A DNA stretch of 64,000 nucleotides, from the NCBI RefSeq assembly GCF_001194135.2, contig NC_068986.1:81341485-81405484 (forward strand). The letters are read 5' to 3'. Of the stretch, positions 1-64,000 are shown in pieces. Origin of the DNA: Octopus bimaculoides (taxonomy: Eukaryota). Below the pieces are notes generated by a model. The model ran no database searches and was not told the origin of the DNA. It saw nothing but the letters and a program-made list of their open reading frames with translations. Made by a program: the position numbers and the translations under genes. The first letter of the stretch is position 1. Each line of letters begins with the position of its first letter.

Positions 1-2090
1 AACCTCAGATTTATCATCGCATTGTCTCTCTACTACCTCTGTCAAATGAATCACCAAAATTGGCCTTTCATTATTTATAATCTGTACCTGTTTGTTTGGT
101 TACGAAATAAAATACACAAAACGTGTTTCTGAATTACGTGTATTTACTTTATATAAATATGAGTTGAAAACTTTCTACTAGCATTCCACTTAATGTCTAT
201 GTTCCATGCTGGCATGGATTGGAGAGTTATTAAGGTAGAAATATGGTATCGTAGCTACTAACAGTTGAGGGTTGCGTAGTCTAGACGGCGTTTTTAGATT
301 TCATTATTCTCTTTAACCCGGGTATTTCTGCTAGTCTTATATAAAGGCATGTATCACTAGGCACATGTATTCATGTGTGTGCACATATACATGCATGTAT
401 ATATATATATGTGTGTATTATCAAATTTACATCACTGACTTCTTTGATGGCCTCTCAATCCTTCAACACTTGTATCCCTACTCACTGCCCTTGTTGCTCA
501 TCCCTCTATCTCATCTGTATATTGCCCACACCACTGTTATCCATGACTTTATCTTTCTTGCTTCTTGAGCCTGAGTCCCTATTAGTCATTTCTCCATCTC
601 ACTGCACTAAGTTGTTGTTGTGACCTAAGGTAGCAGTGGATCTCGCTTCCTTTCATCATACATTGCATTCTTTCACCCATACCTCAATCACTCATTTCTT
701 AATTCTTTGTCTTCTCGGTCTCACTGAATTTTGCCTTCAGTGAAACTGAGGGTGGCTCACATTGCTTCCAGTGTAACTAAGGATGCCACTGCACCTAGTC
801 TGACTCTCCCTCACAGACACTCCTTTGTGCAGTTAACTGGTACAGGACCCATATACTTTCTCCTTGCCTCTACCCTCATCACTCAACCCCTTCAACCTAC
901 CTTGAAGGCCTATGTGTAGATGACTACACTGAGCCTTGATTGCCCAGTACCCTCTAACTTCATCCTCCCCTCGTATATTGCCTGTCATCAACCCATTTCA
1001 CTTTGTCAGCTATCATACTCTCTTTTTCTTCCACACATCTAGTCTTTGTCATCACTCTGTCTCCTTGATTACATAAACTTCTGTCATCTCTCTACCATCT
1101 ATGTTAAGATGCCTGAATATGTGTCTCCATTTCAGAATACTATGTACTCTTACCATTCCTTTCCCTATTACACATTCCTCTCATCACTATCATCCTTGTC
1201 TCTATTACTTATGCATCTCACTCTGTAAAGAGGCAGGCAAATGAGAGCAGAGATATGTGGTTGTAAGGACCCTTCAGTCATGTCAAGGACACAGCTACCG
1301 TTCTATTGCTGATGTGACAAAAAATTCAACCAGTACACTCTGTTAAGTGTGAGATTGTGTCTTACCATGAACACAATATTTCTCTAGTACTAGTGTCATC
1401 AAACAAGAACTCAGTTCACTTGGTAAAGTGGTTGATATTAAGGAGAGTGGAAGAAACCAAGCAAGATGGGGTCCCCCAACTCATCTAGAGGAGCAGTACT
1501 TCTAAAGACATACTGAACTCAAACATGAAGACCCATCTAATCTGACAGCATAGAAAATGGGTAAAAAAAATAATGATGATAAAAATTAGTGGTTGCTCAC
1601 TATTTTTGCCCCCCCCCCCCCACTGTATTTGACTATTTCAATAACAAGTGGATTATTGTATGTGCTATTTTGTTACAAAAGTCAGAACCTTCATTAGATT
1701 TCTACTGAGTCTATTCTGCTATGAAATCTACATAGATTTCACCATACATACTGAAGTAGAATGAGAGAATCACTAATTAAGCAATAAACAAAATATCAAT
1801 TCAATAATTAGCTAAGCACAGAGTAGCCAGCATTAAGACTTCATTAATAAAATACATCCTTCATAGTATTTGCCAATGTAGTGATGACTCACCACATATT
1901 TCTTAGGACATACAATTGCATTAGCTTCTTTTCCATTATAAATTACAAAACCTTATATCAAACATCAGTGTGAGTGATACAATAAGGATCTGTAAAATCT
2001 GGTTCTATAGAAATTGTAGTGGGGTTTACTAGGTAAGGAGACAGACTATGAAAGACGAATTTATTTATAATTATATCTATTATTTTTGAG

Positions 2091-2461
2091 TGGAGACGCA
2101 ATGGCCCAGTGGTTAGGGCAGCGGACTTGCGGTTTCAATTCCCAGACTGGGTGTTGTGAGTGTTTATTGAGCGAAAACACCTAAAGCTCCACGAGGCTCC
2201 GGCAGGGGATGGTGGCGAACCCTGCTGTACTCTTCCACCACAACTTTCTCTCACTCTTACTTCCTGTTTCTGTTGTGCCTGTAATTCAAACGGTCAGCCT
2301 TGTCAAACTGTGTCATGCTGAATATCCCCGAGAACTACGTTAAGGGTACACATGTCTGTGGAGTGCTCAGCCACTTGCACGTTAATTTCACGAGCAGGCT
2401 GTTCCGTTGTTCGGATCAACTGGAACCCTCGACATCGTAAGCGATGGAGTGCCAACAACAA
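2091..2461 (+). mobile_element. tRNA-derived SINE with 10-bp target-site duplication
   Basis: A-box TGGCCCAGTGG at the 5' end, (AAC)n tail, flanked by TATTTTTGAG at 2081-2090 and 2462-2471. Confidence 0.85.
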
Positions 2462-2519
2462 TATTTTTGAGATGATGGAAGTGATGTTGATATTACAGTA
2501 AGATCAAAAGTGGCAAGCA

Positions 2520-2720
2520 GGCAGAATTGTTAGCCTGCTGAGTAAAATTCTTAGCAGTAATTTATCCACCTTCATGTTCCGAGATGAAATTCTGCTCAGG
2601 TCAACTTTGCCTTTTATCCTTTTGAGGTCGATAAAATAAGTACCAGCTGAACACTGGGGTCAATGTAATCGACTTAACTCCTCCTCTGAAATTTCTGGCC
2701 TACCAAAATTTGAAATCAAT
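2520..2720 (+). mobile_element. CORE-like SINE; related copies at about 3235-3430(-), 25085-25270(-), 25765-25960(-), 46830-46990(+), 53480-53575(-), 57193-57374(-)
   Basis: Shared block gtcaactttgccttt(t/c)atcctttt..ggtcgataaaataagtaccag....cactggggtc.atgtaatcga recurs across the window. Confidence 0.8.
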
Positions 2721-3587
2721 ATTGCAGTACAGTCAAAGAGGTTAGTAAGATAAGATAGACTGACTTTCTTGGAATAAGAAACACTATGTATTCCTAGATG
2801 AAACTAAAATCACTATAAAGTGGTAAAGACCAAAATATGTGTCCTGTACATGCCAGAAGAAGTTACAATAATACTGATCTTCCCTCACTGCATATTTATT
2901 TCCACTTAGTGTTTTAATAAATCAACAACACACCTATTGATTTTGCTTTCAGTGTCATTTCTTAATTATTCAGTATCTAAACAATGATATTTAATATCTA
3001 AATGTTCATAATTACTTAGTGACCCATTAATTACTACTTCAGCACATACAGTGAAGGCAAAATATTTAATACTAGTTATATATAGTATGTTAATAAGATA
3101 TGTTATCACAAATTTACTTAAAGGTAAACAAATTGGAAAGAAATTCATTGGATACTAGAGATAGATGAAATTAGAAGAATAAGAAAGAGAATCTTTCCAT
3201 TGATATCTTATTAAGACTATCTTCATATTGGTTACAAATTTTGGCACAAGGCCAGCAATTTTGGGATAGAGGTAAGTCAAATACATCAACCCCAGTGCTT
3301 AACTGGCATTTATTTTGTCAACTATGAAAGGATGAAAGGCAAAGTTGACTTTGGCAGAATTTGAACTCAGAATGTAAGGATGGATAAAATGCCACTAAGC
3401 ATTTTGCCCAGTGTGCTAATGATTCTGCCAGAGAACATTGCTATCATTCTACTTGTATCTACAGAAGTAAATTACCAGTGTTTGTGTCATTACATGCATA
3501 AACTATTAACTGTGTTTCTGATATCTGTAATGTATTACTGGGATACTTAGACCAGCATTACCAGAGAAGTTGCAAAGTTAAACACTA

Positions 3588-4852
3588 TCAGGCCAACCCA
3601 TAAATTATGCGGTTTCTTTCATTTGCATGAATTAAAAGTCAGAGGGGGACAGGATAAACTACCTGCATCAACTCGCTATAAAAGCAGGTATTAATTTTAC
3701 CTTATTCTTAGTGCAAGTTTTGAAGAAATCAGTTCAATTTTAACAGTTATTCTTTCAAAGTTATAATGGAAGTGACAATGGAGCATATTCAGCATATTTT
3801 GATTTATGAGTTCAATAAAGGCAACAACGCAAAGAAAAGTGCAAGGAATATTAATGCAATATATGGAGATTAGACAATAAACGTAAGCCAGTGTCAACAG
3901 TGGTTCCAGAAATTCTGAGCCGGAAACTACAGCTTAGAAGACAAGCCTCGTCCTGGAAGATCTGTAGAGCTCAATGAAGATGTCCTGCAAACCCTGGTGG
4001 AACAAAATCCTATCATAACTGTTGCTTAGATTTGGTCATTCAATCATTCACCAACACTTGTGTGCCATCGGAAAGTCAACAAAATGGGTCAATGGATTCC
4101 TCACAAACTTTCCGAGTCTAATCGTGCACAGAGGGTGAATGTGTGCTCTTCTTTGCTGTCATGTCCCACAAATGAAGCTTTTTCAGACTGAATAGTGACT
4201 GGTGACTTGAAATGGGTTCTCTATAAAAATGTCAAGTGCTGAAGACAGTGGGTAGGGAAAAGAGAAACACTGACATGCCAGGCTAAAGAAGGTTTTCACC
4301 CATGTAAAGTGCTGTTATCTGTTTGGTGGGATATGAAAAGTTTAGTCCCTTTGAACTTTTAAACCCAAACCAAATGATAACAAAGGAGATCTACTGCCAG
4401 CAGCTTGAGAGGCTTAATTTAGCACTATAAGAAACACAACTATCTTTAGTTTCAAGACGAAAGGTGTTCTTCCATCAGGATAATGCTCGGCTACATACAG
4501 CGAGGATGACATTCCAAAGGCTGGAGCAGTTTGAATGGGAAACAATGCCCCACCTACCATATTCACTGGACATTGCCCTATCTGATTATCATTTATTTGG
4601 CAGTCATCAAAATCATTTGGATGGAAAAAATATGAATTCTGTAGTTGAGATCAGAACAGTAGTGGAGGAGTATTTTTCGTCACGGACAAGTGAATTTTGG
4701 AAGAGGGGACTTGCAAGTCTACCAGATAGATGGATGAGCACTGTAGAAAATAAAGGAGTGTATATTTTAGATTAAAAAAGAACTTTGTTTATCTTAATTT
4801 TGAAAAATGAAAGAAGTATAAAAAAACCCACATTATTTATGGGATGACCCAA
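3588..4852 (+). mobile_element. Full-length decayed mariner (about 1.27 kb)
   Basis: TA-flanked 28-bp imperfect TIRs (21/28 match). Remnants of LEDKPRPGR, WIPHKL, IVTGD-KW, FFHQDNAR and YSLDIALSDYHLF; stops and frameshifts. Confidence 0.9.
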
Positions 4853-7800
4853 TATTTCCTACCATGTGTGTGTGTCAACATTAAATTAAGAAGCGTAAGT
4901 TCAAATGCCATGCAAGTGGAATTCACTTTCCATACTTTTCAGTTTGACAAAATAACAGTCAAATGTTAGGATAGATTTAATTGATCCTGAATTTGCCTAA
5001 TATGTATGCCATAATGTCAATGTTAAAAATTAATATCTAAGAACTGAAGATGACGGTTAGAAGCAGTTGAAGAGTTGGGAGAAATACTAGAGTTCTGGAT
5101 TTGTTTCCTGCATTTATTTTGTCCATTTACTTCTTGATTTTGATTTTAGCTAGAGTCTACTATCATTCAGCTGAGGTCAATAAAGTAGCAGCAATGGAGT
5201 TGCTACAAATGCCCACTCTCCTTGTTTCTACAAATAGTTGCTCCTCCTGTTACTGAACTGAAAATATAAATCATGTCCATTGATCCTAACCAACAATAAA
5301 CTGAACTGTCATTAGAAAATGACTACCAGTATAGCTTTTATAAAATCCAATTTACTAGAGAGCAACAATTTTATGTTACTCACCAATGACTTCTAACAGT
5401 GTCATTACCCTCAACAACAGCAACTGTCATCCATGTTTGGCATAAATCTGTCAAAACTGCCTGCCTATGGGCTCTGTCTCTCATATCTCAGATTGGTGGC
5501 TTTCTATCAGATCATACAACTGCAACATACACATGATGGGGCTCTTACACTTTGTTAGCCAGGGTTTGGTCCTCTTCCCTAAACACTTTCCCCATATATT
5601 ATTGACCCTACTTGCTGTCACCTTCAACAATGCCCACACTCATGTATGATATGACATGCCATTCCACCCAAACCTTCTGCACACAAATGCCATCCACATA
5701 CACATGAGACACCTCACACTAAATCTGCAATGACTTCGTGAACAGAGATCTCAAAACATCCAAGTTCAAACCCATCTTATCTTCTGCAGTAAAAATCCCC
5801 ACAATCACTGCACACACCAAGAAAACATAACCACACCTCACACCCCTTTCAACAATAGTGGTTGTGATCACCCCAAATGATGATCACTATCATATAAGAT
5901 CTTTCCATGTGAACATATACCCTTTACATAGCAATGATTGTATTTTAAGGAATGTTTTTTTTTCTCTTCAGAGTTAGAAGATACTTCTTCCTCCACCAAA
6001 TACTAACCCTCTATAAAGCCCAGCTGACTCTTTCAGTAGATACTCCTACATCTGAGATGGTGATGTTGGTACATCCTAGTCCACACATCCACCAAGAAAA
6101 ATTTAAATAGAAGAAAAAAATGAAGTCACAAACATGTTTCAGGCTTTGGTCCAGAGATGTGCTGTCTCCCCCGTCTGCTTTTTATCTTGCTATTTGAAAA
6201 ACCACATCAAAAACTTGCTACTCCAAAGACCACTTCTGAACTGGCCAGTTGCCACATTCATTCAAGTACTTTTTACTCACTATTGTCTTCTCTCATCACC
6301 CACACTGTTGCCAATCCTCATAGATCCCACACCAATAACGACACCCCAGCACTTCCTCCCTAGTGCACGAGATCTCATTAACTCACTCCCAGTACATGTA
6401 TTTCCTGCAGTCATGAACTTGAAATATTTTAGGTAGAATATTAACAGCATCAACTTCACTTGTTTCACAAGACATGTGAAGGTCATAGGCCCAGCTCCTT
6501 CTAGACCAAAGATTAAAAAAATACTAATATTTATTTCACCCTAACATGGTTAAATAATAAACTCAAAATCTTTTGTTTGGTTTTCTTTTTAAACCATACC
6601 TACACAATCTTTCTGTATACACCTCAATGAAATACATGTGCAACCTTATGCAAACTTCACTGTAACCTCTGCTCCTATTACCCAAACTTAGCTACAAAAC
6701 CCTCTTGTCCACATTTCTTTGTGTAGCATCTTCAGTTGTATCTTTCTTGGTTGTTCCCTTCCTCTACTTCTTTCCAGATTCATTTCCATCATAAAGCACA
6801 ATGGTTTTCATGTAGTTCATTGCAGTGAAATAAAATTGTGATGGCTATCATATAACTAGTAACATACAGATAAATCACTATGGTTATCATATAGCATTTT
6901 TTTACTAGCAGAAACTGATGCCATTAAATGTTCTGTTTAAATTGTTGTAGATTAATGCCTGCAGGAAGGATATGAACAGGGAAATGATTCCAGAGGGTTG
7001 ATGTTGTGGGAAAGAAGCATGGGGTGTAGTGATTGGATGCAGAGAAAGGAATAGTTGCATGCACAAGGGTGTCAAGAGGTGGCGAGATGAGTGGGAAAGG
7101 AGTACCTTAGTGGTCAGCGTACAAAAGCAGCTAAATCCAAGGAACAAAGGCCATTATTGTAGCAATAGAAAAGGCAGAGAGAGGAGCAGCACACTTGTGG
7201 GGCCAGAGGTTGGAAAGTGTCTGTTAGTGATAGGGTGGTCTGTCTCTGGATGTAATCCAGGATGTCAGTGTGCATAACAGCAACACCATCTCAGATGTTA
7301 TCAGCAATGAGATAAACCACTACATTTATTATATGGTTATTAGCAGTGCAATAAACCATTAACAAAAATAATCCATCTTTGAAGTCAATAGCAACCATAA
7401 AGTCCATTAAAGATTTTAGATGTGTTTCATTAGAGATACCTGTAATAACATTCAAATCATTAACATTTGATCAACAACATTAACACGAATTTTAAAGTGA
7501 TTTATTAGAATCAGTTGTGTAGCTTGAGAAAGATATGATGATTAAGTTAAGTCATTTTGAGATATCATATCATTTGGGTTTTGTAGCAGCACACAGGAGT
7601 GAGTTAATCAGTACCAGGAGAAAATATGTGAAATCATTGATACATTTGCCTGAAACAAAAACTGAAATAACATCATACTGATAAATCTTAATACCAAAAA
7701 CTCCTTAAAACAACAGAGTCTTTTTATCTTTTGCTTGTTTCAATCAATGGACCTGCAGTCCATGCTGGTGATATGCTGAGGCATCACCTTGAAATTTAGT

Positions 7801-8129
7801 TGAACAAATCAACCTATATTTTTTTAAAACCTGGCACTGATTCTATCTGTCGTTTTTGCTAAATTGCTAAGTTATGGGGATGTAAACAAACCAACATCAG
7901 ATATCAAGTGGTGGAGATAAACACAAATACAAAGATACACACACACACATATGTGTATAATGGGCTTCTTCTAGTTTCTGTCTACAAGATATTGGTCAGC
8001 TTAGAGCTATAGTAGAAGATGTGTGCTCAAAGTGCTATACAGTGGGATTGAACCCAGGACCATATGGTTGGAAAGTAAACTTCTTACCACACAGCCAAGA
8101 TTGTATCAAAGCAAACTTCTTGGGAGGCG

Positions 8130-9320
8130 GTGGAGTAATGGCTACATTTCTAAAAAATGTCCTTAGATTTGTGAGAGTGATATGGTTTACGTTGTAGGTT
8201 AGTGTCTGAGAAAAATATAGATGTGGAGGATATTTCAAGAGATGAAGATTTATGAGGAAGTATTAGGCCTAGAGGCTGTGATGCACAAGGCAAGATAGTT
8301 CTGTTGAAAACAATGTTTAAGCTATTTTAGTAGCAACAGAAGAGGTATAGAGAAGAGACCATATGTCTTTAAGGCAGTGGCTGTAATATGTTGGTGAATA
8401 GATCTTTGCCTGATGACCTTCTGTTTTAATGTAAAGTACATGTGTAGCAACAACAACAGCATCCTAGGTACAAGAATCACCTCTTCAGTGTGACTGCAGC
8501 TATTAAACCTTATTGAGAGGAAGTAATTGGGATTAAATTATTTTTGTCTCCAAAAAAGAATCAGATGGGATTTTGGCATAATGTTGTATGTGTGAGAAAT
8601 TACAATAAAAGATTATTAGAGATTGTTAGACCTAACATTTGTAGCATGTTTAAAGGGTTTAGTTGTGTATTGCTCACGCAGAGAAAAAGTGAGGTACAAC
8701 AGTGTTACTTTGATACATATAAAAAAAATATGTATTTGTATTGTTGCTAGGGATGTGAGGTTTCTACTGAAAGAAGTGTTTTGCAGCCTCTGTTAATCTC
8801 AACAGTGTGAACCTGACATGAAGCATATAGACTGCATATCCTTTACTCTTCTGTGTGCAGAAGAGTAAAGGATAATGGAGGTTGCTATCACATGTGTGTA
8901 CAAATGTGAGTGTATGGTTAGAAGCGACAGCCAAAAGGTTGTTGAGGTACAGAAAGAAGATCGGGAGATGACATTGAACTTTGGGTTCGGAAAAGTTGAG
9001 AGAGTGTAAGTTGGAGAGAAGTCTGTCGGTGGAGGCTGTAATCTGACAAGTTTTCTAATCTGAAAAAGAAAAGATAGATAAAGTCATTAAGCGAATAACT
9101 TAGCTAAAAGGTTGCCATTGTAGAAATGAACAGACCGCTGAGCAGTGATATAGGGGAGCAAGTATATAATTGATCTGGTTCTACAAAAGCCGTACTGGTG
9201 ATAACAAAGAGAGAGGGGGGAGAGGGAGGGAGAGAGAGAGAGTGTGAGTGAGTGAAGATGATGAAAAAATTGATTGTTAATGGAAAGCAATAGGGCTGTG
9301 GAAGTTGGCAGGGTCAAGGA
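8130..9320 (-). mobile_element. Highly decayed non-LTR RT fragment
   Basis: gaccctgccaacttccacagccctattgct resembles DP-NYRPIA; no intact frame. Confidence 0.45.
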
Positions 9321-9479
9321 GCTTGCTCTTCTTTAAAAAGAGATACACTCTAAGATGTTCTCCAAAAACTGAAATAGATTTCGGTACAGAAATACTCAAA
9401 TATTTCATAAGAATAGAGACTGAAACTGAAGCAGGATTTAAGGATGATAGGAGACTTTATTTAGTTGATTTTGCATACA

Positions 9480-10400
9480 TATATATATGTATATAATAAT
9501 AACATTAGGGACAAAATCCAAAATTACAGGTAAAAACTCAATTAAAATCAATTTATAAAAACATAGAAAAACATGTAATCGTTACCAATATAGCAAGAGA
9601 TTTCACCGCAAAAGGTCTAAAGTAGACTCCTTAAGGATCGTTCTCCTTGGTTATATATCCAAAGTTTTAAATTTAAAAGAGAGTTTTGACGCTAATATCC
9701 ATTATTATTGAAATGTATTCCTAAATTTAAAACTTTATATATATATATTATAATAAGATAAGAAAATAGAGACAATTAATAAATTATTATTTATTAACTA
9801 AAAAATTGACAAACCTCTTTTACAGATGTTTCGATTCAAGACCGCCAGAAAATTAATAAAATTTAAAATTATTTGAATGTCGTATCTCGTCAGAGGAAGT
9901 TTTGTTTGTCAATTTTTTAATAAACAAATAATAATTTACTAAATATATGTGTGTGTGTGTGTGCGTCAAAAGAAGAGAGGAGTGTCCATAACTTTTGCAG
10001 ATTGTGTGGGATTGGTATAGCCGATGTTTCTGTTTAAACATTACAAGTGTATTGTCGACAGCAAAAATATGGGAAATTTAGGGGTGGGTGTTGTGGGAAG
10101 AAAGGACTGGGTGAAGTCTTTAATGCGTGGCGGGGAGGAATTGCAGGGGTGACACGGAAAGAAAGACAGGAAGAGTATATCTGAGTGGTGAGGGTATGTA
10201 CCTAGTTCAGAGGCTATTGTAATAATGTATAGGAGAGGCAGAAACAGCATCTCTGAGATAGTGGTTGACGTCTGTTAGTTTTTATAAATCGGCCAAATAA
10301 CGTTATTTGGGATGTGTAGAGGTTATGTTTGTGTTTGTAAAACAGTAACTCCGTTCGAAATACGTGTACTATACTCCAAGTGTGAGCGTTATTTAGTCTT
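9480..10400 (-). mobile_element. Probable Penelope-like element relic containing a degenerate hammerhead-like cassette
   Basis: CTGACGA...GAAAC enclosed by inverted repeats at 9781-9937, with an adjacent (TG)n tract. Family assignment is from recalled resemblance only. Confidence 0.4.
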
Positions 10401-11014
10401 TGAAGAAAGTCAGTAGCTAATAGGGGCTGAAGTATTTTCTGATTCTTAGAAGAATGGGTAATGTTTAAACTCGAGGTGCTCTTGTCACTTATGATCGAAA
10501 GAAGGTAATATCTTCGAGAAAACTACAATTTACTATCCTTCTCTCCTAAAATTTAAAAGGATTAAGTTTAAAAATATTGTATTGTGAAATTCTGAAGTAG
10601 TGATCATAGATTACAAAATTATTCGACCTTTCTTTATCTGAATGACCTTTCTGAAATTAATAAACAAATATTACAGGATTAACAAACCGAATATATAATC
10701 AACATAACTGCAGTGAACACAACAGCATACAATATTAGTGTACAATCAATACAGTTCTATCAATAAAACTAAACATACGTAATGAGGTGACATTAATCGA
10801 TTCAAGGCACGAAGCGTCGATTTTCCCGAGTCTGTGATTATCACTACACTGCGTAGCACACACCCACTTTGTCAAGAGAACATCGCAGTTCGAATCGTAT
10901 ATAAACAGTATATGTAAAATACACTATGTTTTATATATTAGAAATAACCATGACTGAGCATGGTGTTGTTAGGCGACAACGCCGTCCGGAGTATTCCCGG
11001 TGTCGTCATTAGTT

Positions 11015-11026
11015 TTTCCCGCGAAA
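11015..11026. promoter_or_regulatory. Overlapping bidirectional E2F-type site
   Basis: TTTCCCGCGAAA reads TTTCCCGC on + and TTTCGCGG on -, inside a CpG cluster. Confidence 0.4.
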
Positions 11027-12469
11027 TGAAGAGAAGCTTTATTGTTTCACTTTAATGTTGAGATGATGTTAGAGAACATAGGATTTTTTTTTTTTTATCC
11101 CGCCCAGTTGATAGCTTTACGATAACCTTACAATGCAGTATCGCTTTAATTCAACATGAATATCTTACATAATCCTAATTGCTAACGAGATCCAATAATT
11201 TTTCTATATTAAATAAGACCACACCGATGTTTATAACGATAACAGACTAAATGGTTATACATAATCTCAGTTTATATCAAAGGAAAATTAGAGCTATACG
11301 GTTTAGAAAATCAATACATCGTTTAATATAATCTGGGTAATTAGACAACGTTCAATCTGTTTGTAAGTGTAGCAGCTAACCAGTTTAATTTTATTATTCA
11401 TTTTTTTTTCTTTACGTCTATTACTGAACATTTACATTAGAATAGTGGATACTATAAGTGGGGGGAGGTATGACACAGAACTGGTTAGTGTTATCTTGAC
11501 ATAGCAGTGGATGACACAAAATATTGAGAGAGGAAAAAGATATGAGACGAAATGATGATGGCTGCCATTATAAATATTGTTATATATTCTCTGCGTAAAA
11601 TGATGACCGGTTCAGTTTAGAAGATCCGCCCGGATTATTTATCAACATTTCACCACTACGATTTAAAAAGTTCATATATTTTATATTTTCATCAACATAA
11701 GCCATGGTAATAATGGCTGCCTACTTCTCTCAGGAAGTTGGAATTTTATTTTGAAGTATCGTAAGAGATGCATCTCCTCTTCACACAGCCTCCGCTGCAT
11801 TATTCTGTAGAAATAATACTCATATTTTATTTCATTTTCTTTCTGTATCAGAGTAAAAAGAACATTTCGAAATAAAACAAATTCCCAAATAATAATTTTT
11901 CAAAACGAAAAAAAAAGAACATATTTTAGAATTGTCAAAAAAACCTGCTTTAGCTCTACTTAACGAAATACGGAGTCCAACGAAAAAAATGACTTTTGTC
12001 TACTTTATAAGAAATTGAACAAAGAAAATAATTGCATCACAAAATACTGCTTTACTGTAAAATAAAATAATTGAAAAACGTTTTGAATCTGCACTGAAAT
12101 ATATATTGTCTTATAACTAAAAATATTTAAATTATTATTATCTAGTGTGGGAGCATTTTAAAGATGCTAACGAAGTTATTAACAGATATATTGTAATAAT
12201 TTCCAAATGACCAGCATTCGTAACCGTAAGAATAATAATTATATAAAATATTTTTCCAAATGTTCAAGTAAATTAATCAGGTGAAATATTTGTATCTACG
12301 AAAGCAAAATGTAAATAAAGTGAATAATCATGTAAAACTAAATATATCACAGATATATAAACTATATCATATATTGATTAATAAAGAGTTCAATCAGTAT
12401 AGATGGCCTTTTTATCAATTCGTTTCGTAATTACATGACTAAATTTAATTGTTTTTTCACTTCCGGAAT

Positions 12470-12595
12470 AATAAATCCGGGACATTTTTCTGCGCGGCCA
12501 TTACTCTATTCAGGACCGACGGCGGCCATGGTAGTCGGGGAAGCAATCTCCCGATGAAAGATTTTCCCAGGATTTCTAAATTTCCTTTATAAAAC
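12470..12595 (+). promoter_or_regulatory. CpG-rich promoter/5' UTR of the integrase-ZF gene with YY1-like CGGCCAT motifs
   Basis: Local CpG cluster in an AT-rich background; GCGGCCATT and GGCGGCCATGG lie just upstream of the ATG. Confidence 0.5.
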
Positions 12596-12893
12596 ATGAA
12601 GATTAAAAAGAAGCATGTCGATCTATCGGCAGTTAGTCATTACCTTAGACACGGACAATATCCTGAAGGACTATCTGACTCGGACAAACGGTGTGTAAGA
12701 AAAAGATCCAAGGATTTCAGATTGAAAGCTGGCGTGCTATACTTTGTGCGAGATCCGAAAAGTGACCCGAGCAACTCAAGCGGAGCTGAGAGCGACTCAG
12801 AACGGCCTGCAACAGAACAAGTCTGGAGAGAAGTGCTGCATAAAGCGGAAGAAATTAGAAAAGCTTTTCTTGAATGCCACGTGGACAACCAAG
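12596..12893 (+). CDS. Exon 1: YPYY-type motif and first His of H2C2 module 1
   Basis: [50 protein letters not shown]...[11 protein letters not shown]; donor AAG|GTAAAT; resembles the GIN1 N-terminus. Confidence 0.88.
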
Positions 12894-13610
12894 GTAAATG
12901 TATATTTGTAACTCGATCACACGCACGCCATCAACAGAAAACTATCTTTTGTTCTATTTAATCTCCATCCTTTTACAATAGGAAGCTATGATTGTATTTT
13001 TAAATGTTTAACTTCAACTTGCCTGTCATGGTGTTAATTTTCTAAGTTAATGTCCCTGTAGATTCATAACGGTCGCTATATTTCGTCTCTACTGTCACTG
13101 GCGCTAAAATAAACAATACACGCTCTTAACTAATCAAACATTATTTCCCATCAGTCTGTTTGTTCTTTGATTAACTTTGCAAAGGTGAAGATTACAACGT
13201 TTTAGTACCACTTCACTCCCAATTTACGTGTTTAATTGGAATATTAGCTTGGAAGGGTGTCAAATTCCTTCTGTTTTCATTCCATTCCTGTCAATGTTGC
13301 TATATTTTTAAACGGTGTAAACCCATAAGAACCTACACTTAACACTATATTGACCCATTTATATCATCTGACCTGTTTCGTTGACCTAATCATACCCGAG
13401 AAGCACATCTTTATATTACACGTACAATATATTTACTTGCAATGTATATTAATTAATATAAAACAATACAATAATTTACAAAATATTTCATGCTCTTCAA
13501 AATATATTTGAATTTCTTTGAGCCTGCATGATGTAAATTTATAAAAACGTAGCAACATGCAATTCTGATGATGTCTATAAACACTGCATCACATATTCTG
13601 CGATGTCCAT

Positions 13611-13650
<40 letters not shown>

Positions 13651-14183
13651 ATGTATATATATCTGAAATGCTGAGATAGTGAGATTGGTTGTGCAGTATA
13701 GAATTTCAATGAAGTTTAATAGAAAACTCTTCGAGCAGGGATCTGCATACTCAGCTTCGAAGAAATAATGTTTTGTTTATCATCATCATCATCATTTAAC
13801 GTTCGCTTTCCAGGCCGGCATGGGTTGGATATATATATATATATATATATATAGGGATGGTCATTTTATGTATGTGTGTGCACTATATATATATATATAT
13901 ATATATGGGTGTGTGTGATTTGAAAGCATAAAACTTCACTAATCACTTAACCATTATTCCGACTATCTCTTTTATGATCTATCATTCGAAGATCAGAGGT
14001 GGCCAACATGGAGTAATAATAATGTTTTCAGTGTCTAGAGAATATATCTTAATATTTTGTATTGGGTACGGTTTCCTTCCTGTTCGCACTATCTTTCGTG
14101 ATTGTGTGTGCGTGTATATAATTTATGTGTGTGCATATATTTATATGTATTTGTATGCATATATATTTATATGTATTTATGTA

Positions 14184-14223
<40 letters not shown>

Positions 14224-17200
14224 TATATATATATATAATACACACACATACATATGATGTGTGCATAGAAATTTAGAGAAATAGGAATATACAGCATAGA
14301 GGATAGCTAAAAGTTCCTACAGGACAACTTACTGAGAGTTGCAGACCAAATCAGTAGCTAATGTGAAGTTCCATCCAGGCAGAGAATGACATGATGGTGA
14401 AACAGATTAGACAAAGTCATAAAAGCTAGGAGACTGACTAGAGAATTGGAATCTGGTACCTAAAAGAGATGATAGGTGACAGATTTATGTGGCAAGAGGA
14501 GAAGCAGAAAGTAACTGGTTTGTCAATGTTATACAGCATGTGGTTTATCAGAGATAATGAGGTGTTGGTAATTTTGGAAAGAGAGAAGCATAGAAGTGTT
14601 ACTATGAAATACTACTAAATGTGGAGGATACTTGGGAAAAAGAGAGTTTTCCTGATGTGAACACAGCTGGGAGACATGTTATTTTAGTTAACAGTGGTAT
14701 AATAAGCAGACTAATTAAGGATATGAAGACAGAAAAAGCTCCTGGTCTATCAGAGACCCTTAAAATATTTGGTAGAGTGGGACAGCCTAGTCACCAGTAT
14801 AGTTAACTAGGTTGTACAAGAAGGTACTATACCCATCAGTTGGTGTAGCCGCATTGTAGTCACCTATTACAAGGCTAAAGGAGATCCCTTAGAGAGAAGT
14901 AATTAACAGACGTATCAGATCTGTGGTCTGGGTCTGAAAGTTATAGAAACTGTTACAGCTCAACTAATTAGACAAAATTAGCCTAGATAAGATATAGTTT
15001 GGTTTTGTGCCAGGGAGAAGTATATCTGAGAAGACAATTGCAGGAGAGGTAGTAAGTCGAAAATAAACAGTCATGCTTGGCATTCATTGACCTGGTGTAT
15101 AGACTTTAACAGGGTCCCTGGATCCCAGATCTGGTGGTTACTGCAAAAGCTAGGGGCAGCTAAATGACTGGTGAGAGTTGTTCATGCCATGTACAGGAAT
15201 GCTGTCAGTAAAGTGAGAGTTTGCAATGAATTTAGTGTTGGTACAAGTTCACTAGGGTTTGATTCTCAGTCCCTTCCTATTCATCATTGTCCTCCAGGCC
15301 ATTACAAAAGAGTTCATGAACAATTACCCTTGGGAACTCCTCTATGCTGTTGACTTTGTTCTAAGCTGATTCTATAATAATTAGAAAAAAAAATTCAATG
15401 TGTGGAAGCAAAATGGAGTCAAAAGGCCTTAAAGTTAACTTAGCATAACTCAAAGTTCTAGTAAGAAGGAAAACGGACATAAGACTAAATCACTTCATGT
15501 AAATGGCTTTGTTTGATATGTAAAATAGGTGTAGGCAGAAATTCTTTACAGTATACCCAGTGCAGGCTATGGGCACATAAGTGGTAAAGAAGGGGAGACT
15601 GTTCTGAAAGTGTAGCTACTAGAATAAGAGCTGACTGGTAAAAGTTCAAAGAGCTCTCTGTTGGTTGCAAAAGGCTTTTCTCTCTCTCTCAATGAAAAAT
15701 GTATGACATTTGTGTATGAACAGTAATGCAACATGGTTGTGAAATGTGGGCTATGAATGTGGAGGATGTGAAAACTAAGAACAAATGGTGTTACCGTTCC
15801 CTGATGGACATGCAATGTCGGTGTACATGTATGACAAGGTGAAAATGTGTTGAGAAAAAAATTAGACTTAACAGGCAAAAACTGTGCCAGTATGGTCATA
15901 TGGACTGTAGATTGTATGGATGGGGACAGCTGCATAAAGAAGTATTGATCATTAAATCAGGGTGAAACTTGTTAAAGAGGAATACCTGGGAAGATGCGAG
16001 ATGAAGTCATGAAGACTGATCTCAAGATATTGAGCCTCACAGAGGAGATAACAGTAGACCAAGATGCTTGGTCTTGAGAAGCATCTTGTACATCTCAAGA
16101 TGTACTTGAGAAGACTTGTACATCTCGGCCAAAAAAAGGAAGTCATAAAAGTGTGTTTTTTGTGTCTATGCTCCTACACCCACTGTCCTTGTCAAGCTTT
16201 CCCCTATAACTCATCTTCTTAACATCCATTCCTCCATTGCTTTTCTGACCTTCTACCTATGGTATTGTTCATTCAGTTGCTAAAATTATATGAGAGCAAA
16301 GCTTCACACAGTTATCCCTCTCTTAATATCATTTCTAACCACTTTATTTTCCTCCTGAGCTACATCTTATGACTGTTGTAACTCAACCATAGCACCCTCG
16401 TATGTATGTCATCAATGACCCCCACCCCAGCTTTGTCACTCTGCATCCCTTTCTTTGTCCCCACACTTCCCATCAGCTCTTTATTTCTCCTCTGTGTATA
16501 TATTATACTGCCGCCTAACACTTCCACTTCCTCTTCTCTGACCCCCTCCTATTTCCTTCACCTCCCCACTCCAAAACTGATATTTTCCCCTGACCATGCC
16601 CCCACCCTTGATCACCATTCACTGCATTCACTTTTATCTCCATCTCTAACCATATGTCACTCTCATTTAATATACTCTTGTGAACTTATCCATTTTGTAT
16701 GTTGAGGGTATGCCCTGAGACCTCATCACCACCATCTATTTTCCTCTTTCCAGTTGTGGGTAGCCATGTGTCTCTTTTTACAACAAGATACCTGTTCATG
16801 TTCCTTTATCATACTTTAGTCTCTCAACAGCTGGCAACTCACCCCAGTGGGGCTTGTCTTGTGAGTTACTTGGTGGCCTACTTAGTGCTTGTGACATGAA
16901 AAGAGTGCTCAATACAGTCTGTAGAGTGGTTGGCATTAGGAAGGGCATTCAGCAGTTGAAACCATGCTAAACATAGGAGTGTGACACACTTCTCCAGCTT
17001 GTCAGATCCTGTTAAACTAACAAAGATGGAAATTAAATGATGATGGATATGATGTGTGTGTGTATGTACATTTATACATATATATATGTATATGCTGATA
17101 CCATGTAAAAGCATCTGTGCTGGTGCTATGTTAAAAGCACCCAGTACTCTCTGTAAAGTGGTTGATGTTGGGAAGGACATCCAAGCATAGAAACCATGCC

Positions 17201-17749
17201 AAAACAGGCAAATAGACAATTGGCCAGCTCCTGTCAAACTGTCCAACCCATGCCAGCATGGAAGCAGATATTAAATGATGATGTCTTTTTATTCATCAGA
17301 ACTCTTTCTAGAAGCTGGAATTGGATAATACCAATAAGTGTTACATGTTCTTTAAGGAAGTCTTCCATGTTTTTACTGTTCCACTTATATATTGTATCTG
17401 TAAAGTGCTTGTTAGCTGGTCACTTTCTTTGCTTCAAAACCTTAGCCTTTTCAGATTGTCATTTAAATATTTACTAACATAACCAATAATTACCATTATA
17501 AATATGGATTTATTGTAGGAGTAATGAAGCAGCTGTCATTAGATATTCTCCTTCTTGTTAATTTTGGAAGAGATGTTCACATTAATGATGTTTCTTTTTT
17601 GTCTCAAATAACTATATCAAGCATGTTTGTAATCGCTAGAAGTTTTGATGGAAATGTTTCTGTGATATTCTATGCAGTGATATGTATGCATTGTATATTC
17701 TTTTGGCAACATCATGTTGCAAAGGGTGGTAGTAGGTAGTATCTTGAAT

Positions 17750-17792
<43 letters not shown>

Positions 17793-20700
17793 NNNNNNNN
17801 NNNNNNNNNNNNNNNNNNNNNNNNNNNNNNNNNNNNNNNNNNNNNNNNNNNNNNNNNNNNNNNNNNNNNNNNNNNNNNNNNNNNNNNNNNNNNNNNNNNN
17901 NNNNNNNNNNNNNNNNNNNNNNNNNNNNNNNNNNNNNNNNNNNNNNNNNNNNNNNNNNNNNNNNNNNNNNNNNNNNNNNNNNNNNNNNNNNNNNNNNNNN
18001 NNNNNNNNNNNNNNNNNNNNNNNNNNNNNNNNNNNNNNNNNNAATTCTGTAACCCTTTAAAATGGAAAATAAGAAAGTTCATTTTTGGCACTTGATACTT
18101 TTCTTTTTCCGTAAAAGGAAAAATGCCTCACAAGCAACCAAAGAAATATGCGCAGTTTACGGTGATGTTTCTTTATCCGAAAGAACGGTACGGAAGTGGT
18201 TCGCAAGGTTCCGAGCTGGAGATTGTAGCCTTATTGAAAAAGAGTGATCAGGCTGACCTTCCACTACAGATGATGACCAAATCAAGTCATTAATTGAGAA
18301 TAACCCACATTGCACAACCCGAGAATTGGCAGAAAGCCTCAACCTATCAAAATCCGTCGTTCATGAGCACCTGGTAAAGCTTGGGTACACAAACCGCTAC
18401 AATGTTTGGGTACCACATGAGTTGAATGAGAAGAACCTTTTGGATCGCTTTTCTAGCTGTGATTTGCTTTATAAACGGAATGAAAACGTGCCTTTTTTAA
18501 AGCAAATTGTCACAGGTGATGAGAAATTGATTATCTACCAAAATGTTCAGAGAAAGCGATCCTGGAGTAAGCAACATTAGCCACCCCAAAGTGGGTTTTC
18601 ACCCTAAAAAAGTCTTGCTTTGTGTCTGGTGGGATTGGAAAGGAATTCTGTACTATGAGCTTCTCCCAAGTAACCAGACAATTAATTCTGAGAAATACTG
18701 CACACAACTGGACAAGTTAAAAGCAGCAATTCAAGAGAAACGTCCAGAATTGGCCAACAGGAAGGGTGTTGTTTTCCAACGTTATAATACAAAACCGCAT
18801 GTTTCTTTGGGAACCAGACAAAAATTGCTGCTGCTCGGCTGGGATGTGTTACCCCACCCTCCATATTCACCAGATATTGCTCCTTCGGATTTCCACTTAT
18901 TCAAGTCTCTGCAGAATAGTCTTAATGGTAAAAATTTCNNNNNNNNNNNNNNNNNNNNNNNNNNNNNNNNNNNNNNNNNNNNNNNNNNNNNNNNNNNNNN
19001 NNNNNNNNNNNNNNNNNNNNNNNNNNNNNNNNNNNNNNNNNNNNNNNNNNNNNNNNNNNNNNNNNNNNNNNNNNNNNNNNNNNNNNNNNNNNNNNNNNNN
19101 NNNNNNNNNNNNNNNNNNNNNNNNNNNNNNNNNNNNNNNNNNNNNNNNNNNNNNNNNNNNNNNNNNNNNNNNNNNNNNNNNNNNNNNNNNNNNNNNNNNN
19201 NNNNNNNNNNNNNNNNNNNNNNNNNNNNNNNNNNNNNNNNNNNNNNNNNNNNNNNNNNNNNNNNNNNNNNNNNNNNNNNNNNNNNNNNNNNNNNNNNNNN
19301 NNNNNNNNNNNNNNNNNNNNNNNNNNNNNNNNNNNNNNNNNNNNNNNNNNNNNNNNNNNNNNNNNNNNNNNNNNNNNNNNNNNNNNNNNNNNNNNNNNNN
19401 NNNNNNNNNNNNNNNNNNNNNNNNNNNNNNNNNNNNNNNNNNNNNNNNNNNNNNNNNNNNNNNNNNNNNNNNNNNNNNNNNNNNNNNNNNNNNNNNNNNN
19501 NNNNNNNNNNNNNNNNNNNNNNNNNNNNNNNNNNNNNNNNNNNNNNNNNNNTTATCTCCCTTGAAAACACGTTCATTGTTTCCATGTAACCTATGGTGGC
19601 ATTGCTGTTTCCAAAGTTTATTTTTGTTTCCTATTAGTAATTTTACTCTATCTTAAAATGAGCTGCTTGGCAGAGGTCTGCGGAGGATGACATGACAAGC
19701 CTTGGCTATTGGGATCGACTCAAAAAGCTTCAGATGATTCCTGTTTTTAAAGATTTTTTTTTTTTTCGGAAATCATATGGCTGTGTTATTTTTTTTTTAC
19801 CCCCGCCAAGGAGGTTGTTTTTGCTAGCATTGGTTTCGTAAATTGGGCGATTTTCAGCATGCGTGTATATGGGTGGAAATGAGCTGCTTGGTGGGGGTTT
19901 GCGCTCTCTGAGTGCTTTTCTAGTTCAACACTATTTTCATTCATGCAACTTATGCTTGAAAACATCTGAGTGAGAGACAGTGGATGCCTGGGTCTGAGGG
20001 AGGCCTACATTGCCAGATGTTACCATAGTTATCATATGCACAGCTGCCCAATGTCCAAAAATTGATTTTTTAATTTATTTACTTTTTTATTTATTTTTTT
20101 GTGGTCATAAGTGTGGATGTGGTCATAAGTGTGGATGGTTGTAAGTGTGGAAGCTGTATTAATATTTAGCAGAATTAACAAAGTGATTCAAGGTCCAAGA
20201 GTTTCATGCGTTGTTTGATAAGTGCTGCCAAAGCAAGAAACTCTTAGACCTTGAGTCACTCTGTTACTTCTGCTAAATATTAATAAAAAATATACATATA
20301 CTCATATTTTGAGTTCTATTTTTTCTGTTTGCATCAACAGACCTATATGTATATATATGTGCTAGTGTCACATAAAAGCATCCATACCATTGCCACATTA
20401 AAAGAACCCAGTATATGCATGTATACGTAGGAGATTCTTCAGCTATGTTATTCCATTGCAGAAATTTGTTTTTGCTTCTGTAAATGGTCACATTTAGTGG
20501 TGAGTTATTTATCTGGTAGGGATTTGTGATGCTATTATGAAAAACCTTGATATTAAATTATCTTCTTTCGTATTCCTGAGTCTTGTGAGGCTGAGAATGC
20601 AGAGACCAGTTGGTCTCTACCACCAATGTAATCCAAGGGATTATTTAGATGTCATACTGTCTTAATAAGATTCTGATTTGTAGAATATTTGCAATTCATT

Positions 20701-23700
20701 ATCATAATATAATTACAACAGCCAATTGGCACAGGCATGGTTGTGTGGTTAAGAAGCTTACTTTCCACTCACATAGTTTTGGGACCTGTCCCACTGCATG
20801 GTACCATGAGCAAATGTCTTCTAATATAACTCCATGTCAGCCAGAGCCTTGTCTGTAGATTTAGTAGATGGAAACAGAAAGAAGCTTATCATATATATAT
20901 ATGTATGTGTGTGCATGTGCACACACACACACACACACATAAAAAGCACTCAGTCCACTCTGTAAGGTGGTTGGTGTTAGGAAGGGCATCCAGCCATAAA
21001 AAGCTTGTCAAAGCAGACAGTGAAGCCTGGTTCAATCTTCTGCCTAGTCAACCTGTCTAACCCATGCCAGCATGGAAAATAAACGTGAAATGATGATGAT
21101 GACAACTCATGTTTGTGTCTCTTTGTCTTGGTATTGTATGATTGTTGTAAATATGTGTCATTGTCATACAAGCAGTGTCATTCATTTCCGGTATTCTGTG
21201 AAATCATGTCTGTCCTTGGGGAAATATGATCTTGGAAACAGGTGAGGATAGTGAAAGAAGGGCATCAGGTCACAGAAAATATACCTTAATAAACTCTGTC
21301 TGACCTATGCAGGCATGGAAAAGTAGACATTAAAATCATGATGATGATGAAACAGACCTAATAGATAAAAAAAAAAAAGTATATCTTTTGTTGTTAATTA
21401 ATGCAGCAGCAGTATTTTAATGTCCACTTTTATTGGCAAATTATTACATTTTGCCACTTTTTCTAAATCTTTCTCTAGTAATGCAAACAATGTAATATTG
21501 GATATTCTATAATTGTCTTCTATTGTTAATTACTAACTGGAGACTTATATAAAATCACAAGAGTCATATGATATGCATTCTATAAAAAGTGTCAGCCTGT
21601 AACTTCCAAAGTATGAAATACTTCTATGGTTGAATATTGATTTCTTGAAATTGCAGATTACAAGCAAGATATGAATTGTAGAGAAAGGAGTTAAGTTGAC
21701 TGCAGTACTTGATAGGTGTTTATTTTATCAACCTCAGCTGAAATCAAGGCTAAGTTGACCCCACAAAGATTTGAAATGAAATTCTAAAAGAAATGTAGCT
21801 AAATACTGCAAGATAAATCTATCAACCAGCTCTGCTCTCTACTGACAACAGTCTATTATTAGAAGTGATCCTTTTGTAGGTTGACATATGAAAGAAAAAC
21901 ATGGCTGGAAGAAAATTCCTGAGGATTTCTCTCATTCATTATCATGCATATACTCTCCATGTTGCTATGAGTTGGACTGGTCTGTGTTAGTTCTTATTGA
22001 GTATTAATGCCTTTTTACTCTGGTCAGGGACTTATCTTCCTTGTACATTCCATTTTTGGTCTGGTTTCTACAGCTGAATGCTCCCTGACACTAATGATTC
22101 AACGGAGTCATTAGTTGCTTGTTGCATTTTATTGTGGCACCAATGCTAAAAGAAGTTGTTGTCTCTTTTGCAAAGCTAAAGAGTCCTCATTTGCCTGTTT
22201 TCTCCATTTGTTCAAGATGTGACTGAGATGATTTATAAAGAACCGGAACAAGAAGAGAGATTTTGATGGGAGATAGAGTGACAGGGGGGGGGGCGATGAT
22301 GGATGAGAAACAGCTACATATATATTATTGGTGTGCAAATTGACTGAAAGATATGACAAGGGAAGGAGGAGGAACAGAAGTGAGAACGAGTGGTGGATGT
22401 CAGCTATGAAAGAGTACTATGAGAGTGTGGTGGCTAGTGATGAATGTTAGGTGGTGCTCTAGGAAATGATCCAACTACCAAATTGTTTCATGCAGTGTGT
22501 CTTCCTCCACCACTACCGTTGAGTAAAAACTGGTCATCCATGGAGTTGATGAAATTCAACAACTGATCATCTCTGACTTGAATATTAAACTAACAAATAT
22601 TAGAGCAAAATCCAGAAAGAACTGCATAATTAGGGATTACATTGGAATACCTCGCTTACATACCTGCCTGAAGTTATAGCCTCATTCAGGCATATTGAGA
22701 AAACCATGCATCTGCCAAGCATAATGTAATGGCTATTTATGTATCCAAGAAATGATTGACCTATGGGCACATGCCAGCATCTCATCCAACTTTAACTGTG
22801 TTCTTCTAAAAAAATGTTTTTCATTTTGATTGAGCTGGATCCAAATCCAAACCCATTAGATTGACCTTTTTGAGTTCTACCAAGGCACTCGCATATGGTT
22901 AGCCTGGGATAAAGTTAGGCATGCAAATTGAATTGTGTATTAAACTTGTTCTGATTTGTCACCCTGAAGCTACATATTGTAGCCTCCTTGAATCTTGACT
23001 CAGTACTACATGTTTCAGCTTATGTGGTGATGGACAAATCTGAAAACTAGCCAAATCAGGTGACATGTGGAAAAGAGATGCAAGCTGGCCTGATGATATC
23101 AAATCAACAGTGGGTAGCAATGCAAAAGCCCTGAGAAACTAAACAAAAACTATATACCATCCCCTATGAATCATGATAAGCTTAAATCCAAGTACAAATT
23201 ACTGTTTTTAAATACCTGCAGTTTATGCAGCAAAGTTCACCCTTTTGACTCTTGTGGTAAAAGTATTGAGCCTGATTTCTGTTATTTACCACTACTTCTG
23301 AAACTGTTATCAGCATCACTACTGTGGAACTGTCAGGTGACTTTGATCATGCTATGATCATTACCAATTTGTCTCTGAGTCACATGCAAAGCACCAGTAC
23401 CAAGTAAATACATCTTAGAAACCATAAAAGTGTGATTTGGGAGACTGCAGAAAAGGATGGCAAGGTACTGAATGTAAACACATGAAACAGAACAGAGAAT
23501 CATAGGAAAAGGCAGTCAAGCAAGTGACTAAATAGGCAATGCTTAAATTTGAGCAATGCATAGCATCCAACCTAGATAATAAAGTGTTCTGGGGAAATGT
23601 GCATTCAAAATAGAGGCCTCTCTCTCCTGTCATTCGTACCTGCAATCCCCACAGAGTTCAGATTATTGATGGATCCAAAGAGTGCACAGAGCTCATTACA

Positions 23701-26700
23701 AACTGCTATGCTGGCATTTTTATTGTTGAAAATGCAAATGTACTGTTTTCATTGTTACTGACACCAAAGTTCATAACATCTGTTAAATTCAATCCTGCAG
23801 TGCTACCTCAAGCATATGCATAACAGCAAGTTGGTTGCTAATGTATACAAGGAAGAGTGTAGAATACATGACTGATCACTAGGATACACCAAAATTTGTT
23901 GGGTTGGTAAGGGAAGGCCCCATTAACATGCTGTGATGGGTTGGTTTGACAAGAAACATCCAGTAAAAGAGATGAGTGAATGATGAACTCTAGTAATAAC
24001 AATTTCAAACATTGGTGCTTGCTTGCTCGGTATGGCTGGGGTCATCCTAGGTTGGTGGTCCCAGAGGCGTCTTCATGTGTAGAGCCAACCAGGTCCACTA
24101 GTGCTCCCAATTACTGGCAGTCCCATGCCAGCCCCTCTGCATTCTCCAAGATGATGTCAAGTCTCTGGAGATCTTCCTTCATTACATCCAGCCATCTGGT
24201 GCTGGGCCTCTTCCAGCCCACAGCTGCTGCATCGAGTGAGAGTAAGGCCCTGATAGGTTGATCTGGCAGGAAGCGGAAGACATGTCTGTACTAGCACATG
24301 CAGTGGAAGGCTACAACCTGATGCATGCACATATGCACTTCTTTACAGGAAACCTCGTGGTATCATCTGACATTTTTAATGGTTTTCAGAGCTCTGCTAT
24401 CGAAGCTGTCAATCCTTTTTACCAGGGTCATTGTGAGGGGCTACATTTCTGCTTCATAAAGGAGAATGTGAGGACTGACGCATTATAGATGCAGAGCTTC
24501 ATCTCCAGGAGATAGGTCTGTTGTGCCTAAGGGGGTTCCATTGGGAACATATGACCTTGGCAGCCAGTCCACATCTGTGGTTGATCTCCAAGGTCAGATT
24601 TCCTTTGTTGGTATTCTATGAAGCCCAGTTAGATGAACGAGCTGACAAACTCCACAACATTGGAGCCAATATAGAGAAGAGGAGGGTCTGGGCTATCACC
24701 AACATGCATCAGTTTGGTCTTTGGCCAACTCACCTGAATGCCAAGCTTTGCTAATTCCTCTCAATATATGGTCAGTGCATACCTAGGCTGATAGATCAAA
24801 TTGCTGAATCATCTGGAGACTTGCTTACAGATTTTGGTCATCAGATAATTGATGACACAGTTGAAGAAGTTAGGAGCAGGCACAAAGCCCTGTGTAACCC
24901 GTCTGTTGATGGGGGAACCTGTTAGAGTCCTTCCCATGTAGCTCTTGACACTGCTGTAGAGCCATTGGAATGGCTTTGCAGTATGGTATTATTGATTTTC
25001 TTATTTTAATGATTTGGACTGAAAACATAAGGGTCACAACAGTCAGCCATTTTCTACCATCTTCTGTAACAACAACAAAAATAATCCTTTCTTATGGCTC
25101 AATGCTAGCAAATTTGAGGGGTTGAGTAATTGATTACATCGACCCCAGTACTCAAATGTTTTTTTTTTTTTTTATCAGCACTAAAAGGATGAACGGCGAA
25201 GTCGACTTCAGCAGAATTTGAGCTTAGAACATAAAGACAGATGAAATACTGTTAAGCATTTTGTCCAGTTTGCTGCCTTTTCTAAAGACATCATCATCAT
25301 CATCGTCGTCGTCGTTGTTTAACGTCCGCTTTCCATGCTAGCATGGGTTGGACGATTTGACTGAGGACTGGTGAAACCAGATGGCTACACCAGGCTCCAA
25401 TCTGATTTGGCAGAGTTTCTATAGCTGGATGCCCTTCCTAACGCCAACCACTCCGAGAGTCTAGTGGGTGCTTTTATGTGCCACCGGCATGAAGGCCAGC
25501 CAGGCGGTACTGGCAACGGCCACGCTCAAAATGGTGTATTTTACATGCCACCTGCACAGGAGCCAGTCCAGTGGCACTGGCAACGATCTCACTCGAATGT
25601 CTTTACACGTGCCATCTGGCACAAGTGCCAGAAAGGCGATGCTGGGCGCAGGTGCCATTGACGGTTATCTCAAGGTACTTTGCTTGATGATGTAGTGATT
25701 CTGCCAAACCTCCAAAACAATAACAACAGCAATATTAATCAGAATCATAATGATAAAAATTTCAAATTTTGCCACAAGGTCAGCAATTTCAGGGAGGGAG
25801 TATATTGATCAGATTGACCCCAGTGCTCAACTGGTACTTATTTTATCGTCCCCGAAAGAATGAAAGGCAAAGTTGAACTCAGCAGCATGAGAACTCAGAA
25901 TATAAAGATGGACAAAATGCTGCTAAGCATTTTTCCCTTTGTGCTAATGATTCTGTCAGCTCACCAAAGCAGTGCTAATAGCTTGTGAACTTCAATACCA
26001 TTGATGTTTTAGTATTGCTATAAATGTTGTTACACATTTACAAACAGGACATTAATTTGGTTTCATATTGTGAATGGCTTATTTAGACATCGATATGTCT
26101 TACTGCGCATGACTCTGTGTTCCACGTCCATCACCAGATATACTACCAAGTATTATTGCTCTCTACACATGCATATATGTTAACATTAATTCATGTCTAT
26201 ATTATAAATGCCAACCAAATCTACCCTACTTACTCAACACCTGTCAGGTCTGTCTATTTGAAAGACAGTCACCATGGTGTATATATTAAGCTATGACAGC
26301 TCAGAAACGATATAGTTCATCATCCATCAGTCAGTTTTAATTAAACAATCAAAATATATGAGGAGAATATGTAAATTCAGGGATAATGTCAACTGTAGCT
26401 CTCTTTGTTTAATAGCATTGTTGAAAGTAGCTACACAGAGAAACTGCATAATATTTTCACTGCCATTTTAATTAATGTAAAGTAATTTCAAGCTAGCTCC
26501 TGTGGAGGGCTCTTCATTGGGCCTTGAGCCCAATAATGACATTTCATGCATTGAATACATATTCAATTTTACTAAACTTGACCAATATTTTTCAAGCAAT
26601 GAACAATTTTCATCAAAACAATGATATAATATATCAACTTGGAACTTATTGCAAAGATTCATGATGAGCAACATTTTTTGTCTTCCCATTCAGGGGTCAG

Positions 26701-26734
26701 TACAATTTTTTTTTTTTTGTCTAACCTCTTTCTT

Positions 26735-26776
<42 letters not shown>

Positions 26777-29417
26777 GATTGTTTTCAACCATCACCCTCA
26801 CCAGTACCACCACCATCACTCCCACAACTGCCGTACACACACCATTCAGACTTCTGACACCACTACCATCAACATCTTTCACTTTGCTGCCTTCCCCTCC
26901 ACCACCACCACCACCACTGTCTTTCACATCCCTTACTATCACCATCATGCTTGACCGCCTCAGCCACTACCACCATCATCACTGTCGCCTCCACCTCTGT
27001 CATACTATACAGCTCATACTATTACTATTACACCATTACCATCTCAACTGTCAATCTACTACTGCCATCACCATCTCTATGCCTACTATATTACTCTCAC
27101 CCCAGCAAGAGGAGTAGAAGTGTCATTGAATAGTGAGAGAGGGGGGTCAAAGTGTCACACACTGACACACAGAATTTCATTTTGGCATTTATTATTATAT
27201 ATTTAAAATATTTCACAGAAATTTCTCAAGGATTAATAATGGCTGTATCTGTTTAACTAGTGACTGAAGTTAATATATAAGTAGATAACAGTTTGGGGCG
27301 CAAGGTACCACTGTGTAAGAAGTAGCATAGCTATGTGGTTAAGAAGTTTGTATTACAACAACATAATTTTGGGTTCAATCCTACTTTGCAGCACTATACC
27401 TCCAATGCCTTGTGGATGGAATTTAGCAGATGGAGACTAGTATAAATATATGGATGGTTGGTTCCCTCACAGCTTCAGCAATGTGTGTTCAGTTACTTGA
27501 TCAACTGAATTATCCACTCTTTGAATAAACATATAAGTGGCTGAGTATTCCACAGATATGCATATCCTTAATGTACTTCTCAGGCAGAATCAATGTGACA
27601 TACAGTGTGTGACAAATGTGTACAGTTACAATCTATCTGAGAGACTTTTGATCTGTTTCTGTCTATCAAGTTTCTCTCAGAAGGGATAGAGAAGTCAAAG
27701 TTACAGGAGGCAATTGCTCATGTATGTTGTGTTGGATCAAGCAAACTTCTTAACCATTCAGTCATTCTGAGTAATTCAAGCGATGTATAAATAATCACAG
27801 GTCCTCTTTTAGGATCCCATAGAGGCACAACGTTATGTCCTTAACCAGCATTGCATAGCATTTAAAAGAGGAGTTTGTTGTACAAAATTAAATGCAAGCT
27901 CTCAGAACAACCTGGGCTCTATTTTAATGGGAGTGGATAATGTAAACTTAGCTTGGTTGACAGGGCAAGGTTCCTAAGCAACTTGCTTGACCCAAGGGCC
28001 TTCTTAAACTCCAAATGTGTGGTGTGTAAGTAGTGCCCTTGTCAGAAGAAAATTGTGTTGCAAACATGGAATTCCCCTATGCACTGTAACCAGCCAAAGG
28101 GAGTTAATTCCATCCTGTCTAGAAGAGATGTCATTCAGTAGAATTTTGTTTTGTGGGGTTTTTCACAACCCTAGCTGACCGACACTGTATTCCTACCTCA
28201 AGTTATAGAGAAGTAATGTGCCTCTGGCCAATGAGACTGACAAGTCACCTTTACTACTCTGAACATCATTATAGGTGTGAAACTAATGGTTGCTCCCTGA
28301 CTGACCATAGCCAGCAACTATACTCTAGGTGTGTGTGTATGTATCATCATCATCGTTTAACGTCCACTTTCCATGCTTGCATGGGTTGGACGATTTGACT
28401 GAGGACTGGTGAACCAGATGGCTACACCAGGCTCCAATCTGATTTGGCAGAGTTTCTACAACTGGATGCCCTTCCCAACGCCAACCACTCCGAGAGTGTA
28501 GTGGGTGCTTTTACGTGCCACCGGCATGAAGGCCAGTTAGGCGGTACTGGCAACAGCCACGCTCAAAATGGTGTATTTTACGTGTCACCTGCACAGGAGC
28601 CAGTCCAGCGGCACTGGCAACGATCTTGCCCGAATGTCTTTACACGTGATAAAATGTGCATATGTCTCTTTTGGTGATATTAGTGTGAAATGGAAACACT
28701 AATGAGAAAATTGAACTGCTGGTACTGAAAATAAGACTTCACTCTGTCCATGTTATGCTGACATTCCCTTATCATTTCTGCCACCATGAATGCAGTGAAC
28801 CAGAAATTGCTTGGTTAGAAACATGTGACCAATGGCATTATTGTTCACAAAATATGCTAAAAATTAAGTAATAATGGTAATAGTTCTTCAGCCCTAGGTC
28901 AGCCCTGACTGAGCAGACCTATGATCAAAGACATTCCAACTGTAATCATGCCACCTTTTTTTTGTATGAACAGAATTTAGGACCACATTATCCAGTGTGT
29001 TTTCTGTAAGACAATAGGGTATGATTTAAGAGACATTAGGCTACTGTTTCTAGTAGATTGAGTGACCATTTAGAAGCCCTCTCATTGACTTGTTTGTGAG
29101 CCACTTATAGTAAACGTACAATTATTAGTATAGTTGTGCAGTCCTGGGTCAGTTTTGACTTTGCAGACCCATGATATATAGATGATCAACCATATATATA
29201 TATAAATTTAATATAAACAGCTAGGTGCAGTGTGGTACCATAAAGGGAAAATTCAATCATCACTAAGGGTGCTGACAACTACATTGCTAGAAATAAGAAT
29301 TAAAATATTCTTAATGCTGTAGGAAGAGCACAGATATGCATACACACATGCTAACAGGCAATGTAGGTGCATCAGCACCCTTAGCCACACTTAGTGATGA
29401 TTGTGTGTGCATGTGTA

Positions 29418-29468
<51 letters not shown>

Positions 29469-31987
29469 TTAAAAAATCTGAAAAAGAAGCACACTCTAAA
29501 ACATTAGAGCAGTAATGTAATTATTTTAAGTTGGTTGTGAAACCACTGGTCACTCTGTGACTGGCCATGTGTGTGTATGTAAGGAGGCTTCATATATATT
29601 AGATCTATTTTTCTAGACTTACTCCATCTATGCACTCCAACATGCAGTGATCATATGAGGTGTAGTGGTAATCTGGACATGTTGCACTCCCTCCACTGTC
29701 CAATCATTTAGGATGTTTGTTGTGGAGAGGTTGGCATCATCTGTAATGCAGCTGATGTCTTTGTGCACTAATGCTAGCTTTCTGTCAACTAAATGGACCA
29801 CCTATAGTAACTCTAACTATACTTGTATTCTTTTCAGTCATTTGACTGCGGCCATGCTGGAGCTCTGCCTTTAGTCGAACAAATCAACCCAGGACTTATT
29901 CTTTGTAAGCCTAGTACTTATTCTATCGGTCTCTTTTGCTGAACTGCTAAGTTACTGGGACATAAACACACCAGCATAGGTTGTCAAGCAATGGTGGGGG
30001 GACAAACACAGATACACAAACACACACACGATGGGATTCTTTCAGTTTCCGCCTACCAAATTCACTCACAAGGCTTTGGTCAGCCTGAGGCTATAGTAAA
30101 AGTCACTTGCCCAAGGTGCCACGCAGTGGGACTGAACCTGGAATCATGTGGTTGGTAAGCAAGCTACTTACCACATAGCCACTCCTGTGCCTATTATGTT
30201 TAGCTTTCTTTCCTGTCTTTTGTCTATATCTTCACATTGAGTTCAAATCTTGCCTAAGTCAATTTCACCTTTTATTCTTCCTGCTATTAATTTGACTGCT
30301 AGTATGTGACAGCCTGTATTGGTGTGTGTGGCACAGTAGGATCTAAAATCCCTGCCTGACTTTGGAGCTTTAGCAATAGATGAAATAATACACTAGCATT
30401 TCCATTCAAAACTGGAACTGGTAACTTTCACTAATCCTCACCATGAATTATCATTGAACATTCTCACTCGAAGCTGCTATTGGATGTTACTTATAACCGT
30501 AATTTTCATTTGATCATGGATCTACCTAATGCATTCCTATTTTACTCTGACCCTTCCTTCATTCTCGGCAAACTGGAATACACTAATATCCTCGATTGGG
30601 GACTTTACATCTCTGACTTCTCCCTCTCTGAAGACAGGGTACTCAGCCTATGGAATCTTTACTCAATATGATGATCTACATGTTTGACTCTTATTGAAAC
30701 AGCTGTAAGAGATTGTATATCTGTATTCTTTATCTAAATTAAATGTCTTTTCAAGTGTTGCCAAGTGGTCTGCCTTTTCATTTTAACTTTAATCTTTATC
30801 TACCAGCTCAAGGAAAAACCACCTATAAACTTGTGTATTGATATGATAGTATGAGAAAATAAATGTGATGCTATGTGTGTTTTCTTTGTTGAGCAGCTTA
30901 GAGACTTAGAATATTTCTTAAATAACCCCAGTGCATTTCTGGAAATTGCTTTAGTTACTTAAAGAGGATAAATGACTAAGTCAATTCTGATGGGAACTGA
31001 AATTATAACAGTGTTCTCCAGGTATCCTTTCAATAGCTTCAACTTGGTAAAAGTATTATCTATTAACAGTAATAGGTTTACAAAAGTTGTAAGCCCTCTG
31101 CAATCTAACAACAGTTGCTGTCATTCCCATTGCTTGATGGGAAGTCTGACTGTTATGGCATTTGCTTTTTATTTCTCTCCTCCACCTCTTTGTCATCATT
31201 ATTTTCATCACTATCATCATAATCATCATTCACTAATTCATTATTAATGGAAATTTTTTGTACTTTCTTTGACAGGAAACCACAGAACATATGACAAGAC
31301 ATTGAAAGAATTTAGCGACCGTTATTATTTGGCTAAAACCATTGAAACTGTCCGCAATTACATAAAAGAATGTCCAGTTTGCCAAGCTTACCGCAGTGGC
31401 TACTCAGCTACTGCCACTCCTGCCAGCAAAACTCCATCAGAAAGGGAAGAACATGTTGCCGAACTAATGGCAGCTTTACCATTTCCAGAGACCTTGGGGG
31501 AAGTGATCAATCACTTTTGGCAAAAGGTAATCTCATTGATCTTTACATTAAATAGCCTTAAATAACTCCTAATTGAGCAGATAGTAGTGATTTTAAAGGT
31601 GTGGCAGACTTGATCTAAACAATATATGATCGATTCAGTTTATTGTCCAGTCTGGTTATAAAAGTTAATGGCACTTGCAGTAAAGTTAGGCCAAGTCTCT
31701 CATTGCAAGATAACAGTTGTCCTTTATCAACTATCACAAAGTTAGAGGAGGTTGACAGAAGTGATATCCAGTCTAATTGTTGTCTAAAATGGTTACGTTT
31801 CATCAACATATCATCATTTTTACATCTGCTCTTTCTGTGCAGATCGAATGCTTTTCATGACGCCAGCACTTGTTTTCAATGTCATATTTGCCTAGCTACC
31901 AAACATATTGTTTATATTAGACATGAACAAATAATACTGCTGCCTAAGTGAAAATTGTGTGAAAAAGCATGTAAGCAAACGCACAAA

Positions 31988-32049
<62 letters not shown>

Positions 32050-32323
32050 TAGCACTTGTACTTGTGCCACATAAAAAGTACCCAATAGACTCTGTGGAGT
32101 GGTTGATGTTAGAAAGGGCATCCAGCTGTAGAAACCATGCCACTGGTGCTGATGTCATATAAAAAAAACATCCACTTCACTCTATGGAGTGGTTGGCATT
32201 AGGAAGAGCATCCAGGTATAGAAATCATGCTAGAACAGACAATGGAGCCTAGTGTGGCCTCTGGCCTTACCAGCTCCAGTCAAACTGTCCAGTCCATGCC
32301 AGCATAGAAAATGGTTGATGATG

Positions 32324-32358
<35 letters not shown>

Positions 32359-34333
32359 CAAGACAACCTTTTGTACAGTTTCTGTCTATGAAATTTTACT
32401 CACAAGGTATCAGTCAACGCAAGGCTATAGTAGAAGACATTTACCCAAGATACCACTCAAGGGAATCAAAAACAAAAGCATGTGATTGCAAAGGTAACTT
32501 CTTAACGACTCAGCCATGCCTGCACTTTGATGATAAAAAGGGCACAGGAAGAACTGGTGAACGATTACTGATAGCTTTCACAAGTAATCTAGGTGGACTT
32601 TGAGTAACTTTAGATTCAATACAAAGTTGCTTAAACTATGATTTAGGATGTGAAATCTGAATTACTAATACTCTGCTTGTGGGCATTCTTGTGTGTGCTC
32701 TATCCACAAGATACTGTTATTTCCTGCCCTTTCTACTGGAAAGTACAGGAGAGGATGGGATTTGGTAGAGCACAGAACTAAGTACAAATGGATAAATAGT
32801 TTGGTAGTTTAGTGTTATTGCTGATTTATCTTCCAGTGATAGAAAATTTTCACATTATTTAACCTTTAGCATTCAGATTACTCTGTGAAATGTAATTTTT
32901 ATTTTGTCACATTGTTTTGAATCAATCATTCATTACCTTGTAGTTTTAAGAGTTTGATGATGTAATAGTGTATTCTTAGAATGACATGGTAATATTAAGA
33001 TATAAGAGGCCAGATCTGGCTAATCTGAACATAAAACAAATAGCATATTTGGGCCAAATATGGCCAGTTTATATGATAAATAAAGTGTTGTTTGTGTACT
33101 TCTAGGTGGAGGTTGATATTCTTGGTCCTATCAAGGTGACTGGAGGCTCAGCTGTGCAAGTTATCCTCTGTTTAGACGTTTATTCTTTGTGGCCAGAAGC
33201 ACGTTTTGTTGAGTACAAAGATGGAATTATACCTATAACGGAGATGTTGCAGTTTATTCTCAGTCTTATTGCAAGGTGAGAGGTTTACGTGATCTTGTTA
33301 TTGAGTATTAGGTGTTGAGTGTTGGCTGTATGTATGCTGAGTGTTGGTTGTGGTGCTTTGAGTATTGAGTACTGGATGTGTTTTGAGTAGGTATAGAAAT
33401 CATATAAATTAGTGTATATAATCATATAAATCATATAAATTCAGTGTGTGCCTGAAATATGTAGCCTTTTGGTAGCATGTAACTTGAGGAATATGCTCTT
33501 AGGTTTTGGCAACACATTATTCTATGTTTTATTACTTACATTCATAATTTTTCTGCAATCATCTCTGTGTGTATGCATGCATGCCCTCACATGCACATGC
33601 ACACACATATTTAAGCTTTTGAAACCAAATTTGAGTTGTATCAAACCAAATTTCAAACTAAGGAGCACATTATTGTGACTGTCAAAGACAATACTTTTAG
33701 TGGTTGACAAAATGACTGACACAACATACATCTATTTATACAGTCCGGTTATACAACATGCTGTTATTTATAGTCTGATTATGCAGTGTTTTTATTGATG
33801 ACCATTTAGAACAGTGGTCTTCAACCCTTTTTTGCCCATGGACCCCTTTGTTTCCTTTTTTACTCTACTGGACTCTCATATCTATTCAGTGTTTAAAAAA
33901 AAATCTTAATTATATTTTTATAATTGAATATTAGAAATTGTATTAAAAAAATTAAAATATTTTGTGTATTGTAGAAATAGTCAATTTATTGCTCATAAAT
34001 TTTAACAAAATCTTATATGGACCTCAATGGTTATGTAGGTCCAGTCCAGAACCACTGGTTATAGAAATTTTATTATTTAAAAAAAAATTTTTTTATTAGA
34101 TATGGTGTCATGAAAACCTTGACATTCCGTAAAGAATCATTCAGTTGTAGAAAGATTGCTGGTCGCTTTGATTTACTCACTGATAAAGAACACGCCATTG
34201 ACTTGAAATTTGGATGTTGCCAAGATACAAGTATGTTAATTTTAATATTTATATTTATTTTCTTCATCAGGTTAAAATTCACTCACAGACATGCCCTGGC
34301 CAACGGGTGCACTGTCTCCTATCTCTACCTTTT

Positions 34334-34364
<31 letters not shown>

Positions 34365-37300
34365 AATGACTTCTGCTTTTTGGAGCTTGATGGGTTCATG
34401 TTGTCTCTACCCCATCATTCCTGTCCCACTTGTCTTCTCTTGTCATCACTTTTGTGTCCAAATTTTGGCACCAATCACTATACTCAGTCCATTTTCTTCA
34501 GGACATCAGCCCTCTTGGACTGTGTCATCTCTGCTCATACTTTTCCTGCAAGTGTTGACCTATAAAGGTTCAAGAGGAACATTAAAAGCCTCAGTCATAC
34601 TGGTCAAAGAAGGCCTGTGAATACCATATGTACTGCCTCTTCCTGTGGACCCAAGAAGTGAAATACAAAAAAAGAAAAACACCCTTTTTTTTCTTCATTA
34701 TTTATTGAAGTGATTAGTCTAATGTATTTGACAGTAATTCATTGTGGCTGTATTATTGATTAAACTTTAGATGGCATGTGGAAAGACCTAGAGGCAGACC
34801 TGAGAAAGTTTGCTAAATCCTATCCTCGCAACTGGCATGAAAGTCTTGATCTTTGGTTGATGCCACATCGAATAAACCGACCACAGATTGCTGAATATAC
34901 TCCAGTATACCTTGTACATCATAGGTGAGAGTCTGTTATTGTAATCTTGAGTGTACTTGTCCGTATGCCTCATTGCGTTTGTCTGTCTTTATCAATAACT
35001 GTCGCTTATGATGTTCTGTCTGTTGTAGGGAACCATGTCTACCATTGAGTATATCTTTCCGTCAACCTGGATCTGACTTGGACCCAAATCTGTCTGATTC
35101 TCAGATTCAGTCTATTCAAACGAAGATGATGAAAGTAAGTAAAGGTCTGACAGAGAGTTTGCTGGCAAACACATCGGAACAGCCAAGTAGTTCTGAAAAA
35201 AATTTACCTGTACTGTATTATTACCCTGGAGAAGAAGTGGTTGATGAGAATTCATCGCAAGCACCTGTTGCTGCTACAGAAGTAAATGGGGAAGTTAACC
35301 CTAATGAGCTTCATTCTGAAAATATTGTGGATACTCCAGCAGAAAGCAGTACAACAACTACTACTACTGCTACTACTACCACTACTACTACTACAACAAC
35401 TACTAATAATAATAATAATGTCACTAACAAAACCTCATCCACTCCAGCTTCCTCCACACCTGTCTCTGTTAAGTCAAAGAAACTTTTGTCTGCAACCAAT
35501 GATAAACCTGTCAAACCTCGTGGGCGACCACCATCTTCTCAGTCCACCCAAACCTCAATAGAAGACGACACTAGTAATGTCCCTATTGATGAGGATGAGT
35601 GTTTATCAGGTTCAGAAATGTCACCTGGTCGTCGTGGACGCAAGAAGAATTATCTAGACGTTGTCAACCGTTATTCACCCAAGAAAGGCAATAAACGAAA
35701 GAAACGAGAAAATCGTGATGTAAGTAATATTCCTTTTGATTTTACATCTTGTAGGACTGTAAACAGGTCAGATTGTTTTGATTATAAATCCTAGTGTCTG
35801 GGACAATGTTCCATCTAATTTATAGTTGCAGGTATGCACAGGAATTTGTTTGTGTGCAAATTGCATTTTCCTTTGCTAAGTATGTCTGCATCCATATGAC
35901 TGACCATCACTCAAATTCCATATTGACCACCTAAGCAAATGCACACCATTTTCAGTGTATATTAAGATTTTATTTTGAAATTTTATGATTACTTTTTTCA
36001 ATTAGAAAAATTTTATTTCATTACAGAAACCTTATTTACACTTTTTTTTCCTTTGTGCATTGGGTATCAAACATGCATGCACACACACAAATGCACGACT
36101 TCAAAGAAATATTAGTTAAAATTAAACTTTATCTTTTAAGTTTACTTTGCTGATATAATAAATATCTATCTATTATCAAAAAAATCAATAGAAACAAATT
36201 TTCACTAAATCTAGGTGAAGTTTTCTTTTAATTTTTGTTGGCTCAATAAAGTACTGGTCTAGACAGGTGGACTTGTTAGAGTGTCAGACAAGATGCCTTG
36301 CAGAATTTTTTGGTCTGTGTTCTTAGTTAAAATCTGCTGTAGCTGCTATGGCCAGGTTTACCACCACAACCTGACTTTTGGCTACCTGTAATTAAGAAAT
36401 CCTCTTTTATAGGAAACATTTGGGCTTGGCCTTCAGTTTGAGGATATTATTCTTTCTTCCTCACATCTGTTTCAGAAGACCTAGTAACAGTTACGTCCTT
36501 CGTCGTTTCTCATCTTATGTGATTTCACACAAACTCAGTGTTACATTCTTTCTTCATCAGCCAATTAGTAACTCATTATTGATGTGAGCCAGTGGCCTTG
36601 AGGATAATCCCTAGTTTGCAAATAAAGGTTTCTTGTTTGAATCCAGCCTGAAACTATGTATAATGAGACAGCTGATAACATTCAGAAACCAAAACATAGT
36701 ATAAGATATAGAAATTGTAAATATATACTTTTGTTGCATAGCCTGGAAAAAATATGTCTGAAGAACTTGTATCTGATAAAGACAGTGGAATGGCATATTT
36801 TGTAGAACACCAGATAAAGTGCTTTGCAATATTTGCCCTGGCTCTTTATGCTCTGAGTTCCTCTCCGACTACTTTGGTGTTAAAATGTTTTGATGCTTGC
36901 TCTTGCTTGAACAACATTGGTGGCATGAAGAGGGAGAAGTGTTTCATGGATAACTGTTGTTCTTCCATAGAAAGCTGTGCTCAGACCTGAAGCACAACAG
37001 AAACTTTAGAAATTTCTAATAATTTAGACATATACATTTGTCTTTTCCAAATTATGGTTCTCTCTCTCTCTCTCTCTCCATATTCTAAGACATCATTTTG
37101 TGATTCATGCAGGTACCATTAGATGATTATTACCTCGCTCTAAAGCTATATATTGAACAGAAACGTTACCCTCCTGGTATAAAAGATGACTATAAACGAG
37201 TGATCCGGAAAATGGCTCAGAATTATGTCATTCAAGACGATGAAATGTATTATAAATCAGGCTCCAAACTAAAGAAAATTGTGATGGATGAACTGGAACG

Positions 37301-40300
37301 CTTCAAGCTTTTAAAAGCAGCTCATGTGCTGGAAAATGGTAAGATGACTTGAACCCTTTTGTTACCATATTTCTGTTGAGATGCTCTGTATTTCTTTCAA
37401 TCAGTTTTAAATATAACAAAGAATTTAGTAAAATAACTTAGTTATCTTTAAGCTAGTGTTAGGAACATAGATTTTGGCTAAGGTCTGGTAGATTTTAATT
37501 CAGAACTTGAAAACAAGACATTTGTACTACAGAGCCAGAAGCAGTTTCAAGCAGGTTGGTATCAAAAGGATTAATGTATAAATCTTTCTACCTTGATAGG
37601 GTTAACAGTGAAAAGAGCAAACTATATGAATTATGTGTAAGAATGTGGTACAATAGTGGTGAAACATGTATAAGAATATGATACTGCATGGTAATGGGAC
37701 TTGTAAAAATGTGGTACTACATGATAGCAATACATGTACAAGAATAATGTACTACATGATAGTGGTACATGTGTAAGAATGTAGAAGAATACGGTATTAC
37801 TTAATAGTGTGTAAGAGTGTAGTACTGTGTAGTAGTGAGTTAGATATTGAAAGTGAAAGTTAGAAATAAGTGAAATGTGATTTATTGGTTACATGATATC
37901 AGTGTGAATGGAAGAGAGAGAGACTTGGCAAGAAATGACTCTGCTGGCATACACATGTAATGTGAATACACCGCATCTAGGTTAGAATAAACTGTGCTAA
38001 TAGTACTAGTTACCACAATAGGGCCAAGAAGAGCTGGAAGGAAATTCTGGGAACGGATCTCAAGATATTGTGATTCACCAAATTGATGTGAGTAATGACA
38101 TTTTGTACAATAAAAGATTCATCTAATCCCTTTTAGTAAAGAAGCCTGTTGAAACAGTGGAGTAGTAATCAGTATGTTTCATAGGCTGATTGTATAACAT
38201 ATCACTTGTTATTTTTATTGTTGTTACAGTTAGCTCAGGTGAAGCTATGATTTGAGCTTCAGTGAGGTCTTGTGTGGGTAGTGATCCAAGTGTATTGCAG
38301 TTGTGTGGTGGTAGTGGTCTTTGTAGTTCTTTCTGTTTCTGAATATATATTCTTGTTATTTCTTTTCTTCCTAGGGACTCACTTGGGGCGATTAAGGACT
38401 TTAGATCGCTTGAATGATTATTATTGGAAAGGTATGACAATGGATGGTGCTGCCTTAGTGAAGACATGTCCTGTTTGTGAACATGGCAGTGAGCGAAGGA
38501 AGTCTGAAGCTGACACTAACCCTGCTCAAGAAAGTTTCTTGAATTTAGTCAAGGCTGTAAGTATTTCTTCTCCACATCTTGCTGTTTTGGTAACGTATTT
38601 GTTACAGTAGTCTTTCTCTCCATCAATAGTCAATCGATTTTTATTGGTTTTGACAATAAGTATTTAGTTGTTCAATTAACTTATTTATTCATCATTAAGT
38701 TAGTATGTAAGTAGCTGAGTATTCCACAGACGTGTATGTAATTTTCAAGTAGACTTAATTTGACGCATTGTTTGATAATGCCGGGCCTTTCAAATTACTG
38801 GTACAATCCATCCTATAGACTTTCACACAGTTTCTTTTTACCCAATTTCACTTACAAGGCTTTGGTTGACCCGGTGCCTTGTTAAATTCACTTATCCAAG
38901 ATGTCACATTGTGGGATTGAACTTAGAGCCTCATGACTATGTACTTCATAATCATTTGAATGTGCTGCATCTATACAATCAATTTACTGCCGTCAACATA
39001 AGCATTTATCAAAAGCTTATTGGCACCTGATAGTGAATAATCACTAGCATGTAGAGTGACTCTTGACACTGGCAGTGTGGAGTGACCCTGCACACTAGCA
39101 GTTGGGATTGGTCCTGAACACTGGCAGTGTAGCATTTCTCTAAATTGTAGAATATTTCTGATATTCAGCTTATATCCCTTTCTGAATGTAGGTAGCACTC
39201 CACCCTTATCAACCATTAATTCTTTTCTAACTAGATTGTCTAAAGTAACTGTTGACATTTACTGTACTTGTACCATTAGACATGGTCTAATATTGTTCTG
39301 CTTTGTTGTCAGGCTGATGCTGAACCAGAACCATTGAATGAAGAAGTCCAAATCAGGTTGTATGAGATTATCAAACAGTTCCACTTGACCGGTGCTAAAC
39401 CAGCAGACATAACCACTGAGGAAAATGACTATGCTGACAGAGAATCTCCAAAGTATCGTGTTAATGGTGGCCAGTTATATTACACAGAAAACCAAACTAT
39501 TGGTCGTTTACGCAAAGTTCTGATGACAGCAGCTGAGAAACAGAATGCTGTTACAGAATCACACATTCTTAGAACAGGTAATATGTTAGTGTTGTTTACT
39601 GTGTCAGGAGTCAGAGTGTGTGTGGGTCCCAAAATTATTAAATGTCAAACTCAGAAAAGGGCAACAGAGTCATTATAGAAAAGCCATGATCCATACCTGG
39701 AAAGAAGGTGTGCACCAACAGATTAGTTGTCTATTGGAACAGCATGTTGATTTTGCTAAACGCAAATACCAGATCAGTCAGAGCCTGTTGATCAATAACA
39801 AAAAAATAAATTAGGGAGTTGGTGATGTCTCTTGCTTTGTTCCCTGTCATCCCCTCTCTATTAGTGTTTCTTCCCAGATTTCATATGAAACACTACCAAG
39901 TCTTCCATACACCCACAATTTCCTGAAAAAACTATCCTCTTACTTGTATCACTTTAAAGTAAATATTAACAAATTTAAATTAAACTAAATTAGGAGAGTT
40001 TCTAAAGAAAAGTAGGCCTTGCTAAACTGCCTATCTATGTACTTTATCCATCTCTTACTTTTTGGATTGGGAGCTTTCTCTGACCCACGCTGTATCTACT
40101 ATAATATGCCCTTAAGTTCAGTTGTTTCCTCATACTTTTCTTCCTGTACATTAACAACCAGTTGTTGTCACCTCCTAATAATACTTGCTCCTATACACAT
40201 GACACACCTGTTGCTAATCAATTAAAAGCCTCCAGAGAATTGAATGCAGCCCTCACATCTGGGCAGTGCTGTTGCTACTGTTGTGCAAACACCTGAAACC

Positions 40301-43300
40301 ACTTTGAAAGGAAGATCATTTAAGTAATTCTCTTCACTCTATCTTTTCTGTCTCTACTACAACAGTTGTCCTTCTCAAATAAATACTCAAAAAATGCCTT
40401 CACCACCCAAGACCACTTTTATCCTTGTGTCACTCCCATCCCCACCTTTACTGTTTTACCTTTCATTGGATGTTAATTCTCTGAAATTCCTGCAGACATT
40501 GATTTACAGATGTTCATGTTGAACATAAACCTTATGTCAGAGTCCTTTCAAATGTCATTATGGGCATTATCCTTACCTCCTTATTTAGACAAAAAAAAAA
40601 CCCCTGCTCTTTGAAGTCAAAACTGAAATAAAATACCAAAATCTTACATGAATCTTAATTTGGTACTTGTTTGATAATAATATCCCTAGGTAAGCTCTGA
40701 TCCAGTAAGGATCTTATGATTTAAAAGTATAAAGCAAAGACATAGGACTACATTATTCAGTATATGCTTCCTTTTTAAAATGGTAAGGTGTAATTTAAGA
40801 CGGAGTAGCTGCTTGCTGGTCAAATGATGTGTAGAGGTTCCCTATGTTGACTCATTGATTTAGTTCTTGATTATTATACTAGCTCCCTAACTTGCACTTT
40901 ATATCAATGTGATGAGATCCTACTCAAATATCTCTTTTTAACTGAGCAAAACATGTTCTCAGGTTGCTACTTGGGTAGTGATTATCCTGCATTGGTCTTA
41001 GATATAAACAATACTCAAATTGACTCCCCCACTCTCTTCAATGTAAACATTATTTCATTCGTTCATTTACTTCTACAGATTTTATCCCCCTCCTTAGGAC
41101 CTTCTATCATATTACCCGAGGACTCTTTATTACTTACACACACACACATAGCTTTCTCCCCTCTATACTACCACCTTTCACAATCATATTTAAGAACAAT
41201 AGTACTCTGATTCTCCTTTATCATAATGCTAATAAAACTGTCAGCGATACACCTTCCAGTAAAATTTCCTGCAGTACTTTTCTCCTCTTTGTAATCTATA
41301 AGAAGTTACATGAAACTATATAACAGGTACTTCAAAACTGTACCTTGTTGCTGTGTACTCTGAAACTAAATTAAATGTAGCTGATGAGAAATAATTCTAT
41401 AAAATGTAGTCCTGGTTTCTTTGCTACATTCTGCCAATATGTTGGAAATTTGGTTGGATTTCAGTGTAGATGGTATGTAATCAATTAGTTGAGAGGAATA
41501 TAAGCTCTTATTATTATGGCCAGGTTGTAGTAGTGTTAAACTAGGTGAAGAGGAGACCATGTATCCATGGGCTAGAACTCTTTGCCAGTTGTTGGTTTTC
41601 TATTAAAGGTGGTCTCTTGGGCTTGTGTATAAGAAGGATTTGATCAGAGCTGAAATATTTTCTGGTCCTGAAGCAGACATTTATTCTTTCAGTCAGAGTT
41701 GTCTATGTTATGTATTTAGAGTCACTAGGAATGCTAATCAGAGATTGTGGGGCCTAGCATATGTTGTGACTTTGACAGTTTTGTGTGTTGTCCAAAACTG
41801 GAGAGAGTGAAGTATAAAATTATCATATTGCCAATATATAATAATTTAACTTTGTATCCACAATGAATAGAGTGAACTGAGTACATACCATACCCACTTA
41901 TCCAATGTATAAAGTTAAACCAGTACTTAACCATTTCCTTACTTCAGGTATCCATCGTGGTGTGGAACGGACCAAAGAACTCCTGCATGGTAGCTACTAT
42001 TGGATTGGTATGAATCGTGATCTGAAAGAATTCCTTGATAAATGTTGCTTAACACGAGTCTTCCCCGAAGATAAGAAACTTAAATCTCAAGAAGAGAAGC
42101 TCTCTAAGTTTGCCGAGTTCTTCCAAATGGATATCAGTCCTTTCATTGTAAGTAGATGGCCTCAACCATTTCATAATGTATTCACAACTCTCATGTGTTA
42201 TACCCTTTATGTTGCCAGTACCGCCTGACTGGCCTTCGTGCGGGTGACACGTAAAAGCACCCACTACACTCTCTGAGTGGTTGGCGTTAGGAAGGGCATC
42301 CAGCTGTAGAAACTCTGCCAAATTAGATTGGAGCCTGGTGTTGCCATCTGGTTTCACCAGTCCTCAGTCAAATCGTCCAACCCATGCTAGCATGGAAGGC
42401 AGACGTTAAACGATGATGATGATGATTTAGACAGACATTCACTTCAAAATTTTTTTATCTACCCCATGAAAATTTAACCATATTTATGTGCTAAATGATT
42501 CATTCAAGCATACAAAACATACATGCATTCATTCATACACACACACACACACACACACACATAAATATCATAAATAAATTCTATAAACATTTATTGGGTG
42601 GTTTATTATTAGACACTCACAGAGACAACTAGTTAGTGTAATACATGCCTGCAGACACAAGCACATGCACATAGCAGCCTTATGGCATTACAATTAAGGA
42701 CAGCATATCATCATTTTAAGTCTGTTTTTCATGCTGGCATGAGTTAGGCTGTTTATCATACTTTGAGTTGAATCAGTTCTTTATTCCTATTTACCGACCT
42801 CCTGGGTGGACTGGAAGACCATGTCTTGGTTATACAATAATACAATAATCACATACAGAAATCATAAAACTACAATACTATAACTTTGAAAAATAATATA
42901 ACATGATTTTTCCAAACTTTTCAGAAAGAACTGCAGTAGAAAATCTATGTAACCAACCATGTACATTACTTTGTGTTTTGCAGTTGTGGTTCTCATAGTG
43001 ACATTAACCAATACATGGAGTTATTTAGCTAACCAGCTAAAACATTTAGTTCAATTATGTTTTTTGACTCTTGTAATAAATCAGAAAGATCAAGTAATGT
43101 TATTTCTGATTCTCTAATAATTATTGTTGTTTATTTCAGAGTTTAGAGCAGACTGTTGAGCTAAAAGGTGAAAAAGAGGAAGATGCAACAGTGCTGACAT
43201 CTGTTGGTCTTAAAGTGAAGAGTCCTTCCCCACCTCCAACAGAGGAGCTTGAAACAAAGACACTGACCAGTCAGGAAGAAAGTAATATAGAAGATGTCTT

Positions 43301-46300
43301 CTTAAATGCAGTACAGGTTGTGGAGCCGGACAGTATAACAGCACAACCAGAAGAAACAACTCTAGCAGAGAGCAATGCTATTCTGTCACAAGAGATCACT
43401 GATTCCAGTAAAACAATTGAGGTTTTGTCACCTTCTGTTAAGACTTACAATGAGGTTGCTTGTAACACAGAGGACAGTGACAATCTTGATGAGGTCGATG
43501 ATGTGGAACTAGATCAACCAAAGGCAATTGTAAAGAAGATGAACATTGAAACAATTAAAAATCAAACTTCACGGCGCCAACAAAAGAGTGTTACTGTACA
43601 TGTACCAGAAAAGACTGTCGAAGATCACTTGAGTGAAGAGGTGCAGAATGCTGTCGACAATATAAAACCTGATGTTAGTGACATCCATATAGCTGATGAT
43701 GTGTCTGCATTAACGTCAATGATTCAGAGGAGACAGAATGCAGCAGAGAGCAAGATACAAGAAACTATTGTGTCGACAGTTGAAAGTGATGTGGAGATGA
43801 CAAAAGCTGAAGAGATTGTCAAGGAAATTGAACTGGCTGAAGCTGAAGAATTTGAAGAATCAGTGGATGGCAACCAGACTGAAAATACTAGCATGGTAGA
43901 CAGTAAGGCATTTTTAACAAAGAAAACTAAAGGGAAACGTATGAAACGGAAGAAACAGCTTGCTTGTAATATTTGTGGCTTAATGTTTGGAGGCCCTGTA
44001 ACATTGCAAGGTGAGTATATCTCTTTATATTGTTATAAAAAGTATATGCATACATATGTGTATTTGTATGTGTGTAAAATCTCTTATTGTGAGTTGTGTT
44101 TGACTTCCTACAGTCCCATATTGTAAAGTGTATGTTCATTTGGTCTTTATTTTTTTACCTCTGCAAGATTATTACCTATTATTGAGGCATTGTTTTACAG
44201 CCAGATGCCTTTCTTTTCAATAATTCTTTCTTGTTTTTCAAGCAAGGCATATGGACATCTTATTCCACACAACTTCAAAGTTGCAAGCCCACAGATGGCC
44301 TGTAACTGAGTGATTTTTTTGAAACATGCAAATGTAAATAAATACACATGCACACATACATACATGTATATGCATAATCTTTTTTTCTTTTCATTTTAAT
44401 GTCCATTTTTCCTTGCTTACATTGGTCAAACAACATTTATTGAACCAGATTTCTATGGTCAGATGCCTTTCCTGTGTAACCCTAACCTATTTCCAAGCAA
44501 GGTAATATTACCCCATTGCTCGATATATTTTCATAGAAAATCGGAAATAAATAACATCAATTGTATAATGATGTTACTTATTTACAACTATTACTCATCA
44601 AGATAAGGACACACATACATGTACACATATGATGGGTTTCTTTCACTTTCTTTATCGTCATCATTTACCATCCACTTTTCCAATGCTTGCATGGATGGAG
44701 TTGATTGAAGCTAATTTTCTACTGCCAGATGCCCTTTCTGATACCAACCATCACCTATTTCCAAGCAGGTAATGTTTATTTATGACCAGGCATTTTTTTG
44801 CTGAATATGGGAAATGACTGCCTTTGCTTATATGATGGTAACACTCATTTACAGCTATCTCATGATGTTAAGACAAGGGCCCCACCACCGCCGCACACAT
44901 ATACAATGAATTTTTTTCACTTTCCATCCATTCATAAGGCTTTGATCAGCTTGGAGCTATAGTAGAAGACACTTAACTCAAGATGCCACACAGTGAGGCT
45001 GAACCTAAAACCATGTGGTTGAGAAGCAAACTTATTAACCACTTGCCACGCCTGCACCTATACACCAGGACTAATAAAAGAACATGCCACATCAGATTGT
45101 AGTCTGGTGCAACCTTCTAGCTTGCCAGTCCTGGTCAAACTGTCCAATCCATGCCAGTTTGGACTACAGATATTAAATGATGATGATGATGATGATGATA
45201 ATGATTTGCACGTGTGGGTGGGGTATATGCATATGTATTGCTATAATATTTTCATTGTAAAACTCCAAGGTGTGTGTACACTAATAATGTAGGTTGTATA
45301 CAACTTATTTTAATGTGTGTATCTGTATACATTCTTGTGACGTGTGTATCCCTCCCTTTGTGGATTTATTGTTTAGCTGCATGTTGTTCCAAGTATGACC
45401 ATCCTGGCAGAGTTGTGACAGTGAGACTATGTTACTGAACCATGGTGACAATAGGACAGAATTATTGTATTATGATGACAATGGAATTGTGTTATTGTAC
45501 TTTGATGACGGTAAGATAATGTTATTTTGCTGTGGTCTAGTGTTGATATGATCTCATTTTTCTTTTGCCAGTTCATATGAGTACACACTCTGGTCAAAAG
45601 CCTTTTGGTTGTGATGTTTGTGGCAAGCGATTTACTGAACGGAAATATGTTCGTATCCACATGAGACGTCACACAGGAGAGAAACCATATCTGTAAGTAG
45701 AATTTGTATCAGGACTGTTGCATGTTGTCACTGTTTAACTTCTGGTCAAGCTTGATCCAACAAACCTTTGATGAAAGGCATTCCATCCTTGTCTGTTTGC
45801 CCTTCCTTTTCTTTTCTGCCAGTATATTGTTTTTGAAGGTTATGCTTTCCATTGTGTCATTTCCTCCCCCATTTTTAAAGGTTAAATGTGGTGATGAAAA
45901 TTTGGCTGCTATTTCTTCCAGAACAAGCAATCACATCAAGATTTCCTTGGCACATTATGGCTATTATTTGTTATGATGTCATACAGTTGTGTCAATACAG
46001 ATATGTTGTGTATAGAGTTGTTTGTTTTGATGTTACATTTATATTAGAATTATCACATCTTTTACTGCTGTCCATTGCAGATGCTTTTTACTAAGACTTA
46101 TAGGAAGGAAACAATTTAGTATGTTGTGGTTTCCTTGTTTTGTGCATACCTATAATGCAATGGTTACTGCCAATGTTAGGTTTCATGCTGTATGAGTATT
46201 TCTCATGGTGACCCCGCATACATAACGTAGCTATTACTGTGACCTAAGTGTAAGCATTCATCTTCAGAAACTACTTGAGTTACCAGTCACTTGCTAATTC

Positions 46301-49300
46301 TGAACAAAACTCAAGTAAGATATACACTGGAGTTCTGCTCACATATCTGAAGCGGTGCTGTTGTGATACTTCCAGGAAAAGACTGATTCCTTCATTAACA
46401 TACAATAACTTTTAGTCCATAGGTATTCTGTCTTCTCGATTTCTCCTAATGCTACTACAGGTACCACTTTGGTTCCAGAGCCTTTCTAGATCACTGATTT
46501 TTCCAAACAAGGAGTGGTCACCTGGGTCAACACACTCTAAATTTAACAAATATATAATTTACTTCAATAATTAAATGAAATACAGGTACTTGTATGTTAG
46601 TATAAATGATACAAGTTTATTAATACTCTACTGTGCAAAGTACCAGATAACTAGCCTGGTGGCTTTGGAAATTTGATGTTCCTGCTCTAAAATTAGTGCT
46701 GATTATAAGAGGTTCCATATCATCAAACCTATTTGGTATTTTTGTCACTTGTACTGTATCATGTCCTGCTGATCCTACACTGACAGCTTCCTCTTCTTCC
46801 TCCCACTTTTTTTTTGGGGGGGGGGGGGACAGAATCCTTAGCATGTCCAGCAAAATGCTTAATTTCATTTCTTTCAGCTCTTTATGTTCTGAGTTCAAAT
46901 TCCACTGAGGCCAACTTAGTCCTTCATCATTTCAGGGTCAATAAAATAGGTACTAGTCAACACCTTAAAACATTGCTGGCCTTCTTCAAAAATTAGAATA
47001 ATTTCAACACATTTTTTCATGCTAACATGATCACAGGATATGGCCTAGTCACCAATTTAGTAAATCAAGTTGTCCAGGAAGGAGTATATCCAATGGCTGG
47101 TGTAGCAGTATTATAGTCAACTGCTACAGAGAAAGGTGATGTCTCAGACAGAAGTAATTACAGGGGTATCAACTTACTGGACCAAGTGATGAAAGTTACA
47201 GAAAGGGTCATAGCTCAACTAATTGGGAGAAGAATTAACATGGATGAGATGCAGTTTGGTATAGTGCCAGGGAGAAGCATTACTGATGCTATTTTCCTAG
47301 TTAGGCAACTTCATGAGAATGCTTTTGACAGGGTTCTTTGCTCACTTATCTGGTGGTCAGTGCAAAAGCTAGGATAAATGAGTGATTGGTGAGAGCCATC
47401 CAAATCACGTACAGTGATGCTGTTGGTAAAGTGAAAGTTGGTGTTAAATACAGTGACAAATGTGTGCAGCTACGAGTTCATCAAGGATTGGTTCTCAGCT
47501 CCATCTTGTTTATCATAGTCCTCCAGGCCATAACTGAGGAATTTAAAACTGGTTGCCTTTGGGGGCTCCTCTATGCTAATGACTTTCTTATAGCTGAATC
47601 TCTCAGAGTTAGAGAAGAAATTTCAGGTATGGAAGTAAGGACTGGAATCTAAAGGCCTTAGAGTTACTTAGCAAAGACCAAAGTACTTGTAAGCAGGAAA
47701 ACAGACAAATTCCTAATCCCTTCAGGGAAATCGCCCTGTTCAATATGTAGAAAAGGTATAGGTAGAAATTCCATTCAGTGTACCCAGGGCATGCTATGGA
47801 CACATAAGAGATGCAGTGGAATCACAAGAAGGTTAAATGAGAAAATAGTATTTGTGTGTGGTTGATGGGCAGGAACAATAAATACTAAGGATATACAGGA
47901 AGTAGATTTCCTCAAATGTGCAGGGGCTCCTGCAAGTTTTTCTTGGCAGCATGTACCATACTTGCAGTAATTGTTTTAGAAGCCTATGTAGTTGTAAGCA
48001 AACATAAACACCCTTTCAACCATCCCTTCCTTGACCCTGTATAACATGCAGGATGTGACAGGTGAAGGATAGAGGAAGGAAGCACTTGGATGGTAATCAT
48101 TTTCAGTTGAGTAGACTATGTGCATATAATTATCATTTTAACATCTACTTTTCCATGCTTGCATGGGTTAGATGAGTGTGTTGGGGGAAGAGTTTTCTAC
48201 AGCAGGTTGCTCTTCCTGTCACTAACCCTACCTGTTTATAAGTGAGGTAATAATCTTTGTTTAACATCTACCTTCCATGCTGGCATCAGTTGGATGGTTT
48301 GACAGGAGCTCACCAGGTAGAAGACTACTCCAGGCTACTGTGTCTGTTTTTGGCATGGTTTTTACAGCTAGATGCCCTTCCTAACACCAACCACCCCACA
48401 GAGTGGACTGAGGGCTTGTGGTGTATTTTAATATGTATGTACTGTTGCTGAAATGCTGTAGTGGTTTATGTATACTCACATGTATTTTGGTGCATATATA
48501 CAAAATATTATGTGCATGCTGCTTTGTCTAATAGAATATTGACTCCCATGTATTTGTTGAGAGTTTCCAATAAAAGTTCATTTAAAGTGTTTCCAATTTT
48601 TTTTCTATTTGTGTATAGTGAAAATATCTTTGACCTCCAATTTGCAGGTGCAGTGTTTGTGGTAAAGGTTTCCCCAGGACCCAGTCTCTTTTAGCTCATA
48701 TGTCAGTTCATGAAAAAGACAAGGATCACATGCAGAAGTGTGAAATATGCAATCGACCATTTGCTTCTGATAATCGTTTGAATGCACATATGGAAGCCAA
48801 GCATCCTGCAGTTCCTAAAGTTTACAAATGTGCAGAATGCAGCCGTGTGTTCACTGCAATGAGTAAGTAATAGAATACTTGATCTTCTCTACTGCTACCT
48901 TTTTCTGTATGAAGTATATGTTAAAAGTATTGGGTTAATTGGATGAAGATGTTTAGTTTGATACATTAATTTTTATGTTAAACGAGAGCTGTGATGTTTA
49001 GATATAAGCCATGGAGTAAAAAGTTTTAAAATAGTTATTTGCTACTGTCTTTTGGTATGAGAAGCAGGGTGCTCTGCATACCTCAGTCTGTTTAGTTGAT
49101 GCCTTCGACTTTAGGATTTAGTGGTGAACAGTAACCAGGACACTGTTCTCTTTATGATGTGTACACAAGTGTTTTGTAATCAGCTTACTTAAATTAATTA
49201 CCTAAAATAATAAAATATATTCATTACATGTCATTTTTAAAAAAATCTTTTTAGGGAGTCTGAAGCGCCATATTGAGGCCCACATGGGTTTGAAACGCTA

Positions 49301-49754
49301 TGAGTGCCAGCATTGTGGTCGACGCTTTTTACGGAAAGAATATCTACGTAGCCATGCAGCTCAGCACACAGGAGAAATATACCCTGCACCTAAACGAAAG
49401 AAGCCTGACTTGCCATGTCCTCAGCTTAAGATAACTGTTGGTTCAAACACCTATTCTGTATTTACTTCTGATGCCACTGCTGCTGTCACTCCAGATCAAC
49501 AAGAAACTTGGGTTGCTGCTGAACTTGTCCAAAATGAAGAACAGATACAGGACCCAACCGAGACAGCACGAGCCACTGAAAGTGTTGAGCAGAGTGTTGA
49601 AGCACCTTTGTTTTTTATTGCTCCTAACCAAGTTGAATATGAGGTTGAGTGTACCTCAAGTGGTGGCACTGAACTGACTGAAGCAGATCTCACTGCTATC
49701 AACATTCTTGCTCAAGCTACACTCAATGCACCAAACACTCTGCCACTCACATGA
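12596..49754 (+). CDS. 14-exon gene, 1424 aa: domesticated Ginger/GIN1-like integrase (3x YPYY-H2C2, degenerate rve core) fused to AT-hook and 6 C2H2 zinc fingers
   Basis: Exons 12596-12893, 31276-31526, 33106-33275, 34100-34230, 34771-34924, 35029-35719, 37113-37338, 38375-38556, 39313-39577, 41948-42147, 43140-44010, 45572-45692, 48648-48862, 49255-49754. All introns are GT-AG. Phases 1,0,2,1,2,0,1,0,1,0,1,2,1 join without a stop and sum to 4275 nt. Motifs run continuously across junctions (H-x4-G^x-H, R^YG, R^EP, C2H2 fingers). Confidence 0.9.
14570..16060 (+). mobile_element. Decayed RTE-clade LINE reverse transcriptase
   Basis: Remnants of KAPG, EG-IP..W, KGD-L-R-NY, AF-DL and LLYA motifs with many frameshifts. 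Confidence 0.8.
17793..18042. other. Assembly gap (250 N)
   Basis: Run of N after a (TA)n tract. Confidence 0.99.
18043..18938 (+). mobile_element. Mariner transposase pseudogene in intron 1, ends hidden in assembly gaps
   Basis: MENKKVHF...[50 protein letters not shown]. Two in-frame TGA, one frameshift, and DNA motif changed to YNT. Confidence 0.93.
18939..19551. other. Assembly gap (613 N)
   Basis: Run of N truncating the mariner. Confidence 0.99.
19797..19923 (+). mobile_element. Short Helitron/Helentron-like non-autonomous element
   Basis: Starts ttacccccgccaaggagg; ends with hairpin GCGCTC-TCT-GAGTGC then TTTT-CTAG. Confidence 0.55.
23990..25000 (-). mobile_element. Decayed RTE-type LINE, 3' half
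   Basis: - strand reads [14 protein letters not shown] (QG motif) and [17 protein letters not shown] (RTE C-terminal motif). Confidence 0.75.
25289..25662 (-). mobile_element. Young (GAT)n-tailed SINE or short non-autonomous RTE-type element
   Basis: catcatc...tttaacgtccgctttccatgctagcatgggttggacg...gatgcccttcctaacgccaacc; near-identical to the other copies listed. Confidence 0.85.
26730..27110. repeat. (CT)n plus (CAC/CAT/TAC)n low-complexity tract
   Basis: Directly visible; produces spurious His/Pro/Thr-rich ORFs. Confidence 0.85.
28344..28648 (-). mobile_element. Young (GAT)n-tailed SINE copy
   Basis: Near-identical to 25289-25662. Confidence 0.85.
29820..30192 (-). mobile_element. tRNA-headed SINE with (CA)n core; older copies at about 7730-8095, 20725-20900, 32350-32520, 38810-38940, 44870-45060, 63120-63260
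   Basis: On the - strand: tggctatgtggtaagtagcttgc...ggttcagtcccactgcgtggcaccttgggcaagtgac; recurs many times. Confidence 0.8.
31276..31526 (+). CDS. Exon 2: second half of H2C2 module 1
   Basis: Acceptor tttctttgacag. (G)[36 protein letters not shown]...INHFWQK; donor AAG|GTAATC. Confidence 0.92.
32860..33070 (+). mobile_element. TTAA-type MITE; inverted copy at about 53585-53750
   Basis: ttaacctttagcattcagattactctgt... is shared with the reverse complement at 53585-53750. Confidence 0.6.
33106..33275 (+). CDS. Exon 3: start of integrase (rve) core
   Basis: [35 protein letters not shown]...LIA(R) matches the integrase pattern W-x-x-V-x-x-D-x-x-GP...I...D-x-x-S-x-W-x-EA; donor AG|GTGAGA. 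Confidence 0.9.
33812..34057. mobile_element. hAT-type MITE
   Basis: Termini cagtggtct...agaaccactg; 8-bp TSD only partly preserved. Confidence 0.6.
34100..34230 (+). CDS. Exon 4: integrase core, RYG region
   Basis: Acceptor ttttattag; completes R-Y-G; [43 protein letters not shown]; donor A|GTATGT. Confidence 0.85.
34771..34924 (+). CDS. Exon 5: integrase core C-terminal helices
   Basis: (N)[50 protein letters not shown](R) matches the W-D...TP...GREP-like pattern; donor AG|GTGAGA. Confidence 0.88.
35029..35719 (+). CDS. Exon 6: end of core, low-complexity linker with poly-Thr/Asn, AT-hook, basic NLS-like tracts
   Basis: EPCLPLS continues the core; contains [14 protein letters not shown] and KKGNKRKKR; donor GAT|GTAAGT. 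Confidence 0.9.
37113..37338 (+). CDS. Exon 7: YPYY motif and first His of module 2
   Basis: [36 protein letters not shown]...KAAHVLENG; donor G|GTAAGA. Confidence 0.9.
37350..37574. mobile_element. TTAA-type (piggyBac-like) MITE just after the exon 7 donor
   Basis: tgaacccttttgttacca ... tggtatcaaaaggattaa are inverted termini. Confidence 0.55.
37633..37830. repeat. Degenerate 33-35-bp tandem repeat, 5-6 copies
   Basis: atgtgtaagaatgtggtactacatgatagtggtac-like units start at 37633, 37666, about 37701, 37734 and 37769. Confidence 0.7.
38375..38556 (+). CDS. Exon 8: second half of H2C2 module 2
   Basis: (G)[35 protein letters not shown]; polypyrimidine acceptor ttttcttcctag; donor GCT|GTAAGT. 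Confidence 0.92.
39313..39577 (+). CDS. Exon 9: YPYY-like motif and first His of module 3
   Basis: [12 protein letters not shown]...[10 protein letters not shown]...[24 protein letters not shown]; donor CAG|GTAATA. Confidence 0.88.
41948..42147 (+). CDS. Exon 10: second half of module 3 (CC in place of CxxC)
   Basis: (G)[33 protein letters not shown]; donor ATT|GTAAGT. Confidence 0.9.
42211..42426 (+). mobile_element. Young (GAT)n-tailed SINE copy, 64 nt after the exon 10 donor
   Basis: Reverse complement of the 25289 copy, ending gatgatgatgat. Confidence 0.85.
43140..44010 (+). CDS. Exon 11: acidic spacer, basic tract and first half of C2H2 finger 1
   Basis: 871-nt open frame rich in E/D/S/T, ending [30 protein letters not shown]; acceptor ttatttcag; donor AAG|GTGAGT. 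Confidence 0.92.
45572..45692 (+). CDS. Exon 12: end of finger 1 and finger 2
   Basis: (V)[39 protein letters not shown](L); not in the ORF track; donor CT|GTAAGT. Confidence 0.93.
47030..47930 (+). mobile_element. Decayed RTE-clade LINE RT fragment in intron 12
   Basis: [23 protein letters not shown]...[28 protein letters not shown] and LLYAND. Confidence 0.88.
48648..48862 (+). CDS. Exon 13: fingers 3, 4 and start of 5
   Basis: [21 protein letters not shown]...[22 protein letters not shown]...[11 protein letters not shown]; donor A|GTAAGT. Confidence 0.93.
49255..49754 (+). CDS. Exon 14: end of finger 5, finger 6, acidic C-terminus, stop
   Basis: (R)[37 protein letters not shown]...PNTLPLT*. 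Confidence 0.92.
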
Positions 49755-49896
49755 ACCAGTTTTATTACAAATTCTGCTTCATCCATTTTTAACAAACCAA
49801 ACACCACTTTGCTGGTTTAATTTGGTTTTAATTAGCTCAAAGGACTCATAACATGAAAGGAAGAAACACTTCAAAAAAAGTTCTTGTTTGACATAC

Positions 49897-49902
49897 AATA
49901 AA
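49897..49902 (+). terminator. Candidate polyadenylation signal of the integrase-ZF gene
   Basis: AATAAA 143 nt after the stop; it runs into a genomic A-tract, so it is uncertain. Confidence 0.3.
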
Positions 49903-52900
49903 AAAAAAAAAGCACAACTGAAGCAATCAAAACAACTCTCGTATCCACTGAAAATTTCCACCTCAGCTTTTTACTTCTACTTCTTCCCTATCTATATACA
50001 TTTCAATTTTAGAATCTGTTTGAATTGTGCATCTTCTGTGTGTATGTATAGATATCCGTGCATGTAAGCATACATATATATATATACATACATGTATGTA
50101 TACATATACATATGCATGCATACCTTTTGAGCATTAGAGACTCCTATTTGAAAAGAATGGTTTGATATAAAATGCACAAATTCATTTGAAACCCCTCCAG
50201 AATTCACCGTCATTTCATATTTTCTCCGATTTTGTTACCTCTTGTGCTAGTTTAAGGTTTCTTTGTGTGTAAATATCTCCTCATTGCATCCTTCGATATC
50301 ATTATTAAACTGATTTACCATTAATTTGCATTTATTTCTCCTCCTTCTAGGGGTTTTTGTGTCTTTTTATTTTACTGTGAGAAGTAGATCTGTCCATCTT
50401 GCCTTATCATGAGGCAGCAAGAATGCACAAAGGTGTGGACAGATCTACCTAAAATGAATACCTCTCCATGTCTCTTCAACTTGTTTTATTGACAACCCTT
50501 TTAATTCTAACAAGAAAAGACAATGATACACTTGAAATTTTAGTTGGTTATAATTATTGAATTTTATTTACAGATTGCTTAAATAATTTCCTGTTATTAA
50601 CGGTAAATGTGAGGGAGTCAATAATCTACCTGCTTGTTTCACACTTCCTTCTCTCATTATTTTTCTCTCTCTCCACTTGACTTGGTTTGACACAACTGTT
50701 GACAAAGGCTCTCTCTCATTCCACTTCCTTCAAACTAATATTCACACTGCTGATGCATTACTGTTTGACCCTGCATTATCATGTGCCTTGTGGTATATTG
50801 TTCATAATAGTTCTGCTTTCTCTGTTGAGTCAAGTGATCACATTGAGGCTGCTGTTTCTTTGTAGCTACATTATGTCTCCCAGGTTAACACTGCTTTCTA
50901 GCCCATATGGCTGCCTTTAATAGGTTTCACTCTGAGGCAAACATTCAAATCAACTCCTAGCAAAGACTGAAAGCATTCTCTTTCATATGTACCTCTACAT
51001 CACACACATGCACACAACCAAAACAATGATCTTAAATCCCTTTTTACATTCACAGTTACAGTGCAGTAGTTTAAGGCTAAGAACACAGCGTTAGAGAACA
51101 TCACCCACTGCAGTTCTTGCAAGGCTATCATTCAAAATGCAAAGGATGCTTCTTGCCCATTAAACACCATCAATATGGCTTCAGTAAAACCAGATCTACA
51201 GAGCTGCTCTCTTCTGTCATTTACATGTAGGCTCCCATCTTCTTAAAATTTGGTGAAAATGGTGTTGTTTCTTGTGACAACCATAGCATTCAATTATATC
51301 TATGTGACACTCTTAGCCGAATTAATTGCTGTGGGTTCCACCCTAACTTGTCTCTTGGGCTGAGGATTCCTGTCATAATTGTGTCATCCGAGCATGTATT
51401 GGTGGAATTCTATTTGACCCATACTTTCTGACTGTTGTGCCCAAAGATTCTATTTTTCCCCCTCAATCTCTTTTTATCACACATTATTTACCCACCTACT
51501 GTTGACCTCCAGCCAACAGCACTCACTTTTAAGCAGATGGTATCACCCTTCAATCTTCCCTCACCCTCCACACCCAAGGATCATCCATATGTAACTGAGA
51601 CACCTTATACCAAAAGTATTCTTCAGTGGGGCCTTGCCAATCCTGTCAGACATTGTTACTCGTATCATGAAAATATCAAACTTCACTCATCTTAAACATG
51701 CAACAAGACACCTCAGTCACTACAAATCCTTGATTTTACTATCACCAAGGATGTCTTTTGGCAATCCCCCTTCTCAACACTGCAAAGTCTGCATAACAAG
51801 GATTGGTCTTTGCCTTTAGAGCCAGAAAATACCTAAGCCTCATACTCTGCTACCACACACATATATTTTAGATCATATCCAAAAAGTGGGATTCAACTGA
51901 TTAGCAACACACTCCACTTTTGGTCCTCAAACCTGCTGTCTCTGTCTTTATTACCTCTACTACAAACAGCACTCTGCTTGAATGAAAGTGTGAGAACTCT
52001 CCACTCTGGAATTCATTACTTACCTCACTGAACTTAGTGGGTCTTGGAAAGCTATAGATACAGTCCCTTTCTCCAGGCTGAATTTTTTAAATATTTCATG
52101 CAAATTAGGATTAATTCATGGCTAAGAACCTTTCATTATAATGGACTCATTTGAAATATAACTATTGTTAATTCCATGTACCATGAATAATTAGCACTAT
52201 CTGCTAATTTCACCTGGACTTTATTGACTAAATACTCCCCCCCCCCATACCTTATAATGCTGTTATACCAGTCTTTTGCTATAACACCCTCCTAAACTAC
52301 TTGGCATCAATCATCTTGAAGTGATGTAATCAATGCTTGAAGCAGAATTCTTTATCCAAATGTCCTGTTAGAAGGAAAAGAAAAATCAAACATTACAGGG
52401 AGATACTTTCTCAAAATTAATTTACGTGTTAAGGGAAAACCTGATCGTTGTGGCAAAGGTCACAAATACGGACATATTCCAGGCTATTAATTCTTGTCAG
52501 CATGGTATAAGTCTGCATCAGTTGAAATTTTCAGAGAAATATGTCGCGAATATAATGACATATTTTACATGCGCTAAGGGGAAATAACTCATGAACTAAT
52601 TGCAAGAATTTGGATAAAAACGGAGTTATGCGGGAACTTTCACCTTTCTACTAGAATATCCTACTTTAGATAATGTAAATCTTGCAGAATACATACTGGG
52701 AAGTTGTTTCAGTAGATCATTCAATAGCTTTCATTTTCTGATGTTGGGATTTTTAGCACTCTCTTTTGCCGTATTTTATGGAGATGGAATTGACTGAAAT
52801 TATTGTATGACTCTTCAATAATCCTGCTACTATTGACTGTGTGGATTGTTTCATTCTTCTAGCTAGATTTGTTTACAAAGAAGGAAGATCTTTTTCACAG

Positions 52901-55900
52901 GACCGCACTAGCAGGAAGAAACTGAGTAAGACCTGGTTAGAGTACAGTGACAGCACCTCTGATCTTCCACGATGTTTGTTTACCAAAATCTGAGTAATAT
53001 ATGGTATCAAACCCAAGGTTGTGATCGGAGACACTTGTCCAAAATGTGATGCACTAGAGTTGAACCTGAAATCACAATCACAGCAAACTTAACCTGGCCA
53101 AGTTTAAAAAGAGATTGCGGTCTTATCTTGACTGACAAATGTTAAAGAGAGGATTTGTATATGTGAGAGGGCCATTGTAAGAGGTTATTACACAAATATT
53201 CAACACTAGACTGATGACTTCCTCAACCACAAAATATCTCAGCTAATTGTCAGTATTGCCATATTTATTCCCCTTTGCAATGTGTAGCCCAATTTACACT
53301 AAATCCTAGAATTACAATAAAGGAAGCCCAGCTTTAATCTTAACTCAGAAAAATAACTTAACTTTGGCAATAATATATCCAATTTATTGAAGGCAAATTT
53401 ATCAAAGTAGGACACCCTGCTCACTGTAGTACAGTTGTATATGATCAACCTTGTTTCCCTTACAATTATGTCTTTATTGCCTACAGGGGGACAAACAAGG
53501 ACAGACAAAGGGATTAAGTCGATTACATCGACCCCAGTTGGTAACTGGTACTTAATTTATTGACCCTGAAAGGCAAATTCTTTTTTATGTTCAAATCAGC
53601 CAGATCTGGCCTCTCACACATACAATACGTAACTCTAAAATTAAACAATCATATCAAAATCTTGAAGCTATGAGATAATACATAATTAATTCAAAATAAT
53701 GTGAATAAATAAGCATTGCATTCGACAGAGTAATCTGAATGTTAAAAGATAAACAGAGTTAGTAACATTGTCATTTCAAACATTTAAAGTAGATCACAGT
53801 TGCCTTAAATTTACCTCTAATTAATACATTTAAATGAAGTGGATGGGATTAAGATATAGTACAAGTAAACCCCAAAACAGGCTGCAGTAACAAATCCAAG
53901 CTAATGAGAAAAACGACATCAGTTTAATTGGCCAATATCTTTAATCAAAGATGGACTTCAATTAGAAGTGTTATGAAAGTAGTAATGATATGAAAAACAA
54001 TTAAAATGGTGAAATGGTTGTCAATGAGTTCCTGTAATAGAGAAATATGCATATTCCTACATCCAAGCATGACCCTCCATGAGCACACAATTACATAAAA
54101 CTGAAATTCAATACTGTTGACAGTTTGACTGAAAATAAATCAGGGGACTAAGATTCAAGATGAATGAAAAAGGCAACTAAAGGGCCTAATTTGCAAGACA
54201 ACAAAGAGTCAACATAGTCATGCAAATACTAGATATAATAGCCAAAATTTCCCTCAAAGCCCAGTCTAACATTAGAATTGTCTGGATACATTATGTCTGA
54301 GAAGCACTGTCATTGCAGTTAGAACAATTTTGGTCTTCAGGTCTGCTCAGTAAGAAATAACTTGGCACTAAAATACAACAGTAATTCAAAAGATCAGAAG
54401 AATTAGACTTGATTTATAAACACTGAAAAAGTAAATGGTTTTGGATGATGGAAACTGAAAGAAGCTTGTCGTGTGTGTTTGTCTTGAAATTGTGATTGTA
54501 AATGAGCATCACTGTCAGACAGGTGATGTTGTTCACTTCCTATCATCCATGAGAAACATATCTGGTCAAGGGGAAATATTACCTTGGTTAGAAACAAGTA
54601 AAGGTTGGACACAGAAAGGGTATCCAACCCAAGAAAATCTGACTCAACAAATTCAGTCTGATCCATTTCAGACATTTCTTAACATTTAATGTTAAGAAAT
54701 GTTTGAAATGAGTTGATCTTAATGCAATTATAATTTTTCAGATCATTAATACCATTGTTAGAGACAAAAATGTTAACATTTACATTACATTTTTATTTCC
54801 AATATAATCACAGGTGTCTTATTCCTGAGATGTTTACATTGTACCACACTGGAACTCAATTGGACACTGTTTTCTAAACTAAGTGTTATATCGATCTTTC
54901 CCACTAGTTAACTGACATACAATTAATGTTACAATTTTAGGTTGTTTATATCTAAAAGTAGCTGTACTGAGCTAGTGTCTAACTATGGTATTAATAGTCC
55001 AAATTTTCAGTAACCAAGTACTTTATTTCATGTCAGGTTTAGAAACTAAATTTTATAGATCTAACTATTTCCATCTTACAGACATAGGTCACAAATCCTT
55101 GAATGAGAAGAAATCTTAACAAACTTATTTATTTCATATCAATTGTTAGTTAAGCTTTGATTGAACAACAAATACATGTTGACATATACATGGAAACGTA
55201 CAGATATGTGTGTGAAAGATACAAAGTGTATGAGTAACAGTAGACACATACATGTGACATGTAAGGAGTAGATGCGATAGAAGACATATAAAAGGTGTAC
55301 AGGTGACAGCAGATAAACTGATGACACGTGAGCGTATATCTCATTGCTGATACCTCAACATTCCGTTTAAATGGAAACTCATTCACCATTCAAGCCCAGA
55401 TAGCCAAATTAACAAACAAATTTAATTTTTCATGGTAAACTACAAATAATTTGACTTAATACTCAGACATTGTCAGCATTAAATATCAGATCACAAGATA
55501 CAAGAAGGGTACAAACTATATCACATGAAGACATGGATAATTACTGGAAAGGGCTTTGTTTATCAGATCATGGGAATATTATGTAATATTTGACAATGAC
55601 CTTGAGAAAAAACAGACTTCATTAAAATCTGTTTCCTCATCAATAGGATTTTACGTCAACTTTCACTGTAAGCATGAACTGGATGTGTCACCAGTCAGAG
55701 TCAGCACATATTTGGAGGTACTACTCACTAAATGGATTAGAGGACTACATCTCACTTGTCTCATTTTTGGCATGATTTCTATAATTGTATGCTCTTCCTA
55801 ACACCAACCACTTAGTTTGTACTTAAGTGTGTTTTTCATAACATGAGCATGAGAGAAACCATCACCTTCTCAAACAGACTGAAAGGTCCTCACAACCCCA

Positions 55901-56620
55901 TATTTTACAGATTACAGAGTGCGTCTTATCAAAGTACCAACATAAGGGAGGTAACCGTATTGCTGACAAGAGGGCCTTTCAACCTCACATTACTGTTCGC
56001 TTACAAACTGCTAAAGACATAAATGATAGAGGTAAGTGATAAAAGAGATGATAGACAGGAGTACTCAGTATTTTGAGGCATGAATCAACATGACTAAAAA
56101 CAATGACTGAAAGTAATGTAATCCAGGAGACAGAGGAATAGCCAAAGCATAATTGAAATTGAGCAAGAGTATAACAATGAATGAAGTAGTGACTGGCAAT
56201 ACAGGAGTGGTGGGTGAAGGTAAGGTGTAGTGGGCACAATAGGTCCAATGTTGTCTCTCAAACACAGATCTTAAGATGGGTAAGTGAGGTCAAGCAATAA
56301 AGGGGGTACCAGGGGAGTACAAAGGAGGTGAGTCTGGTAAAAACAGATAGCACGAATGATAGAGATGACAGGAAAGTAACAGGCAGATAAAGGGGTATGT
56401 AAGTATGAGGAGACAGCAGATTCTAACACTTAGAATTGCAACTCCCATAAAACAGACTAAAAAAAAGACTGTCAACTTCTTATGTCCAAAGCAGATTATT
56501 AAAATATTAGCAAACACACCCTTATTGATAGATACTTTCTAATGATTCAATTTTATGAAATTTACTATAAAACATTCAATAACATGTATGATGTAAAATG
56601 CTGGAAAAAAGTTTGTTTAC

Positions 56621-57440
56621 CTCAATATATATATAAAAGTAAAAGCAGAAAAAATTACATGAAAACATCACACAAGATAGACATCCATAATCATCATCAT
56701 CATCGTCGTTTAACGTCCGCTTTCCATGCTAGCATGGGTTGGACGATTTGACTGAGGACTGGTGAAACCAGATGGCTACACCAGGCTCCAATCTGATTTG
56801 GCAGAGTTTCTACAGCTGGATGCCCTTCCTAACGCCAACCACTCAGAGTGTAGTGGGTGCTTATAATATAAATAATATTGTACTAATAGATAAATATATA
56901 AAGTATGATTATGTAAAAGGTTTGAGATATCTTACAATTTGTAGCAATACACATCTATACCAGTAACTTTTTAAACAACATCTTTATCATACAATTTTAA
57001 ATAGCATCTCTCTCATTCAATTGACTACATGAAAAGTCATCCTTTTCACTGACGAGTGGATGTATTACCTAATAATGATTATCAATTTTGGATTTCATTT
57101 TGAAGGGCAATACATTCATTAAACAATTGTAAGATATCTCAAACCTTTTGAATAATCATACTTTATATATTTATCTAATAACACAATATTCATTTCTACT
57201 CTAGGCACATGGCCTGAAATTTGGGGGTAAGGGGCCAGTCGATTAGATTGACCCTAGCATGAAACTGGCACTTAATTTATTGACCCCAAAAGGATGAAAG
57301 GCAAAGTTGAGCTCAGTGGAATTTGAATTCAGAATGTAAAGACAGACAAAATTACTGCCAGCTCACCACCTTTCTTATGGACGTATATCTTCTGTGATTT
57401 TTTGATGTAATTTTTCCTGTTTTTACTTTATAATATATAA
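56621..57440. repeat. Old foldback/MITE-like inverted repeat with a SINE in each arm
   Basis: 56621-56690 pairs with 57375-57440, and 56873-56938 pairs with 57124-57190. Confidence 0.7.
56691..56862 (-). mobile_element. 5'-truncated young (GAT)n-tailed SINE, ATAAT flanking duplication
   Basis: Same family; ataat present on both sides. Confidence 0.8.
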
Positions 57441-57519
57441 TCGTTCGAATTAAATCTCTAAATACCTTTAGAGCACTTATTCAAAATTCAGTAGTGTGTT
57501 CTCATTGAATATATTTGAT

Positions 57520-57559
<40 letters not shown>

Positions 57560-57562
<3 letters not shown>

Positions 57563-57861
57563 TGGCCTTGTAGGGTTTTCGAGCGAGATCGTTGCCAGTG
57601 CCCCTGGACTGGTTCTTGTGCGGGTGGCATATAAAAGACACCATTTCGAGCTTGACTGTTTTCATGCGGGTGACACGTAAAAGCACCCACTACACTCTCT
57701 GAGTGGTTGGCGTTAGGAAGGGCATCCGGCTGTAGAAACTCTGCCAAATTAGATTGGAGCCTGGTGTTGCCATCCGGTTTCACCAGTCCTCAGTCAAATC
57801 GTCCAACCCATGCTAGCATGGAAAGCGGACGTTAAACGATGATGATGATGATGATGATGAT
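57560..57861 (+). mobile_element. Young (GAT)n-tailed SINE copy
   Basis: Same family; inverted relative to 56691-56862. Confidence 0.85.
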
Positions 57862-58380
57862 AGTTAAACAAATATATTCAATATATATACACACACACAC
57901 ACATATTATTTATTAAAATGTAATGCAAACAATAAAAAAATGGCAATAAAAAGCAGTATAAAAGTTTATACAACAAAAGAAAAATCTTAATGACAAAAAG
58001 TAAATTTTTAACTAGAAATCTATTTCTAGTTAATCAGAAATTAGATGTGTGATATGGTTCTAAACAATCTATAGGTAAATCTATCTCGCTAGTTTTAGAC
58101 ATATTTACTTTTAAGCATCAGGAAAATAAGGCGTGTGGTATGGTTGTAAACAATCTATACATAAGATTATCTGCTAGTTCACATTATATTTACTCACCTT
58201 GCAATACTGTCTTAAACACTGTTTTCCATAACTGGTCAGTAGGTTTAAAAATTTTATTACTAGCTTATTTCTATCTAATTTTTGTTCTAATACATAAAAC
58301 TTAATGATATTTATATAGCATGGTATCAATCAATCTCTTCCTTTGTAATTTCTAATAACATTAAAAATATTAATGTTTCT

Positions 58381-58635
58381 TACATTATTTACATTTGACG
58401 GATATTTGTCCTCATCTTGTTTGTTGTTAACACAACGTTTCGGCTGATATACCCTCCAGCCTCCGTCAGGTGTTTTGGGGAAATTTCGAACCTGGGTTCT
58501 CATTCCTAACGATGTTACTATTATTATATTATTATTATTATTATTATTATTAATCAGGTCGCTGCCGTGAATCGAACTCGGAATCTTGAGGTTAGTAGCC
58601 AGTGCTCTTAACCACTACGCCATATGCCCGTGGGC
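58381..58635 (-). mobile_element. tRNA-headed SINE with (TAA)n tract and a hammerhead-like 3' module
   Basis: A-box TGGCGTAGTGG (58622-58612), B-box GAGTTCGATTC (58579-58569), (TAA)n at about 58519-58552, then the fold at 58474-58429. Confidence 0.8.
58429..58474 (-). ncRNA. Minimal type I hammerhead ribozyme-like motif (variant core)
   Basis: AACAC-CUGACGGA-GGCUG(GAGGGUAUAU)CAGCC-GAAAC-GUU-GUGUU. Stem I is 5 bp, stem II is 5 bp, and the stem III region is palindromic (ACGU). Confidence 0.65.
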
Positions 58636-59238
58636 AATTATGGAGTGAATTTTAGGGCTTATAAATCTATTATTTTTCTATCCTTCCTCAATACCGGTTC
58701 CCATATGCTATTCATATCTGCATATGATAAATTGTGACAATTTATCAACATTGAAACCAATATGGATGAACAACATTTTAGAAACTGTAGCAAGGAAGCT
58801 ATGATTAGTTACAACATCAGGACACAGAATGAATAGATAGCTTAAATAGAATAGAGAAAAACCATTATGTTTCAAATGACAAATTTAATCCTGTACAGAT
58901 TTATTCAACAAAAAATATATTTACAATAAATTAGAAATAAAGAGAGAAAAAGAGAGAGAAAGAGAGAGTAACAGAAAGAAAAATAAAGAAAGAGAGAAGA
59001 CAGAGAAATAGAAAAGAAAGAGGGAGGGGAAAGGAGGAAAACATGATCCTTCCAAGACTGAATCACCCAAATAGCTGTGGGTTTTCAAGGGGCCTATTAG
59101 CAGCTTGGCTAGCTAACAAAAAATCTGTCCCTGAGTAGCTGGTAGTTACCTACCCGTCACATATCTTTACGTAGATGTTTATAACACTGATGTGTTGGTC
59201 TATCCGTTGCCTGAGACTGCTTCATACTGCTTAGATGT

Positions 59239-59277
<39 letters not shown>

Positions 59278-59354
59278 GTGTGTGTTGATGTGTGAACCTG
59301 CTTCACATTGTCTAGTTGTCAAGTACATAGACAAGTCCAGTGTAAAGATGATTC

Positions 59355-60030
59355 TGTCGCCTGGATCCAACTTCACATTTCACAGTTGTTACATGTATAT
59401 ATATAGAGACCATTCTTTATATTGATGATTGTTGCCTGGAGTCAGCTTCATATTTCATAGTTGTTACATATATAGACCACTATATAGCGACGTACCTGAT
59501 GCCTGGAATCAACTTCATGTTATATAATTGTTACACATTTAGGCCGCTATATAGTGATGTATCTGTTGCCTGGAGTCAACTTCATGCTTCTTGTTGATAT
59601 ATAGTGACGTACCTGTTGCCTAGAGTTAGCTTCATGTTTCGTAATTGTTACATACATTGATCACTATATAGTGATGGACCTGTTGTCTGGAATCAGCTTC
59701 ATGTTTTGTGGTTGTTTCATATATACACTTCACTATATAGTGACATATCTGTTGCCTGGAATCAACTTCATGTTTTGTAGTTATTACATAAGTTACTATA
59801 TAGTGACATACCTGTTGTCTGGAGTCAGCTTCATGTTTTGTAGTTGTTACATATATAGGCCACTATATAGTGACGTGTCTGTTATCTGGAGTCAGCTTCA
59901 TGTTTTGTAGTTGTTACATATATAGGCCACTATATAGTGACGTATCTGTTATCTGGAGTCAGCTTCATGTTTTATAGTTGTTACCCATATAGGCCACTAT
60001 ATATTGACATACCTGTTGCCTGCACTCAGT
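59355..60030. repeat. Minisatellite, about 67-bp unit, about 10 copies
   Basis: GGAGTC anchors at 59821, 59888 and 59955. Unit is ctggagtcagcttcatgttttgtagttgttacatatataggccactatatagtgacgtatctgttat. Confidence 0.93.
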
Positions 60031-60689
60031 TTCCCTTCTTGCTACTGTGATAAATTGACATCATGATTGTTATAAAGTGATTATATTTGCTGGGGAGATT
60101 TGGTAACGAGGTAGAAACTCTAACCCTCAGAATGACGATGTGAGTAGTAAATATTTTTATATCATACTCTATAATTATTATAGAGTAATTATGTCCAAAT
60201 TTTTTATATTTTCAAGAAAAAAAAATACAGTCCTGAAACAAGATTGAATCTTACTGGGTTTCTTTTAAAGACAGCTGAGAGAAGTTAAACATAGATGTAG
60301 CTTCTTCATCTTGTTCTTGCAGAAATTGCTGGAATCTGTAGAGATTTCATGGACATTTCAGCCAATATTCAGCTTTTCCTGTCAACTCGTGAAAGAATGG
60401 ATATAAAATCTTCCACCATAAACAGATGCTTTCCTCCTTCAAATTTCAGGAACAAAAGGAAAATTCCCAGAAAAGGTTGTTAGAAATGTTTTTGTTTTGT
60501 TTTGTTTTGTTTTTGTTTTTTTGTGTTTTTTTTGTTTGTTTTTTTTTTTTCAAAGTCCAACTTGGAGATATGGTTTTTATCTGCTTTGAAAAAAAAATTA
60601 GAAATCTTTGGGAATTATTGAACACATAACAATTTAAATTTTCATTTTAGAACTTTTCCAATGAAATGCTCAACAATGAGGTTTAGTAA

Positions 60690-60816
60690 ATGTATGAAAT
60701 ATACATAAACACTTATATATGTATATATATATATATATGTATGTATATACATATGTATGAATATACATACACACATGCATACACTCATTCATGCACATAT
60801 ATATATGTTGATATAA

Positions 60817-60868
<52 letters not shown>

Positions 60869-60900
60869 ACACAGTCTCACACATGTACACATAGACAAAT
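60690..60900. repeat. (TA)n/(CA)n compound microsatellite (others at about 13610, 13830, 14120-14250, 17750, 29410, 31990, 57520)
   Basis: Directly visible. Confidence 0.95.
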
Positions 60901-61134
60901 GCACATATATAATGTATAAAGTATGATTAAATGGTGAAGTTGTTGACTACAAACAACAACACTTTCCCCACCTCCCCAGACATCTGTTGTATAAAGCTGA
61001 CTCAGTAAGAGACTAATGACCAACATATGGCAACTAAAACAACATGAAGGAGTTTGCTAAGTAAAAACCTGCAACTGAAAGGGAAATCTGTCGACATGGA
61101 GAATTGGTTTAAAAAGTGAAGCTGCTGCTACCAA

Positions 61135-63984
61135 CTATAATGCCTGCACAGCTGCCATACTCTGCTTGCAATCCACCTTGGTAGAGTCATCATTTAGTAC
61201 CACATTCTTGTCCGCAAGGAACTGTATACAGTCATCTCGGTTAGAAAATGACAATTCATTCTGGATGTAAGTTATCAGCAGCATAGGACGAAAACTATTA
61301 CATTTTGTATTGTGGTTTGGAGAGTAGGGTAAACGGACAGGCCAGCAGGGATGAAAAAGAAGAAAACATAAAAAGTTAGCACAATAAGTCACACAATTAT
61401 TATCAATTACAGAGTTGAAAATATGAAGAGTGGGGAGGGAAACTGTTTTACTTACCTGACAGAGAAATGGAGAAATTATAATAATAATGATGAGATTTTA
61501 GACAGGACAACATTACTATGACCCCCATGGAACACATTATACTCACCCTGCATCATTAACTTACCTCAACACTACTTGGTTTCCATATAACAGTTTAAAA
61601 GTTACTTTTGGAATGAATGGACACAAAATGTTTTAAAACTATTAAGACTTGGATTTTGACACCAAAATTGATTCTGTATCAGTTTTTGATAAAATACTTA
61701 TTAATAAGAAAATATTGATATAATTGTAACAGAAAATACCTTAAAAAAAACAAAAAAACTTATTTTGTTGGCTCCTATAAGTTTCTAATTGTCATAATGG
61801 CGTAATCTCATCACACATCTCTCATTCATCAATAATCAGTACTGTAATATTACCTATGGCATCTAAACTCAATCTCTTTCAAATCCAGAAATCCATTGAC
61901 TTTTTCTCAAAATATTATCTACCTTCTGTACCAAACACACAACACAATAATTCACCAAATATCTCTCCATTTACAATCTACAATATTTACATTTATTTAA
62001 TAATATAAGAATATCAAGAAGACATTCAATAAATTATTCTAAAATGATACATTTTATATACACGCACACAAGTGGGAGTTGAATATATATACATGTCACA
62101 GAATTTACCTAATCTTTGATATATTACAACTAAGCAGATATTAGAGTAACTAACTTTACACATTTAAAACTTCCTGCCAAGCACAACAGTTAATCATTAG
62201 GTTGACAATTATTATTTAAGACACAGGCATCATAATAAACCACTTGAAATATATAACAATATAGGATATAAAGATAGAATGTTTCACAGAATTACAGATT
62301 AAATAAAATAAGAAACATAATTGGGTAACTTTAACTAAATGATTTAATTAAGTTTTTCAATAATTAATGAGTCCTAAATATTAGGATGAATAATAATCTT
62401 AAATGGCAAATTTTTCCACTGTAATAATTTAAATTACATACAAAAATGCATTTAATTAAAACTATAAATTTTATAAATATATAATGTATGTATAATCATA
62501 CAAACAAGCAATTCTTTAAAGACTCTTTGGTTTGTATAAAATACCCAAAATATTAAGAACCAATCAAAACATTTATTGAGTATGCAGCAAGAGAAGAAGA
62601 AATAAAGACAAAGCATGAAAAGCTTGTCGGATACATACGATTTCACAATAGTTTTTAACGCTGATATTCTAACTCTGTCCACGAACCAATCCATAAGATA
62701 ACCAGACATTTTCGGTGCACACCGGTAGAGCTTAAAAAACCTATGATAATTATTAAGTGCCCAAGCAGATCTCACATTTAATGCATGAGAGACACACTCA
62801 TCTTTTCTATGATTTGATTTGAGAGTTGCCAATGCAGTTGTTAAATCTTTAAAAGATGGTTAAGAAAAAACATTTTGGAGAGAAAATATTTCAGTTTAGC
62901 AAACAAAGCTCAGGTTATTATATTTTTGACAAAGCTGTACGAATACAATCCACTAACAGACTATTTTTAAATATTTAAAAATATTTTTAGTATTTTATGG
63001 CTATATACCATTAGTGTTGATAAACCCATACCTGTTATTTTAAGAAAGCCATATTTTATTTCACTGGTCTTCAAAACTGCAGTGACAAATGTAGCCATGA
63101 AATGTCAACATTCATACACAAAAACATAGACATATATGACAGGCTTCTGTACAGATTCTATCTACCAATTCCAATGATAAGTATTGGTCAACTCAAAGCT
63201 AAAATTGAAGGCACTTACCCTGAACCTGAAACCTTGTGGTTGCAAAGCAGACTTAACCACTACAATTCATAAAGCACGTAAGAGATCTGATGAAACTTCA
63301 ATTGTTTGAAGTTTATTGAACAGTGGAAACAAAGTGAAGTTTGTCGCATCTAAATCACCAATTTAAACATCAACCATAAAGGAGGAGTGATAGCAACGTT
63401 GCTATTAACAGACAGTTGGCCACTAGTACTGTTCCTTCAGAACCATTCAAACCAATCAAGCAGCTTCTTGTAAGTGATTGTTCAACCTGCTAGAAATCCC
63501 TTAAAATCACATTTTACCATCTTGAACCCAACCGATAATATAGTTCAAGATAAACTATGTCTAAATAAGAAACAGAATGGCCACAGCTGCAACACCTCTG
63601 ACCAGAGATCTGCTAGATCAGGACTAATTCAGGGATAAACAATTGCATCTGCAGTATGCAATTGATTGAGTGGGAGATAGTAACTGAGTTGGGGGGAGAA
63701 GGCTGGAGGGAAGGAAACAAAATAAAAAACATGTTACATAATATGTAACATATTAAACATATACAATCAGCTGTTTGAGCCTGTGATTGGTAGCAATTAA
63801 ATGTTTTAGTAAATCTCAGTTTTACAAAATAAACTGAAAGGCAATGAAGGATACCCAATGTGTTTGATGTAAATATGTAGTAAAGTATTCTGTAAGCTGT
63901 AAATTCCGCAACATTTCCATGGTGTCCTTCATGGTAGAGTAGCTTCAATTGGGTCTGACACTGGTTAAATTCTTCATGGTCTCC
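61135..63984 (-). CDS. LENG8: LENG8 (SAC3/GANP/Thp3 family, PCI domain), last three coding exons; gene continues beyond the window
   Basis: Exons 63984-63855 ([17 protein letters not shown]...[17 protein letters not shown]), 62846-62639 (DLTTALA...VSHAL...[14 protein letters not shown]...[12 protein letters not shown]...ALKTIVKS) and 61294-61135 (FRP...ELSF...DCKQS...AL*). GT-AG, phases 1 and 2 consistent. These peptides match LENG8 as recalled. Confidence 0.93.
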
Positions 63985-64000
63985 CTGAAGAGATTAATTA

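Follow-up and report, generated by a model that had tools for sequence, protein, structure and literature searches.

Host genes made from the integrases of mobile elements are, to our knowledge, almost confined to vertebrates (GIN1, GIN2, KRBA2, SCAND3 and NYNRIN), with the crustacean gene Imagin added in 2026, and we know of none whose function is firmly established. A locus in Octopus bimaculoides, where integrase-like modules and C2H2 zinc fingers lie on the same strand, raises the question of whether these parts form one host gene and, if they do, where that gene came from and what its product might do.

A single 14-exon gene encodes integrase-like modules and zinc fingers

We rebuilt the gene independently in the window, the whole 64,000-nucleotide stretch of octopus DNA analysed here. 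Fourteen exons at positions 12596-49754 of the plus strand, with GT donors and AG acceptors throughout, make up a single open frame of 1424 aa that ends in a stop codon at 49752-49754 (Table 1). An initial annotation, made from the DNA letters, had proposed a chain of exactly this length and span, and its domain order and six C2H2 fingers proved correct when we re-checked the rebuilt protein. The product is identical to the RefSeq “uncharacterized protein LOC106874323” of O. bimaculoides (100% identity over 100% of the length), and the annotated locus (GCA_001194135.2, CM046606.1:81344080-81401238) agrees with the window sequence base for base. LOC106874323 is a real 14-exon octopus gene, annotated before but unstudied. 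A stop codon sits one codon 5′ of its ATG, and the octopus protein and its orthologues begin with the same 11 residues.

Intron 1 (12894-31275) holds two assembly gaps (17793-18042 and 18939-19551), which flank a Mos1/mariner fragment (18053-18938); the reading frame passes through neither gap. Because the spliced octopus protein aligns without a gap across junction 1 to a contiguous cuttlefish mRNA, and because abalone and Lingula have an intron of the same position and phase with no extra exon, no coding sequence is hidden in the gap letters. All 13 octopus junctions are gap-free when aligned to transcripts of two other cephalopods. The introns are rich in mariner, RT and SINE-like debris.

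Table 1. Exons of LOC106874323 and the features that they encode, in window coordinates.
Feature	Content	Coordinates	Strand	Basis
Exon 1	Start codon, YPYY motif 1 (12635-12751), first His of H2C2-1; phase-1 donor, splitting the Gly100 codon	12596..12893	+	Rebuilt model
Exon 2	Remainder of H2C2-1 (second His, C132-x2-C135), short linker	31276..31526	+	PF17921 E=5.9e-9
Exon 3	Core beta1-beta3 and alpha1; first “catalytic” Asp, D187, at 33115-33117	33106..33275	+	Model, alignment
Exon 4	Core beta4/alpha2/beta5; Arg250 (34128-34130) at the site of the second catalytic Asp	34100..34230	+	
Exon 5	Core alpha3-alpha5, conserved W305...R317...EYTP...RE...LP tail; catalytic Glu unconserved	34771..34924	+	
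Exon 6	Low-complexity linker, poly-Thr/Asn (35378-35443); RGRP AT-hook-like core (35519-35530); basic NLS-like patch (35666-35713)	35029..35719	+	dN/dS 0.27
Exon 7	YPYY motif 2 (37128-37253), first His of H2C2-2; phase-1 donor at the same Gly as exon 1	37113..37338	+	
Exon 8	Remainder of H2C2-2 (C672-x2-C675)	38375..38556	+	PF17921 E=2.4e-8
Exon 9	YPYY-like motif 3 (KP...LYY, 39349-39480), first His of H2C2-3; phase-1 donor at the same Gly as exons 1 and 7	39313..39577	+	
Exon 10	Remainder of H2C2-3, adjacent Cys822-Cys823 replacing CxxC	41948..42147	+	PF17921 E=2.6e-8
Exon 11	Acidic, poorly conserved spacer (43140-43931), basic patch, first half of finger 1	43140..44010	+	
Exon 12	Second half of finger 1, finger 2 (45610-45672), TGEKPY linker	45572..45692	+	zf-H2C2_2 E=4.2e-12
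Exon 13	Fingers 3 and 4, first half of finger 5	48648..48862	+	zf-C2H2 E=7.4e-12
Exon 14	Second half of finger 5, finger 6 (49305-49367), stop codon	49255..49754	+	Pfam, alignment
C-terminal tail (exon 14)	Conserved motif VEYEVEC..., continuing for 15 residues	49632-49718	+	Orthologue alignment

The gene is shared by molluscs and a brachiopod

A single gene with this architecture exists in gastropods (two species of Haliotis, Patella, Lymnaea, Bulinus, Babylonia, Batillaria and Nucella), in the bivalves Pecten and Sinanodonta, and in the brachiopod Lingula. Ten of 13 introns in Haliotis are identical in position and phase to those of octopus, as are 9 of 13 in Lingula, where one more is off by a single column. 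The orthologues are monophyletic (93% bootstrap), with a topology like that of the species tree. The 10-kb flanks, which are too short to inform on synteny over such evolutionary distances, contain Rho_GDI in Haliotis, TEDC1 and cofilins in Lingula and no called neighbour in octopus; an exon of a SAC3/GANP gene lies 12.7 kb downstream of the octopus gene.

By these sequence comparisons, the gene has been inherited vertically since before molluscs and brachiopods split. A single gene with conserved introns in gastropods, bivalves and Lingula refutes the idea of an octopus or coleoid innovation. Nor is LOC106874323 part of the octopus-specific C2H2 expansion to which it had been linked, as its architecture is common to other molluscs and Lingula. 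The initial annotation had also allowed for an already characterised, widely conserved family; widely conserved it is, but our literature search found no paper that characterises it.

The integrase core keeps its fold and has lost its active site

The region after the first head had been called an rve core. Pfam rve (PF00665) gave no match at E<=0.1 to the whole protein or to residues 1-362, nor did it in seven orthologues. A profile of the orthologues scores 43-51 bits per domain against rve regions in Pol proteins and in GIN1, and its positions 177-339 map to the Pfam rve of Gypsy-type Pols and GIN1. An AlphaFold2 model of the core reached a pLDDT of 83, with the order beta1-3/alpha1/beta4/alpha2/beta5/alpha3-4, from an alignment that included real integrases and is biased towards the integrase fold; the model from four orthologues only was poor (pLDDT 55). 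The best Foldseek matches of the core model were the PFV intasome (E=2.5e-10), Ty3 integrase and HIV intasomes, and against core-only chains the TM was 0.72-0.79 with an rmsd of ~3 Å. The modelling thus predicts a genuine RNase-H fold of the integrase type for this core.

The active site gives a different picture. The second catalytic Asp is absent in 14 of 14 orthologues, where Arg, Lys, Leu or Ser takes its place; only the cephalopods and Lingula retain the first; the catalytic Glu is unconserved; and no alternative acidic triad is conserved across the 14. Since the second Asp is missing in every orthologue, the core is predicted to be catalytically dead. The rve call stands as to fold and homology to rve proteins, but the catalytic triad is lost and the Pfam model does not score.

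A tripled head precedes a conserved finger array

The protein runs from a YPYY and H2C2 module (module 1) through the core-like region and a linker with one RGRP to modules 2 and 3, and on through an acidic spacer to six C2H2 fingers, ending in an acidic/hydrophobic tail that is conserved. Searched with Pfam, the full protein matches Integrase_H2C2 (PF17921) in three stretches (E=1.3e-29) and, in the finger array, zf-C2H2 (E=1.4e-20) and zf-H2C2_2 (E=3.7e-19). The YPYY pattern, Y..G.YP...(K/R)R..R..a..f.l....LY(Y/F), is present in three copies, and each of the three YPYY-H2C2 units is an exon pair split by a phase-1 intron. Zinc ligands are invariant across orthologues in modules 1 (H95, H102, C132 and C135) and 2; module 3 has the adjacent CC in all molluscs except Pecten, with CxxC retained in Lingula. 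Every mollusc orthologue has six fingers (five by pattern in Pecten), and Lingula has seven.

The AT-hook assigned to the linker is patchy among the orthologues. An RGRP is present in octopus, where its 11-residue context has weak flanks and Pfam AT_hook finds no match on the full protein, but it is not fixed, occurring in 3 of 12 orthologues (octopus, Babylonia and Sinanodonta) and not in the other nine. Canonical AT-hook forms are found in Babylonia (KKKRGRPRK) and Sinanodonta (PKRGRPAKRK).

LOC106874323 appears to be a domestication separate from GIN1

In profile searches the YPYY and H2C2 head was, as first proposed, most like GIN1 and stand-alone Ginger-like integrases, with which it can be aligned over profile positions 5-137. 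GIN1 was among the best non-orthologue matches (head, 61.6 bits over positions 5-137; core, 50.7 bits), and the alignments to stand-alone relatives run from one end to the other, as with P0046, which has a C-terminal OTU domain. The order of YPYY, H2C2 and rve fold is also that of Ginger1 transposons and YPYY-bearing Gypsy integrases. Vertebrate GIN1 is likewise a stand-alone, intron-containing host gene with YPYY, HHCC and an RNase-H-fold core, and its function is not known either. GIN1 and GIN2 are Ginger1-derived host genes (Bao et al., 2010, PMC2836005; Chalopin et al., 2012, PMC3424704).

Gin-1, Gin-2 and Ginger1-5_HM have three introns common in position and phase, which is the criterion for the GIN1/GIN2 group. 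We reconstructed tenrec GIN1 (seven exons), the one member of this group in our comparison, and none of its six introns coincides with an intron of octopus, Haliotis or Lingula. GIN1 has one head, no C2H2 fingers and a GPY/F-type C-terminal region without counterpart in LOC106874323, whereas the lophotrochozoan gene combines three heads with six fingers and a conserved tail and is devoid of GPY/F. On the full octopus protein Pfam found neither SH3_Tf2-1 nor Integrase_p58_C for GPY/F, a low-complexity linker following the core, and neither OTU nor Ulp1. Ginger1 transposons carry YPYY, H2C2, DDE, GPY/F and a C-terminal OTU or Ulp1, and are multicopy, with TIRs of 40-270 bp and a CCGG/CCGT TSD (Bao et al., 2010, PMC2836005); of these features LOC106874323 has YPYY and H2C2, and lacks DDE, GPY/F, OTU/Ulp1, TIRs/TSD and multiple copies. 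Because no GIN1 intron is matched, and because GPY/F, OTU/Ulp1 and TIRs are absent, the gene appears to be a domestication separate from, and older than, GIN1, and we no longer place it in the GIN1/GIN2/Ginger1-5 lineage suggested by the initial annotation.

Other domesticated genes resemble it in part. Imagin, a single-copy, multi-exon Ginger1-like integrase gene of malacostracan crustaceans that is >400 My old (Hao et al., 2026, PMC12863088), is also under purifying selection and has kept YPYY, H2C2 and the core while losing the DDE triad, but it has one head and no C2H2 array and is nested in an MMUT intron; the Imagin paper mentions neither molluscs nor C2H2 (PMC12863088). In the mammalian host genes KRBA2 and SCAND3/ZBED9, too, an integrase/transposase core is joined to domains of the transcription-factor type (Llorens et al., 2012, PMC3575427), but theirs is a Ginger2 core without YPYY or GPY/F, the partners are KRAB or SCAN rather than a C2H2 array, and these mammal-specific genes are far younger than the LOC106874323 family. 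In the uncharacterised sea-urchin gene LOC129271934 (Lytechinus), a C2H2 array comes after tandem YPYY-H2C2 units, each of which is split by a phase-1 intron at the same Gly codon as in octopus, abalone and Lingula. This gene differs in having four units and neither a core-like region nor the conserved C-terminal tail, and is a candidate relative rather than an established orthologue.

Selection, function and alternative explanations

Between Sepia and a second cephalopod (dS 0.9), dN/dS is 0.19 overall and ranges by part from 0.07 to 0.27: 0.07 for the fingers, 0.10 for the tail, 0.14 for modules 2 and 3 and 0.19 for the core, with less constraint on the acidic spacer (0.24) and the exon 6 linker (0.27). 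The finger array is the most conserved part of the protein.

Collectively, our data make it probable that LOC106874323 is an old single-copy lophotrochozoan host gene, made from a domesticated YPYY-bearing integrase and encoding a putative non-catalytic nuclear DNA-binding factor. The source would have been a Ginger1/GIN-like or closely related Gypsy-like integrase, whose head unit (the YPYY and HHCC exon pair) would have been tripled, the first copy preceding the dead core. Given that no other part is as conserved as the fingers, and given the basic NLS-like patches, the product would most likely act as a nuclear, sequence-specific DNA-binding protein in which the integrase parts would be used non-catalytically. 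In intasomes, the homologous NED/NTD and core domains are responsible for multimerisation and for binding the DNA ends; in LOC106874323 the integrase-derived modules most plausibly form a platform for oligomerisation, nucleic-acid binding or partner recruitment, without catalysis, and the linker AT-hook, where present, may add minor-groove contacts. Imagin, whose core is also dead, is reported to be cytosolic in shrimp, in oocytes, so the integrase part alone does not warrant nuclear action (PMC12863088).

A defence role against retroelements or Ginger transposons is unlikely. Such a protein would be a dominant-negative decoy tethered to chromatin by its fingers, its dead core and HHCC heteromerising with incoming integrases or occupying their DNA ends. 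Defence has been speculated for GIN1, GIN2 and KRBA2 (PMC3575427), the integrase-derived parts keep their fold and multimerisation surfaces, and the introns are full of element debris. However, every domain evolves slowly under purifying selection, orthology is one-to-one with species-tree topology over more than half a billion years, and there is no sign of interaction with any integrase. Rapid turnover, duplication and positive selection are typical of arms-race genes. We found no evidence for the integrase-capture chromatin regulator or integrase-binding restriction factor first proposed, and slow, uniform purifying selection argues against an arms-race factor.

If exons 1-10 (integrase-derived) and 11-14 (C2H2) were two genes wrongly joined by annotation, then transcripts should carry them separately. 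Eight cuttlefish mRNA contigs of ~5 kb from different runs, one of them a Sepia pharaonis transcriptome (SRR3011300), contain an identical uninterrupted 4.5-kb CDS with an in-frame stop upstream and poly-A signals. In the second cephalopod, two contigs from two runs hold both the integrase-like and the finger parts in one ORF, and the contigs of both species extend from the same Met to the same C-terminal tail as in octopus. The claim that integrase and finger exons share a transcript is thus borne out in mRNA of two other cephalopods. The long, poorly conserved spacer does begin in exon 11, RefSeq models can fuse neighbours (fish H2C2-THAP-Tyr_Deacylase models look fused), and the junction support comes from other cephalopods' mRNA rather than octopus RNA; but independent predictions give this fusion in >10 species, from three mollusc classes and a brachiopod, and the spacer itself is constrained, which leaves a chimera very improbable.

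The gene has one genomic place, we found no TIR, LTR or TSD and no inverted or direct repeat that pairs its two ends, and the repeats found at the locus are intronic SINE-like copies and microsatellites only. Single copy, orthologues, purifying selection and immobility, the operational marks of a domesticated transposon-derived gene, are all present, in agreement with the original view of a non-mobile host gene. An element derived from Ginger1 or Gypsy that is mobile now or was so recently, or that still cuts DNA through alternative acidic residues, is hardly credible: the first Asp is kept in cephalopods and Lingula, such residues have been proposed for GIN2 (PMC3424704) and Ginger1 transposase genes may hold introns (PMC2836005), but the second Asp is replaced throughout with no alternative triad conserved, terminal repeats, TSD, OTU/Ulp1 and GPY/F are absent from this single place, and the introns are conserved across phyla.

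Implications

A broader reading, which we offer tentatively, is that the YPYY-H2C2 exon pair is an ancient bilaterian block that was captured once from an integrase, multiplied within the gene and kept before C2H2 arrays. Its marker would be the phase-1 intron that splits the Gly codon preceding the second zinc-binding His, and it would span protostomes (molluscs and brachiopods) and deuterostomes (sea urchin). If this were true, there would be an unrecognised, ~550-million-year-old family of integrase-derived transcription or chromatin factors, the “coreless” forms of heterodont bivalves and echinoderms would be derived members, and the triple HHCC head would serve, as a device taken over from the intasome, in multimerisation or in clamping DNA.

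Among integrase-made host genes, the LOC106874323 family is a much older case, with an origin in the lophotrochozoan stem or before it. What makes the family instructive is its architecture, in which the catalytic site is gone, the fold conserved and the head tripled as an exon pair, and its integrase parts have been joined to a putative sequence-specific DNA-binding array for >500 million years. Such a set of features suggests that intasome-type assembly surfaces are put to non-catalytic use at defined genomic sites. CRISPR can be applied in squid and probably in some gastropods as well. The family offers a tractable route to the role of domesticated integrases, since its fingers should reveal its targets.

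Results

We reassembled the exon chain of LOC106874323 from stop-to-stop frames on the plus strand, scoring frame-compatible GT/AG pairs between neighbouring coding islands. This independent reconstruction bears out the 14 exons and single 1424-aa frame of the initial annotation. Its product is identical (100%, full length) to the RefSeq "uncharacterized protein LOC106874323 [Octopus bimaculoides]", and the annotated locus on CM046606.1 equals the window DNA base for base; the gene model is thus real and already annotated, though unnamed. The window, an AT-rich stretch of animal DNA, contains two N runs, both of which fall within the 18.4-kb intron 1, outside the host frame, on either side of a Mos1/mariner fragment. 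Contiguous mRNAs from two other cephalopods align gaplessly across junction 1 of the octopus protein (ECHVDNQG/NHRTYDK, slash at the junction), and in both the abalone and the Lingula gene an intron of identical phase sits at that column, with no exon in between. From this we conclude that no exon is concealed in the N gaps.

If integrase-like and finger exons belonged to separate genes, the model would be an annotation chimera. We reject this, as the mRNAs of two decapodiform orthologues, P0002 and P0003, carry both parts in a single CDS. P0002 (1515 aa) is 60% identical to the octopus protein at 100% coverage and was found on eight contigs (4.8-5.6 kb, eight runs), each with the same uninterrupted 4548-nt CDS, a 67-120-nt leader containing an in-frame stop, and a trailer with poly-A signals. 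One source run, SRR3011300, is a Sepia pharaonis whole-animal transcriptome (Table 1, PMC5541922). P0003 (1560 aa) comes from two similar contigs of another cephalopod. Because all 13 octopus junctions lie within gapless alignment to both proteins, the integrase-like and finger parts share one mRNA, at least in decapodiform cephalopods.

Features of LOC106874323 and its surroundings (window positions)
Feature	Position	Strand	Remark
Mariner-like C-terminal ORF	4464-4775	+	Upstream of gene; no Pfam match
Exon 1	12596-12893	+	
Intron 1	12894-31275	+	
Decayed element, copy	14594-15350	+	Intron 1
N run 1	17793-18042		
Mos1/mariner fragment	18053-18938	+	HTH_48 E=4e-22, HTH, Transposase_1 E=3.6e-24 (Pfam)
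N run 2	18939-19551		
SINE-like repeat	25302-25611		
SINE-like repeat	28343-28648		
Exon 2	31276-31526	+	
Exon 3	33106-33275	+	
Exon 4	34100-34230	+	
R250	34128-34130	+	Second-Asp position
Exon 5	34771-34924	+	
Exon 6	35029-35719	+	
RGRP	35519-35530	+	AT-hook-like core
Exon 7	37113-37338	+	
Exon 8	38375-38556	+	
Exon 9	39313-39577	+	
Exon 10	41948-42147	+	
SINE-like repeat	42210-42426		Inverted
Exon 11	43140-44010	+	
Exon 12	45572-45692	+	
Decayed element, copy	47117-47862	+	Intron 12
Exon 13	48648-48862	+	
Exon 14	49255-49754	+	
SINE-like repeat	57523-57783		
SAC3_GANP-family exon (LENG8-like)	62452-62832	-	Pfam E=1e-8
SAC3/GANP-family gene, probably	63613-63948	-	

The SAC3_GANP exon agrees with the LENG8 neighbour named by the initial annotation. 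The mariner fragment in intron 1 is truncated by the second N gap. Broken reverse-transcriptase (RVT_1) pieces and a PHD-like ORF mark two stretches that are 72-80% identical to each other, both being copies of a single decayed non-LTR-type element; the ORF of the intron 1 copy has no Pfam match. Four copies of a SINE-like repeat (~220-310 nt) are 92-94% alike, one adjoins the intron downstream of exon 10, and a spurious ORF of this repeat ('[22 protein letters not shown]...') recurs in the ORF lists.

An old, vertically inherited gene

Exhaustive searching with a profile of the N-terminal 345 residues, from a four-sequence alignment, gave 5508 matches, among which a sharp top tier stood at 180-625 bits. 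This tier comprises single "uncharacterized" or "hypothetical" proteins of gastropods (Haliotis asinina, H. rubra, Patella vulgata, Lymnaea stagnalis, and further Bulinus truncatus, Babylonia areolata, Batillaria and Nucella), together with single proteins of bivalves (Pecten maximus, Sinanodonta woodiana) and the brachiopod Lingula anatina, so that an octopus-specific innovation is rejected. Full-length orthologues have two to three Integrase_H2C2 matches and a C2H2 array in Pfam and stay collinear with the octopus protein all the way from the initial Met to a common C-terminal tail (V-x-Y-E-V/I...L/V-T/S-E-A-D-L/F-x-A-I-x-x-L-A), itself without a Pfam match. A word-indexed search with Lingula residues 1-681 returned retroelement Pols only and added no named member from another phylum, in a sampling without annelids, nemerteans, phoronids or flatworms.

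The abalone and Lingula genes, 17 exons each, could be rebuilt exactly from genomic DNA. Abalone shares 10 of the 13 octopus introns at the same alignment column and phase and Lingula shares 9, with one more off by a single column; the remaining octopus introns lie in unalignable linkers, where abalone and Lingula have phase-0 introns nearby. In a distance tree of H2C2 plus core, 13 orthologues form one clade (93% bootstrap). Within it Lingula branches outside the molluscs, among which cephalopods, bivalves, caenogastropods and heterobranchs make up groups of their own. The split between molluscs and brachiopods dates to the latest Ediacaran to early Cambrian, which makes the gene older than ~540 My. 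The initial annotation looked to syntenic orthologues beside LENG8: orthologues do extend across molluscs and Lingula, but no synteny with octopus was seen within the 10-kb flanks of the abalone and Lingula genes, a span too short to be informative at such distances.

An active mobile element is likewise rejected. LOC106874323 occupies one genomic place in the octopus assembly, and no inverted or direct repeats pair its two ends, the only repeats seen being intronic SINE-like copies and microsatellites.

Two features of the comparison genes deserve mention. In the RefSeq model of Haliotis rubra, the acidic spacer contains a 109-nt 'intron' with non-canonical AA..AG ends (L011, the gene DNA, 31598-31706) that bypasses an in-frame stop; this probably reflects either an assembly error patched over in the annotation or a genuine difference, and leaves the conserved parts unaffected. 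Intron 5 (8.4 kb) of the Lingula gene holds two antisense Cofilin_ADF genes (L012, the gene DNA, 14657-16171 and 18245-20128, minus strand), and two further Cofilin_ADF genes lie immediately downstream.

The purifying selection that the initial annotation had proposed is borne out by Nei-Gojobori comparison of the P0002 and P0003 mRNAs (dS ~0.9), in which dN/dS is 0.19 over the whole CDS. Here and below, modules 1-3 are the successive YPYY-H2C2 units, the core lying between the first two. By region, the ratio is 0.07 in the six C2H2 fingers, 0.10 in the C-terminal tail, 0.14 in modules 2 and 3, 0.19 in the core, 0.27 in module 1 and 0.24-0.27 in the linker and acidic spacer. Between octopus and the other cephalopods dS is saturated and dN/dS unusable.

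An integrase fold with a lost active site

Pfam rve found no match in the octopus protein or its orthologues, and the orthologue profile, searched against PDB sequences, picked up the H2C2 part only (Ty3 integrase, E=0.02), leaving the core unmatched. The same profile does match the rve regions of Gypsy-type Pol proteins and GIN1 at 43-51 bits per domain; in the Gypsy-type Pol P0031, profile positions 177-339 align to residues 730-891, where Pfam places rve at 728-824. AlphaFold2 on a 27-sequence alignment gave a confident model (mean pLDDT 83, mostly >87 in the core) with a predicted core order of beta1-beta2-beta3-alpha1-beta4-alpha2-beta5-alpha3-alpha4, although this alignment included real integrases, which biases the model towards their fold, and four sequences gave a poor one (pLDDT 55). 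The top Foldseek matches of this model were PFV intasome chains (E=2.5e-10), Ty3 integrase 7q5b, and the HIV and MMTV intasomes; core-only chains superposed at TM 0.72-0.79 and ~3 A rmsd. The rve core of the initial annotation thus stands as a predicted RNase-H-type integrase fold, but not as a Pfam rve match, nor with its catalytic residues.

To compare these residues, 14 orthologues were aligned to nine genuine integrases. Only the three cephalopods and Lingula retain the first catalytic Asp, other orthologues having Gln, Ser, Lys or Met; none of the 14 has the second, which is replaced by Arg, Lys, Leu or Ser (R250 in octopus); and the position of the Glu is not conserved. The structural hydrophobic pattern is conserved, as is a segment W...R...EY(T/S)P...(G)RE..(L)P that follows the core. 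By this alignment the core is dead, its fold retained for a non-catalytic purpose.

Ginger1 transposases are defined by YPYY, H2C2, DDE, GPY/F and an OTU or Ulp1 domain, and the elements have TIRs and CCGG/CCGT TSDs; YPYY also occurs in some Gypsy integrases, and Gin-1, Gin-2 and Ginger1-5_HM have three introns in common (Bao et al., PMC2836005). LOC106874323 resembles Ginger1 in its YPYY and H2C2 but, unlike it, lacks DDE, GPY/F, OTU/Ulp1 and TIR/TSD. Its extended head is matched by GIN1 and by stand-alone integrases (one with OTU), whereas Gypsy Pols match the bare H2C2 only, which on sequence grounds favours a Ginger1/GIN-like integrase as the source. The distance tree leaves Ginger1-like versus Gypsy-like integrases as the sister group undecided. 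By intron positions, LOC106874323 is nevertheless not a GIN1 relative by descent, as none of the six introns of a rebuilt tenrec GIN1 coincides with those of the octopus-gene family. The proposed Ginger/GIN1-type origin therefore survives in the match of the head, but not in GIN1 introns or the other Ginger1 hallmarks.

P0143 (GCA_964058975.1, gene range 134 kb) is a 954-aa protein that combines H2C2 with one C2H2 finger and an Asp-less core, in which a closely similar 'WKKIEVKIYGP' motif recurs; in the distance-tree topology it and GIN1 appear as the nearest neighbours of the octopus-gene family.

A tripled head joined to C2H2 fingers

In octopus, abalone and Lingula alike, two exons encode each of the three YPYY-H2C2 units, and the phase-1 intron between them interrupts the Gly codon that immediately precedes the second His (HVDNQG/NH, HVLENG/TH, HILRTG/IH). 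Because units pair by position between species (module 1 with module 1 at 48% and 36% identity, module 2 with module 2 at 42%), the triplication is older than the mollusc-brachiopod split. Module 3 has adjacent Cys-Cys instead of CxxC in molluscs except Pecten, where it is degenerate, and CxxC in Lingula. In the AlphaFold2 model, the head fold resembles the N-terminal extension and HHCC domains of PFV and Ty3 integrases (Foldseek); in intasomes such as that of PFV, these domains touch DNA ends and hold the multimer together.

The six C2H2 fingers are confirmed in octopus and occur in every mollusc orthologue (five by pattern in Pecten), with seven in Lingula. The AT-hook of the initial annotation is, in octopus, one RGRP with weak flanks; Babylonia and Sinanodonta carry canonical AT-hooks in the corresponding linker and nine other orthologues carry none, making it a patchy accessory instead of a constant feature.

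Related H2C2 repeats occur in other host genes. Lytechinus pictus LOC129271934 (gene DNA L015; proteins P0032/P0189) combines four YPYY-H2C2 units with eight C2H2 fingers, without core or tail; here too a phase-1 intron interrupts every unit, at the Gly codon that it occupies in octopus, abalone and Lingula. The fish proteins P0052 (Salminus brasiliensis, gene DNA L016) and P0037 (Engraulis) combine three H2C2 units with two THAP domains and end in a D-Tyr-tRNA deacylase domain, which may stem from read-through into a neighbouring gene; their introns interrupt the YPYY region, close to the first intron of GIN1, and not H2C2. This difference between sea urchin and fish suggests two separate lineages of H2C2-repeat host genes. 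That of the octopus gene may trace to the bilaterian ancestor.

Heterodont bivalves have proteins of ~1350-1420 aa with two to three H2C2 units (P0036, Dreissena; P0039, Mactra; P0050, Mya, with two Integrase_H2C2 stretches). Dreissena P0036, read directly, has no core-like region between units and fewer fingers; these proteins may be derived orthologues after core loss, or paralogues. Crayfish P0047 (Cherax quadricarinatus), with an ALS2CR8 (CARF-type) DNA-binding domain and two H2C2 units, is another fusion of a YPYY-H2C2-type head to a DNA-binding domain.

Discussion

Architecture, dead active site, conservation and single transcript are established, and to these we add a proposed function. 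The slowest-evolving finger array and basic NLS-like patches suggest a nuclear, sequence-specific DNA-binding protein, in which the three HHCC heads and inert core would most plausibly supply multimerisation, or else bind nucleic acid or a partner. A decoy or restriction role is less likely, because purifying selection is uniform and orthology strictly one-to-one. Reading function from the integrase part calls for caution, since Imagin, which also has a dead core, is reported to be cytosolic (PMC12863088).

Our literature search found no paper on LOC106874323 or on an integrase plus C2H2 gene in invertebrates. The gene is of the same kind as GIN1, GIN2, Imagin, KRBA2 and SCAND3, and is neither octopus-specific nor a new principle. 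It is new in four respects: the head is tripled, it is joined to a C2H2 array, the protein has a conserved tail, and the gene is old.
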